The translations under genes were made by a program, and so were the position numbers. A DNA stretch of 64,000 bases from Batkoa obscura (Eukaryota): the NCBI GenBank assembly GCA_030770535.1, contig JASVEC010000001.1, forward strand, positions 186,001 through 250,000. The letters run 5' to 3'. How positions within the stretch are numbered: the first letter of the stretch is position 1; every line of letters starts with the position of its first letter. Under the pieces are notes generated by a model that saw nothing but the letters and a program-made list of their open reading frames with translations, made no database searches and had not been told where the DNA came from. Of this stretch, positions 1 to 64,000 are shown piece after piece.

Positions 1-3000
1 TCTAACAATAGTTTAGTGTTAGGGCCAATGGGTTACCCAAATAAATTGATTAGGGACCAACTACATAAAGTAAATAATATTTGAAAGTTGTGGTACAAAA
101 AATTGTTTCATTCATTTATACCATAATATAGCAGTATTTTAAACTATACAATTGGACAAAAGAATTATTCTAGCTAAGCTTATAACAAATTAAACTAATA
201 TCTAAAGCACTTAACATCATACTAGTACCTAATTATTTACATATAATTTATCAAATAAAACAATTCACAGTATAAAATCACTATGGTTGTTAATTGTTGT
301 TTAAGTTCGGGATTATATAAACGATGATTCCGGGTATACATCAAGAGTTCGGAACATTTGCTTAAATGAATAATAATAAGTGTATCTGCTTTTTAATTGA
401 TTATTATAAATGATACTTATAAACTTATAGCCGAATTGAACTTTATAGCTTAATAATATAGGAAAGAAGCCGAATTTTATAAACTTTGAAGTAAAAATGT
501 ATATTTTTCTTATTTTATGAACAAAAATGAGAATACACTCTAAAAAAACCACTCCCTAATACAAAATACTAAGCAATTGTAAGCTACAGTTATAATTTTA
601 AAAAGTATTTTATTGTATAATGTGGAAAGTTTTCTATATATTAGTGTGTGTTTATTTAATTTAAGCATTAATTCATAACAGTGGATATCCCCACTTTTGA
701 AAGTAACAAATATTATTGAACTATACTAATATGGGTACTTCCGAGTTATCTATTAGTTCTATGTATGCTCAACAATCGAATTACTTCTTATAAAAGTGTG
801 CATTTATACCGCTTAATTTATTTAGATAAAATATCATGTATTTCATTAACACAATTTTTGATCTAAATAAATTTTACTACAGTATAAGTCATTAAAACTG
901 AAATTTTATGAATTAAGGACTTTGGTGGCTGAATAATTAAAATTTATATCATTTTTAAACTTTGGTAAAAAATATAATTTGTGTGCTAAAATAAAGTAAT
1001 ATTAAAGAATATCTTCAATACTGATAGAGCTTACTACTATAATCAACTTTTATGTTATTAGCAATCGGATTCAAATTCACATATAGAGCGAGATAAATGA
1101 AATTATAAAGATTCCATTACGCTTTTGTTATCCTTGTTTAGAGTTATTAATAAAGCTATTAAATAAACTATTTTGACTTATAAATTTTGAAAATTACCCT
1201 TTGGACATTAATCTTAATTAGGCTACGTACTTTTTTTATGAAACCGGCTATTTGAATAAGCTATTTATCTATTTGATTTTAATAATAAAACCCGTTGTGA
1301 CCATTTAGGTTGAATTGCCAAGAAGCTAAGTAAATATAGGGTATAAAATAAACATCAAAATTTTATATTACATATCTACTATAAAGTATAAATGATGACA
1401 TCAACTAAATAGTAGCCCTTTTGGTCATGTATCTTAAATTATACCACAATATCCCAAATGATCTTAAGAACTTTAATAAATATTATATTTCAAACATAAC
1501 ACTTATTATTGTATTTTACTCCAGTACCTAAGAATAATATAACTTTCATTGTATCACCTGGTCTAGATCCCATAGTCGTATATGTTTATTATATACCCAT
1601 TTACAAATATATTCATCGCAAATTTAGCATTTAAAAATATATTCTCAATTTTACACAAAATTGCTAGTTTTTTAAAGTTGGTAAGTTCACATATTTGCTA
1701 TTAAGGGATAGGTACAATCAAACAAACAAATAATTAATTATTAACAAACTTTGGATAATAATAATCAAATATTTTACTGAATGTGGTAGGGTAAAGTTAT
1801 TTTTGTTAGCTAATGAAATCATATCATAATCTGTAAGGTTATATAAGCTAATTGACTAATATTTAGCAAATAAATAAATAATAATAGCATATATTATTTA
1901 GTGCTCATCGGTATATTGCAAAAATGTATAGAGCTTATACCAGCTTAGTGACTCCATGCTTTTTTAGAATAAGAAAAATTAAAGTTGGCCGTAGGACCAT
2001 GTTTAAACTACTAATACCAATTTAGTGATTCGTAGATAGCATAGATACTTTAAAGATTTCTGACGTTGAGCAAAGTTAAAAAATCTTTGCTTTGAGGATA
2101 CATGAGGTTAAAGTGTGTGTAATTAGCTTAAATGAGACAAACCGGGGGGCTAAATTAAGATTATAGTTATGGAATATTGTAGGTTTTACAAAGCTTATAT
2201 TAGGAAATCTTTAAAATTTTAAAGGGATATAGATATAGTTAATAAGGTCAAAAAATACCGTAAGTATAATGCCTTGTTTAAATGCTAATATGCCATAATC
2301 AATAAAGAGCTAGCCTATGTTCGAATTTTTTATATTTAAATACAATAAAGTAAATAATTGATTTTTACAATTAATTTTTAATTATGTTGTTTTTGATCGA
2401 GACAATGCCAAATTTTAATGATTTGTATTTCGTAGCTTATTTTTTCAACATCTTAATTTAAAACAGCTAAAGTTTAAAATAAAATTTTGCGCTTAATTTC
2501 TTTTTCCATTTTAATATAACATAAAATTTAAAAAATAAACAAATAATTGTCTTTTTTTATTTAAAAAATTAGTAAAATTGTTTCCACTCAATGGCACTTA
2601 AAAATGGAGAAAATAATAAAACTCAAAGTGACATCCTCAAATATTAGAAAAAAAACACTCATACATAGCTTGTTTAAAATTGAATAAAAAAAAGGAATCA
2701 TTTTTATAACATTGTGATTAATTCATAACTTTGTTAAAAATCAAAACTGCAAAAATTTGAACTTTGTATTTGACTTAACCCACAGCAAATTATTAAAAAT
2801 TTTAGAATTGGACTGTGTTCAGTTGCCTGTCAGTTTCTCTAACCTACTGCTAATTTTTTAGATGCAAATTAATAATCATTAAGCAATATGATTTTAAATT
2901 TTGCATAAAGAAATTCAATAGCAAATTAAAATATACAAAAACATCTAAATGCAACCACTTTTATAATATTTAATATAATGATAAGTAATCTTTGAACACA

Positions 3001-3055
3001 ATGATAAATGATATGTAAATATAAAATTTAATTTATAGTAAGAGTAAATTATTTA

Positions 3056-4936
3056 TTAGATAACAAATTTCTTTTCCGAAAACAATAAGCGAGCATCATC
3101 TTTTTTAATTTCGGGTGTAATCAACTGTACTTTAACTGTCCAATTTCCAGAATAGTAAGAATTGGTATTGCTTAAGCTCAATTTGAATTGATCATTAAAC
3201 TGATTCAATTGTACACTATTCTTATACCATTTAACTATAAACTTTTCACCTTTAAACAACTCCGGATCTTTACGGAAAGGGCCAAAAGCTAATGGAGTCA
3301 AATTAATAATGATGTTTGAACTCACTTTACTAACAGTTAAATCATCAATGATATTCAATCTTTTAAGATACTGCAACCAAAGAGATTCTTTACATACCTT
3401 ACAAAATTTTGGTGAAGTCATATTTCTCATAACGCAATGTTCATTTGTTGGACGATATCTTTTAACATTGTGGTCATCCCAAGTAGGATATAAAGAATAA
3501 TTTTCACCTTCAAATTTATACTCTTGTTCCGTACCATACTCGTGTAAAGTAACAGAAGTTACCATTCTTAATGGTCCATTATCTGATATATCCTTTGTAC
3601 TTGTGATACTCAATGTATGTAATCCCTTGCTGAATCCGTTGGTACTATTAAAATGATTATAAAACACACGATCAATTGTATTAGCAGATTTCCAAGGGAT
3701 TGATATGTCATCAATTTTAATAGAAATACTATCCTCTTCAGCTGCCCCAGAGATACCGATTCTATAATACCAGCGATTAAACTTACCATCTGAAGTAAAG
3801 TTGGCTACAAAAGGCCCATTCTTCAAACTATACCATGGGTATAACAGTAATCGATTAATATTACGTTCTTCTCTTACAGTACTACTAGTTAGCCAATGTT
3901 TCCATTTAATATTATTGGAATTTTGGATCTCTTCACTATTGGCCCCATAATAAGCATATGAGTTATCATATTCGTCTCCAACTTCTGCAAAGGTATGACC
4001 CATTTCATGATTTAATACAACTGAACCACTACGTTTTGAGGAAGTTGATATAATAATATCTCCACCAACGCCGCCATAATACTCATCATTGGCAATAACT
4101 ACTTTATAATCACAGGCGAAATCACCAGTTAATTTACAATAAGAATTAACTTTATTAATACTATTGTTTGGATAATAAATAGCTCTTAACTCTTCACCTG
4201 GTCTGTACAATGAAAATGCCGTATTTTTCTTGATATTTGCTTTGGTTATACCAGAATCTTGCGATTCTACAAACACAGCCCATACATTGTAAACGGGAAA
4301 ATAAGAGTTAAAAGTTTCCCCTTCAAATAGTTTTTTGACTAAGTAATTGATGTCTGTAAAAAACTTTTCTTTTTCAGAGAGCTGGTAACCGTCACCCATA
4401 AATACAACATCAATACGATTCTTTGAGTCTCCACTGCTTAAAAGTTTTCTTACTTCAGTGACAGCTTTGTTCATTTTAGGGAGTAGATTTGGATTGTTAT
4501 CACCTATTATTTTATTACTATTATTGCCATTAATAGGGATGATTGGTAAACTGCCACATACTTTAGCTAATTCTTGATCAACGTTAGCTTCATGGATAGT
4601 TGTAATAGTAAATAAGTCATGATTTAAACTGGCAATCAATTCACTCCCCTTTTCAATATGGCCTAATTTTCCCTTTTTTACAATAGTTGGCGAACCTTTA
4701 TTGAGCCCATGATAACGTTGGACCAGTCCGTTGAATATTACTTCACAATGATCATCATATTTGACTACTTTTGATTCATAGAAGTTGGGTTCGGCCGCTA
4801 GGATACTTATAATATTAAAAATTTTAGTAGTTGGCATTCGAGTAAATAAAACTTAATACCTTTGACTCTCAACAAGTATGAGTTGAGTTAAGATTAATAA
4901 ATTCCAACTTATTAAAGAACTTAATGGCAATTTCAT
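3056..4936 (-). CDS. Secreted M64 (IgA-peptidase-like) metalloendopeptidase, 2 exons (intron 4806-4859)
   Basis: HEMGHxFxxxxDEY zinc motif plus IDVVFMGDGY and ANDEYYGGVGG M64 motifs. An upstream exon from ATG 4936 encodes a signal peptide (MKLPLSSLISWNLLILTQLILVESQ) and splices in frame through a 54-nt GT..AG intron. Confidence 0.9.
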
Positions 4937-5418
4937 TTTTTGATATACAAATGGATAGTTTATTAACTTTTATTTATATTATTTACATCTAAACTAAAGT
5001 AACATATTTTTATTATATCGATCGAAGGTAGTCTTATCACATTATCATAAAATCCATTAGTTTTAAGACGCTAGTTTAGCTAGCCGTTATATCAACTAGT
5101 TTTTAATTTACTTTTAACACTGGTTGAAAATTAGCAAATTAAATTCATTCTATAGCTATAATTACTGTAGAATTAATAACCATTGTTTTTAACAGTCAGT
5201 ACAATTTTAATAATGGGAACATGATATGTCTCATGAATGATGTAGCTAAAATCATTGTAGATTTTTTGTTCTTATGATTATTGTTATAATACTTAAATTT
5301 TCTAATTATTAGATGCTGTGTAAATGTTTTTTGCTTAAGTACTTGCCTATAATTTTTAAATTATGAATTGCATAAAAGTGAACAAATAAATGAAACCAAA
5401 AAAACATCCTTGTATTTA

Positions 5419-5596
5419 CCCTCTGAGTACCAAATTCTTAAAAATATCAGTCTAAAAGAACAACTTTGTTTTGCAAAAATAATTCAATTGGGTCAGAGGT
5501 TTTTGCACGACTGGGCTGTTTGACGATTGTCTTCGTCTAAACCATACTTTGACTTGAAATTTGGATGGTGAAAATATTCGGTTGGTACCCAAAGGA
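5419..5596. mobile_element. Possible piggyBac-type MITE
   Basis: Imperfect terminal inverted repeats (TIRs) CCCTCTGAGTACCAA ... TTGGTACCCAAAGGA, flanked by TTTA and TTAA; single copy in the window. Confidence 0.35.
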
Positions 5597-6278
5597 TTAA
5601 ATTTTCAATTTTTTAAAGTATTGAAATCCACATAATGTTTAGAAGCAAGTTTTTTTAACTAAATATTTACTATAGACTATACTAACATAAATTAAAGGCT
5701 TATACTCAATAAACCGTATGCATATAATTATTTTAATAGTGAAATAAATTTTCTAATTAGATTGAGACTTACTATTAATTCTAATCTTTAGGTTCTAGAA
5801 TGCTATTTCCGCTGCTAAATGCTATATGTCTATTAAATTAACTTCTATACTATTTTATATGAAATCTTTCAAAAAATCATTTTTTGACTAGTTTTTGATA
5901 ACCACTATACACTATAACAGCACAAACTTATTGTGTTTATATTTCTATTCAAGTTAAAGATATACTTAATGGATAAAATGACAAAAGGGAAAATATTAAA
6001 TTAAACTATTAAAAAGTGGAATTAAACTATAATAGGAACAAGACAATAGTCAAAATTCATAGCTGAACCTTAATTTGTTACTATTATCTTAAACTTTGGT
6101 TCATTTTAGTGAGTTTAATCACAATACAACGAGTAACAGAAAAAATAATGAAACTATTACAGTCATTTACTATCTAAGTTCAAGCTTTTCTCCTACCTTT
6201 ATATACAACAAATTAAATGTACTATAAAATAAACTTTGATTAGTGATATTATTTATTCGAGATGTAAAATATAAAAAA

Positions 6279-7262
6279 TTAAGATCTAAAAATCTTATAG
6301 CATAAATTTTGAAACATTTCTATCATAGCCAATTTAATCTGTTCGTGTAAAACAAGAACCATCAATGGATTCATAACACCTAAAAACATAAGTAAAGCAG
6401 CCGTAATGGCATCGGCCTCTACAGAACGTACCTTCCAGGCGCTTAATTCATAAATTTCATAAGCTATAGTAGGAAGCAAGCAAAGATAATAAAAGAATAA
6501 CATGACAGATATTTTTAGGTAAACTTTACGTTTAATCCTTTTAACTTCCACTTCGTTAATTTCTTGATGATATCCAATGGATTTATTCTCAGATCCTTGA
6601 GAATTCAATGTCGTTACCATCTTTTTAATTGCTTTTTTATGTGCTGTTGCAATATAAATATAACAATAAGTTACTACCACTAAGGTTAAAATTCGAAAGA
6701 TTAATGATACTATTTGAGCTGTCATAACTAAAGGTTCCTTATGAAGCGCATCCACAAGCATACATCTTCCAATTGGCATTTTGAAAAACTTGAGTTGAAC
6801 CCCAACTGAAATGCAAAATGCAAATACAATAGCCATTGGAATACCACCGACTAAAACCCAGAACAAGGTAGTTTTCATTTTTCCAGTTTTGGATGAAATA
6901 ATAGCATCATATCTAGAATAAGCTAATAGAGCTACCATCCAAATAGCAGAGAAAGTAAAGAAACCAGTGGATGCACCACGTATATGACAATCATATGGCC
7001 CATTACCAAAAATTCCCATAAAAAATCGAATGTTTCCATATAAAGTGGTTCCCGCATTAGCTGCATCTAATAAAGTTAAGGCTAATACCGCTATACCACT
7101 TACATTAAATAATAAGCTTCGACGGTATAGAATTATTCCAAGCACAAATAAATTTAATAGTATAGATAAGACACCTTCAGTAAATAAAACATAGGTTCGT
7201 ATTATTACCACTATCTGCGGGGGCTCAGAAGATGCTTGAGTTGAGAGAGTACTATTATTCAT
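6279..7262 (-). CDS. Rhodopsin-like (class A-type) 7TM GPCR
   Basis: Seven hydrophobic segments, N-terminal NNS/NST sequons, TM1 LLN, TM3-top Cys, SRY at the DRY position, ECL2 Cys, TM6 CLLP and TM7 NPLM. The likely start is ATG 7262; the ORF track uses an upstream TTG. Confidence 0.8.
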   Translation of the reverse strand: MNNSTLSTQASSEPPQIVVIIRTYVLFTEGVLSILLNLFVLGIILYRRSLLFNVSGIAVLALTLLDAANAGTTLYGNIRFFMGIFGNGPYDCHIRGASTGFFTFSAIWMVALLAYSRYDAIISSKTGKMKTTLFWVLVGGIPMAIVFAFCISVGVQLKFFKMPIGRCMLVDALHKEPLVMTAQIVSLIFRILTLVVVTYCYIYIATAHKKAIKKMVTTLNSQGSENKSIGYHQEINEVEVKRIKRKVYLKISVMLFFYYLCLLPTIAYEIYELSAWKVRSVEADAITAALLMFLGVMNPLMVLVLHEQIKLAMIEMFQNLCYKIFRS

Positions 7263-7577
7263 TAAATGGTAAGAAAGCAAAAAAACAAGAAATGAAAAAA
7301 GGATCAATTATATTCAATTTTAGATTATCCAATAAAGTGTAATTGTATTAAAGAATTCTTTTAATAATCAGGACTTTTTATTTTACTATACTACATCATT
7401 TAAAATAGATAAGCATTGACTATTTTTGTATTATTGTAAATTATAAAAAAAATTAGTAATGGATTTTGTACTCAGTAAATTAACCAACCAGTGCTAAATT
7501 TAGTTTAATGTTACCAAATTAGAACACAATTGCTATTGTTGTTAAAATCAAGAATTATGAACTTTAAACTATTGCAA

Positions 7578-7747
7578 CTGTTGAAGCTCTTTTGCGACCT
7601 ATTTAACAGAAAATTTGAGAAAAAATTTGAGAAAAAAATTCATGTTATATTCATGTAAAATATTTGAACCAAGCCTCAAAAAAATCGGTTGAAAACAATT
7701 TAATTTCAAAAATTATCGCTAAAAAAGTCACAAAGAGGCTGCAACAG
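7578..7747. mobile_element. Degenerate MITE-like inverted repeat element
   Basis: CTGTTGAAGCTCTTTTGCGAC at the left end matches the reverse complement of the right end (CTGTTGCAGCCTCTTTGTGAC). Confidence 0.4.
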
Positions 7748-8749
7748 CTATAAGCACAAGTTAAAATTTATTTCGAGCTTTACTATATTTGGACTTTTCA
7801 TTTACTTTACCTGTTTATCACCGCTTGTTTTATTTTTTATTTTAGCAAGGATAGCTTTTTCTTATTGTGCTACATAACTATCAGTCTAATAAGAATTTAT
7901 ATTTTAAAAGTGTACTTTGTTTCATTACTTTGTATATTCTACTATACCAAATAGCATCACATTTTCATTAAAAACAAATATTCAACTTTTGCTATTTGTA
8001 TCATCTCAAAATCACTATATAAAAAAAAGAGTTTTGGGGTAAGTAACGTGGATTTAAAAAATCTAAAAATAGCTTGTATAAAATAAAATAGTAACATAAG
8101 CTATTTTCAAAGTATAAAATTCGAACTTAATAGCTCACGGGACATGGCTTAAGAGCTTTAATTTTATATTAAGTACCCTTAAAAATTAACCATTGTTCCA
8201 GATAGCTGCTATGTCTCTAATTTGTATATTTAAACATTGTTGTCTATCATCAGTAAAATAGTAAAAAACAAGAAAGATGAAATTCATTTATTATTTTGTT
8301 TTTTTTATTGGTTAAAATAGAAATTCAAAATCCACTTTATTGAACAAAGTTTAATTAAATTTCATTTCATTTTTGTTCTTTTTTTAAAACACGATTTTAA
8401 AAGGTTGACTATTTGAAAAGGTAAATCTATATGGGATATAGGTTAAATTTGAGAATAGTATTAATTTGTTGGAATTGTTATATCAATAGAATGGTGACAT
8501 AACAGAATCTATTGGTAAATACAAATACAAATGTGTAAAAATGAAATAAAACAATTCTATAATTTATTTTACTATTAAAAAATTAATAATAATTATAACA
8601 AAAATAATAGTAACCAAAATAAAGTGCTTATATCTAGTAAATATATTTAAAAATTTAATAAAATATTACTTTTTAGACTATATTAACTAAACAATAGAAT
8701 TATAGTATCTTTAAATATATTTTTTTAATATCATTTAAAAACAATATAT

Positions 8750-8839
8750 GGGGGTGTATTTTTTTAAGAACTTTACTAGCAATTTTTCCACTCAAATAGC
8801 ACTTAAGAAACGGAAAAAGTGATGAAACCAAACACCCCC
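8750..8839. mobile_element. MITE-A (Sola-type, ~98 bp family) copy
   Basis: GGGGGTGT...ACACCCCC ends, ATAT TSD, family core CTCAAATAGCACTTAA. Confidence 0.85.
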
Positions 8840-9376
8840 ATATAAGGGTGTCCGAATTGGTTTCATTTTTTTATCCAATTTTTAAATATTTATATTTTAA
8901 AAACTTTGCTTAAAATTCTATAAAAGTAAATTCTTTATTAAAAGCCAAAAGTACCCGACACAGTTTTAAATTATTTTGTTATAATTTATATTGTTAATTA
9001 GCGGAATTTTTATTAAATTTAATATAAATTTCTGGATTAGCAAAGATTTTACTAATATAGCCTGTATAGTGATATTAGTCAAAGTTGTAATATGTAAATA
9101 AATATATACTTCTATATAACTTTATTAAGAAATATTTATTATTAACTGTTTTATAGTCAACATTGCAGATTTGCTATCAAATGAATAAATTATTTTAATG
9201 TTATAATTACATTATCAATATATCACTAAGTTAATAAATAGCTGCATAGGAAGGATTGGTTAACCCCAGAACTATAATTAACCATCCCTATGTGACACAA
9301 GCAGTATAATAATACTTTTTACTTATTATTACAACTACTTGCTCTTTGACTATTTATTAACTTAGCTATCAATAAT

Positions 9377-11075
9377 TTAAGTAATATCAACATTTAATAA
9401 TTGATTTCTATCATCTAATAAACTACTTACTTGCTTACTAAATATTGAAACTTTTAAATTTTCTGTTATTTTTGTAAGATAAGTTGGGGTTGACCTTTTA
9501 ATTTTTCTATCCTCTATAGACTCTATAACTTTAATTGAGATTATATCGCTTTTTTTTGATCTATCAGATACTGGATAACAGTGTAGTTTTTTACCACGTT
9601 TAATAAAATGTAAATACTTTTTAATACCTTTGATTTTTATTATTATTTTTGTATCTTTGTTTCTTTCATACTTTTTAAAAATTATATTTGTTTTCCCATT
9701 ATTGACAGTTGAGTTATTAACTCTATTATGTTCACAAATAAAAATCTCAAATTTTAAAATTAATTGATCAATATCTTCTATTTTACCTAATGCTTCAAAA
9801 CTATTTTTCCACTGTAAAAGATTTCCAAAATGTCCGTCAACTATACTTTTTCCATGATGCTCAGGAAAAAAATTAAGATCAATATCCAAACTACTATTTA
9901 TTTTATAAATTTCTTCAAATATATAATGTAAAACTCTTGAGATTTAAAATGATATCCTGTATCTGCCCATATATTAATTTTTGTAAACTTTTTAAATAAA
10001 GGCTCTTTAGATATTAAATCAATTAAACAATCTCCTATATATGCTGAATCATGATTTAATATTTCAGATAAATAATCAAAATAAATTTTGCTTATTGTTT
10101 TATCGTTTTTTAAATACAAAACGCCAAACCCTAATACTGATATAGCTTGTTTATTATAATGATCTAAGTTTATTGGATCTGGTCTTGTTCCTATTTCCAT
10201 ATTTTGTTTAAAGTCTAAAATTATTATACAACTTCTATTATTTAATTTTTCAATAGTTTCATTAAGTATGTTTTTTTGAGTATCAACACAAAATTCATAG
10301 TTTATATAACCTTTTTTCTTTATTAAAAGATTCCTGTATCTCTGCTTTATTTTCTGTCGCTGTATTTATTTTATTTTCAAATAACTTTTTTCTAACTGTA
10401 TACTGGGCACATATATTACATAAATCTGTTTTTCTTGCTGGATTTTTAAAATTATTTGGTATATATTTGAAAAATGTTAACCTAGCTACTGCTTTATCTT
10501 TTAAACCATTAAAGTACTTACTGTATATCATTCTTCTACTTTTATTTAATATATATATTCTCTGACGAATATTTATCATTATTTTTTTTACTAAATCTTG
10601 ATGAAATAGTTGAATTATTAAGTAAATATTGTACAATAATCTCGATTTGCTCATTTTTAATTTTTTTTGTATTTTTGATAGTAGGTCGTAACGTTGGTAT
10701 TTTATTATTATTAATTATTTTTGAATAATCATACTGATTTTTACTTATATTAAATCCAAAGCTTTTACATTCATCAAAAGAATATACTGAAGCTATAGTC
10801 GATAATAATGCTACTTGTTGGTTTTTATTTCCTGTTTCCCTTAAAACACTAATTTTATACATTGCTTGATTAAGTCTGTTATTATTAATAGTAAAAGTTA
10901 ATAACATTTTTTTTCTTTTTTTTGTTTTATTATAAAATTCCGTAAACTCTGAGCTATTGTGAATAGTTGTTAAAATTGATGTAAATGAATTACAATGTTT
11001 ATATAATGTGCTTCTCCCTATCGTATTAAATTTTTTAGAAATTCCATTTCGAAGTTTGGTTATAAAAGCTTGCAT
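9377..11075 (-). pseudogene. Frameshifted Sola2-like DDD transposase
   Basis: Four consecutive ORF pieces joined by frameshifts carry DLCNIC, IILDFKQN, WADTGYHFK and FFPEHHGKSIVDGHFG. These match the Sola2-type DFxxN / D-G-x3-[FY]K / HGK-x3-DG pattern. Confidence 0.8.
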
Positions 11076-11166
11076 TTTGTTTTTATTTTAATAAAAAATA
11101 AAATCAAATAATTATATAATCACATATTATATAGCTATTGAATATTTAATAAAAAATACAAAACAC

Positions 11167-11514
11167 TGTGAAATATCGTTTCATCAGCTCTGTGATTGAT
11201 TATCGCATAATAATCACTTAACTAGTTGGAGTATAAAATAGATTCTTCAACATAATAGCTCAAGGCTTTTTAATTGAATTGTTCCCTAATATTTTACTTT
11301 TAATAAAGCCACTAAGTCTTTCTGACAATATCTTATGTAGGTTTTACAGTAGTATCCTGTATTCTATTTATTTTACATAGCTCGTAGCTTATTGCGTATT
11401 ACTCCTATTGATTTAAGTCTATCTTAGCTACATAAACTAAGGCCTTTTGACTTACGGCCAGTTAACTAAGCTAGAACTGCCTCTAACTCCAATTACTGAG
11501 TACTAACTTTCACA
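11167..11514 (-). mobile_element. Solo-LTR-like element nested in the transposon
   Basis: TGTGAAA...TTTCACA termini; reverse-orientation homologue of 16643-17105 and 32058-32603. Confidence 0.7.
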
Positions 11515-11526
11515 AACATATAATCA

Positions 11527-11582
11527 AAAAAATAAAATAAAATAAAATAAAATAAAATAAAATAAATAAATAAATAAAATAA
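11527..11582. repeat. (AAAAT)n microsatellite
   Basis: Direct reading of tandem pentamers. Confidence 0.9.
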
Positions 11583-11812
11583 GTCTTTAAGTTAAATTTT
11601 TATATTTAGTTTTAAGCTTTTTAAATTTAGCTGATCATACATTAAAGACTTACAAATTTAAAAACTTAAAATTTGGATTAATTTCTAGTTGAATTCTGAA
11701 ACCAATTCGGACACCCCCATATATTGTTTTTAAATAATATTAAAAGTATGTATTTAATCAATTTATTAAGTTTCTTTAAAACTATATAACTATATTAACT
11801 ATTTATTATATC

Positions 11813-12841
11813 TTAATTATTGATTGGGGTTGGGAAAATATGAGAGGGATTAACTGGGACATGATGAAGTTTAACTGATCTAAAGCGAGGATCTCTGTAT
11901 TGGTTATTGTGGCGTTTGTCTTCGTGTTTTTTGTTATGCTTTACTTTTCTAAAGCTAACTGCATCATCGTCTGTACCCCATTCTGAGCTATCTTCAGTCT
12001 CTTCAGTTAAACCTACTGGAGTTTCTACATTAGAATTAATAGGTTTTTCAACAGAGCCCTCTTCAGGTTTTTCAACAGAGTCCTCTTCAGTTTTATTAGG
12101 AGTAGTTTCCGAATTTTGAGGTGGGGAAGATGGAGAAGATTGGGTATTACCATCTCTATAAGCTGAACCTTTTCCAAGACATTCTTCCGAGGTTACAAAG
12201 GTAAAACCTTTAGCTTTGATAGCATCAATAGCTTCTCCAATCTTAGCATCAGCGAAATTAGTATGATCATGTTGTAATGTAATGAAAGATTGAGAAGCGG
12301 GATTAGCAGATGCCATTGTATCAGTGTAAGTTCCCAAAATTAAGCTTGGGTTAGCTTTACGATCGTCTTTCCAGTCATTGGTATCCAAATTAACACCGAC
12401 TTGAACATAATCCATACCATTTAAAGTATCCGCAACAATCTGATTTTCTTCTAATCTTGGGTTTCTCATATATCTTACTTTCTTTCCAAATGCCTTTTCA
12501 AGAGCATCTTCCGTTTTTTGCATTTCTTCTTTAATACCATCAGCAGATAAGTCAGGCAAACCTGGATGACTCCAAGTGTGGGATGCGATTTGATGGCCTT
12601 CATCATAGGCACGTTTAACAATGGCTTCTTTGCCAGCAACATTACTTCCAATAAAGAAAAAGGTAGCTTTAACCCCCTTTTTACTTAATACATCAAGCAT
12701 TTGTGGGGTGTTATCATGTGGACCATCATCAAAAGTTAATGCAACAACACCTGGTTTGGTACATTCTTTGATCATTTGGGATGTAACAATTTGTAAATAA
12801 GAGTTGATAATAATGGCAGCAGACAATCCAAAAAATTTCAT
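11813..12841 (-). CDS. Secreted CE4 polysaccharide (chitin) deacetylase with a Ser/Glu/Pro-rich tail
   Basis: Signal peptide plus TFDDGP, HTWSH, DTNDW and LQHD NodB motifs; start ATG 12841. Confidence 0.92.
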   Translation of the reverse strand: MKFFGLSAAIIINSYLQIVTSQMIKECTKPGVVALTFDDGPHDNTPQMLDVLSKKGVKATFFFIGSNVAGKEAIVKRAYDEGHQIASHTWSHPGLPDLSADGIKEEMQKTEDALEKAFGKKVRYMRNPRLEENQIVADTLNGMDYVQVGVNLDTNDWKDDRKANPSLILGTYTDTMASANPASQSFITLQHDHTNFADAKIGEAIDAIKAKGFTFVTSEECLGKGSAYRDGNTQSSPSSPPQNSETTPNKTEEDSVEKPEEGSVEKPINSNVETPVGLTEETEDSSEWGTDDDAVSFRKVKHNKKHEDKRHNNQYRDPRFRSVKLHHVPVNPSHIFPTPINN

Positions 12842-14120
12842 TTTCAATTAATAGTTGTTGTAATATATAATATAATAGTTTAGTTGTATTAATTAATCAA
12901 TAATTAATAAAATTATAGTAAAGGTAGTTCAATTATTCAATAATTAAATAAGTTTGATAATTTTAAAAGTTCAAAACTTCACTCTTTATATATTCTTTTT
13001 TGAATGCTGACGCTATCATTTTAATCATCCTTATTACTAAGAAAAGCCATTAATATATTTAAAATAATCAAAATTTAACACAAATAAATTAAGTTATGAA
13101 TATTACTGTTCTTGATATAAGAACATATTAAAAAGCTATTGGAATAGCTGAAATCGATTACTTTAGACATTCATCATTTAATGGAGCATATTGTTAATAG
13201 AGGACTATAACCCAAACGATTACCAATATTTAAAATAGCTTTGTTTTGTTTTGTTTTGTTTTGTTGGATGTACTTGTGAATATAATTTATTGTACATTGT
13301 ACACTTGAAAAATTCAAATAATAGTTATAAATTTTTTAATTTATTGTTCTATAACTTGGCTTTATGTTGGCTATATAAGTCAAAAAAATCAACTAAATTA
13401 AAATAACAAATATGTTAAATACAGTAAGTTATTAAGATCCTTAATTCCATTAATTCTATTGAAATAGTTCCGATTCAAAGTTTAAAATTTTCTTGGCAAT
13501 TGACTTAATAGCATCTAATAGATTACATTAGTGACATAAAAGGTATAATATAATAAATAACATAAAGCTAGAAATCAAAGAACTTTTACTGTAATAACTA
13601 TAACAGTTCCTTATATTATTATACTAATAGATAAAGGATGATACAACCTTAGGAAATAAACAAAACTTGGAACACTAATAAATATAGTATATTCTTAAAA
13701 TTAAAACATCATTGACAGTGGTACAGTTTTAAATATTTAATTTTAATAAATAGAATTCGAGCTACATTGTGAAATAGTTGTTTGTTTAACTGGTTTTTAT
13801 TGATTGATATGAGATGAATAAAGATTGTTTACTTATTGATATTTTAATATTAATTCATGAAATACATCGATATTAATGTACTTATTTTATATTCTTAATC
13901 TGATTTTTAAAAAATATGTTAATCTTTCCCTTTCCTTTTAACATAATTATAATACGATATTAAGCACATAAGGTTATAAAAAATTCAAACTTTATTAAAG
14001 GATAAAAATCTTAGTACATTAAACAAGTCAAGCTCAACTATCATAATATTATACAAATTAATGTAACAATATAATAATGTTTATAATGAATTAGATCTAT
14101 TATTTTAAAGAACAATAAAT

Positions 14121-14217
14121 GAAGGTGTTTTTTGGTTTCATCACTTTTTACATTTTTTAAGCGCTATTTGAGCGGAAAGGTTGTTAGTAAAATTCTTAAA
14201 CATAAAAATACATCCCC
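14121..14217. mobile_element. MITE-A copy
   Basis: Family sequence, AAAT TSD on both sides. Confidence 0.85.
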
Positions 14218-14534
14218 AAATTCTATTTTACTTAACCTAATGGTTAAAATATAATAAATCAATGTTGATTTGTATTTTACTATATAAATATGTTTTGTAT
14301 AAAAATCGAATTATTATTTTCTAAATATATTTTAATAAAGAGTGGTTAAAACAAGATAAATATTAATAAGACGGGTAACTTTTAGTTTTGAATAAAATTT
14401 AATAAAAGATAACTAATGTAAATAGAAGTATATTATAATCATTATAATTATTATATTGGTATAAAATGTTAGTAGTAAAGTTTTATATTAAATATAAATT
14501 TAATTATAAACATAATCTATTTTTATATACGAAT

Positions 14535-14631
14535 GGGGATGTATTTCTGTATTTAATAATTTTGTTAATAATTTTTCCGTTTAAATAGCGCTTAAAAAAT
14601 GGAAAAAGTGATGAAACTAAAAAACACCTCC
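14535..14631. mobile_element. MITE-A copy
   Basis: Family sequence GGGGATGT...ACACCTCC. Confidence 0.85.
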
Positions 14632-15250
14632 ATTTATTGAAAACTTATTATCAATTTTTATAAAAAAAGATTTAATAAATTATAAGATCATAGTTTATAT
14701 TTATAAAAAATTAATTAAAAAAATTAAATTTATTCATTGTTAAGTGTTGTTTACAAAAAACATGTAAACCGAAAACAAAATAAAAAGTTAATTGATAAAC
14801 TAATGATAAAATTAACTTTTTAATCTCATAACTTTTAAATAATTATAAAATTTTATTATTGAACATTTTTCTATAAATTAATGCTTGTTTGAAATTATTT
14901 TAAGTGTGATCTATTATTTTGAGGCAAACCTTACATGAATTAATTTTATAACAAATGATTTATCTTGATTTTATTATATATGATAGCAACAGCAGCATGT
15001 AGATGATAATATCAAATGAGAGTACTATCAACTATATTTAATAAAAAACGTACAATTCAACATAAAAGAATAAAAAATAGTAAGCTAAATGATACTCAAG
15101 TGATTTATTAAGAGAATAAAATTAGCGTGATTAAGATCATGCTTAAAAAGAAAATAAAAGAAAAGGTACTTATTGTATCATAAAGTCCATGATCCAATAT
15201 ATATATAAACAAGTCATTAACACATTTGGATAATAACATTTTTTTTAAAA

Positions 15251-16492
15251 ATGAATAAAACATTTTTATTAGCATTATTAGTCAATTTAGTTCTTGGTGA
15301 AAGCTATTCTGGTGAAAAAGTATTAGAGTGTACTTTAGTAAAGGGCAGCAAAGGCAAATTATTTAGTACTTTAGATATTTGGGGGTATGATTTACAAGCT
15401 AAAACTTTTACCGTACGTGTTTTAGATGATAAAGAATATAAACTAGTTACTAATAACACAAAATGTAAAGTAAAAATTGATGATCTTACTGCTCATGTAA
15501 AGGAGTTGGCCGATGCTGAGAATAATAATTTGTCAGTTAAGGCTTCAAACGCTGACCCTTTCTTTAATAACTATCAAAGTTATGCTACTATTGGTTCCAC
15601 TCTTCAACAATGGGCTACACAATATCCAGATTATGCTACTTTTATTCCATCAATTGGTAAATCTACTGAAGGAAGAAATATCTATGCCTTTAAAATTACC
15701 AATAAGAAATCCACTAGTACTAAAAAAGGAATATGGTTTAATTCAGGGTTACATGCTCGTGAATGGATTGGGCCAGCTTCTTCATTATATAGTATTAAAA
15801 AGTTATTAGAAAATGCTAGTACTGCTGAAGTAACTGATCTTTTAAATACTTTTGAGTATCATTATACTCCATTAGCTAATCCAGATGGTTATGAATATAG
15901 TCGTAGTACTAGCCGTTTATGGAGAAAAAATAGAAGAAATAATGGTGGTAGTTATGGTGTTGATCTCAATCGTAATTGGAATGACCATTGGGGTGTTGTT
16001 GGTAGTAGTACCAACCCTCGCTCTGATACTTATCAAGGCCCAAGTCCCAACTCAGAACCTGAAGTAAAAGCACTTGCTGCTTATGCTTTAAATATTCCAA
16101 ACCGATATGGTGGTATTGATTTCCATTCCTATTCTCAGTTGGTATTACGTAATTGGGGTTGGACTACCCAATTATCAGCTAATGAAAAACTAGTCAAACC
16201 ATTAGGAGATGCTATGAGAGACGCTTTTGCAACTAAAGGATATAAATATGTATCTGAAACATCCGCCGATTTATATCCAGCTTCTGGAGCGCTTGATGAT
16301 TGGATGGCATCGGTTGGTAAGTTAGTCTCCTTCACAGTTGAATTATGCCCAGGAGAAGGTTCTTCTATTGGATTCCAATTGCCCGCTTCTGAAATCGTTA
16401 AGTGTTCGGAAGGTTCTTATGCAGCTATTTTGGCTTACTCTAAATACTTGAAGCAAAATCCTAATATTCCACCAAATACTCCAATTCCTTAA
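15251..16492 (+). CDS. Secreted M14A zinc carboxypeptidase (CPB-like), paralogue 1
   Basis: Signal peptide, prodomain, HAREW, RKNR, DLNRN, DFHSY, YPASGALDDW and the catalytic Glu in TVEL. Confidence 0.95.
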   Translation: MNKTFLLALLVNLVLGESYSGEKVLECTLVKGSKGKLFSTLDIWGYDLQAKTFTVRVLDDKEYKLVTNNTKCKVKIDDLTAHVKELADAENNNLSVKASNADPFFNNYQSYATIGSTLQQWATQYPDYATFIPSIGKSTEGRNIYAFKITNKKSTSTKKGIWFNSGLHAREWIGPASSLYSIKKLLENASTAEVTDLLNTFEYHYTPLANPDGYEYSRSTSRLWRKNRRNNGGSYGVDLNRNWNDHWGVVGSSTNPRSDTYQGPSPNSEPEVKALAAYALNIPNRYGGIDFHSYSQLVLRNWGWTTQLSANEKLVKPLGDAMRDAFATKGYKYVSETSADLYPASGALDDWMASVGKLVSFTVELCPGEGSSIGFQLPASEIVKCSEGSYAAILAYSKYLKQNPNIPPNTPIP

Positions 16493-16642
16493 ATTTATCG
16501 CACAATAAATCCCGTAATAACTAAGTTGTATATTTAAAATATTTATATACTCAAACTTTAAACAAAAAATAAATTGGATGAATTTAAATCTTATTAGAAA
16601 AAGCGACACAAGTAAACCAAAAGAATAAAAATATTTTATTAG

Positions 16643-17105
16643 TGTGAAAGTTGATACTCAAGGGTCGGAGTTAAAAGCTACTCTTGCTTAATTAACTTGC
16701 CTTGAGTCGAACGGTCTTAGTTTATGTAACTAAGATAGACTTAAATCAATAGGAGTAATACGCAATAAGCTACGAGCTATGTAAACAAATACAATGGAAG
16801 ATACTACCGTAAAATCTATATAAGATGTTGTCTGAAAGACTTAGTGACCTTATTAATGATACGTTATCAGGGAGTAATCCAATTAAAAAAAGCCTCGAGT
16901 TATCATATTAAAGAATCTCTTTTATACTCCAATAAGTATGGATATTAAAAGGAGATAATATTCTTTGCAATATGAAGTTAGAAATTCTCGCAGCAAATCA
17001 AAATAAGGGACTCTGAATTGATTGTGTTTGAACTTGAGAATACAACAACTTAAGTGATTGTTATGTTATAATCAATCTGAGAGCTAAATAAAGCAATATT
17101 TCACA
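16643..17105 (+). mobile_element. Solo-LTR-like element
   Basis: TGTGAAAG...TTTCACA termini, TTAG 4-bp TSD, three related copies in the window. Confidence 0.75.
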
Positions 17106-17313
17106 TTAGTATGCAAAGTAAATGATGAATATTTCTAAGAATATTAAAATATAGTGTTATTTAATAACACTCATTAAATTTTATTAAGAAAATAGTAAAA
17201 CAATATAAAAAGAAAGGTATCTATAGCAATACCAATGCTTAATTTATAACTTATATTTTATACTATTCTTGCTTATTTAATAGCAAAACTATTGATATAC
17301 TAAATCAACATAG

Positions 17314-17411
17314 GGGGATGTATTTTTTTGTTTAAGAATTTTACTAACAATCTTTCCGCTCAAATAGCACTTAAAAAATGTAAAAAGTGATGAAACCTAA
17401 AAAACATCCCC
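17314..17411. mobile_element. MITE-A copy
   Basis: Family sequence, ATAG TSD on both sides. Confidence 0.9.
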
Positions 17412-17663
17412 ATAGGAATTTTATTGTTTTATTATTCATTTTTTGTAAAGCATAAAATCCAAATAATTATTAGCTAAATACTAAAATAAAAGCACATTCG
17501 CATATTGATTGAATCTATTTATGTCTTGGTTATTGTATTAACAGCAAAAGGAATGAGTTGTTAAATTCATGTTGAAAAAGTTACTGTTTACTTCAACCTG
17601 ATCCTTTTTTAAAACAATTCATTATGGAAATTTATATTTCACTAAAAATCTTATCAAATTTGA

Positions 17664-17760
17664 CATGGTATTTTTTTTGGCTTCATTATTTTTTCCATTT
17701 TTTAAGCGCCATTTGAGCGGAAAAATTGTTCGTAAAATTCTTTAAAAAAAAAACACCATT
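17664..17760. mobile_element. MITE-A copy (degenerate ends)
   Basis: Core TTAAGCGCCATTTGAGCGGAAAA; the ends are eroded. Confidence 0.7.
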
Positions 17761-17945
17761 TAGTCTAGCTATTGAATTGATAGCTAATATTAAAATGAAT
17801 TAAATAAGCCTTGTAAGAGAACTGAATATTACTTAATTTTTATGTTGAATTCAAATTATAAAAACTTCGATTTAATAGAATAAAGTAAGACATAGTTACT
17901 ATTATTTATGAATTTTATTCCATTATTTTAATCAATAAAATACGA

Positions 17946-19187
17946 TTAGAGTGGCTTATTTGGTGGGATATTTGGGTTTTGTTTGAGATATTTCGAATAA
18001 GTTAAAACAGCGGCATAAGTTCCTTCAGCACATTTGACAATTTCAGAAGCAGGTAGTTGGAACCCAGCTGATGAATTATCTCCGGGACATAATTCAACAG
18101 TAAACGAAACTAATTTAGCTACGGATGCCATCCAGTCATCAAGAGCTCCGGAAGCTGGATATAAACCAGCGGATGTATTGGAAGTGTAAGTGTAACCTTT
18201 GGAAGCATAAGCAGCTTTCATAGCATCTCCTAATGGTTTTAACACCTTTTCATTGGCAGATAATTGAGTCGTCCAACCCCAATTACGTAATACTAATTGA
18301 CCATAAGAATGGAAATCAATACCACCATATCGGTTTGGAATATTTAAAGCATAAGCAGCAAGTGCTTTTACTTCAGGTTCTGAGTTAGGACTTGGGCCTT
18401 GATAAACATCTGAAGAGGGAGTGGTACTACTACCAACAACACCCCAATGGTCATTCCAATTACGATTGAGATCAACACCATAACTACCACCATTATTTCT
18501 TCTATTTTTTCTCCATAAACGATTAGTATTACGGGTATATTCATAACCATCTGGATTAGCTAATGGAGTAAAATGAAATTCAAAAGTATTTAATAAGTCA
18601 GTAACTTCGGTACTACTAGTATTCTCTAATAGTTTTTTAAGGGTATATAAACCAGAAGCTGGTGCAATCCATTCACGAGCATGTAACCCTGAATTAAACC
18701 ATATTCCTTTTTTAGTACTAGTGGATTTCTTATTGGTAATTTTAAAGGCATAGATATCTCTTCCTTCAGTAGATTTACCAATTGATGGAATAAAAGTAGC
18801 ATAATCTGGATATTGTGTAGCCCATTGTTGAAGAGTGGAACCAATAGTAGCATAACTTTGATAGTTATTAAAGAAAGGGTCAGCGTTTGAAGCCTTAATT
18901 GAGAAATTGTTGGTTTCAGCTTCAGCTAATTTATTTACATGAGTAGTAAGATCATCAATCTTGACTTTACAGAGTGCATTTGAGTTAGCAAGCTTCAACT
19001 CCGCCTCATTTTGGACACGCAAAGTATAAGTTTTGGTACTATGATCATAACCCCAAACATCTAAGGTGGATAATACCTTTCCTTTTTCATAATTTTGAAC
19101 GGTACAATCTAACACCTTTTCGCCTTGAAAGGTATTTTTTCCAGCAACTAAACTTGCAACTAAAGTTAATAATAAATATTTATTCAT
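17946..19187 (-). CDS. Secreted M14A zinc carboxypeptidase (CPB-like), paralogue 2
   Basis: Same motifs as paralogue 1, convergent orientation; start ATG 19187. Confidence 0.95.
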   Translation of the reverse strand: MNKYLLLTLVASLVAGKNTFQGEKVLDCTVQNYEKGKVLSTLDVWGYDHSTKTYTLRVQNEAELKLANSNALCKVKIDDLTTHVNKLAEAETNNFSIKASNADPFFNNYQSYATIGSTLQQWATQYPDYATFIPSIGKSTEGRDIYAFKITNKKSTSTKKGIWFNSGLHAREWIAPASGLYTLKKLLENTSSTEVTDLLNTFEFHFTPLANPDGYEYTRNTNRLWRKNRRNNGGSYGVDLNRNWNDHWGVVGSSTTPSSDVYQGPSPNSEPEVKALAAYALNIPNRYGGIDFHSYGQLVLRNWGWTTQLSANEKVLKPLGDAMKAAYASKGYTYTSNTSAGLYPASGALDDWMASVAKLVSFTVELCPGDNSSAGFQLPASEIVKCAEGTYAAVLTYSKYLKQNPNIPPNKPL

Positions 19188-21701
19188 TTTGATTAAATTC
19201 AATGATTTGTTTAATTTTTTAATTAGAATTTTTGTGGCTATTTATACTCTAACATCAGATATGTTGATAAACCTCTAAATTTTACTTATGACTTTCTAAA
19301 AGTCATCTTTTTTTAGCGATTTTTCAATAACACTTGTTAGTATTCCTAAAATTAGGTGATTTAATGTATTATTAGTATTGTAAATTTAATAAAAAGAATG
19401 AACATAAACAAAGGAGTAAGAACTAAATGGCATTAAATTTTATAAATTAAATAGCTATTATTATTATTATCATTTTTTATTCGCTTTAAAAGGAAAACTT
19501 GCATTATATAAATAATGATTTTATTTGACCATATATATCTCATGATTTTAGTTAGATGTCTAAACTGAATACAATATTAGTCAATCCGATCAGAAGGTTA
19601 AAGAATGTGACGCTATTAAAAAATTAATGATGAAATTGAACAAAGGACTTCTATAAATTACCAATTCATTTGATTTGTTTCCCGAATTGGAATGACTTGA
19701 TGGCATGTCATCCAACATGTTAATGAGTAAGTAAAATTTTAACTGTCTAAATATGTAGCTATCTTAATTTATAACTTATAGGATCCAAGTGTTATCTTAT
19801 ATTATCGTTTGATTGTATCATTCATGAAATTCACTCATTTCTTATTCTTTTTATGCCTTTGACTATTATATAGAATTGTATACAAACATCAATAAATTAA
19901 TTCGCATTTTAGCTATTGTGTTGAGACGATCCAATATAAGGTATTAAGTTTTTGTACTTTTTATATTATTTGAATGGTTCAAAGTATATCTTTTTGGATT
20001 AAGATATTTAATACATGATATTTCTCAAGAAGAATCAAAGACAGTCCCAATTTACAGTATAAATAATTCATCAATAAATAATGTCAGTAAACTAATGATT
20101 TTTTATACTTTTGAGCTTAAGATGTTCCTATCTCTAATACTCTATAAATCGGATCTTACTATTAATGTGTAAAACTATCAAAATAATACAGATCATATCA
20201 AACATATCAAGTTGCACATAAAATCTATTAAATAAATCTGTAATTTTATTTTAAAATATTATATTAAAATATCAAGATTGAAGTTTTTACTTTGATCCAG
20301 GTTCTTTAAGTATGTTAGAAAATAGTTATAGTAGTATAATGATAAATTAGATGTAGAGTGCGAGTGAGTATAAAACTAGCTTTTAATGTAATATAAATAG
20401 GCTACAAATTCACGGTTTAAAGTTTACAACGTTTTAAGTTTAAAGCTATTTTCAAAATCTCTAAAATAATTTCAAATATTTAATTATTTAGTGAATATAT
20501 CATTAAATTCCTTAAAATTTGACTAATTAGCTTCGTGATTGGATAGTTTTAAAAACTGGGAAATTATCGTAACGTAATAGTGGTGCTTAATGGCTGAAGT
20601 GTGGTAATAAATGAGTATATACAGGTTTTTAAAAGATAAGATTAAAGTAAATTAAAAAATCGTCAAGAAATTATTGATCTCAGTTTTATTTATTACAATA
20701 CAATTATATTAAAATGTAGTACTAAATTACTTTAAATTAATGGATAAATCCAAAAACTCGGTTCAAACTAAAGATAAAGCTTTACAACTTACTCTAGGTT
20801 TTACCCTTACAAAATTTAACAAGGATTATCCTTTTTCTTATCATTTTATCCACTTTTTATGCAACGTAAAATTTAAGCGAAATTAATTGTCAAATTGGGA
20901 ATTAAAAAAGATATTCATATATGCTTATTTTAAAACTATAAAAAATAATTGTTTTATAGCATTTACACTTAATTTTTAATTTTAGCATAAATAAAAACCG
21001 GAAAAAGTGAATCTTTAGTTAATTTATCCCAATTTAAAATGCACCAAATTTAATCTTTAAGGTTTAAATTCAAATGTGCAATGTTTTTCAAAAGAAACTC
21101 GGTTAATATTCGTCGAATTTTTTTCAAAACGTAATTCATAGGCTTTACTGTGACTTGTGTCTAGAATTTTATTTTTAAATAAGCCGTTAGACACTACACA
21201 TTTGAATACAAACAGTCATATTTAATTTAAATTATCAGAAACTAGCCAGCTTTGAAAGAATTTTATACATTAGAGTATTAACTATAATGATAGTAACATT
21301 AAAGGAAGAATAACCGCTTAATAATGCAAACGGAAGTAATTAATGTCCATTTTTAAATTAAATAAAATAATAGCATAGCGTGATATTAAAAAAATACAAT
21401 GAATATGCAAAAGAAGTAGTAATTATCAGTTGACAATAAAAATAGCCGCCTATTAAATAATTAAAACCATTCATTATCATGCAGGATAAAAGTAGGAATA
21501 AAGGTGGTAACAAGAAGCAGGGAAGAATTATTTTAGAATATTATTTTAATAAAATATTAATTAGAATAAATATAATAACTAATTAATGCTCCCTAAGTTT
21601 AACTCCATTATAATATTCAATTTTTTATTTAAAATATGTGGTTTCAGTCGCAATATATAAGAGAGCATTGCAAATCAAAGTTCAATTTATATTTTCTAAT
21701 T

Positions 21702-22472
21702 ATGAAACCAACTATTTTCTTATCTTTTTTATCTCTTGTAGCTTCTCAAACTAAAGAAGATAACATTTTTCCACCAGCTCGTATTGTTGGTGGTTATGAA
21801 GTATCTCCTAAATTTAAATATCCATGGATGGCCTCTCTTCAATATAACGGTAGACACTCATGCGGTGGTGCTTTGATTAATGGCAACACTATTATATCCG
21901 CTGCTCATTGTGTTATTGGTGCTGATTCTTCTTGGAAAGCTTCGATTCATCGACATAATTTAACATTAACTCCCAAAGCTGAAGGCGGCAAGACCTACCA
22001 AGTTATTAAACGCATTTCTCATCCTCTATATGACGCTTCAACCAATGCAAATGATGCTGCTGTTTGGAAAATCGATAGTACTGATTTTTCACCTACAGGT
22101 GTAATATTAGATGATGGAAAGTATTCTAATAAGGATGACACTCTTTTGAAGGTTATTGGATGGGGTACTACCTCATCTGGTGGTGCCGTATCTAAAGTAT
22201 TACTTGAAGTTAAAGTACCAGTATTTAATGCTGATAAATGTAAGAAAGCATACCCAGATTTAGACACCGTTACCCAATTTTGTGCTGGATATCCGGAGGG
22301 CGGTAAAGACTCATGTCAAGGTGATTCTGGAGGTCCTATGTTTATTGAAGAAAACAAAGTACCGGTTTTAGTTGGTATTGTTTCATGGGGTAGAGGATGC
22401 GCTCTTAAAGGCTACCCAGGCGTATATACTCGTACTTCAGCTATTACTAATTTCATCAAACAATATTTATAA
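21702..22472 (+). CDS. Secreted trypsin (S1A) T1
   Basis: Signal peptide, R|IVGG activation site, SAAHC, DAA, GKDSCQGDSGGP; start ATG 21702. Confidence 0.95.
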   Translation: MKPTIFLSFLSLVASQTKEDNIFPPARIVGGYEVSPKFKYPWMASLQYNGRHSCGGALINGNTIISAAHCVIGADSSWKASIHRHNLTLTPKAEGGKTYQVIKRISHPLYDASTNANDAAVWKIDSTDFSPTGVILDDGKYSNKDDTLLKVIGWGTTSSGGAVSKVLLEVKVPVFNADKCKKAYPDLDTVTQFCAGYPEGGKDSCQGDSGGPMFIEENKVPVLVGIVSWGRGCALKGYPGVYTRTSAITNFIKQYL

Positions 22473-24069
22473 AATTAAAAAATCATTTTAGACGCTTAAT
22501 AAAAACAAATCCATTATGAACTAAACTTTTCTGTTTCCCATAGTCATTTATTTAACTTTAATTTTGAAATAAAAAGTCAACTATTTTAAAATGTTGGTAA
22601 CAGATTTACATCAGACCACATTTGTAGTTAATTTGTAAATTTAATTAAATGTTGAGGTTATGGATTTTGTTTCTGAAAGTTAATTAGGATAACTCCTGGC
22701 TGACGATCCTCAACATTTCTCCAAAACTTTTGACTTCGGCCCTTATTGCAGGTCAGATACAGGCTTTCTCTAGGAAAATTTCAGTCTAAAATTTCAGTCT
22801 AAACTTCAGTAAAATCTTTGTCCTATTTCAGAGTATTTATCCATCATACAAAGCACCAAAGAGCTAACAAAAACAAGTTTGAAATACGCAAAAATCGAAA
22901 ACTTGTTTTAGATTCATGCTTTATTTTATCATTCTAATTTATATAAGATAAAAAAATAATAAATTTCAACTAAGCCACTATCAATCTGGGATCCTTGAAA
23001 AAGAATTTGATTATTAATATTTATATGACAAGTGGAGAACTATTTATCTCATGTTAAAAACGAGTTAATAAGATAAGCCATTATCAAGGACATTTTTTTA
23101 TCTCTCTAGTTAGTATATGTTATGTCTTTCAATACAACATATTTTTAATTTTTGAAATAAAATTTAAAGTTTTTCTGGGATTTTAGTCTAGGATTTTTAT
23201 GGTGAATGCTATATGATAACATTAGAGCTTATTCTTTAAACAAATGCTAAAATACAAAAAATAATATACTATGAGATATCAAAATGTGCTTCAGCTAAAT
23301 CTGAATACAACTTTTTTATATATAACTGAAGCCAGATGAGTTTATCATATATACGAAATTTCGTGGTTTATTTTACAATTTGCATAAATAAATATAGAGC
23401 TATACTCCTTAAATTAAAACCAATAGTATTAAAAAGCTATTAAATCTGATCAGTTTAAAAGTATATCTTATAAAAATAAATAAAAGCGAAATTTTTAGTA
23501 TAAATCTTGTACACTAATCACACAATTAATAAAGTAGCTTAGAGTGCTTTTTTATCTATTATCCAAAACAGAATTTATTGAACTAGATATCTGAAATCTG
23601 ATAGCACATTATGAATCTATTTATTCTTTATATAAAATTGGTACATTCAATGTATTATCTAATAAAATGTGACCTATAGTAAAAAGCAATATTTGAAGAC
23701 AGGCACATGCGCAACATAGATGAACCATTACTAGAATACAAATATAAACAATGCTATTAGAATGTCATATTATAGTTTTAAGACAAAAATAGCAACAATA
23801 ATATTATTTAATAAAAACAAAGGTTTGCGTTTTACTAAATTAACTGAACTTAAATAAATTAAAAATAAATACTAACCTTTAGCAAATTAAAAACTAATAA
23901 CATGATCGTGTTGCATCATTTTAAAAAAAAACTAGTGACCAAATAATGGTCATCCTTAAAACAATAAAATTTGTATGTTAAACCTGAAATATTAGTAACT
24001 AAGCGATTGATAACAAGCTATAAAAGCAAGTTCAAGAACTCAAGTTTTAGTTATCGATTTATTGAAAAC

Positions 24070-24843
24070 ATGAAATCTGCCATTTTATTATCTCTTTTAT
24101 CTCTTGTAGCTGCTCAAACCAAAGAAACTGGTCTTTTCCCACCTGCTCGTATCGTCGGTGGTTATGAAGTTTCTCCTCAATTTAAATATTCATGGGTAGT
24201 CTCTCTTCAATATAACGGTAGACACTCATGTGGTGGTACCTTAGTTAATGGAAATACCATTGTATCCGCTGCACATTGTGTCATTGGTGCCGATTCTGCC
24301 TGGAAAGCTTCTGTTCATCGTCATGACTTAAGCAAAACTCCTGAAGCTGAGAGTGGTAAGACTTACAACGTTGTAAAACGTGTTAAGCATCCTCTTTACA
24401 ACACTTCAACTAACGCATATGACTCTGCTGTTTGGAAGATTGATGCTCCAGCTGGTCCATCCACTGGTGTATTATTAGATAGTGGTAAATGGGCAAATGC
24501 TGATAACACTCTCTTAAAAGTTATTGGATGGGGTACTACTTCATCTGGTGGTGCTGTATCTAAGGTATTACTCGAAGTCAAAGTACCAGTTTTCAATGCT
24601 GATCAATGCAAAAAGACTGCTTATGGTACTCTTGACACTACTACTCAATTCTGTGCTGGTTACCCAGAAGGTGGTAAAGACTCATGCCAAGGTGATTCTG
24701 GAGGTCCATTATTCATTGAAGAAAACAATGCCCCAGTATTAGTTGGTATTGTTTCATGGGGTAGAGGATGCGCTCTTAAAGGTTACCCAGGTGTATATAC
24801 TCGTGCTGCCGCTGTTGCTGATTTCATCAATCAAAATTTATAA
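24070..24843 (+). CDS. Secreted trypsin (S1A) T2
   Basis: Same motifs as T1; start ATG 24070. Confidence 0.95.
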   Translation: MKSAILLSLLSLVAAQTKETGLFPPARIVGGYEVSPQFKYSWVVSLQYNGRHSCGGTLVNGNTIVSAAHCVIGADSAWKASVHRHDLSKTPEAESGKTYNVVKRVKHPLYNTSTNAYDSAVWKIDAPAGPSTGVLLDSGKWANADNTLLKVIGWGTTSSGGAVSKVLLEVKVPVFNADQCKKTAYGTLDTTTQFCAGYPEGGKDSCQGDSGGPLFIEENNAPVLVGIVSWGRGCALKGYPGVYTRAAAVADFINQNL

Positions 24844-26700
24844 TTTTTTAAGTAAAAATTGAATTATTTTAAATTGGAATATTAATTTTTAGAAACTAAT
24901 TTTAGCTAACTAATATTTTTATGATCACTATTGCTAATATTTCCCCCAATACATTTTAAAAATTAGCTTTTAGCACCTTTTATAATAACCTAAAAATTTT
25001 AAATAAGGAAACAATTCAAAATTACCAGCTCTAGAGAGTACAGCGTATATATTTATTGAGTTAGTTTATAAATAAAAATACTTTATAAAATAACACATTG
25101 CAATTAAATTCATCAGGGATATGTTTATTTCATATGCTATAATGATTTTAAAGATTAAGTCTAACGTTGTATTATATCAGATATATAAATTATTACTTGA
25201 TTGTCGCTGTTTTGATTTACAGTTTCCATACTGCTTCCAATATTACCATAATTTGATAAAAGTTGATTAAAAACTTATTAAAACAATCTTATTTTAAAAA
25301 TGATACAATTTAGCTTAAAATAACTTCTTACATTATATTTTAAATTCATGTCATTAAAAAGTAAATTAAAGAGCTATTGTATACTATATAATGAAATCCG
25401 TTATATTATAAGGCTTTAGTTAGATTATGTTATAGCTAGGTATCAGCATCTTTTTTGTAGTTCCAAACTAATGATAGAAAATTTAATAGCTAAATTATGT
25501 TCATAAATTTTTTTAAGTAAAAATTCATTGCAATTATTTATAATGAGAGTTAATAGTTTAAGTTGTCATAGAAATTTATAAACTTTTTATTTATGTGATG
25601 TTTCTATATATTATTTTCATATCATTATTCTTATTTTATAAATATATATTAAACACGCTCAAAATAGAGTTTACTATTTATAACTATTTAAAATTTATTG
25701 TTATTTATAAAAAGATAAACATAAAAATATTCATGATCATATTATATGAACTACTTGTTTATTAGAAAATAAAGTTAACTGAAAATGCAAAATAAATATA
25801 AGATAAAATATTTATAAAATTTTAATCTATTGGTTTATTAAACATCAAAGTAAAATTCATTGTATATATGGGAATGTCCTTTTACTTTCAACTACCTCTC
25901 CATCTTTAAGCGATGTTGAATAATTTTTTTAGTAAAACTTTAACAAAAAGAAATAATTATATTTTTTTTCACTTTTCAATTAGTAAAATATAAATTATTT
26001 CAGTTTATTATTTTGTTAGCATTTGAATTTAGCTGACAATTGTGTATTTATTAACTTTCAATTAAACAAAACTCTCTTAAATGCGTTTTCCATATATACG
26101 TACCTTGTTTAATATTACACAAAACAATAATTGTACAAAAACTTATCTATTACATTTGAGATCATCTGATGAAACTTATTAATTTATTTTCTAAAAATAA
26201 TTCCTTTTTTTGTCACTTGTTATCTTTGATGCCAAAATTAAATTATGTATTTTTACTTTTATGTATTATTTTTTGGGATATATTTTACAATAAACTATAA
26301 AGCCATAACTATGGCATACTATTTGTAGATAATTAAAATTACATACCATATCATATAGTATTAGAATGAATCTAACTTTATAGAAAAAATAATAAATAGA
26401 TAAGAATAAAATTTAATAGATGACTAAATTTAATAAAGAATAAATAGCACATTAACAATGCTATAAAAATCAACTTTAATTTTACAGCAGCTCAGTTCTC
26501 ATGTTTTAGCATATAACTATAAAGTTTACTAATAAATTTTTCATAAACAAAGGAATAAACTTATCATTAGATGTCATTGTATCATGTAAATGTTTATTAT
26601 TGATGAATAGGTTATGAACTAAAATAAATCCAACCCGCTTTATTAAAAAAACAAGTATATATAAGTAATTAAAAACAACTAAAGTCTTTATAGTTATAAG

Positions 26701-27477
26701 ATGAAATCCATTATATATTTAACCTTACTTTCTTTAATTAGTGCTCAGTCCACCTCTAATTCAGCTGATTTACCTCCTGGACGTGTTGTTGGTGGATATG
26801 AGGTTAATCCAAAATTCAAGTATCCATGGATGGTCTCGCTTCAAAATAAAGGTGTACATTCTTGCGGAGGCTCCTTACTAAATGGGAATACAGTCATCTC
26901 TGCAGCCCATTGCATCGGGGGAGAAGATTCCGACTGGACTGCAGCAGTACATCGCCATGATTTGAGTAAAGCTGCCAGTATTGAAAATGGAAAAGCTTAT
27001 AAGGTCATTAAACGTATCCCACATCCTTTGTTTAACAGTCAAACAGTTTCAAATGATGCTGCTATTTGGAAGCTTGACAATCCTGATCATTCTCCTACAG
27101 GTCTTTTATTAGATGATGGAAAATACTCTAACAAGGATAACACTCTTTTAAAAGTTATTGGATGGGGTACCACTTCATCTGGTGGCACTGTTTCAAATAT
27201 TCTATTAGAGGTCAAAGTACCAGTATTTAATGCTGACAATTGTAAAAAAACAGCCTATAATAGAATGAATATTACGTCTCAGTTTTGTGCCGGGTACCCA
27301 GAAGGCGGTAAAGACTCATGCCAAGATGACTCTGGAGGTCCAATATTTATTGAGGAAAATGGTTCACCAGTATTGGTTGGTATTGTGTCATGGGGTGAAG
27401 GTTGTGCCCTCAAAGGAAAACCAGGTGTTTACACTCGTACTTCTGTTATTAGAGATTTTATTAAGCAAAATTTATAA
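26701..27477 (+). CDS. Secreted trypsin-like protease T3 (DDSGG variant)
   Basis: R|VVGG and SAAHC present, catalytic triad intact, but GDSGG is changed to DDSGG. Confidence 0.93.
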   Translation: MKSIIYLTLLSLISAQSTSNSADLPPGRVVGGYEVNPKFKYPWMVSLQNKGVHSCGGSLLNGNTVISAAHCIGGEDSDWTAAVHRHDLSKAASIENGKAYKVIKRIPHPLFNSQTVSNDAAIWKLDNPDHSPTGLLLDDGKYSNKDNTLLKVIGWGTTSSGGTVSNILLEVKVPVFNADNCKKTAYNRMNITSQFCAGYPEGGKDSCQDDSGGPIFIEENGSPVLVGIVSWGEGCALKGKPGVYTRTSVIRDFIKQNL

Positions 27478-28643
27478 TTTTTAATAAATGTAATTCTTTT
27501 CAATTGTCTTGTACTTTTTGTATCATTAAAGAAGGTTGAATATTTAGCAGTATATGACATTAAGAAAATTCTTTTAATTTTCTAATGTAGCATTTTTAAC
27601 TGAATAAACCACAAAACCTTCTGGGCTTTATGCTTAGTCTTTTCAAATCCTTTATGGTAAAAATTGATAAATTTATTTTATATATATATAATTATTTTCA
27701 TGTTAAAATAAACATTAAATATCTTGAGATTTAGCTATTATAACAATAGAAGCTTCAATCAAATTTTAAAATATATTTATAAATTATCCATGAACAAACG
27801 AGTAAGTGTAAATCAGCAAGTATTACTCTATAAAGTTATAGTGAGTGTAGCTATCTTTGAAGGTTATAATTATAAGTTTATACAATGAATGTTATTCAAT
27901 TATTTTGGATTTTGTAATGAGTGAAAACTAACTCAACCAGTTTGCGGTTTAAATTAATGCAATGATTTAACGGCTATCGGTGGCTACCTCACCAAACCGC
28001 TGTTTCAAAATAAAGCTTTAAGTGGGATATCTTATTTGAAAGTCTAGCTAGCTCTAGGAATAACGCGATTATTGTTTAAATAAGCTATAATACCTTTCAC
28101 TCGGTTAAATAGTTACACAACGAAAAATTTAAAGAAATGATTAAATATGCCTTTATTATGCTGAATCGTAGATTTACAATAGTAATGTTCGAGTTTGACT
28201 ATAAATATTTAATAATGGTCTATAATATCACTTGTAGGAAAATATCAAAAATTTGACTATTTAAATTAAAAATCTAAAAAGTTTAGTTTACTGATATATT
28301 TTTAAATTAAACATAAAACATGACTCAGTAAATCAGGCATGTATCATGAGTAAACTTTTTAAAGAATAAAAATCAAATTAAATAAAATGGACAGATAATT
28401 GACTTTAGTGTCATGCATTAAAATTGATCCTTGTGGACTTGTTACATCCCTGATATAATAGATAGTTAGCTAAGTTAAAAAGTATTAAATAATAACTTGT
28501 ATTATATCAATATAGATACATCACGTCGAGTCACGCTCACATTCCAATTATAAAAATTTATAATTAAACAAATTGTAGTGTAACTAAGGATAGAGAAGCA
28601 TATAAAAAGAGAGCATCAAAATTCAACTTTAAATAAATTAAAA

Positions 28644-29417
28644 ATGAAATCTGCCATTTTATTATCTCTTTTATCTCTTGTAGCTGCTCAAACCAAAGAA
28701 ACTGGTCTTTTCCCACCTGCTCGTATCGTCGGTGGTTATGAAGTTTCTCCTCAATTTAAATATTCATGGGTAGTCTCTCTTCAATATAACGGTAGACACT
28801 CATGTGGTGGTACCTTAGTTAATGGAAATACCATTGTATCCGCTGCACATTGTGTCATTGGTGCCGATTCTGCCTGGAAAGCTTCTGTTCATCGTCATAA
28901 TTTAACATTAACTCCCGAAGCCGAAAGTGGTAAGACTTACAACGTTATAAAACGTACTTCACATCCTAATTATGTTGCTTCTACTTTCTCTCATGATGTT
29001 GCTGTTTGGAAGATTGATGCTCCAGCTGGTCCATCCACTGGTGTATTATTAGATAGTGGTAAATGGGCAAATGCTGATAACACTCTCTTAAAAGTTATTG
29101 GATGGGGTACTACTTCATCTGGTGGTGCTGTATCTAAGGTATTACTCGAAGTCAAAGTACCAGTTTTCAATGCTGATCAATGCAAAAAGACTGCTTATGG
29201 TACTCTTGACACTACTACTCAATTCTGTGCTGGTTACCCAGAAGGTGGTAAAGACTCATGCCAAGGTGATTCTGGAGGTCCATTATTCATTGAAGAAAAC
29301 AATGCCCCAGTATTAGTTGGTATTGTTTCATGGGGTAGAGGATGCGCTCTTAAAGGTTACCCAGGTGTATATACTCGTGCCGCTGCTGTTACTGATTTCA
29401 TTAACCAAAATCTATGA
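28644..29417 (+). CDS. Secreted trypsin (S1A) T4
   Basis: Near-identical to T2 outside a central patch. Confidence 0.95.
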   Translation: MKSAILLSLLSLVAAQTKETGLFPPARIVGGYEVSPQFKYSWVVSLQYNGRHSCGGTLVNGNTIVSAAHCVIGADSAWKASVHRHNLTLTPEAESGKTYNVIKRTSHPNYVASTFSHDVAVWKIDAPAGPSTGVLLDSGKWANADNTLLKVIGWGTTSSGGAVSKVLLEVKVPVFNADQCKKTAYGTLDTTTQFCAGYPEGGKDSCQGDSGGPLFIEENNAPVLVGIVSWGRGCALKGYPGVYTRAAAVTDFINQNL

Positions 29418-29814
29418 ACTTAATAAAATAGCTTGTAGATTATCATTTGCTATATTATTATACTTTAACTATTTTAGTGTATTTAAGCATTTTAGGAAAT
29501 TAAACATTTGAATTTTAGTTAGGAATAACTGAGTTTCCTGGTAATTTTTTCTCAAACATTTTGATACTAATTTTTACAACACAAGGATTATTAATAAACC
29601 AGTGTAAATTAAAGGTACTAAATATAACTACGACACCAGCCCTAATACTAATCTAAATCTAAAACCAATCATACTATTAATGTTATTAAGTAAAACTTAG
29701 CAAAGCATTTAAAATTATAAACCAGTATAAAACCGTTAATTTACTAAAAGTTAAAATTAACTTTTAGTAAATTATTGGCCATCATTTTTGATTGTAGCTT
29801 ATTTTTTTATATAT

Positions 29815-29909
29815 GCGGTGTTTTTTGGTTTCATCACTTTCTATATTTTTTAGTCACTATTGAGCGGAAAAAATATGAGTAAATTTCTTAAACAAAAAGA
29901 GACATCTAC
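29815..29909. mobile_element. MITE-A copy (diverged)
   Basis: Family core, ATAT flanks. Confidence 0.75.
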
Positions 29910-29964
29910 ATATATATATTTTAGCCTTATTTCCAACCAGGTAACATCTTTAAAATTGGAGAAG

Positions 29965-30390
29965 TATACATTATTTATGATACATGGAGGGAGTACCAAA
30001 AGTTCAGTATATCAGACTTTGAGATTTGAAATTAGAGGAATTAAACAAATTTTATCGAATGTTAAAATTTGACCTGATGTTCTTCAAGTCGAACTCCATC
30101 CTTATCTTACTCAACATGAATTACTTGAATTTCACAAAGATGAAAGTATTCAAGTAATCGCTTATTTGTCCCTTGAATCAGAACTCGCACCAAAAGTTTA
30201 CGAAAGCAAAGTGTTTAATGATATTGCGATTCGATCAGAAAAAGTTTCAGTTCTTATCATTTTAGTTTGGCGTCAGTAATGTAGTACTATTATAATATAT
30301 ATTTATTAGCGAAGATCATATTAAAAATGGATTGAAGACATAGGATCCTCCAAAGAAAATTTAATAAAATCACTTCTTGAATTATTCATA
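29965..30390 (+). pseudogene. Aldo-keto reductase pseudogene fragment (C-terminal half)
   Basis: Translates as IKQILSNVKI*PDVLQVELHPYLTQHELLEF..., colinear with IKQILSEAKIRPAALQVELHPYLPQPELLEF of the AKR at 48059; contains stops and deletions. Confidence 0.85.
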
Positions 30391-30748
30391 AATGTATGGC
30401 TCAAAAATTTCAAACGTTTGCTCTAAATGTTCAATATTTCCATAGATCTAAGTTTGTATAAGTTATAGTTACTTTCATAAGTTATTTCATTTAAATAAAG
30501 TATAAAAATGGACTCTAAAATAATCAGTAAAAAATGACAATAGATTTAATAAATTCTACGTTTAGAATCAACCATAAATAGGCTGTATAAATTAAGTAAA
30601 AAAAGAGAAAATATTACACAAGTTGCATTACCATTTATCACAATAAGAAATAAAACTAAAATTTAAAAATAAAGTTTTATAAAATTACTTACTTTTAATT
30701 CAACTTCATAATTATCACGTTTGATATAAAGGATCCATATTCATTTTC

Positions 30749-31474
30749 TTATGCTTTAACAACGTTATTCTTAGTTTGATTAGTTGATTCTAAAGAGATA
30801 TCTATATTTTCTGCGGGTGAAGTTTGGGCAGCAATTTTAATAGCGAGGGGGTCATTATCTTTATCAACAAATTGAGATTTCACTGGAAGACAATCAGAAG
30901 CAAGACGGAAAGCTTCTTTAGCTAACTCAAGTGGAAGATTGGGTCCGGCAATTTCAAATAAAATTTTATCTTTTGGTACTCTACATGCCCAATATTCAAA
31001 AGCACCTTTACCTTTACCCATTCGACTTTCATTGCCTTTAGCCGAAACTGGAATATCTGGAAATACTCGAAGCCAAATCTTAGTTTCTTTAGCTGGTTTA
31101 ACTTTACGACGAATTACATTATGGCATGCAGTTATTACTGAAGCGGATAATCGAATTCCTTCCTTAATACGAATTCCATATTGTCCAAATGCAATTGTAT
31201 TACCTTTTTGAGATCCTCCTGTACGTACTGGTACTCTTCCTTTCTGTGCTTTTTTATGTTTACGACGTCTTGGTGCTAAATTACTGGCATTACGTTGTGT
31301 TTGTAATTGTGGGTTAAAAGCTAAATTATTGATGACAGGTACAGATGATTTCATTAAGTTGGAATAGCTTGAAACTGGTTTAATACCATTGAACAAGCTT
31401 GTCTTCATAGGCGATGTCAATGACTGACTTGAACATATTCTAAAGCTTTTGGTTAACACTGATAATAAAGACAT
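30749..31474 (-). CDS. MRPL16: Mitochondrial ribosomal protein uL16m
   Basis: PRRRKHKKAQKGR, GNESRMGKGKG and FEI motifs; Ser/Lys-rich mitochondrial presequence. Confidence 0.95.
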   Translation of the reverse strand: MSLLSVLTKSFRICSSQSLTSPMKTSLFNGIKPVSSYSNLMKSSVPVINNLAFNPQLQTQRNASNLAPRRRKHKKAQKGRVPVRTGGSQKGNTIAFGQYGIRIKEGIRLSASVITACHNVIRRKVKPAKETKIWLRVFPDIPVSAKGNESRMGKGKGAFEYWACRVPKDKILFEIAGPNLPLELAKEAFRLASDCLPVKSQFVDKDNDPLAIKIAAQTSPAENIDISLESTNQTKNNVVKA

Positions 31475-32057
31475 TTCTATAAAACAAAGCTAATTAAATA
31501 ATAGTTGACCAAAATTGAATAATTTTAGATTGATAAATTATGGGACAATTAACAACTTTGCCCTATTATTGGCTTGATTTTCGAATTGATGCAACAACCA
31601 AAATTTAGTTCTCGATTCCATTTTTTTACAGAAATAAACTCACTTGTAACTTTTTACCAAATGCATATATATGGGTTAGTTTGAAAGCTCAGTTCAATTT
31701 TTATCCAATTTAAATTTTAGCAAAAATTGCGAATTAAGTACCTTGTGCTATGAAATTAGTTACTTTTTTAATTTTAATTACTCCACATAGGAGCATTTTT
31801 TATCCATTATTTGGAGATGTTTTTTACTAATTGTTCTTTTTGCTATTTTTTTAAAATTGGGAACTAACTAGTATGTTGTTCAAGCTTAGATATGTGCTAG
31901 CTAACCCTTTATTTTAAAATAAAAATTAAATTGATAAGCATCAAATTATCACGATAGAACAAATAGTTGATTATAAAGCTCATCATTTGCCAGCACACAT
32001 TCAAATTTAAACAGCTGCATTGACTAATTTTTAAGTTTTAGAAAAATAGTAAAAAGG

Positions 32058-32603
32058 TGTGAAAGTTGGTACTCAGTGGTTGGAGTTAAAAGCAGTTCTT
32101 GATTGATTAACTTGCCTTGAGTCGAACGGTCTTAGTTTATATAACTAAGATAGACTTAAATGAATAGGAATAATACGTAATAAGTTACGAACTATGTAAA
32201 ACAAATAGAATAGAAAATACTGCTGTAAAATCTACGTAAGATATTGTCAGAAAAACTTAGTGGCCTTATTGATGGTACGATATCAGGGAATAAGTCAATC
32301 AAAAAGCCTCGAGTTATCATACTGAAGAATCTCTTTTATACTCCAACTTGGCGGCTATATGTAAGGGGCATAATAATAGTTATTCCTTATTACAGTTGCC
32401 AAGTATGGGCATTAAAACGTGGACGATAAGTTCATGGTTAGGCGGTAGTAATTCTCACAGAAAATCTAAATAAGAAACTTTGGATTGATTGTATCACATG
32501 AATCACGATCAAATTGAATACAAGGCTATAACTAGTTTTGTAAACAAGTTAAGTGCTTATTATGTGATAATCAATTATAGAGCTGATGAAGCAATATTTC
32601 ACA
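32058..32603 (+). mobile_element. Solo-LTR-like element
   Basis: TGTGAAAG...TTTCACA termini, AAGG 4-bp TSD. Confidence 0.75.
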
Positions 32604-34329
32604 AAGGGTAATTAGTAAAAAACATTCCCGTTTATTTAAAATTAAATTTACGTTACATAGAAAAGGGTCAAAAAAATACAATGGAAAACTTCATTCTTAA
32701 TTTTAAACAAGGTTTTAAAGCTTCCCATATTTCGGAAAAAGAGACTACTTTGCTTCAAAACTCACAGATTCATGATTTTTATAAAAATTTATTCGAAATC
32801 AATCAAATTTTTTTTGATAATTAAAGTTCCTTTATCTATGCATAGTTGATGATAAATAAAACTACTGTCTTCTAATAAAGTCAGATAAAACTATTATTAA
32901 AAGTAAGACAGCTATATAATATGTATATAAAATTAGCACTAGGCTTCTGTAAAAGATTCTATTCAGTTTTTATAGCTATAAAGTGGCCATATGAATATAT
33001 AGTATAAAGCTAATAAAAACATGATGGAATAGCGTTATAAAGTAAACAATACCATTATTTACTAGCAATGGGTATCTGTATAACGGTGATTATGTTTGAT
33101 AGATAAATAGGATCAATCTCATTATATCCTATTTAATGTTATTATGTGTAATAGACTATAAATACTCAGTTTGTTTTGGATGATAAAAAATACAATCCTT
33201 AGCATTTGAATATCAGGATCATTAATAAGCTGATTGTATATAAATATCTTTTACAAATAGCCATTCTTCACCTTTTTTGTTAAAAAAAAATTCTATAAAT
33301 AGTATATTCCGTTCTTTAGCTATTTAGAATACTAAAAAATATTTAATGAACATACAGCAAATAAGAACAATAAAGAAAAATATCCATTTTTTAGAAATAT
33401 ATGATTTTCTAACTAACAATTAATATTCATACTTTTATAATTTAAAATAGCAGTATAGCAACAGTTTTAAGTAAGCTAAGATCTAGAAAATAAATACCAA
33501 CAGTAAACTATCGATAATAGCGAATTTATAATTATAGTATGAAAATCAATTCATGGGGTGGTTTTTAAGAATAGACACTAATACTTCAGTAATATAGATG
33601 TTCTGATCTTATAGCAATTAAGAGTATTATTATTACAATCGCATTATGAAATAAAAATTATTGGTCAAAACTGTGTTATTTTTGAAATTTAAAACTAAGT
33701 ACCGACAGTAATGATAGCTTATCCATATTAAAAGAATATTACGATAAATCATGTTATTATTAAGGATACTTTATTTCTTGTTATCAAATTATACATGTCA
33801 CATGTATTTTAAAGATATTAAATTATTTTATCTATAAATATCTTTAGTTATCAATGCTTGGTATATCTTTTATTAGTTGTAGAATCACACTATTTAATGA
33901 AAATCATGGTCTAGCCTTTAGAACAAGAACTTCAATACATTATCATTCGTATATTATTAAAATTGAGTATTGCTCAACTATAATCTTCAGTCTTACTATA
34001 AAGCTTCCTACGGCTACCTTTACAAAAATAAATCTAATCTTGAAGTTAAAAGATTCTTCTTATTAAACTTTATTATAGAAATAAGTAAAATTCGCTTATT
34101 AGAAATGTTTATGTTTATTAATATAGTATTGATCTTTAAATTTTTATAAAACAATGAGTCATAAAACGAACCAAAGTAATCAAAAAGATAGAAAACTTTA
34201 AATAGATATAGCGTTCAAAAACTAAATAAAAAGATCTTCATTTATTAATATAAAAATGCCAGAGTAATTGGTTTTTAAACAACGGAGTTTGGTCTATTTA
34301 TATTATTATCACCAACCATAAACACTGCC

Positions 34330-34647
34330 CTATCCTCTTCTTTGAAGTGGTACATCAAGTCCTCTTCTGCCATATGGTCTATAAGCTCCTCTTCTTTCGA
34401 GTGGTATATCAAGTCCTCTTCTGCCATATGGTCTATAAGCTCCTCTTCTTTCGAGTGATATATCAAGTCCTCTTCTGCCATATGGTCTATAAGCTCCTCT
34501 TCTTTCAAAGGATTGAAAAGATCCGATTTTTTGATTTGATGTTACTATTCCTTCAATAGAATCGCTAGGAATAACTGGAGCAGCAACGACAACAAAGTTA
34601 TTGACGATTAAAATAGTAAATAAAGTTCCGATGAAATGAGTATACAT
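34330..34647 (-). CDS. Secreted Kex2-processed repeat peptide precursor A (3x GAYRPYG)
   Basis: Signal peptide and pro region, then RR-GAYRPYG-RR-GLD[IV][SP]L[EQ] repeats (54-bp DNA unit); TATAAATAC about 45 bp upstream. Confidence 0.85.
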   Translation of the reverse strand: MYTHFIGTLFTILIVNNFVVVAAPVIPSDSIEGIVTSNQKIGSFQSFERRGAYRPYGRRGLDISLERRGAYRPYGRRGLDIPLERRGAYRPYGRRGLDVPLQRRG

Positions 34648-35816
34648 GATTTGTTTTTTTATGTTTTAACATCTCTTTATTTACATGTATTTATATGTTT
34701 TTGTTGATGGTTGATGTCTGATAAGGGATATTTTTTTAGAACTATACATCGGATGTGTTTGTATTCTAATTTTTTTATTATCCAATTAATTTTATTTCAT
34801 AATAGAATATAATGCTGTTTATCCTTACTATCACTTTATATCACGCCAAATCACACTTTTGATTCTTAACATCCATATGATTTATTAATATTGGATTATT
34901 TTATATCATGCACTATGAAAATTTGCAAACAATTATTATTTTTTGCTATTATTAATATTTATTTAATTTAATCAAACGCTTGCCTATTAAATAAAGTTTT
35001 GGAATTTATGTTTTGTAAAAAATTCTAAAGGCTAATAATTGAACATCACAATATTATGAATTAAGCTTACCAACTACAAAATATTAATAATACATTTCCT
35101 CCTTTAAACTGATAATTCGATTTCAATGAAATAACTGTATACTAATATTCTAATCTTTATTAGATATATTGGTATGGATCAAAATAGCTCTAAAGAATCA
35201 TTGTTATTTTAGCTTAATTTTGAGTAATACTATAGAGTGAGATTACACTTAAATTTCTGCTAATGCCCTTCTAACCAAAGCTGTTAATAGCCTTCTTATA
35301 CAACGTTCATGTAAAGATGTATATGGGAAGGTATTTTTGTCCAAGCATTTAGCAAATTTTTCTAATTTTGTGGCATAGAAGAACAGAAAAATGATGTATT
35401 TCCATGTTTTAAATTAAAAATAAAAATGTGTTTATTATATTAAAAAAGTGAACCAACTTGTGGATCAAAAAAAGATTGTAACTCAAAAATTATTTAAGGA
35501 TAAGTTCAAGCGTTTTATTAGGGATTTATATAAGATAGATATAATGATCTTTGACTAAAGTTGAATCTTATACAAATAAGCTAGTGTTCAGATATAGACA
35601 GTATAAATCTACAAGCAAATTGTAGAAAATAATTGAGTACTTAGTCTGGCTCACTTTAACTGATGTATTTTTTAGCAAAAGCCGTGAAAAATATGTTAAC
35701 AAAGTAAATCAGACCAAATATAACATAGCTAAAGTTATGATTTTTTATTAACAATGTTATTATGTATAAATGTAAATATGATTGAAAGGATAGAAGGGAT
35801 TAATTTTTGATTGTAT

Positions 35817-35912
35817 GAGGATGTTTTTTTGTTTAAAAATTTTACTAACAGTCTTTCTGCTCAAATAGCGCTTAAAAAATGGAAAAAGTAATGAAACCAA
35901 AAAAACATCCTC
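35817..35912. mobile_element. MITE-A copy
   Basis: GAGGATGT...ACATCCTC ends, family core. Confidence 0.85.
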
Positions 35913-37047
35913 ATATTATGAAATAAAACTAATTGGACGAATATCAATTATTATTTGTATAAACAATATAAAATATTTTTTGATTAACTATCCCTGACTT
36001 CAAGTGCTTTAAACATTAAAAATTGAAGTCCCCAAAAAGGCAATATTAGAAACCTATTAAAATAAACATGAAATGTATAAATATCATATTAAATATGACT
36101 GTACTTCAATTGTGTTTTTCCTAAGTTCTCTGTAAATAGATTTTTCTGTCTATTGAATATCAAAATATAAAAAAATTATTTAAACTACTCATAAAATAAA
36201 AATAAAAATAAAAGTAAAGATGAAAAAAATGGTTTAAAATATAGAATAATAAATCTTAATTGCCATTTAAATAATTATACTTCTTAAATACCGACATTGA
36301 AATAACTTTAAATAAGATAACCTCAAGATAAATAACGGCCAACAGCAAATTATTACTATATAAAATTAACTTGAATGTTATTTTATTAAGGAAATGCCTT
36401 CAATTTATAGTGGTGTAGGTGATTTGATCTTATAATATTCAGGGATATTATTTTATAGTTGTATTATGAAATAAAAACAATTGGTTAAAAATGTATTGAT
36501 TTCAAAAAATAAAAGTAAATTCCAAAACCAATGGTGCCTTTATTCCATTAAAATAACATAGCTTTGAGTCATGTTATTAATAGTAATCTTTCAAATCATT
36601 GTGCTTTAAGATTTACTATAGGAAGCTCAATACATTATTACTTTCGCCTTGCTGGACTAATTTTACTTGTGTAAGATGTCTTGGTCAATAAAGATCCTAA
36701 CATTTGCCTTTACTTCTGCTTGGCTATTAACTCTAATCTTGTAATAAGAAAGTATATGACTCCCATTAAAAAGTATATAATTTTAAATTGACCAGTTTAT
36801 AAAGAATGCAATAACAAGGTGCTTATACAATATTTGAATAATCACAATAAACATATTTGTAATATAATATTGACTATAAAAAAAGCAAATGTAATCGATT
36901 TTAATGTATGATTTGAAAAAATTAAATAAATTACTAATAAAATAAAACAAGACTCGTATTTATTAGTATAAGAGTATTAAAATAACAAATTTTCCTATAA
37001 GAGAGCTTGGTCCATTTATATTATTATCACCAACCATAAACACTGCC

Positions 37048-37392
37048 CTATCCTCTTCTTTGAAGTGGTACATCAAGTCCTCTTCTTTGAAGTGGTACAT
37101 CAAGTCCTCTTCTGCCATATGGTCTATAAGCTCCTCTTCTTTCGAGTGGTATATCAAGTCCTCTTCTGCCATATGGTCTATAAGCTCCTCTTCTTTCGAG
37201 TGGTATATCAAGTCCTCTTCTGCCATATGGTCTATAAGCTCCTCTTCTTTCAAAGGATTGAAAAGATCCGATTTTTTGATTTGATGTTACTATTCCTTCA
37301 ATAGAATCGCTAGGAATAACTGGAGCAGCAACGACAACAAAGTTATTGACGATTAAAATAGTAAATAAAGTTCCGATGAAATGAGTATACAT
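37048..37392 (-). CDS. Secreted repeat peptide precursor B (3x GAYRPYG, extra GLDVPLQ)
   Basis: Near-identical to precursor A plus one 27-bp unit duplication. Confidence 0.85.
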   Translation of the reverse strand: MYTHFIGTLFTILIVNNFVVVAAPVIPSDSIEGIVTSNQKIGSFQSFERRGAYRPYGRRGLDIPLERRGAYRPYGRRGLDIPLERRGAYRPYGRRGLDVPLQRRGLDVPLQRRG

Positions 37393-38433
37393 GATTTGTT
37401 TTTTTATGTTTTAACATCTCTTTATTTACATGTATTTATATGCTTTTTTTTAAATAGTTTGTGTATAACACATAGCGCTTTTTTGTAACTATGCAATATA
37501 TATGTTTTATATTATAATTTTTATTGTCCAATTAGTTTTACTTTATAATGGAATATAATACTATTTCTCTATATCCACACTTTATGTTACATTAGGTCAC
37601 ACTTTTGATTTTTAATATTTGTAGGTTTTATAAATACTTAGTCATGTTATATCATGTACAATAAAATTTTTAATAATATCTGCTCTTATTATTATTAGCA
37701 TTAACCATTTATTTTGTTTAAGTAGATAATCACCTATTAAGTATTATTTTGGATTTTATTTTTTAGTTTCAAGTTCTAAATCTAGATTTAAATGACAATA
37801 CATTTACTGTGAAATTGAAATTATTAATTTTATAGTATTATAGTGTTGCTCTTTTTAGTAAAAAAATAAGCATTTATTAAGATAACTGTACTATATTTTT
37901 TGATCCATATCGATTGTATGGTGCGCATTTTAACATGGTGGCATATTTTATGTTATTTTAACTAATTATTGGTTAATAATATAGAATAAGTCAAAAGTTA
38001 TCTCAGTGCTTCTGTAAACAAAATTATTTTAAAAGTTACTTTGTAAAGTTTATAAATACGATGTGGTGTTTTTGCATCAATGAAAAGTTTTGATGTGAAA
38101 TCCTACAAAACATTATACTCTGCCAAGTATTTTGGGATAAAGCACGCTAGTTATGAAAATTAGCATGAATATCAAAGTGTATGAAACATCACATTTAAAA
38201 CGGATATCTTTTTAATAAGTGAATTAAGACTTACAAAGTAGATTAGATTTTAGAATCACTTAATGCTAGTAGCAAGCACTTCAATGGGAGTCTAATAACA
38301 AATGTATACACTAATCATTAAAGCAACTTTTAGTAGTTTTAGAGCTATATATTAGCCATAAAAAGTATAATTTACGACATATTATTTAGAAGAACAGTAA
38401 AAAATATCGTTGAAATGATATATTTTAATATAT

Positions 38434-38533
38434 GGAGGTGCTTTTTTTGGCTTAATCACTTTTTTTATTTTTTGAGCGCTATTTGAGCGGAAAAATCGTT
38501 ACTAAAAATTCTTAAACACAAAAATACATCCCC
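38434..38533. mobile_element. MITE-A copy
   Basis: Family sequence, ATAT TSD. Confidence 0.85.
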
Positions 38534-39362
38534 ATATATAGCGGAAGTTTTTATAAAGATGAAGAGGCATTTAGGGATGATTGGAGTTGGTTTTCGGTTA
38601 TATTCTTTTATGAAGTCAAACTGATTGGACTATAATTTTTGATAAAAAAAGAGAAGCTAATAAACATAGCTTATTTAGTACTGCTAATGTACCATTATAT
38701 TGGCTGTTGTAATTCTATGGGTTTCATTTATCAAAAGGGTATGTCTTCTAAAAAAATACTCTTAGAGTCATCACTAAATTTAAAAATCATAAACATTGTT
38801 TTATAAAAGAGTCATGCTTTTGATCCATGTTTTTTATATTAGTAAACTTTCTATAAACAGGCTATTCCGTCTGTTGATACATAAAATAAATAAAAATAAC
38901 ATTTTATAAAGTCATACATTAAATGACAATAATAAAGAATTTTTTTGTCTTAAAGTATAGTTCTTTTAATAAGCGTTAGGCGTATAATTTCGCATACTAA
39001 AACAGTAACATGATATCAATTTTATATAAATTGAGCTCAAGGAAAGTAGTTGTCAACATTAAATTGCTAAATATACTAATTTATAATTGCTTATAACCAA
39101 TTTAATTCACACGGTAGTTTATTAAGGGTATATATTGACATTAAAATAACATAGATGGTCTGACTTTATGAAATTCAGGGATATTACTTTCAAAATAGTA
39201 TTATGAGATAAAAGTAATTGGTTAAAAATTGTATTATTTTCGAAATATAAAAGCAATTACCAATAGTGATGGCACCTTTATCGGTATTAAAAAACTGTTG
39301 TTTTAAGTCATCTTATTATTAAGAAGAATTTATTTCTAGCTATCAAATTGTATACAGTATAT

Positions 39363-39460
39363 GGGGGTGTTTTTTTTAGCTTCCTTATTTTTTCATTTTT
39401 TAAGCGCTATTTGAGCGGAAAGATTGTTGGTAAAATTCCTAAACAAAAAAATACATCCCC
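39363..39460. mobile_element. MITE-A copy
   Basis: Family sequence, ATAT TSD. Confidence 0.88.
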
Positions 39461-39887
39461 ATATATATTGAAAAAACGCTAGATTATTAGTTTCTAAATA
39501 ACTTTGGTTTTCACCACTTGGTATGTCTTTTATTAATTGTAGAATCGTGTTATCTAATGAAAATTCTGCTTTAGTCTTTAACATAAGAAATTCGATGTCT
39601 TATTGCTTATGGCCTATTGAAATATGTTTATTCGGTTAAGATATATATGTCAACGAAGATTCTACTAATTGATTAAACTATCGTTTGATTATAAACTGTA
39701 GTCTCATTATAAACCATCCTACGGCTGCTATCATAAAATAAATACATATTAGAGTATCTTTAAACATAAATAGTTTATTAAAATTTAATAACAAAGGGGT
39801 TATAGAATTTTATTATAATTAGAAAATTTTGATTTATAACATTGTTGCTTATGAAAATTTCAAAAATTAAATTTTAATGCATACTTA

Positions 39888-41067
39888 GAGCATTCATAAC
39901 GACAAGTCCAAAAATTAAGCAAATTAAAATTTTTTTGCTCAGTTAATTTAGATTTTTTTCAAAATTCTTGATTACCACCAATGATAAATACCTAAAGTTA
40001 AGATGTTATTTCTTAATTTGCCGTGAATTTTTTCTATATGAATTTAATAATGTTCTTGGACCAGGTCCTTAAATTTGTATACAAAAGTAACAAATTAAAA
40101 AGGCAGTAAATTTGAATGTAACGTTCTATCAAAAACTATGAAAGTAAAATGAAATAATGTCTCTATTCGAAAAGAATGATTGATTTGTTTTTAAGCCAAT
40201 TTAATTCAGTTGTCCTGTTAAAAACTATTTTTTTAAAATTGTATATAGTATAAATATATAAAGGCTTAAAAATATATAACTAGCCTTGTAAATAGGTAAA
40301 ATAAGCCATTAGTTTTTTATGTAACAGTTAATATTCATAAAATAAAACTTTTTACTATACATAATATCTAATTCAGATTTATTTTTATACTATATAGAGA
40401 TGCTATTTCGGTTTCATTTTGTTGTCAACTTTTAATAAGCAAAAGTGCTCGACAATTTATTTGCAAAATTATTAACTTAGGAAAATTAGTAAAACCATGT
40501 CAAATAATCAAGAAAAAGCATAAAATATCCAAATTTAGATATGGTATTTTCGAATGTTTCTTTTTTTGAGCAAATCTCAACTATAAAGACTGAGGAATTG
40601 AAGTGAAAATTGTTTCTTGATTTAAAATTTCGACATTTATAGTTAAAAAAATTCCAAAAAAACAAAACTTAGGTTAAAAAATAATAATTTTTTCTATTTA
40701 AATAACTTTCTTTGTTTTTTTTAGACCTTTTCCTTTCTAAAGATAATGAAGCGTAATATTTTATTAATAACAAGCTAGAATTTATTTATTTTTTATTAGT
40801 TAAATGAAATGTTTTAATATCAGCTAAAACTATTTATTAAAATTAAGTCCTTATCAAATATTTATATAAAGTAACTTTTTTATTATAGTCAATGATATGC
40901 TTTGTTGCCTTTTTTGGTCAAAAAAAAGCATTCAGAGATACATATAATACATTCTAACTATTTTTGCCAAAATTTAATTTAAATTTAAGCTGATGGATTA
41001 GGGGTAAAATAATTATAAAAATGTTTCAAAGTTTACCTGCTTAAAAATTTTACCATTGGGAATGCTC
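39888..41067. mobile_element. Non-autonomous PIF/Harbinger-like element (~1.18 kb)
   Basis: GAGCATTC...GAATGCTC termini with TTA 3-bp TSD. Removing it restores similarity to the 3' flank of precursor B (TTTTAATG-ATA...AAATTAAATAAA). Confidence 0.65.
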
Positions 41068-41203
41068 TTAGAGAAATTAAATAAAAGAATCCTCATTTAT
41101 TAAAATAAAAATACTAAATCAATCGACTTTCCTATAAGAAACTTGATACAATTAAGCTATCAACGGAATCCATAAGTTCTACCAACGCCTCTTCTACTAT
41201 ATG

Positions 41204-41416
41204 TTATCCACTTCCTCTTCTTTTAAGTGATGCCTCAAATTCTCTTTCACCATACGGTCTCCAACTTCTTTTTTCGAAAGAATTATAAGATCCATTTTCT
41301 TTATTTAATATTATTACTTCTTGGATAGAATCATTGGGAAGTGTTGGAGCAGCAGTAATAACAAAGGTATTAATAGTTAAGATAGTAAATAAAGTTATAA
41401 TGAAATGAATATGCAT
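41204..41416 (-). CDS. Secreted peptide precursor C (SWRPYG), truncated by a frameshift
   Basis: Same signal and pro region as the family. A shifted frame continues ...TYS-RR-GVGRTYGFR* to 41160. Confidence 0.75.
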   Translation of the reverse strand: MHIHFIITLFTILTINTFVITAAPTLPNDSIQEVIILNKENGSYNSFEKRSWRPYGEREFEASLKRRGSG

Positions 41417-42853
41417 GATTTGATTCGATTTTTTTTTAAATTTATTTTAGCTACATTATTAAGTATTTATATATTTTTTAGTACCTTGTATTTGATAGGA
41501 AGCTCGTTTTTATAACTATACATTGCATATATTTGTATCATATATTTTAATACCCAATCATATTTACTTCATAATATAATATAATAGTATTTACTCATAA
41601 TATCATCTTATGTCACATTCGATTGCACTTTCGATCCTTGAAATCTATAAAATTTATCAATATTTGGCTACAATATATCATTTGCTATGAGATTATTTGA
41701 ATATTTATTCTTATTCTTATAATTATCATCAACTATATATATAATTTGATCGCATAGTTATTATTAAGTGGTTTTTTGGGATTCTTATAAATGTGATTTA
41801 TTAGTTCTAAATACGGATGGTAATTGAACACCCCACTTGTTAGAAGATTTAAAATTATGAACTACTCAGCAACAATTTTTATGTATCAATAATGATGCTT
41901 ATTTGTTTATTTCCTATTTTTTAAGTGTTATTAATAGTAAATAATAGAGAGGAAAAATGGTACCTGAAACAGATAAAGAACCTTTACATATGCTCCTTGA
42001 ATACCCTTGCGCATAATATTTATAATTCAAAGCTATCTTCGTCATAAATAGCTATAAAACTGCTACCTCCCTTCATACCACTCAGTTACAACAAGCCTTT
42101 TCTTTTGAACTTTGACATTATTTTACCTACTTGTTTTGTTGGACCTTTCCTCCGGATATGTACCATTCCTACTGTGAATCTTCAACAAATGACTCAGGGC
42201 TTAATTTTTCAGCCTTTAATCTTTACTTTGAACGGCGCATTTTATGGGTTAGTATCGTCTATTTGATTATCAAGCATCCAACCAGGGATGCTTAGAGCAT
42301 TCGCAATATTTTAAAATGGTCTCCCAATCTTTTTTGCAAACTCATTCTAATTTAATAAAACACTTGTACCTTCTGAGTTCAAGATTTTAAAAAAATTGTA
42401 GGAGCACATCATTTTATAAATAACTTTCTATTCTAGCCTTCAAGATAAATAGCTTACTTATTAGATGTATCTATTTAAATTATGTCTATTTATTTAAGGT
42501 TTCTTGGTTAAATAATATTCCATGTTTAATGTGTTAATTGCCATTATAAATCCCAACTTTATCATGAAGCAGTATATGACTGCTATCATAAAAATTTGTC
42601 CAATTTTAAAAATTAATTTTTATTGCAATAATTACTAAAATAAAAATAAAAACAAGGTGTTTATATAATATTCGTCTAACAAGAAGCCTCCAAGTTAAAG
42701 AAATAATATTGTAAGGGTTATGATGTTTAATATATAATCAAAATAGTTAATAGGTATTATGCTTTAAACAAAACAAATAAATGATAAAATAAAATAAAAT
42801 ACAAAGTGGTTGATTTTTGAATAAGAGAGTTTAAACCACCAAAGCTATCATTA

Positions 42854-43054
42854 CTATCCATAGACTCTACCAACGCCTCTTCTACCATATTTTCTACCAC
42901 TTCCTCTTCTTTCAGCAAATTGATGATTTCCATTTTGTTTGTTTAGTATTGCTACTTCTTGAATAAAACCATCGGAAAGTGCAGGAGTAGTAATAACAAT
43001 AAAGCTATTGATGGCTAAGATGGTAAATAAAGTTCCAATAAATTGAGTGTGCAT
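42854..43054 (-). CDS. Secreted peptide precursor D (GSGRKYG, GVGRVYG)
   Basis: Family signal and pro region with RR-delimited heptapeptides. Confidence 0.8.
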   Translation of the reverse strand: MHTQFIGTLFTILAINSFIVITTPALSDGFIQEVAILNKQNGNHQFAERRGSGRKYGRRGVGRVYG

Positions 43055-43174
43055 GCTTTGATTTTTTATAATTTGTTTCGTCTACATTAGTAGGCATTTG
43101 TATGCTTTTTTCAGTAATTGATATCTAATAAGTTTGATTTTTTTACAACTATACATTAAACACATTCATATCAT

Positions 43175-43273
43175 GAGGATGTTTTTTTTGATTTCGTTAC
43201 TTTTTCCATTTTTTAAGCACTCTTTGAGCGGAAAGATTGTTAGTAAAATTCTTAAACAAAAAAATACATCCCC
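43175..43273. mobile_element. MITE-A copy in the precursor D promoter
   Basis: Family sequence, TCAT/TTAT flanks. Confidence 0.88.
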
Positions 43274-43680
43274 TTATATTTACTACTTTCCGATTATTTC
43301 TTCTTCACAATAGAATACAATACCATTTATCCTAACTACCGCCTTAGTCACATCGGATCATAATCTTGATCTATAGTATCTGCAATATTTATAATAATAA
43401 CTTTAATATATAATATATAAAAAGGGTTTTTTAACATTCGTTTTTATCTTTATAAATTGAAACATTTGGTTTATTTAATCAAATACTTACTTTTTATATA
43501 AGATTTTTATATTTGTATTCTATAGAAAAAATTCTGAATGCAAATAATAATTAGATACTATAGTATTATAAAGTAAATTTATCAATTATTTAATCTTAAT
43601 AGTGTAACTTTTTTGAGCTAATAAAAGGATTTTAAACAATATAAACTGATAATATATTTTTTGAATCTTAATAATTATAT

Positions 43681-43779
43681 GGGGATGTATTTTTGTGTTT
43701 AAGAATTTTACTAACAATCTTTCCGCTCAAATAGTGCTTAAAAAATGAAAAAAGTGATGAAACTAAAAAATATATCCCA
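43681..43779. mobile_element. MITE-A copy
   Basis: Family sequence. Confidence 0.85.
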
Positions 43780-45019
43780 AATGCTAAGGATTAAGTACAA
43801 TTGCTTCAGTGTATAATTATATATAGTATGATGATCAACTCTTGTCAAGTTTTTCCATTTACAAAGTCAATATTTGAATATAAATGGTGTAAAACATACA
43901 TATATTAAGCTAGATAAAGTAATTTCATGTAGTATGCTTAAAGTAATCTCATTTTTAGTAATAACATATATCTTTATAATGATCAATGTTTTTGAAAACA
44001 ATAGGGATTGGTTTTCAATTATATTCAATTATGAAGTTGGAGTAGTTGGATAGCAAATTTCAATAATGATAAAAATTAATAGTTACTAATTGACACATTC
44101 ATTATGTGCTATTAAAAATATTAGCTCTAACTCTATTAATTAAGTGTTAAAAAGCTATGAGCTTTAAAAATGCACTACTAGGATCATTATTGAACTTAAT
44201 TACAGATATTATCTATTATTAGTTGCTCTTTAATTCATATTTCAACAACAATTTTCGATTAAAAAGGTATATTCCGTCTGTTGTAAATTTATGTTAATAA
44301 AAATGGTTTATAAACCACAAATAAAGTATTTATAATAGAAACATGATGATGTTTTTAATAAGTATCATATCTTAGAGTAGAATTAAATCCTAGCATTTTA
44401 AAATTTAATAGTTTAAGATAAGAACATAAGGATGTATTCTTAAAAGTTTAATTTCAATACAAATATCAGTAAAAGCAAGCAGACAATTTGACTTTTATAA
44501 ATACTTTGTATTTTTTCCGATTCTATTATAAGCTCAAGTTAATTGGCTGAAATTACTGATTATTTGAAAATATAAAAGTAAATAATGATATTTTTCTATT
44601 GTTAATGGCACATAGCTATAAGTCATGTTAGATAATTAAATGGTTTTATCAATGGCATTTTAAGAATGAGTACTGTTTAAATTCACAAATTATTAATGCT
44701 TCAAATTATATAGAATTTTGACTATATAAGCCCATCCTATCTTTTATTACAAAATCATGCTACATTTTTTATGTTAGAATTAAGATAAAAAGTGAGTTAA
44801 CTAGATCATATCTCCTATTTAATTCAATGAGATAAAATTGTAGTGAAAACAAATAAACGTCAATTAAATCTTTTTTGTAACTTATAATGAAGAAAGACAG
44901 CTTACTTATTAAAAAATTAATTTACATAAAAAACAATAACTTTAAAATCTTTTTAAAGATTAACTACATGTAAATAAAAATTAAATATCAAAAATGTTTT
45001 ATTTAATACATTGATATTA

Positions 45020-45259
45020 TTAACGCCATCCATAGGCTTTACCAATTCCTCTTTTTGAAAATGAAGGGTTGTATATCTTCTTCTTGTTAAATGTAGAAAT
45101 AGAAGCTTCATGATATTCATCCGATAATTTAATTAATTTATCAACATTTGGTATTAATGTTTCTTGATTTGAATGACTAATAGTTACTGGAACAGTAATA
45201 ATAACAAAAACATTAATAGTTAAGATAACAAATAAAGATTTGAGGAAATGAGGATACAT
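45020..45259 (-). CDS. Secreted peptide precursor E (KR-GIGKAYGWR)
   Basis: Divergent family member with signal peptide, a single C-terminal core and the shared upstream TATAAATAC. Confidence 0.75.
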   Translation of the reverse strand: MYPHFLKSLFVILTINVFVIITVPVTISHSNQETLIPNVDKLIKLSDEYHEASISTFNKKKIYNPSFSKRGIGKAYGWR

Positions 45260-45486
45260 GATTTAATTATTTAATTATTAAGTTTGTTTATATTGTCAAG
45301 TATTTATACCCTTTTTTCATACCTTTCAAATTATTGGGGGTAGATGTTTTATAGTGCAGAGTAACTATAGTTTTATGTTTCATGCTAAGCTTTTAATAAA
45401 ATATATTTCTATCCAATTGTTTTTGCTTCAAAATAGAATATAATAATACAGAATCCTTAACATCATTTTAAAATCACATTACATTA

Positions 45487-45583
45487 GGGGATATATTCTT
45501 TTGTTTAAGAATTTCACCAGCAATTTTTCCACTTAAATAGCGCTTAAAAATGGAAAAAGTAATGAAACCAAAAAAACACCCCC
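45487..45583. mobile_element. MITE-A copy
   Basis: Family sequence, ATTA TSD on both sides. Confidence 0.88.
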
Positions 45584-47210
45584 ATTATGTTCTTAATTTT
45601 AAAACTTAATAATATTGTTAAAATTCGACTGTTTTATTAGTATATAATAAATTTCCTTTTAAGATCCTTTTTTTATTAATAATATAATTTTACAGAAAAG
45701 ATGAATTTAATTGAAAATAATGAGAACTAATTTTCAACTGTATTCTATTATAAAGTAGAATTAATTGGGTAATTGTTTTATATTAAAAAATAACTATTAA
45801 ATAGTTGTTGATCAATATAAATAATGTATTCTACTGAAACAACTATCCTTAACTTTATTAATTTTAAATACTAATTAGACATAATCCTTAAAAATATAAC
45901 ATTAAAATTATCACTAAAATAAAAAAATAGTACTTTGATATAAATTTAATTAATAAAAAGTGATTAAAATGGTATACTCTATTTATTTTGTATTTAACAT
46001 AGAAACGATAAGTTAAAAAAACTATGAATTAAGTATAAGTAATAAAAATTTAGTAAAGTTTTTGAAAAATAGTACAACTTAAATATTAATAATATTTATA
46101 AACTTCCATGGCTTTATGTTTAAATAAAGCTATAAGATTAATATTTTCAAATAACTAAACTTAAAATAACATTAAATTTATAAAAAAATAACAATTGATG
46201 AATAAAGGACTATTTAGAATTACATTATATGAAACTGTTGTCTGTATAAGAAACCTTTAAGGATTAAGATTGAATTTTTACAATAGCATAAGTAAGCAGA
46301 CAATTTGACTTTTGTAGATATTTCATCTTTTTTCCAATTTCATTATGAACTAAAATCAATTGGTTGAAATGATTATTGTTAAAACACTAAGTAAACCCAA
46401 ATAGTGATGACAATATATTTATACAGTTGATGGTATATAACTATAGGTCATGATAAACTATTTATTTTAAGGATTGAAGTATAAAATTCAAAATTGAATC
46501 TCTAATAGCATCTACAACTAAGTTATTTAAAACGTATTATTAAATAACACTTTACCTTCCAACTTAATAAATGAATTTTATTATTATTACACATCTATAT
46601 TGGACGCTTCGATTTATTTAAGACAGTTTAAGAACTTGAAGGATATCAACCTATAGAATATCTAAAAAAGGTTGGAAGATTTGGAATATATGGGAATACT
46701 TTGGCAAATAGCTCACTCTTTTTTGGACAGACCAAGGCTCGAACCTCAAATCTTAGGTAGAGGTGTGGTAATGGCTACTTTTATATTAGTAATTTTTATT
46801 ATTATACTGTCATCTCTCATAAATTTGGATTTTTTTTCTTTAGTGAAGTACTTGAAAATAGGTTGGTAATCTAGGGACTATTTAAAAGATTCAAAAAATG
46901 TTAATAGGATAAAAATAAAATCCAAAACTTCAATATGAAATCTTTTTAACATCTTTATTCAATATAAAGCTAACAAGAATGATAAACAGACTTGCCCAAA
47001 ATTTAAAGGTGACAATAAAATTTTATTAAAATATTATAATTCGATTAAAAAAAGGAAATACAATTACCAATTTAAATAATAGATGGAACAAAACTACATT
47101 AATTGAAGGTAATGTATATCAAATATCAATTACAGCGGGAAATTTTTCCAGAATAACTCCACAACAAAACCATTATTAAACCTAATGAATTGGTAATGCT
47201 TCAAGTATAT

Positions 47211-47309
47211 GGGGATGTTTTTTTTGGTTTCGTTACTTTTTCCATTTTTTAAGCACTATTTGAGCGGAAAGATTGTTAGTAAAATTCTTAAACAAAAAAA
47301 CACATCCCC
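47211..47309. mobile_element. MITE-A copy
   Basis: Family sequence, ATAT TSD. Confidence 0.9.
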
Positions 47310-47582
47310 ATATTGTGTTATAAAAAATGAGTTGGTACAATATGATATTATTTTACAGGAAACAGATAAAATACAAACTTAAGATTGATATATCATTAAT
47401 ATTTCTATCGAAACTTACTATTTCATCTACTATTCTAAAAAGAATACTGATTTTAACACCATATATTTCAACAACTTAAAAGCATATATAAAATTTAATA
47501 CTGTTTATTGATAAAAATCCCATAGAGATAATAATTTTGAGAACTTTCTCCACAAGTAGAGTGAGTTAATGTAAAAAAAATG

Positions 47583-47694
47583 TTTTATTACGTTAAAATT
47601 TATAAGATAAAGTTAAAAATAAATATGACACGTAATAATAAAACATTATAAAGTTATTTTTAACTTTATCTTACAGATTTTGCATATAATAAAA
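47583..47694. repeat. Foldback inverted repeat (~40-bp arms)
   Basis: TAAGATAAAGTTAAAAATAA pairs with TTATTTTTAACTTTATCTTA, with imperfect extension outward. Confidence 0.7.
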
Positions 47695-48058
47695 ATAACA
47701 CTTACTAATATATTGACTCTGGTATGAGTTAGAGAAAATAGCAATAACATTTTAATGTAATATATATAGGTAATGTAGTCAAATTTATGTCAACTTTGTA
47801 TTACTAATCATTTGAACTCAATTTGTTTAATTTGATAAATTTTTTATTAGTGGTTGGGATTAGTTTCTCCATTTGAAACCATAACTATTAAAGTTTTCAA
47901 TTGGGGTATTATTTAATTTTTCCAAATTTAGTTATGCAATTTTATTGGCCAAAAATTGTAGCTATTCTCAAAAGTGTCATTTTTAACTCAGATGATGTAA
48001 TTTACTTTAAACTATAAATACCAAGTCCAACTAATTTCCATAAGTACTTTATTTTACG

Positions 48059-48952
48059 ATGTCATTAAAACGTACAGCAACTCTTTACACTGGTGCCAAA
48101 ATCCCATTACTTGGTCTTGGAACTTGGAGATCGGAACCAAATAAAGTAGGAAATGCAGTCAAAGTGGCCTTAGCTGCCGGTTATCGTCATTTAGATTGTG
48201 CATGGATTTATGGAAATGAAAAGGAAGTAGGGGATGCTATTAAAGAATCTGGAGTTCCTCGTGAAGAAATATTTATTACTTCTAAACTTTGGAATTCTTT
48301 CCACCACCCTGATCGTGTTGAACAATGCGTTAATGAAACTTTAAAAAACCTTCAAGTTGGTTACTTGGATCTCTATCTCATTCACTGGCCTACTGCTCAA
48401 CCTGAAGGTCAACATAATTTCCCAAGAAATGCCGATGGTACTCTTTTAATCGAACATGGCTATACACTCAATGATACATGGAGAGCACTTGAAAAATTAG
48501 TTGAAAGTGGAAAAGTCAAACATATTGGTATTTCAAACTTTGGAATTAAAAGTATCAAACAAATTCTATCGGAAGCTAAAATTAGGCCTGCTGCTCTTCA
48601 AGTTGAACTTCATCCTTATCTTCCTCAACCCGAGTTACTTGAATTCTGTAAAAATGAAAACATTCACGTAACTGCATATTCTCCTCTTGGATCTGAGGCT
48701 GTACCAAAAGTACGTGAACAAACTGAAGTTGTTGAAATTGCACAAAGACTTGGTAAAACACCAGCTCAAGTACTTTTAGCTTGGGGTCAACAACGTGATA
48801 CTTCGGTTATTCCAAAATCCACTAATGAAGATCGAGTTAAACAAAATTTCCAAGATATTGAGTTATCCGAGGAAGATATTAACAAAATTTCTAACCTTGG
48901 AATTCATCACCGTTTCGCTGTCCCATCTAAAGAAATTTTCGAAAACTATTAA
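48059..48952 (+). CDS. NADPH-dependent aldo-keto reductase
   Basis: GLGTW, HLDCAWIYGNE, ITSKLW and YLIHWP (D-Y-K-H tetrad), IGISNF, QVELHP, IPKS. Confidence 0.95.
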   Translation: MSLKRTATLYTGAKIPLLGLGTWRSEPNKVGNAVKVALAAGYRHLDCAWIYGNEKEVGDAIKESGVPREEIFITSKLWNSFHHPDRVEQCVNETLKNLQVGYLDLYLIHWPTAQPEGQHNFPRNADGTLLIEHGYTLNDTWRALEKLVESGKVKHIGISNFGIKSIKQILSEAKIRPAALQVELHPYLPQPELLEFCKNENIHVTAYSPLGSEAVPKVREQTEVVEIAQRLGKTPAQVLLAWGQQRDTSVIPKSTNEDRVKQNFQDIELSEEDINKISNLGIHHRFAVPSKEIFENY

Positions 48953-49214
48953 AAAGAGAATTTTAAAAAATAAAATGTAAAATATATCTAATATAGTTGG
49001 AGTTTATTTGATTGTTTTTATTGTTTAATTTAAAGAATATTTTTTGATGATACATATATTGTTTTCAAATAATATTATTCGTTAGTACTTTAGATTCATA
49101 TTACTTTTATGATCATTAGTATACTACATCTTATATAAAAAATTAAGTTATAAAGGTGATTAAATATATTCAAAGCTAATCAATAATGGGGTGTTTTTAT
49201 TATAAACAGATTAA

Positions 49215-50714
49215 TTAATACCATGTCTTTTTACATAATTTTAAAGCTTTAGCTACATTTAAAATACCAAAGCCATATTCATTATTTGGTAATGAAGTAG
49301 CAAGATCTTTACCACAACCAAGAGTTGAATAGTTAGGGGTAGCTGATTCCCTTAAAACTTTAGCAATAAGGTCTACTCTACGATTAAGATGTGGGCAAGC
49401 GGCAATAACCAATAGAGCAGCGCCAGCGACATGAGGGGTAGCCATTGAAGTACCTTGAAAGACCGCATATTTACCACCTGGAATAGAAGAAGTGATATTA
49501 ACGCCTGGAGCGGTGATATCAATAGCAAATTCTGGCCTTTCAGGAACTGGGCCCATTGAAGAGAAAGCAGCTCGATCATTAGATAAATATTTGGAAGCAG
49601 CTACTGTAAATGAAGTAGGTTCTGTAGCTGGTGGGGATAAAATTGAAGAGCAACCTAATTTACCATCATTACCAGCACATACGGACATAAAAATACCAGC
49701 AGATTTTAAAGCTCTTAAAGCATATTTAAAGGTAGATCGACTACATCCTTCTTCTCCGGGACAATAATAAGAATTACCAATAACATGAGGACGAAGTCTA
49801 GGTTTTGGATTCGTTCCATAAAGGTTAGTTGGTGCTAATAAAAATTGTAAACAACCCAAATAAGATTCTGGGGATCCAAAGTTTTGATCCATATTTTTAC
49901 ATGCCATCCAAGGGGTAGTTGGAGATACACCTAAGTTTAATCCACCAACTGCACTACCCATACAATGAGTTCCATGATTATTATCATCACAAGGTACTTG
50001 AGAATCAATACCACATATTTTGTTGGGCTTAGTTGCATTTGCTACCTTGTTAGCGTCCCACCAATAATAATCATGGCTCAATTTGCCATTCTTATTACCT
50101 AAATAATTTTTACTTAAAGCTGGATGCGTAAAATCAACACCAGTATCAGCATTAGCATACCTTAATCTTGATGCTGCCAATGAAACATGACGTGGTATAT
50201 CGGTAGCATTTATATATTTTAAACTCCAATGAATTTCTTTACCATCCCAAGTAGTATCACCAGCTTGTCCAGCCCCTTGTTCACTATTACCTTGTGTAGG
50301 TGCACGAAATTGTTTATTACTTGTAATTTCTTCTACCTCAGGTAACTTAGCAATGGTATCAATCAATTCTTTTGGTGCTTCCACAGCAAAGGTGTTTGAA
50401 ATTAAATAATAACGATAATTTTTAATCAATCCTTTACTTTTTGCTTGATCTAACGCTTTCTTAACATTGGTTTTACTGCTCTCAGAGTGCTTCACTAAAG
50501 TGTTATATACATTTTCTGCATGAAGATCAAGATCTTCTTCAACCATGCTACGTGAGTTTGTTGAAATAGTTGGTGGAGTAGCAGGTGCCAATTGAATAAG
50601 CACTGAAGATAAACCTACTTTGGAATAATCATTGATTACTGATCTGGCTATGGTTTCACTACCAGCCACTGAATATAAAATGGTTAAATTTAAAATAGTA
50701 GATAAAAGCTGCAT
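49215..50714 (-). CDS. Secreted S8 subtilase with I9 prodomain, bacillopeptidase-F-like
   Basis: Signal peptide, ADTG / HGTHCMG / GTSMATPHVAG triad, WMACKNM...CLQFLLAPT motif. Confidence 0.92.
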   Translation of the reverse strand: MQLLSTILNLTILYSVAGSETIARSVINDYSKVGLSSVLIQLAPATPPTISTNSRSMVEEDLDLHAENVYNTLVKHSESSKTNVKKALDQAKSKGLIKNYRYYLISNTFAVEAPKELIDTIAKLPEVEEITSNKQFRAPTQGNSEQGAGQAGDTTWDGKEIHWSLKYINATDIPRHVSLAASRLRYANADTGVDFTHPALSKNYLGNKNGKLSHDYYWWDANKVANATKPNKICGIDSQVPCDDNNHGTHCMGSAVGGLNLGVSPTTPWMACKNMDQNFGSPESYLGCLQFLLAPTNLYGTNPKPRLRPHVIGNSYYCPGEEGCSRSTFKYALRALKSAGIFMSVCAGNDGKLGCSSILSPPATEPTSFTVAASKYLSNDRAAFSSMGPVPERPEFAIDITAPGVNITSSIPGGKYAVFQGTSMATPHVAGAALLVIAACPHLNRRVDLIAKVLRESATPNYSTLGCGKDLATSLPNNEYGFGILNVAKALKLCKKTWY

Positions 50715-51287
50715 TTTATTTTATTTTTTAATCTCATTTTATATCAAAAGTTAACATTTATATAGCCTCCTTTGATTTTCAAATTTTTAGTAAATAAATT
50801 TAGTTTGGGAAATCAAGTCATTTAATTATGCAATGAAATGAGATTTCAACTCAAATGATTTGTCATTGTTTTTAAAAAAAATCATGGGATTTTATTTTTA
50901 TTAAAGGTATAAAGCCTTACAACTCTCAAAACATAAATATATAAAAGTATAATAATGGAATTCAGTTAGGTTTTCATATAAGCTTATATCGTTGTTGGTA
51001 AGATATATCTTTTATATTTTAAATGATAAAAATGTAATCGATTCATTTAGTTAAATTTTGAGGTATAATTGTGTAAATGTGATATTTAAAAATTCTTATT
51101 TTAAGTCATTTAGTAGTTTATTACTAGAAAAATAATGTGACTATACTTGTTTCCTTTAAAATAAGCTATTTTAATGCTAGTAAATATTTTTTTAAGTTAT
51201 ATAAGCTAATAATAGGATACAATACAGCTTTAAAAGATAATAATAAAGTTTCATTTCCTATTCATCGTATTCTTTTTATTTATGCTT

Positions 51288-52777
51288 TTATAATAGCTCA
51301 AAATTTAAATATAAATCTTTAGCTGTAAAGAGATAAACATTTTTTAACTCCAAATCAGAACCATGATATTGTGGTGTACTATTAGGATAGGTTATTTTAT
51401 ATCTCAACAATATCATTACAATTACTACTTTTTGTTCCAGCAATGAAAATTTCATACCAATACAAAGCCTTTCTCCACCACCAAATACTGCCCAAGATAA
51501 AGGATTGATATGGGAATTGCTATTTAAAAATCTTTCAGGTTTAAATTTTTCGGGTTCGCCCCAATACTGTTTGTCCCTGTTAATAGAATAGATACTTAAT
51601 ATAACGTTGGTGTCTTTTGGTATCGTATAATTATCAACTATTACGTCTTTACTAGTTTTTCTTAAATTCAATTCTGGTACCGGTAGATAAAGTCTTAAAC
51701 TTTCTTTGACTACCGCTTCTAAATAATTCATCTGTTTGATTTGATCAATGTTTGGGCAAATTGAATCATAAGAATCACCATTACTATACTTTGTTAACTT
51801 CATGATGTCCATTATTTCTTGTCGTAATTTATGTTGAACGGATGGATTTTGAGCTAGAAAATGAAGGATTACAGATAAACCAAAAGAAGTAGTATCATGA
51901 CCAGCTAATAAAAATATCATTAACTTATCTCGAATTTCTTTCCCGTTAAATTGAATTTCGGGATTTAAAGTAGCTTTTACCATTGACGTTAAAATGTTGT
52001 TGCTATTTTTTATATCATTATTTAATATTTGTTCTTTTTTGTTGTTTATCATTATTTTAAACTGTTCATCTAGTTTATCTAATGACTTGTATACTGATTT
52101 TCTAAATGGATTTTTTGGTGTATCTAAGAAATCAAATATAAAATAAAAGGGATTTGCAGGTTCTCTAGCAACTTGGTTATAACATGTGGTAAACATACAG
52201 TTCTCATTTAATATAGAATCAAAATCAACCCCCATAATCCCTTTCCCTAACGAATTCATAGCAATACCCTGCATATATTTACTGATATCTACCTTTATTC
52301 CATTATATCTATTATCTACCAAATCAAAAAATTGGCACGTATAAGTGGAAAAAATAGATACATCAATTGTTTTTTAAACGGAGGATTTAGTATCATACGA
52401 TGTCTTTTCCATACTTCATAATTTGAAAACCCCAAATTAACGCCCATAAACTTAGAAAATAGTCGATTAGGATCAGCTTCAACTGGTACCACTCTTTGAA
52501 ATGCATTACTATCAGTATATATTTTATGCGCTGCTTCAAGTGATGACAAAGCTACATTCCATATACCATCTCTCCAAACTGCTTGTACCTTATTATCATG
52601 AAGTCGCTTATTGAGTAAACTTTCGATTTTTTTATCTCTAGCTTTATTTTCAAATTGTACTTTGATACATTCAAATAAACTTGGTGAAAGTATATGTTTT
52701 AATTTATTGGGCTTCTTAAGGAAAGAGTAAATCAAAAAGAGTATACCAAGTATCAGGGCCAATGTTAAATACAGCAT
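51288..52777 (-). CDS. Cytochrome P450, interrupted by a 1-nt frameshift at about 52370-52375
   Basis: N-terminal membrane anchor, WKRHR, AGHDTT, ESLR, PERF and FGGGERLCIG. Adding one A to the A6 run joins the two ORFs into ...LNPPFKKTIDVSIFSTYTCQFFDLVDNRY... Confidence 0.85.
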
Positions 52778-53773
52778 TGTGATTTTTTTTGAAAACAATA
52801 TAAAAGTTATTTTTTCGCTTATAGATCTTATTTATACTAAAACAATATCAGGTTTTTATATTCTTTTACATTAAATGTCCAATTAAATCGTGTCATATTT
52901 AAACTCATTTTACTTTGTGATGTTGATATATTTTTCAAAACCTATTACTTATAATAATAAAGTGTAAAACTAGAACATGGTTTATGATCATTTATTTTAT
53001 TTTATACTACAAGTGCCATCCAAATTTACTACTAACAGTATTTTGGTTTTAAAACAAAAGGTTCGTTTCTTATCTATTTCTAAAGCTTTAAAAATATTGT
53101 GTTTAATACTGGTAGTAAAGTATAAAAGGTATATGTACGTTATTCATTTTACTGGAACTTTGTTAAAATTTTTTCTTAAAAGGCTATACACACTTTGAAA
53201 ACTATTAGCGAAAGCTAAGTGCTGTCAAATGTCATCAAAAATTGTTAAAATCTATTAGAAATTCCTAATCTTTTTACAAAGAAATTGACAAAATACCATA
53301 AAGCAGAATACATCTTGAAACATTCAAAAAGTCAAGCCTTGTACAATCGTAACTAGAATTAAGACTTAAACTTATGCAAGAGCTTTGCTTGATCTGATTT
53401 TGTTAGCCCTATGTAATTAGATGATATAACTTTTCAGAGGAAACCAAATGCTATGCATTTAAAATGCCTTCTGTGCTTTCAAGCAACTTTATAAAAACCC
53501 AGTTTGGTATTATTCATTAGGGTAATTCTAATCACCTATTATTCGCAAATTTTAATAACCATTATGATTGAACTGAGTATTAGATAATATACACCAGAAC
53601 ACTTTTTTGTTTTGTTATTTCTTCCGTTTTCTATCCAGCATGAAACAGAAAATTATTCGAGTAAGGGCTTAAGATATTATCTGAATTTTTGAAGTATCCT
53701 TAAAAGTTGATTATAAAGTTGACTGAAAGCTATATGAGTTAAATTTAATAAATTGGAAAGAGTATTTTAATAT

Positions 53774-53908
53774 TAATGCAGATTTGATGGAATGAATCGA
53801 CGTAAGGGTATGAAGTAACTGCCCAATTACTACAATTTTTACATAATTGTAGTAATTGGGCAGCTACTTTATACCCTCACGCTGGTCCACTTAATCAAAT
53901 GTACATTA
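53774..53908. repeat. Long hairpin/foldback (~64-bp arms, 7-nt loop)
   Basis: CGTAAGGGTATGAAGTAACTGCCCAATTACTACAATT pairs with AATTGTAGTAATTGGGCAGCTACTTTATACCCTCACG. Confidence 0.85.
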
Positions 53909-54004
53909 GGAGGTGTTTTTTTGTTTAAGAATTTTACTAGCAACTTTTCTACTCAAGCAGCGCTTAAAAAATGGAAAAAGTGATGAACCCAAAAAAAACT
54001 GCGC
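53909..54004. mobile_element. MITE-A copy
   Basis: Family sequence, right end eroded. Confidence 0.8.
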
Positions 54005-54400
54005 AAGATATATACCATAATTTTATTCTTAGTTTTAACATAAACTTATTGCTTAATCTGTTTTAATAAAAAAATTATTGTTTATATCACTAACTAGAAG
54101 TAACTGCTTCTTTGGATGTTAGTTGCCCTTAGAAATACTTTATTGATACAATGAAATCCTTAAATTTTAATAAGTCATATTTCTCATGATTAACAATCTT
54201 CCAAACCATCATTTCTTAATGCCTTGGTTGAATCTTATTTTATTAGTTTAAAAATAGTTTCTTATGTTTGCATTATGCATACAAATTTTAATTTTATTAA
54301 TGAGTTGATCTATTGTTACCCGTATTTATAAATTCATATTGGATGATTATGATTAAACTTAATAAAATAGAAGAATAAACCTTAAACTAAATAAGCATAT

Positions 54401-54497
54401 GGGGATGTATTTTTTTGTTTAAGAATTTTACCAATAGTCTTTCCACTCGAATAGCGCTTAAAAAATGAAAAAGTGATGAAGTCAAAAAAATACCCCC
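54401..54497. mobile_element. MITE-A copy
   Basis: Family sequence, ATAT TSD. Confidence 0.88.
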
Positions 54498-54790
54498 ATA
54501 TTGTAAAGCTATAGATTGTTAACAAAAACTGATGGATTTAAAAATTAAGGGTTCAACTCAATGTGATAAAAAATGGTAATAAGAATAACTACTATTGTAT
54601 CCTATTATAAAACAAAAATAATTGGCTAATACTGTATCTTAATACAGGTATATCAAATATATAATTATAAAATAAGTCAAGTGCAATAACAGTAACAATT
54701 TAATAGTATCTTTCAATAGTTTATTAGATACGAAAAAAGGGTATAAATACACAATAGTGTAATCGAATTAAATTATAAAAAAATCAAAAC

Positions 54791-55024
54791 ATGTATACTC
54801 GTTTCATTGGAGTTTTATTTACTATCTTAGCTTTGAATACTTTTGCTGTTGTTGCTGCTCCAGCAACTCTCGGTAATTCTGTACAAGGAACAGTAATACC
54901 AAATAAAGAAAATGGACCTCTACAATCTTTCGAAAGAAGAGGAAGTGGTAGACCATATGGTAGAAGGGGATTCTATGAGCCGCTCCTAAGAAGAGGAAGT
55001 GGCAGACCATATGGAAGACGTTAG
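54791..55024 (+). CDS. Secreted peptide precursor F (2x GSGRPYG, spacer GFYEPLL)
   Basis: Signal peptide and pro region, then RR-GSGRPYG-RR-GFYEPLL-RR-GSGRPYG-RR. Confidence 0.85.
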   Translation: MYTRFIGVLFTILALNTFAVVAAPATLGNSVQGTVIPNKENGPLQSFERRGSGRPYGRRGFYEPLLRRGSGRPYGRR

Positions 55025-55231
55025 TGATGTAAATGTATCAAATAAAGCATTATCAATACATGAATTTATATTTATTTGCAGTTTATTTTAAAATGATCTT
55101 AAATTTATTATTTTTGTAAATCAAATTTTTATTAAATAATTGCCCTTTTTTATTTAAACTTAGATAAATAATTTGATTGCTGTTATTTATCATAAGTCTA
55201 ATTTTAATGATGAGCTTTTCAAACTACATAT

Positions 55232-55329
55232 GGGGATGTATTTTTTTGTTTAAGAATTTCACTAACAATCTTTCCGCTGAAATGGCGCTTAAAAAATGGA
55301 AAAAGTGATGAAGCCAAAAAAACACCCCC
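55232..55329. mobile_element. MITE-A copy
   Basis: Family sequence, ATAT TSD. Confidence 0.9.
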
Positions 55330-55503
55330 ATATATAGGTTAAGTACGCTTTTCTACAGTTAATTCTGAGAGCGGTTTTTTTATCATAAAACAATGTATAT
55401 ATAATGACGATATTAGGTAAATTAATACTCAATTCCAATATAAGCATTAAAGCTATTTACTTTCAAAAGTAACAACATTTTTGGATATTTTAAATAATTA
55501 TAT

Positions 55504-55600
55504 GGAAATGTTTTTTTGATTTCATCGCTTTTTCCATCTCTTAAGCGCTATTTGAATAGAATAGCGGCTAGTAAAATTTTTAGTAAAAAAATACACCCCT
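55504..55600. mobile_element. MITE-A copy (diverged)
   Basis: Family core TTAAGCGCTATTTGA. Confidence 0.7.
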
Positions 55601-55787
55601 ATATATTACAATTTTAATATCATCAAATCAAATAGAAAGTGCGATTTAGCTAATAGAGTTTGAATAAGCTAATTATTGATATTTTAGCACATGATATTGT
55701 GAATTTTTCATCTTAATCTTTAAAATAAATCATCTAACATGACTTATATCTATGTACCATTAGCAATATATAGGTATCATTACTATC

Positions 55788-57577
55788 TACTTTTATATTT
55801 TCAAATAATCAGTAATTTCAGCCAATTAACTTGAGCTCATAATAGAATCGGAAAAAATACGAAGTATTTATAAAAGTCAAATTGTCTGCTTGCTTTTACT
55901 GATATTTGTATTGAAATTAAACTTTTAAGAATACATCCTTATGTTCTTATCTTAAACTATTAAATTTTAAAATGCTAGGATTTAATTCTACTCTAAGATA
56001 TGATACTTATTAAAAACATCATCATGTTTCTATTATAAATACTTTATTTGTGGTTTATAAACCATTTTTATTAACATAAATTTACAACAGACGGAATATA
56101 CCTTTTTAATCGAAAATTGTTGTTGAAATATGAATTAAAGAGCAACTAATAATAGATAATATCTGTAATTAAGTTCAATAATGATCCTAGTAGTGCATTT
56201 TTAAAGCTCATAGCTTTTTAACACTTAATTAATAGAGTTAGAGCTAATATTTTTAATAGCACATAATGAATGTGTCAATTAGTAACTATTAATTTTTATC
56301 ATTATTGAAATTTACTATCCAACTACTCCAACTTCATAATTGAATATAATTGAAAACCAATCCCTATTGTTTTCAAAAACATTGATCATTATAAAGATAT
56401 ATGTTATTACTAAAAATGAGATTACTTTAAGCATACTACATGAAATTACTTTATCTAGCTTAATATATGTATGTTTTATACCATTTATATTCAAATATTG
56501 ACTTTGTAAATGGAAAAACTTGACAAGAGTTGATCATCATACTATATATAATTATACACTGAAGCAATTGTACTTAATCCTTAGCATTTGGGATATATTT
56601 TTTAGTTTCATCACTTTTTTCATTTTTTAAGCACTATTTGAGCGGAAAGATTGTTAGTAAAATTCTTAAACAAAAAAATACATCCCCATATAATTATTAA
56701 GATTCAAAAAATATATTATCAGTTTATATTGTTTAAAATCCTTTTATTAGCTCAAAAAAGTTACACTATTAAGATTAAATAATTGATAAATTTACTTTAT
56801 AATACTATAGTATCTAATTATTATTTGCATTCAGAATTTTTTCTATAGAATACAAATATAAAAATCTTATATAAAAAGTAAGTATTTGATTAAATAAACC
56901 AAATGTTTCAATTTATAAAGATAAGAACGAATGTTAAAAAACCCTTTTTATATATTATATATTAAAGTTATTATTATAAATATTGCAGATACTATAGATC
57001 AAGATTATGATCCGATGTGACTAAGGCGGTAGTTAGGATAAATGGTATTGTATTCTATTGTGAAGAAGAAATAATCGGAAAGTAGTAAATATAAGGGGAT
57101 GTATTTTTTTGTTTAAGGATTTTACTAACAATCTTTCCGCTCAAATAGTGCTTAAAAAATGGAAAAAGTAACGAAATCAAAAAAAACATCCTCATGATAT
57201 GAATGTGTTTAATGTATAGTTGTAAAAAAATCAAACTTATTAGATATCAATTACTGAAAAAAGCATACAAATGCCTACTAATGTAGACGAAACAAATTAT
57301 AAAAAATCAAAGCATGCACACTCAATTTATTGGAACTTTATTTACCATCTTAGCCATCAATAGCTTTATTGTTATTACTACTCCTGCACTTTCCGATGGT
57401 TTTATTCAAGAAGTAGCAATACTAAACAAACAAAATGGAAATCATCAATTTGCTGAAAGAAGAGGAAGTGGTAGAAAATATGGTAGAAGAGGCGTTGGTA
57501 GAGTCTATGGATAATAATGATAGCTTTGGTGGTTTAAACTCTCTTATTCAAAAATCAACCACTTTGTATTTTATTTT
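55788..57577. repeat. Right arm of the ~1.8-kb inverted duplication
   Basis: Reverse complement of 42790-44580 with only scattered substitutions; contains MITE-A copies at 56589-56687 and 57095-57193. Confidence 0.92.
57314..57514 (+). CDS. Secreted peptide precursor G (identical protein to D)
   Basis: Identical 66-aa translation; the stop is TAA here and TAG in D. Confidence 0.8.
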   Translation: MHTQFIGTLFTILAINSFIVITTPALSDGFIQEVAILNKQNGNHQFAERRGSGRKYGRRGVGRVYG

Positions 57578-57846
57578 AATAAATGATATTTTTATTTTGT
57601 ATTGTAAATTATCTATTTTGTTTTAAGTACCTTATTTTATTATATTAATTTAGCCATATATTGATGTTCATTGTTTTTGGTATAATATATAGTTTGTACT
57701 AATATACCTTAAAAGTTTGTTTTAAAGGTTTAAATGTTCAACATATTGAACACTGACTAGTCAGTTAGCAATAATTAAAAAGCTACTAAAACAACCAAAT
57801 GGAAGAGAACCATTTTCATGTATTTATTTTATAAATAGTTAAATTT

Positions 57847-59380
57847 TTAATAAGATTGAATGCTTTCTAGACTCAAATCTTTAGTCTCTGGTACAAAAAA
57901 GAAACAAATAATAAATAAGATCAAATTGAGTATTAAAAAGACTATAAAACTATAACCTTGAATTAAATTATATATCATTGGAAATAAAAATCCAATAATA
58001 AAATTCAGCCTAATAAAAATACATTAATATATGAACTAATATGGTATAATAGAAATATACTTACAACCAACTCACAACTAACGAACTCGATGATATGATA
58101 TTCAAATAATTAGTAGGTACCAGTTCAGGTAACAGAATATAAGATATTGGTAGCAAAGTAAATGAAAATGTAAATATATATAATACCACTAAACAAATCA
58201 CCATTAATAAATATAAACATAATAATTAAATAAACTTACTTGCAATTAATTGAGATAAACCATTATCAAAATGAAAACCTAAAATTAAGCATAACCAAGA
58301 TAATACTTGAATAATTATACCAAATAATAGCATTTTACGTTTACCAGTAAAATCTAATACTATGGAACATAATATTGAAGCTAATAAAGATACTAATGTA
58401 ATAAACATATTTCCGTAAATGATGACTGACTTTGGTAAATAATTCTCTAATATAATGGAAGAATAATACAAGATTGCTGAAGTACCACATAATTCTTGAA
58501 ACGAAACTAGTAAAAATGCTAGTAAACACTTTTTGAATAAAAACTTATTTTTAAAGATTGACTTCAATTTATACATTAACAGACTCTTGTTATTGTTCAG
58601 TATTAACTCATTAGCTTGTTGTTTCTGATTATTTATGAATTGTATAATTTCTTCCAATTCCTCATCAACACTATAACCTTTTCTTAATTCTTTCAAATAA
58701 GATTCGGCTTTTGAAATATTAGTATTATCAATTAATAACACATTTCTTGGTGAAGGTATCAAAAAAGGTATAAAGAATAATTGAAATATCGAAATAACTA
58801 AAGGTATACCCAATAAATATCTCCAATATAAATAAGAATCGACTACAATTGGAAATAAATTCGATAAAAATAGACCAATTGATAAAGAGATGGCAGTTAA
58901 TGAAGATATTATATTACGATATTTAATAGTTGCTATTTGAACTAAATAAGTTGGTAAAGCCACTGTAATTAACCCACAGCTGATTCCAAGGATAAATCGA
59001 CTAATAACTAACATAGCACTATTATAACTAAACACTAATATCAATTCTCCCAGAACAAAAAACAGTACTTGTATATAAAATAATAATTTAAAACCAAATT
59101 TAAATATTAGTTGACTACTCAATATTGCTCCTACGATTGCTCCTAAAGCCAAAACGCCAATTATAAAACCCCACATTAAGTCATCACCAACATAGATACA
59201 ATCCAATGTCTTACCACAATCACTTATTATACTTATCATCAAATTTGAAATGCCTATACTGTACCCTGCATTGATACCACCTAATGAAACAATGAGGCTA
59301 TTTAATACCAATTTTGAGTTTAGTTTAGCATTTAATGAAGAAGGTAAATCTTCTAAATGATTACTTGGTTTCGTTTTCAT
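57847..59380 (-). CDS. MFS sugar-porter family transporter, 3 exons (introns 58189-58239, 58010-58064)
   Basis: Multiple TM helices, FQELCG and DFTGKR motifs. The spliced C-terminus gives LLPELVP and VPETK before stop 57847-57849. Confidence 0.88.
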
Positions 59381-59840
59381 TTTATTAAAATAAAGAAGAA
59401 ATGAGAAAATAATAAACTATTCATCTTTTTTTTGAATAAGTTGTTAATATGTATATCCTTTATGCACCCGCTATTTTTTGTAACATAAATGACGCTTAGA
59501 ATAGGGTTAGTTAAAGCTTTTTTAATTTTATTGATGAGCAGCATTTTATTCTTTTTTAATTATAAAATAAATACCTATGACATGTATTTATTAATTTACT
59601 AGATGAAGTGAAAAGAAAATAGTTGAAGACACTAACTCAATATTAACAACATAGCTATAACTCAGTGCAAAAAGTTTTGACAGATCTTCATTTTTCCCAT
59701 TTTTGGGTAGGATAAGAATTAATTTTTATTCTTTTAAAAAAAATTACTCAAACAAAAAATTTATAAAAGCAAGCAACGAATAGAAATGAATTAAGTACAC
59801 ACTAATTTTTTTAGTTCTTTATAATAAATTAGTATAAAAA

Positions 59841-60533
59841 ATGAAATTAAATAATAATATCTGTAATAAAATTATTGACCATGGTTATAAGTACCCTTGT
59901 AACCATTGTTTTGGGTACTTAATAAGTGACTCAAGTGGTAATATTAAAAGATGTATTCCAGCGTTACATATTTGGTTGCTAAACCCAGGATTAGAATTAA
60001 GTTATGAAATGGTAATTTTTATTCAAATCCAATTTCATATTCATTTACATATATTTAGCTTAAAACAACATTGAGTAAAGAAGAAAATATAATAGGATTT
60101 TATTACATCGATAATAATACACCAAATAACAAAAAAAAGCAAGAGATAGATTTAGATAGTTTAAACTTTATTTACAAGCTGATTTTAAGTGATTTGAACA
60201 AAGTACTATCACCAATAATTGTCAAGGTAATTCCTTTAATTAGTGCCATGAATATTTAATCTAACCTTTTTCAAGGCAAATAGTAACTCTTTACAAGATA
60301 CAGTCATATCTCAACCATTTGAAGTAAGTCAATAACATTCATTTGTATATTATTCCTAAATTGTTTATTAGATTTATACTTTTAATAACGACAAGCAAAA
60401 ATTCTGCATCAAAACTGATGATAAAGTTGAAGTCAATTTAGAAGAGATAAACGACCATTTACTAAGTAAACAATATTTAAGTTTATTTGATTTTGATGAC
60501 CATTTAAATGATTGTAAAATAAATTGGCTCTAA
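59841..60533 (+). CDS. EMC8/EMC9-like (UPF0172) ER membrane complex subunit, 4 exons
   Basis: Introns 60012-60058, 60227-60275 and 60324-60371 splice in frame. Motifs KIIDHGYKYP, CIPALH, IIGFYY and the C-terminal DFDDHL..INWL. Confidence 0.8.
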
Positions 60534-60534
60534 T

Positions 60535-61278
60535 TCATACCTGATTTATTTTCGAAGTATCACCGCCGAGTAATAAAGTAATATCTCTATTATGCTCTAA
60601 ATACCCAGCTACTACTATTGTAATTGTTATTATCTTTTCTTGTTTTAATTTTAATTTTAATTTCAACTTACAGTATAGTATTGAAGATATTGTTAATGGA
60701 ATGGCGCCAGTTATTATTGGTGAGGGAAAAATTATACATGATAAAAACAGGATTAATGAGAAACTAAAAATGAGATAAAGATTATAAAATTATAATAATA
60801 AACTTACCAAAAAAATAAACTAGCTCTTAAATAATGATTTTGATAAATTATTACCAACTTATTACTAAAAATATTAGTATCAGTTAAAATTAGAGAATTG
60901 GATTATTACTGATTATTTCCTTTAGGTATGTACTATAAAATAAAATAAATGATTCAAAATTTTAATTAATTCTATTACTTCAATGAAAATCGGAATCTCT
61001 AATATTAAAATAATGATAGCAAAAAACCAGCAAGATACACTATAACTTAATAAACCTTCAATAGGTGATATATAAAATATTGGTATCAATAAAAGAACTA
61101 ATAAAAATTAATTCATTATTCAAGGCTTTACATTAACAATAAAATTAGAATTTACAAAACGATGCTAATATACTTAACCTAATAAATATGAGTTAAAATA
61201 AATATTGAACGGAATACCAATTTACCATTGTGCATAAATAACGATTTTTAGTGAAAACAGCTCTTCTTTTAATCCCAT
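60535..61278 (-). CDS. TVP18-like Golgi membrane protein, 7 exons
   Basis: Six short GT..AG introns give MGLKEELFSLKIVIYAQW..., LILEIP, NHYLRASLF and ...LLLGGDTSKINQV*. Absent from the ORF track. Confidence 0.72.
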
Positions 61279-61396
61279 TGTATTATTAAAGTTTATTTTA
61301 TATGTTGAAAAAATATTTAATTCTTAATCCATTTAAACATTCTTATCTTCCGCTTAATTCAATTATGCAATAACATTGATTGATTGGATTTTAAAT

Positions 61397-61559
61397 TAGA
61401 GCAGGTTGCAGTTAGATGTATTAAGTTGTTTTTAATTTGTAGTTGAAGTTTTTCAATATGAATATAAGGGGCTAGAACTTACATTAATTCCTAATTCATA
61501 TAAAAAAGTTCAGCTCTAAATTAAAAACAGTAAATGACATCTAACTGCAAGCTGTTCTA
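61397..61559. mobile_element. Foldback MITE-B (long TIRs)
   Basis: AGAGCAGGTTGCAGTTAGATGT ... ACATCTAACTGCAAGCTGTTCT with ~65-bp imperfect arms. Confidence 0.7.
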
Positions 61560-61604
61560 GCAAGTTGAAGCTTGTTACAAGATTTATTAGCTAAAAACTG
61601 GGAG

Positions 61605-61767
61605 AACAGGCTGGATTTAGATGCTTTCATTTTATTTTAATTTGCTGCTAATTTTTTTTACATTGAATTTATAAATTATACAAATATTTTGTCAATGCAT
61701 TTATTATAAAAGAAATTAACGACAAATTAAAATAAAATAAAATAAAAGCATCTAAATGCAACCAGTT
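61605..61767. mobile_element. Foldback MITE-B-related copy
   Basis: ACAGGCTGGATTTAGATGC ... GCATCTAAATGCAACCAGT; a truncated relative lies at about 2848-2958. Confidence 0.7.
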
Positions 61768-62818
61768 GTATGATTTAAGAATTCCATGTTTGTTAATTTG
61801 AAGCCATAAATTTCCATTCAAATTAAGCAACATTGCTTAATTTGAGAGTATGATACCAATTGGCAAATTGGTATTATTAAATTGTTCACAATTATAATTA
61901 ACTTAAGTAATAGAAATATTGCAAATAATTTAAAATCAAATGAAATGATGCGGGTGTATAATATATAACAAAAATATAAATAGATTTTAGAGTTTATTTT
62001 TATTTTTAATAAATTTTACAAAAGGGTAAATATTACGAGAATAGTCACTTTCTTTATAATTTTAATTAGCTTATGAGTTTTGCAAATTTAAGCCTATCTT
62101 GATAAATTTGTTTTGATTTTGATAAGGTCTTTAAGTGGTTCATAGTTCAATAAACTGAAAAAAGTATGCATGATAATAAATAATTATGTATATAGCAAAA
62201 AATTCTCTTAAATAATACTAAAATATTATAAATAAAACTTGAAAGTATATTTTTATACAAAAATTGCTCCTAAATCTTTACTTTTTTTTTGAAAATCAGA
62301 ATATTCTTTAAGTCAAAAACAAGCCCTTGTGGCGTTTTATTTAAAAGTAGAACTCTTTTTCATAAATAAGTTGAGATTCTGTTCAATAACAATAATTTCA
62401 ATAATTTATATTATTTTTGATAATGTTGAGATGTAGAATGTTTTACATCACAGTTAAAGCTATATGATAACTTATAATTGTTTGTTTATGATTGTTATAA
62501 TTAAAGTGATTTTTACTATGCATAATATTCCGTTACTTAGCCTGGTAGTTTAACTGGCAAAGTGAAGTGTTATGAATGGTTGATAATGAGATAAAAATAA
62601 GACTATAAATAAGATTTTCATGAATTATTCTATAACTTTATTTTATTATCAAAACAAACGGTTTAAGCTTAAAATTGATCTAATTATACATTTCTAATAG
62701 AAATTAATATTTTTAAAATTTATTGTTTCTAAATGTTATACATAATTGAAATGAATTACATGTATCAATAGAAAAAAATAAAAGAGGAAGTGAAAAATAA
62801 AAGTACATTTCAAGAATA

Positions 62819-63664
62819 TTAAACAGGTAATGAGGTGGTAAAAGAGGTTGTTAAAGCGGGAGTTTGAGGTAAATAATCATAATGATGCTGATTTAAATTC
62901 ATTTTTTTTTCAAATTCAATTAACTGAGTAATTAAAGATAAATTCGGTGATATTATATTGCTCCTTGATTTGACATATTGATAAGATTGATCAAATTTAA
63001 ACTTTAATGTCTTCATAATATAAGCTATCACTAAACTTGCTGATCTTGAAACACCACATTGGCAATGAATTAAAATACCTACATTCAATGATTTGGCCAG
63101 CTCAATAAAGTTAAAAGCGGAATCCAAACAATCAATTAAGTTATTAGGGTTATGATCCCAAAACAATTTTTTTGAATAAATAGTATGAGAATGGTTTGTA
63201 CTATCCTTGTTTTGTACTATAAAGGTACTCTTTTTTAAATATAAACTGCGTTGATCATTAGATACAAATTGATAGCTTGATTCACTCTTTTCTAATAATT
63301 CGTTCTCTACTTCTCTAGCTACATTTAATACGAACCCAATGTTGTATTTACTTAAGATTTCCGCATTACTAGCATTAGTTTCATCCCCTAAATAAAAGTT
63401 GGGCAACATTTCAATTGGTCCATTTTCATAAACGTTCTTTTGAGGCTTCAGCCAATTAGTATTGATACTGTTAGTATTGCTAGTACTATTACCAAATTCC
63501 ATACCAGTTGTATTTGTACTTAACATGGATTTAATTGTATTTGACTTTAGTACCAAATTCTTTATGTTTTTTTTACTAGTCTTAGCTTTGTTCTCTTTAT
63601 TGAATCGAGTTTTAATCGCTTCATTATTGAAAGTGGTAGCCATTCCTTTATTTAATACTAACAT
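62819..63664 (-). CDS. Dual-specificity (MAPK-type) protein phosphatase, Msg5/Pmp1-like
   Basis: GPIEMLPNFYLG, VLNVARE, WDH, IHCQCGVSRSA (HCx5R) and ISPN motifs. Confidence 0.92.
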   Translation of the reverse strand: MLVLNKGMATTFNNEAIKTRFNKENKAKTSKKNIKNLVLKSNTIKSMLSTNTTGMEFGNSTSNTNSINTNWLKPQKNVYENGPIEMLPNFYLGDETNASNAEILSKYNIGFVLNVAREVENELLEKSESSYQFVSNDQRSLYLKKSTFIVQNKDSTNHSHTIYSKKLFWDHNPNNLIDCLDSAFNFIELAKSLNVGILIHCQCGVSRSASLVIAYIMKTLKFKFDQSYQYVKSRSNIISPNLSLITQLIEFEKKMNLNQHHYDYLPQTPALTTSFTTSLPV

Positions 63665-64000
63665 TGTAAATTTTAATTGAATGAGTAAGTTAAATGATAC
63701 AGATCAACTGTAGGACAAAAATTGGCTGAGATAAATAGAAAAAAGTCTAAAATCTTAAAAGGGGATAGTATTATTACTATTAAAATAATAATAAAGGAGA
63801 GGTCGAAGAATTTAAGAAAGAAACTAAAAAAGTCCATTTTTTTTGGTTTATTTGGTTGCCTATTTATACCCCCTCCCTTTTTATTTAATTAACTTTTTAA
63901 CGTTAATTAATTGCTTTGATTTGATTGATTGAAATTCAACACCTTGATTTAATTGGCAAATATTTGTTATCAAATGATTCCATACCAACATTTTTTTAAT

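Follow-up and report, generated by a model that had tools for sequence, protein, structure and literature searches.

The systems closest to the locus described here include the repeat proteins processed by Kex2 (KEPs). The accessible text of PMC7329392 puts KEPs at 11.6 per strain in Zoopagomycota, lists KEP genes of C. coronatus that follow one another under near-consecutive accessions (Table S2), and reports DUF3328 as not found outside Asco- and Basidiomycota. Dikaritins aside, the KEP peptides detected so far are linear, according to the accessible part of PMC9769878. Our literature search found no study on KEP products in Zoopagomycota and none on the precursor family treated below, and gave no text match to GAYRPYG, GSGRPYG, GSGRKYG or GLDIPLE.

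We analysed a 64,000-nucleotide stretch of fungal DNA (the window) in which an earlier note had proposed a RiPP cluster of seven precursors bracketing three enzymes. Our reading, to which we assign a probability of roughly 60%, is that of a Neoconidiobolus array in which duplication, both tandem and inverted, multiplied one precursor gene into seven paralogues; they are predicted to yield linear 7-residue peptides that are likely signals, with the enzymes as probable bystanders.

A precursor array with two kinds of heptapeptide

The seven precursors of 66-114 aa, of which A-E read on the minus and F-G on the plus strand, are real genes, each found as an intronless ORF where the earlier note had placed it. 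Precursor A (34330..34647, minus strand, 105 aa) has a leader followed by three GAYRPYG alternating with three acidic heptapeptides, and B (37048..37392, minus strand, 114 aa) is a near-copy with one additional acidic unit. Precursor C (41204..41416, minus strand, 70 aa) ends early in the window allele, stopping at 41204 after the first unit and GSG, with further core-like codons in another frame. GSGRKYG and GVGRVYG are the cores of D (42854..43054, minus strand, 66 aa), the sequence of which is repeated in G (57314..57514, plus strand) with 0 nt differences. The most divergent member, E (45020..45259, minus strand, 79 aa), has one C-terminal core, GIGKAYGWR, while F (54791..55024, plus strand, 77 aa) holds two GSGRPYG and GFYEPLL. 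Since D equals G, and A and B differ at just 1 of 315 coding nt, the seven precursors comprise five sequence types.

All seven align along a common hydrophobic leader, and within their first 25 residues each has an 11-aa hydrophobic stretch with a mean Kyte-Doolittle value of 2.4-3.0; judged from hydropathy, the N-terminal ER signal peptide expected of KEPs is predicted for each of A-G. Beyond the leader, the precursors are built of 9-residue units in which basic, Tyr-bearing heptapeptides alternate with acidic ones. Two to three like cores stand between RR sites in A, B, F, D, and G, as in KEPs, and a single core is found in E and in the window allele of C. The DNA pattern for RR-G-x-x-R-x-Y-G-RR-G matched nine times in the window and not once in any of 100 shuffles. 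A Pfam scan of A-F gave no match, MF_alpha included. From their sequences, the genes thus appear to encode secreted Kex2-type precursors in an early-diverging fungus, as had been claimed.

The GAYRPYG-type cores of the earlier peptide list stand, but its count does not, as GSGRKYG and GVGRVYG each occur twice when both D and G are included. The list also missed the acidic heptapeptides, which dibasic cleavage is predicted to release as well (GLDIPLE and GLDVPLQ three times each, GLDISLE, and GFYEPLL). Tyr is present in every basic core of the window, invariant as first described, and the position two residues before it is mostly basic; among the 14 cores with Tyr, 10 have a final Gly before RR. 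A Tyr kept in each core is what one would expect of a modification site, and it counts against reading the peptides as unmodified signals.

Duplication and turnover within and between strains

Precursor D lies in the left arm of an inverted duplication (42768..44637; 1873 bp, 98.5%) that pairs with a right arm holding G (55728..57600). The geometry reported earlier, with A-E and F-G bracketing the enzymes, is correct; the inverted duplication accounts for it, and it does not back a cluster reading. A decayed eighth precursor copy is found on the plus strand at about 46549..46704, and part of an upstream block stands near 46337; the copy's local alignment to D has z 7.1, and 0 of 200 shuffles reached the score. 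Two further candidates, one at 33750-34100 that aligns to C with z 4.1 and one at 44620-44900 that aligns to D with z 3.4, are AT-rich matches and doubtful as decayed precursors. Full copies of a conserved upstream block (34774..34869, minus strand, in the case of A) stand 165-270 nt before all seven precursors, and partial copies are confined to intergenic DNA from 33.6 to 56.4 kb. Behind such orphan blocks, five of seven other stretches held no trace of a decayed precursor. The upstream motif scores 34-38 before the precursors and at most 9.6 before the aldo-keto reductase (AKR), S8, P450, and MFS genes, like 11 other genes of the window; its absence before the enzymes is weak evidence because the motif was built from paralogues that share it by descent. 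The array region also contains 13 of the window's 20 MITE copies.

Between the window and N. thromboides FSU 785, orthologous precursors are 64-87% identical, against 99% for the S8 subtilase. F is 87% identical to KAI9290957, with the same cores and a changed leader, and the C orthologue, KAI9290929, continues through two further cores. The FSU 785 D/G pair has lost the inner RR site, and the final Gly of several FSU 785 cores is replaced by Ser, Asn or Arg; between strains, cleavage sites and the final Gly vary and Tyr is constant. The two members of that FSU 785 pair do not differ at all over 75 aa but share only 64% with the window pair, and A and B are nearly the same in coding sequence although their flanks have diverged. 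Together, these sequence comparisons point to an array shaped by gene conversion or repeated recent duplication, and a birth-and-death array is the best reading. Leader dN/dS was 0.48-1.07 in five of six paralogue pairs and 3.9 in one, values that at 50 codons each are too noisy to call selection.

A profile search for the precursors in other species found no homologue outside N. thromboides; three matches from outside Neoconidiobolus (E 1.7e-4 to 5.8e-4) were dropped, having neither leader nor cores. Metagenome scans gave 21 pattern matches with the precursor alignment (0 confirmed) and six with the core DNA pattern, all Arg/Gly-rich and without leader or repeat. ESM Atlas matches to an alpha-factor cluster (0.81, for A) and a PatX cluster (0.78, for F) are leads only.

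Neighbouring enzymes and transcript-like cover

The AKR gene (48059..48952, plus strand) encodes an aldehyde-reductase (AKR1A)-like protein without signal peptide, and its nearest relatives are cytosolic aldehyde reductases. The S8A subtilase (49215..50714, minus strand; I9 and S8 domains; orthologue KAI9290959 in FSU 785) is secreted. Kexins (S8B) have DDG, HGTR, and GTSA-SP motifs and a P domain (PMC6169396); with DTG, HGTH, and GTSMATP and no P domain, this enzyme is not a kexin. For the bacillopeptidase-like S8A of group C in Entomophthorales, which fall with S8A of bacteria and early fungi and not with proteinase K, PMC6169396 lists neither an I9 domain nor a C. thromboides member. In the match list, taken without a tree, the next S8 matches after Entomophthorales are chytrid and bacterial. 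The subtilase is one of at least seven paralogues (seven matches on seven contigs of different length in FSU 785), and the window holds eight peptidase genes, this one included.

The cytochrome P450 gene (51288..52777, minus strand) starts at 52777, not at 52274 as first given. The protein has an N-terminal membrane anchor and is a CYP3/CYP4-like, ER-anchored enzyme. Its frame is broken near 52364-52373 in the window haplotype, with no intron there, and open in FSU 785 KAI9290958 (496 aa, 91-93% identical). No bacterial peptide-crosslinking P450 was among the 60 of 148 PDB matches listed, and the likeness to bacterial RiPP P450s drawn earlier is not supported. The MFS gene adjoining G is present as described (57847..59380, minus strand, three coding pieces, convergent with G), but it is a sugar porter (PF00083 161 bits versus MFS_1 72 bits).

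In N. thromboides FSU 785, a single contig of 12,752 bp carries F, P450, and S8 one after the other, so that the precursor-enzyme linkage is seen only inside a single species or species complex. E. muscae and Massospora have their nearest S8 and P450 homologues, of putative orthology, on different contigs. At gene densities reported for such fungi, a P450 would fall among four neighbouring genes by chance in about 5% of cases and an S8 in 1-2%. That rarity, and a P450 without close paralogue (next match 45%), count against a bystander reading.

As the earlier note said, DUF3328 is absent nearby: neither 25 main ORFs nor the 126 intergenic ORFs scanned, out of 170 with at least 38 aa, contained it; the same set held no tyrosinase or methyltransferase families, and exons below 38 aa would escape it. 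Such absence, once offered as a hint of a new pathway, is usual outside Dikarya and in 78% of KEPs (accessible text of PMC7329392) and so is no sign of one. The AKR, S8, P450, and sugar-porter genes are probably bystanders.

Three sequencing runs (X2, X7, and X12) are RNA-like, a status guessed by the tool, with none recorded as RNA; in silent intergenic bins, where DNA-like runs have cover, these three have none. Gene-shaped contigs in RNA-like runs lie over A/B, C, E, F, AKR, S8, and P450. Cover with empty flanks is seen over A/B in all three, where A and B are indistinguishable, and E and F have one contig each in X7. From X2 came one contig that is identical to the window's C across the stop, a second that is a different allele of C, and another that spans 46482-46788, over the decayed eighth copy. 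The lack of D among the contigs listed is no evidence of silence, and these contig data cannot show co-expression of precursors with enzymes.

Probable linear signals weighed against other readings

For the array of linear secreted peptides, we infer processing, linearity, and signalling along the lines of established KEP biology. The leader would carry the precursor into the ER, an unlinked Golgi kexin would cut after every RR or KR, and a Kex1-type carboxypeptidase would remove the basic residues, leaving basic, Tyr-bearing (GAYRPYG type) and acidic (GLDIPLE type) peptides in about equal numbers and without ring closure. More tentatively, the basic peptides may be receptor ligands, as alpha-pheromone is, for the fungus's own class-A-like GPCRs or those of the host. 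The window contains a 7tm_1 GPCR gene, at a distance of 27 kb and with nothing to link it to the peptides; the accessible text of PMC12387763 gives 125 GPCRs for C. coronatus and 28 for C. obscurus. With their size and a charge of about +1, the heptapeptides are unlikely to be membrane-lytic toxins.

We consider it improbable that the locus is a DUF3328-independent RiPP cluster, in which the P450 would oxidise or cross-link Tyr, the AKR and S8 enzymes would tailor the cores or set them free, and export would fall to the MFS protein. Consecutive F, P450, and S8 genes in FSU 785, the invariant Tyr, the low chance (about 5%) of a P450 neighbour, and RNA-like runs that hold contigs of all three enzymes as well as of precursors all favour such a cluster, as do the P450 of the ustiloxin pathway and the reductase and transporter of the asperipin cluster, as given in the accessible part of PMC6514808. 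However, the linkage is confined to one species or species complex (the separate contigs of E. muscae and Massospora add a weak point, their orthology being putative), the S8 is no kexin, the MFS protein belongs to the sugar porters, and the P450 has a broken frame in the window haplotype and is less conserved in FSU 785 (91-93%) than the S8 (99%). Class II P450s have an N-terminal anchor and a cytosolic catalytic domain; a P450 so anchored and a leaderless AKR would therefore not meet a lumenal precursor. Cores and spacers are also separate Kex2 units, so that no recognition sequence would stay attached to the core. It is likewise improbable that P450-modified Tyr heptapeptides form the first Entomophthorales RiPP family, diversified by an invertible, gene-converting array. 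The earlier interpretation is thus partly supported overall, and weakly in its RiPP-cluster reading.

Unlinked secretory oxidases such as tyrosinases could modify the Tyr, and the resulting peptides, with DOPA or dityrosine, would serve adhesion or the spore coat. A secreted oxidase would suit the lumenal route better than the P450 does, the invariant Tyr two residues past a mostly basic one agrees with this reading, and PMC12387763, in its accessible text, counts 55 tyrosinases for C. coronatus and 24 for C. obscurus. Yet the window ORFs scanned held no tyrosinase, a free 7-mer with one Tyr cannot form a network, and fast core turnover is unexpected for structural material, which leaves us with little belief in such products. 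It is unlikely that the peptides mimic insect neuropeptides and act on the host, with the Gly-Arg-Arg end as amidation signal. Gly before RR is such a signal in animals and is seen in 10 of 14 window Tyr cores, the fungus infects insects, and the cores vary fast between strains. Against this, the accessible part of PMC6529398 reports that fungi as a whole lack PAM, the enzyme of amidation, and Ser, Asn or Arg replaces Gly in FSU 785 cores. A largely neutral, decaying repeat family with products of little function would agree with the shortened C allele, the decayed copy, the orphan upstream blocks, the 13 of 20 MITE copies, and the noisy leader dN/dS (0.48-1.07 in five of six pairs, 3.9 in one); but seven open frames, leaders, RR sites, and the 7-residue register are all kept, RNA-like cover is found in three studies, and the F cores are the same in both strains despite leader change, and we regard this reading as very unlikely.

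The array of linear secreted peptides offers exact peptide masses to seek in a culturable insect pathogen, and it shows fast, concerted evolution. Calculated for the unmodified peptides, [M+H]+ is 783.378 (GAYRPYG), 693.332 (GSGRPYG), 724.374 (GSGRKYG), 707.384 (GVGRVYG), 756.414 (GLDIPLE), 741.414 (GLDVPLQ), and 838.435 (GFYEPLL). The lineage of this fungus has many orphan GPCRs of the rhodopsin family, which makes peptide signalling in early-diverging fungi testable. Were the P450 to modify the peptides, a new route to fungal RiPPs would be at hand; present evidence does not favour this.

Bacterial P450-modified RiPPs (biarylitides, cittilin) likewise pair a short Tyr-containing core with a nearby P450 gene; here, in contrast, the P450 gene encodes a eukaryotic enzyme, CYP3/CYP4-like and anchored in the membrane, and the precursors follow the secretory route. 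Dikaritins (ustiloxin, phomopsin, asperipin-2a) share a Kex2-type precursor, Tyr cores, and P450, reductase, peptidase, and MFS neighbours, but in the array no DUF3328/UstYa or tyrosinase was found, an S8A peptidase takes the place of S41, the MFS gene encodes a sugar porter, the host is outside Dikarya, and no conserved cluster is shown. Ascomycete alpha-type pheromone precursors resemble the array in their prepro leader, identical repeated short peptides, and Kex2/Kex1 release without ring closure; the array differs in having no MF_alpha, no Ste13-type XA/XP spacers, 7-residue cores, and seven paralogues with differing cores. Relative to KEPs, the array is a new sequence family without Pfam match (the repeat sequences of C. 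coronatus KEP types 300 and 328 lie outside this comparison), with two alternating heptapeptide kinds, mostly RR sites, and some members of only one or two units. Like KEPs, however, it combines a signal peptide with short repeated units between dibasic sites (PMC6339444, PMC7329392, PMC9769878), and it lacks a nearby DUF3328 gene, as do 78% of KEPs in the accessible text of PMC7329392.

Precursor genes and predicted peptides

All seven precursor ORFs (A to E on the minus strand, F and G on the plus strand) were found where the earlier note had placed them, and alignment revealed a hydrophobic leader common to the seven. The window is AT-rich, intron-poor fungal DNA (21-34% GC per 2 kb), in which the DNA pattern of the cores occurred nine times (0 in 100 shuffles). 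In A, B, D, and F, the final seven pro-region residues and everything after them fall into nine-codon units (seven residues plus RR), a basic, Tyr-bearing unit type alternating with an acidic or neutral one. Predicted Tyr-bearing cleavage products are GAYRPYG (six copies), GSGRPYG, GSGRKYG, and GVGRVYG (two each), GIGKAYGWR, and a 14-15-residue SWRPYG peptide; the earlier note had recognized these, but counted GSGRKYG and GVGRVYG once each and missed the acidic or neutral products. Further predicted products are GLDIPLE and GLDVPLQ (three each), GLDISLE, and GFYEPLL. Precursors A to F had no match in Pfam.

In A (34333-34497, minus strand), the basic and acidic seven-codon units agree at 12 of 21 bases when aligned in register, and by sequence may descend from one 27-bp unit. 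RGSGR, the cyanobacterial PatS/PatX signal motif, spans a cleavage site in D (42893-42907), F (54938-54952), and G (57461-57475), and for F the ESM Atlas listed a PatX cluster (0.78); the likeness is probably chance, because the first Arg would go with Kex2 cleavage.

The precursor family was sought by a word-indexed search, in which 3278 candidates of 36-200 aa gave three hits, all from Neoconidiobolus thromboides FSU 785, and by a full HMM search; among 1.84 billion representatives the latter gave seven hits, four from FSU 785 and three unrelated, low-scoring proteins. Two metagenome scans yielded no relative. One FSU 785 contig, of 12,752 bp, carries F, P450, and S8 as consecutive genes (KAI9290957-59); another, of 12,383 bp, has D and C together with an A/B-like gene partly called in another frame (KAI9290928-30); the G-like gene (KAI9292979) is on one of 47,306 bp. 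The public model of KAI9290930 fuses an A/B-type leader to a shifted repeat frame, so that the annotated protein hides the cores. Identity between orthologous precursors of the window and FSU 785 is 87% for F, 77% for C, and 64% for D/G; in FSU 785, D/G lost the inner RR, and several cores end in Ser, Asn, or Arg instead of Gly, with Tyr retained.

Duplication, turnover, and probable transcription of the array

The precursor genes are a birth-and-death array, whose genes, units, duplications, and polymorphism were observed directly. D and G are identical, one in each arm of a 1873-bp inverted repeat (98.5% identity). Between A and B a single coding base of 315 differs, while the block that includes their flanks is 81% identical. 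The FSU 785 D/G pair is likewise identical over the 75 residues compared, yet has only 64% identity to its window equivalent; the simplest cause of such near-identical pairs would be gene conversion or repeated recent duplication. Each precursor gene is preceded, at 165-270 nt, by a conserved block. Seven partial copies of it outscored the best of 10 shuffled windows, all intergenic and between 33.6 and 56.4 kb, with none in the rest of the window. A decayed precursor copy (46549-46704) aligned to D better than 200 of 200 shuffles. C is shortened by a stop in this haplotype; sequencing run X2 has both a contig that matches the window exactly over this stop and a contig of a different allele.

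The segment 44638-55727 (E, AKR, S8, P450, and F) sits between the 1.87-kb inverted arms and could flip via recombination between them; the FSU 785 assembly appears to break in this area (the separate 12,752-bp contig). A 107-bp MITE-like element (e.g., 47207-47313; 24-nt terminal inverted repeats, 92% complementary) has 20 window copies, 13 of them within 33-58 kb; its depth in DNA-like runs is very high. Housekeeping-type genes flank the array: ribosomal protein L16 on the left (30749-31474, minus), UPF0172 exons and a dual-specificity phosphatase on the right (59841-60530, plus; 62819-63664, minus). Farther left are a polysaccharide deacetylase whose tail is acidic and rich in Ser, Glu, and Pro (11813-12841, minus) and overlapping broken ORFs without Pfam match (9377-11087, minus), probably a decayed transposase, beside a 290-bp repeat with further copies at 16642-16932 and 32057-32348.

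None of the 12 listed runs is recorded as RNA, and the RNA status of X2, X7, and X12 is a software guess. These three, from three studies, covered A/B with empty flanking bins; a DNA-like run covered 30 of 30 bins. Over 40.9-55.7 kb, X2 and X7 both gave gene-shaped contigs on C, AKR, S8, and P450, and X7 contigs were also listed over E and F. Transcription of precursors and enzymes is thus likely; the contigs give neither levels nor co-expression.

Neighboring enzymes and predicted fate of the peptides

The AKR (48059-48952, plus) lacks a leader; among solved proteins it is most closely related to aldehyde reductases (E 1.6e-88). The S8 subtilase (49215-50714, minus) is 99% identical to its FSU 785 counterpart, one of seven subtilase-type S8 proteins there, on contigs of seven different lengths; homologues in E. 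muscae and Massospora are 45-57% identical, and HMM search detected no precursors in either. It is one of eight peptidase genes in the window, with an M64 (IgA-peptidase-like) gene (3056-4837, minus), two M14 carboxypeptidases placed in inverted orientation, and a tandem run of four trypsins (15251-19187 and 21702-29417); two of the trypsins are 95% identical in DNA. The P450 (51288-52777, minus; pieces 91% and 93% identical to FSU 785) has an N-terminal anchor, and its nearest solved structures are CYP3A, CYP97-type, and CYP4B1. These S8 and P450 identities place the window in N. thromboides or a close relative (Entomophthorales). The P450 frame breaks near 52364-52373, where FSU 785 is open. 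Contigs of all four runs differ from the window there by one base; in X2, an exact window match in several genes, this contig accounts for 8.7 of the depth of 16. The break may therefore be genuine, a heterozygous null, with assembly error as the alternative.

The earlier note proposed a possible RiPP cluster, with the P450 acting on the invariant Tyr and the subtilase or a kexin releasing the cores, next to an MFS gene (57847-59380, minus). We consider this improbable. By class II topology, the P450 would act on the cytosolic side of the membrane and not meet a precursor in the lumen. The subtilase has S8A motifs and no P domain, which sets it outside the kexins as delimited in PMC6169396, and the MFS gene is by Pfam a sugar porter. 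The bracketing of the enzymes, taken as a cluster sign, is the layout expected from inverted duplication of precursors across a few neighbors; its sharing with FSU 785 is within species and hence no test. The upstream motif scored at most 9.6 before the four neighbors versus 34-38 before precursors, which weighs little since the motif is shared by descent. What keeps tailoring open, and counts against unmodified peptides, is the Tyr invariant in all cores, including FSU 785, and the roughly 5% chance of a P450 among four neighbors, at the 1.2-1.3% of genes indicated for C. obscurus and C. coronatus by PMC9026835, PMC6032100, and the gene count of PMC6339444. In addition, the P450 had no close paralogue among the four matches found, and dikaritin clusters described in PMC6514808 include a P450, or a reductase and a transporter.

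We favor linear, unmodified secreted signal peptides. By analogy with KEX2-processed repeat proteins (KEPs), as outlined in PMC9769878, the precursor would enter the ER, Kex2 would cleave it, Kex1 would trim the products, and heptapeptides would be secreted, perhaps as receptor ligands. Being short, weakly charged, multi-copy, and fast-varying, they look more like pheromones or hormones than like lytic toxins. The Gly-RR core ending resembles an amidation signal; Gly is not invariant, and PAM is reported missing in fungi (PMC6529398). Rhodopsin-family GPCRs are numerous in these fungi: C. coronatus has 125, C. obscurus 28 (PMC12387763), and E. muscae 99 genes (PMC11105155). An intronless 7tm_1 gene of this family lies 27 kb from the array (6279-7262, minus).

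Comparison with known fungal peptide systems

The array differs from dikaritins in DUF3328: as the earlier note held, none was found near the precursors when 126 of the 170 intergenic ORFs were scanned with Pfam, which turned up only one transporter exon and two UPF0172 exons (of the other 44 ORFs, most overlapped the precursors, further annotated genes, repeat copies, or the duplicate arm). Umemura 2020 (PMC7329392) reported no DUF3328 outside Asco- and Basidiomycota; it gives 19 KEPs for C. coronatus, several with near-consecutive accessions, from genomes collected in 2019 whose Conidiobolus rows are C. coronatus only. Le Marquer 2019 (PMC6339444) counted 11 in C. coronatus. Our literature search found no paper with these peptides or on the precursor family. 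The array displays the testable features of KEPs, and on sequence grounds appears to be a new family within them.
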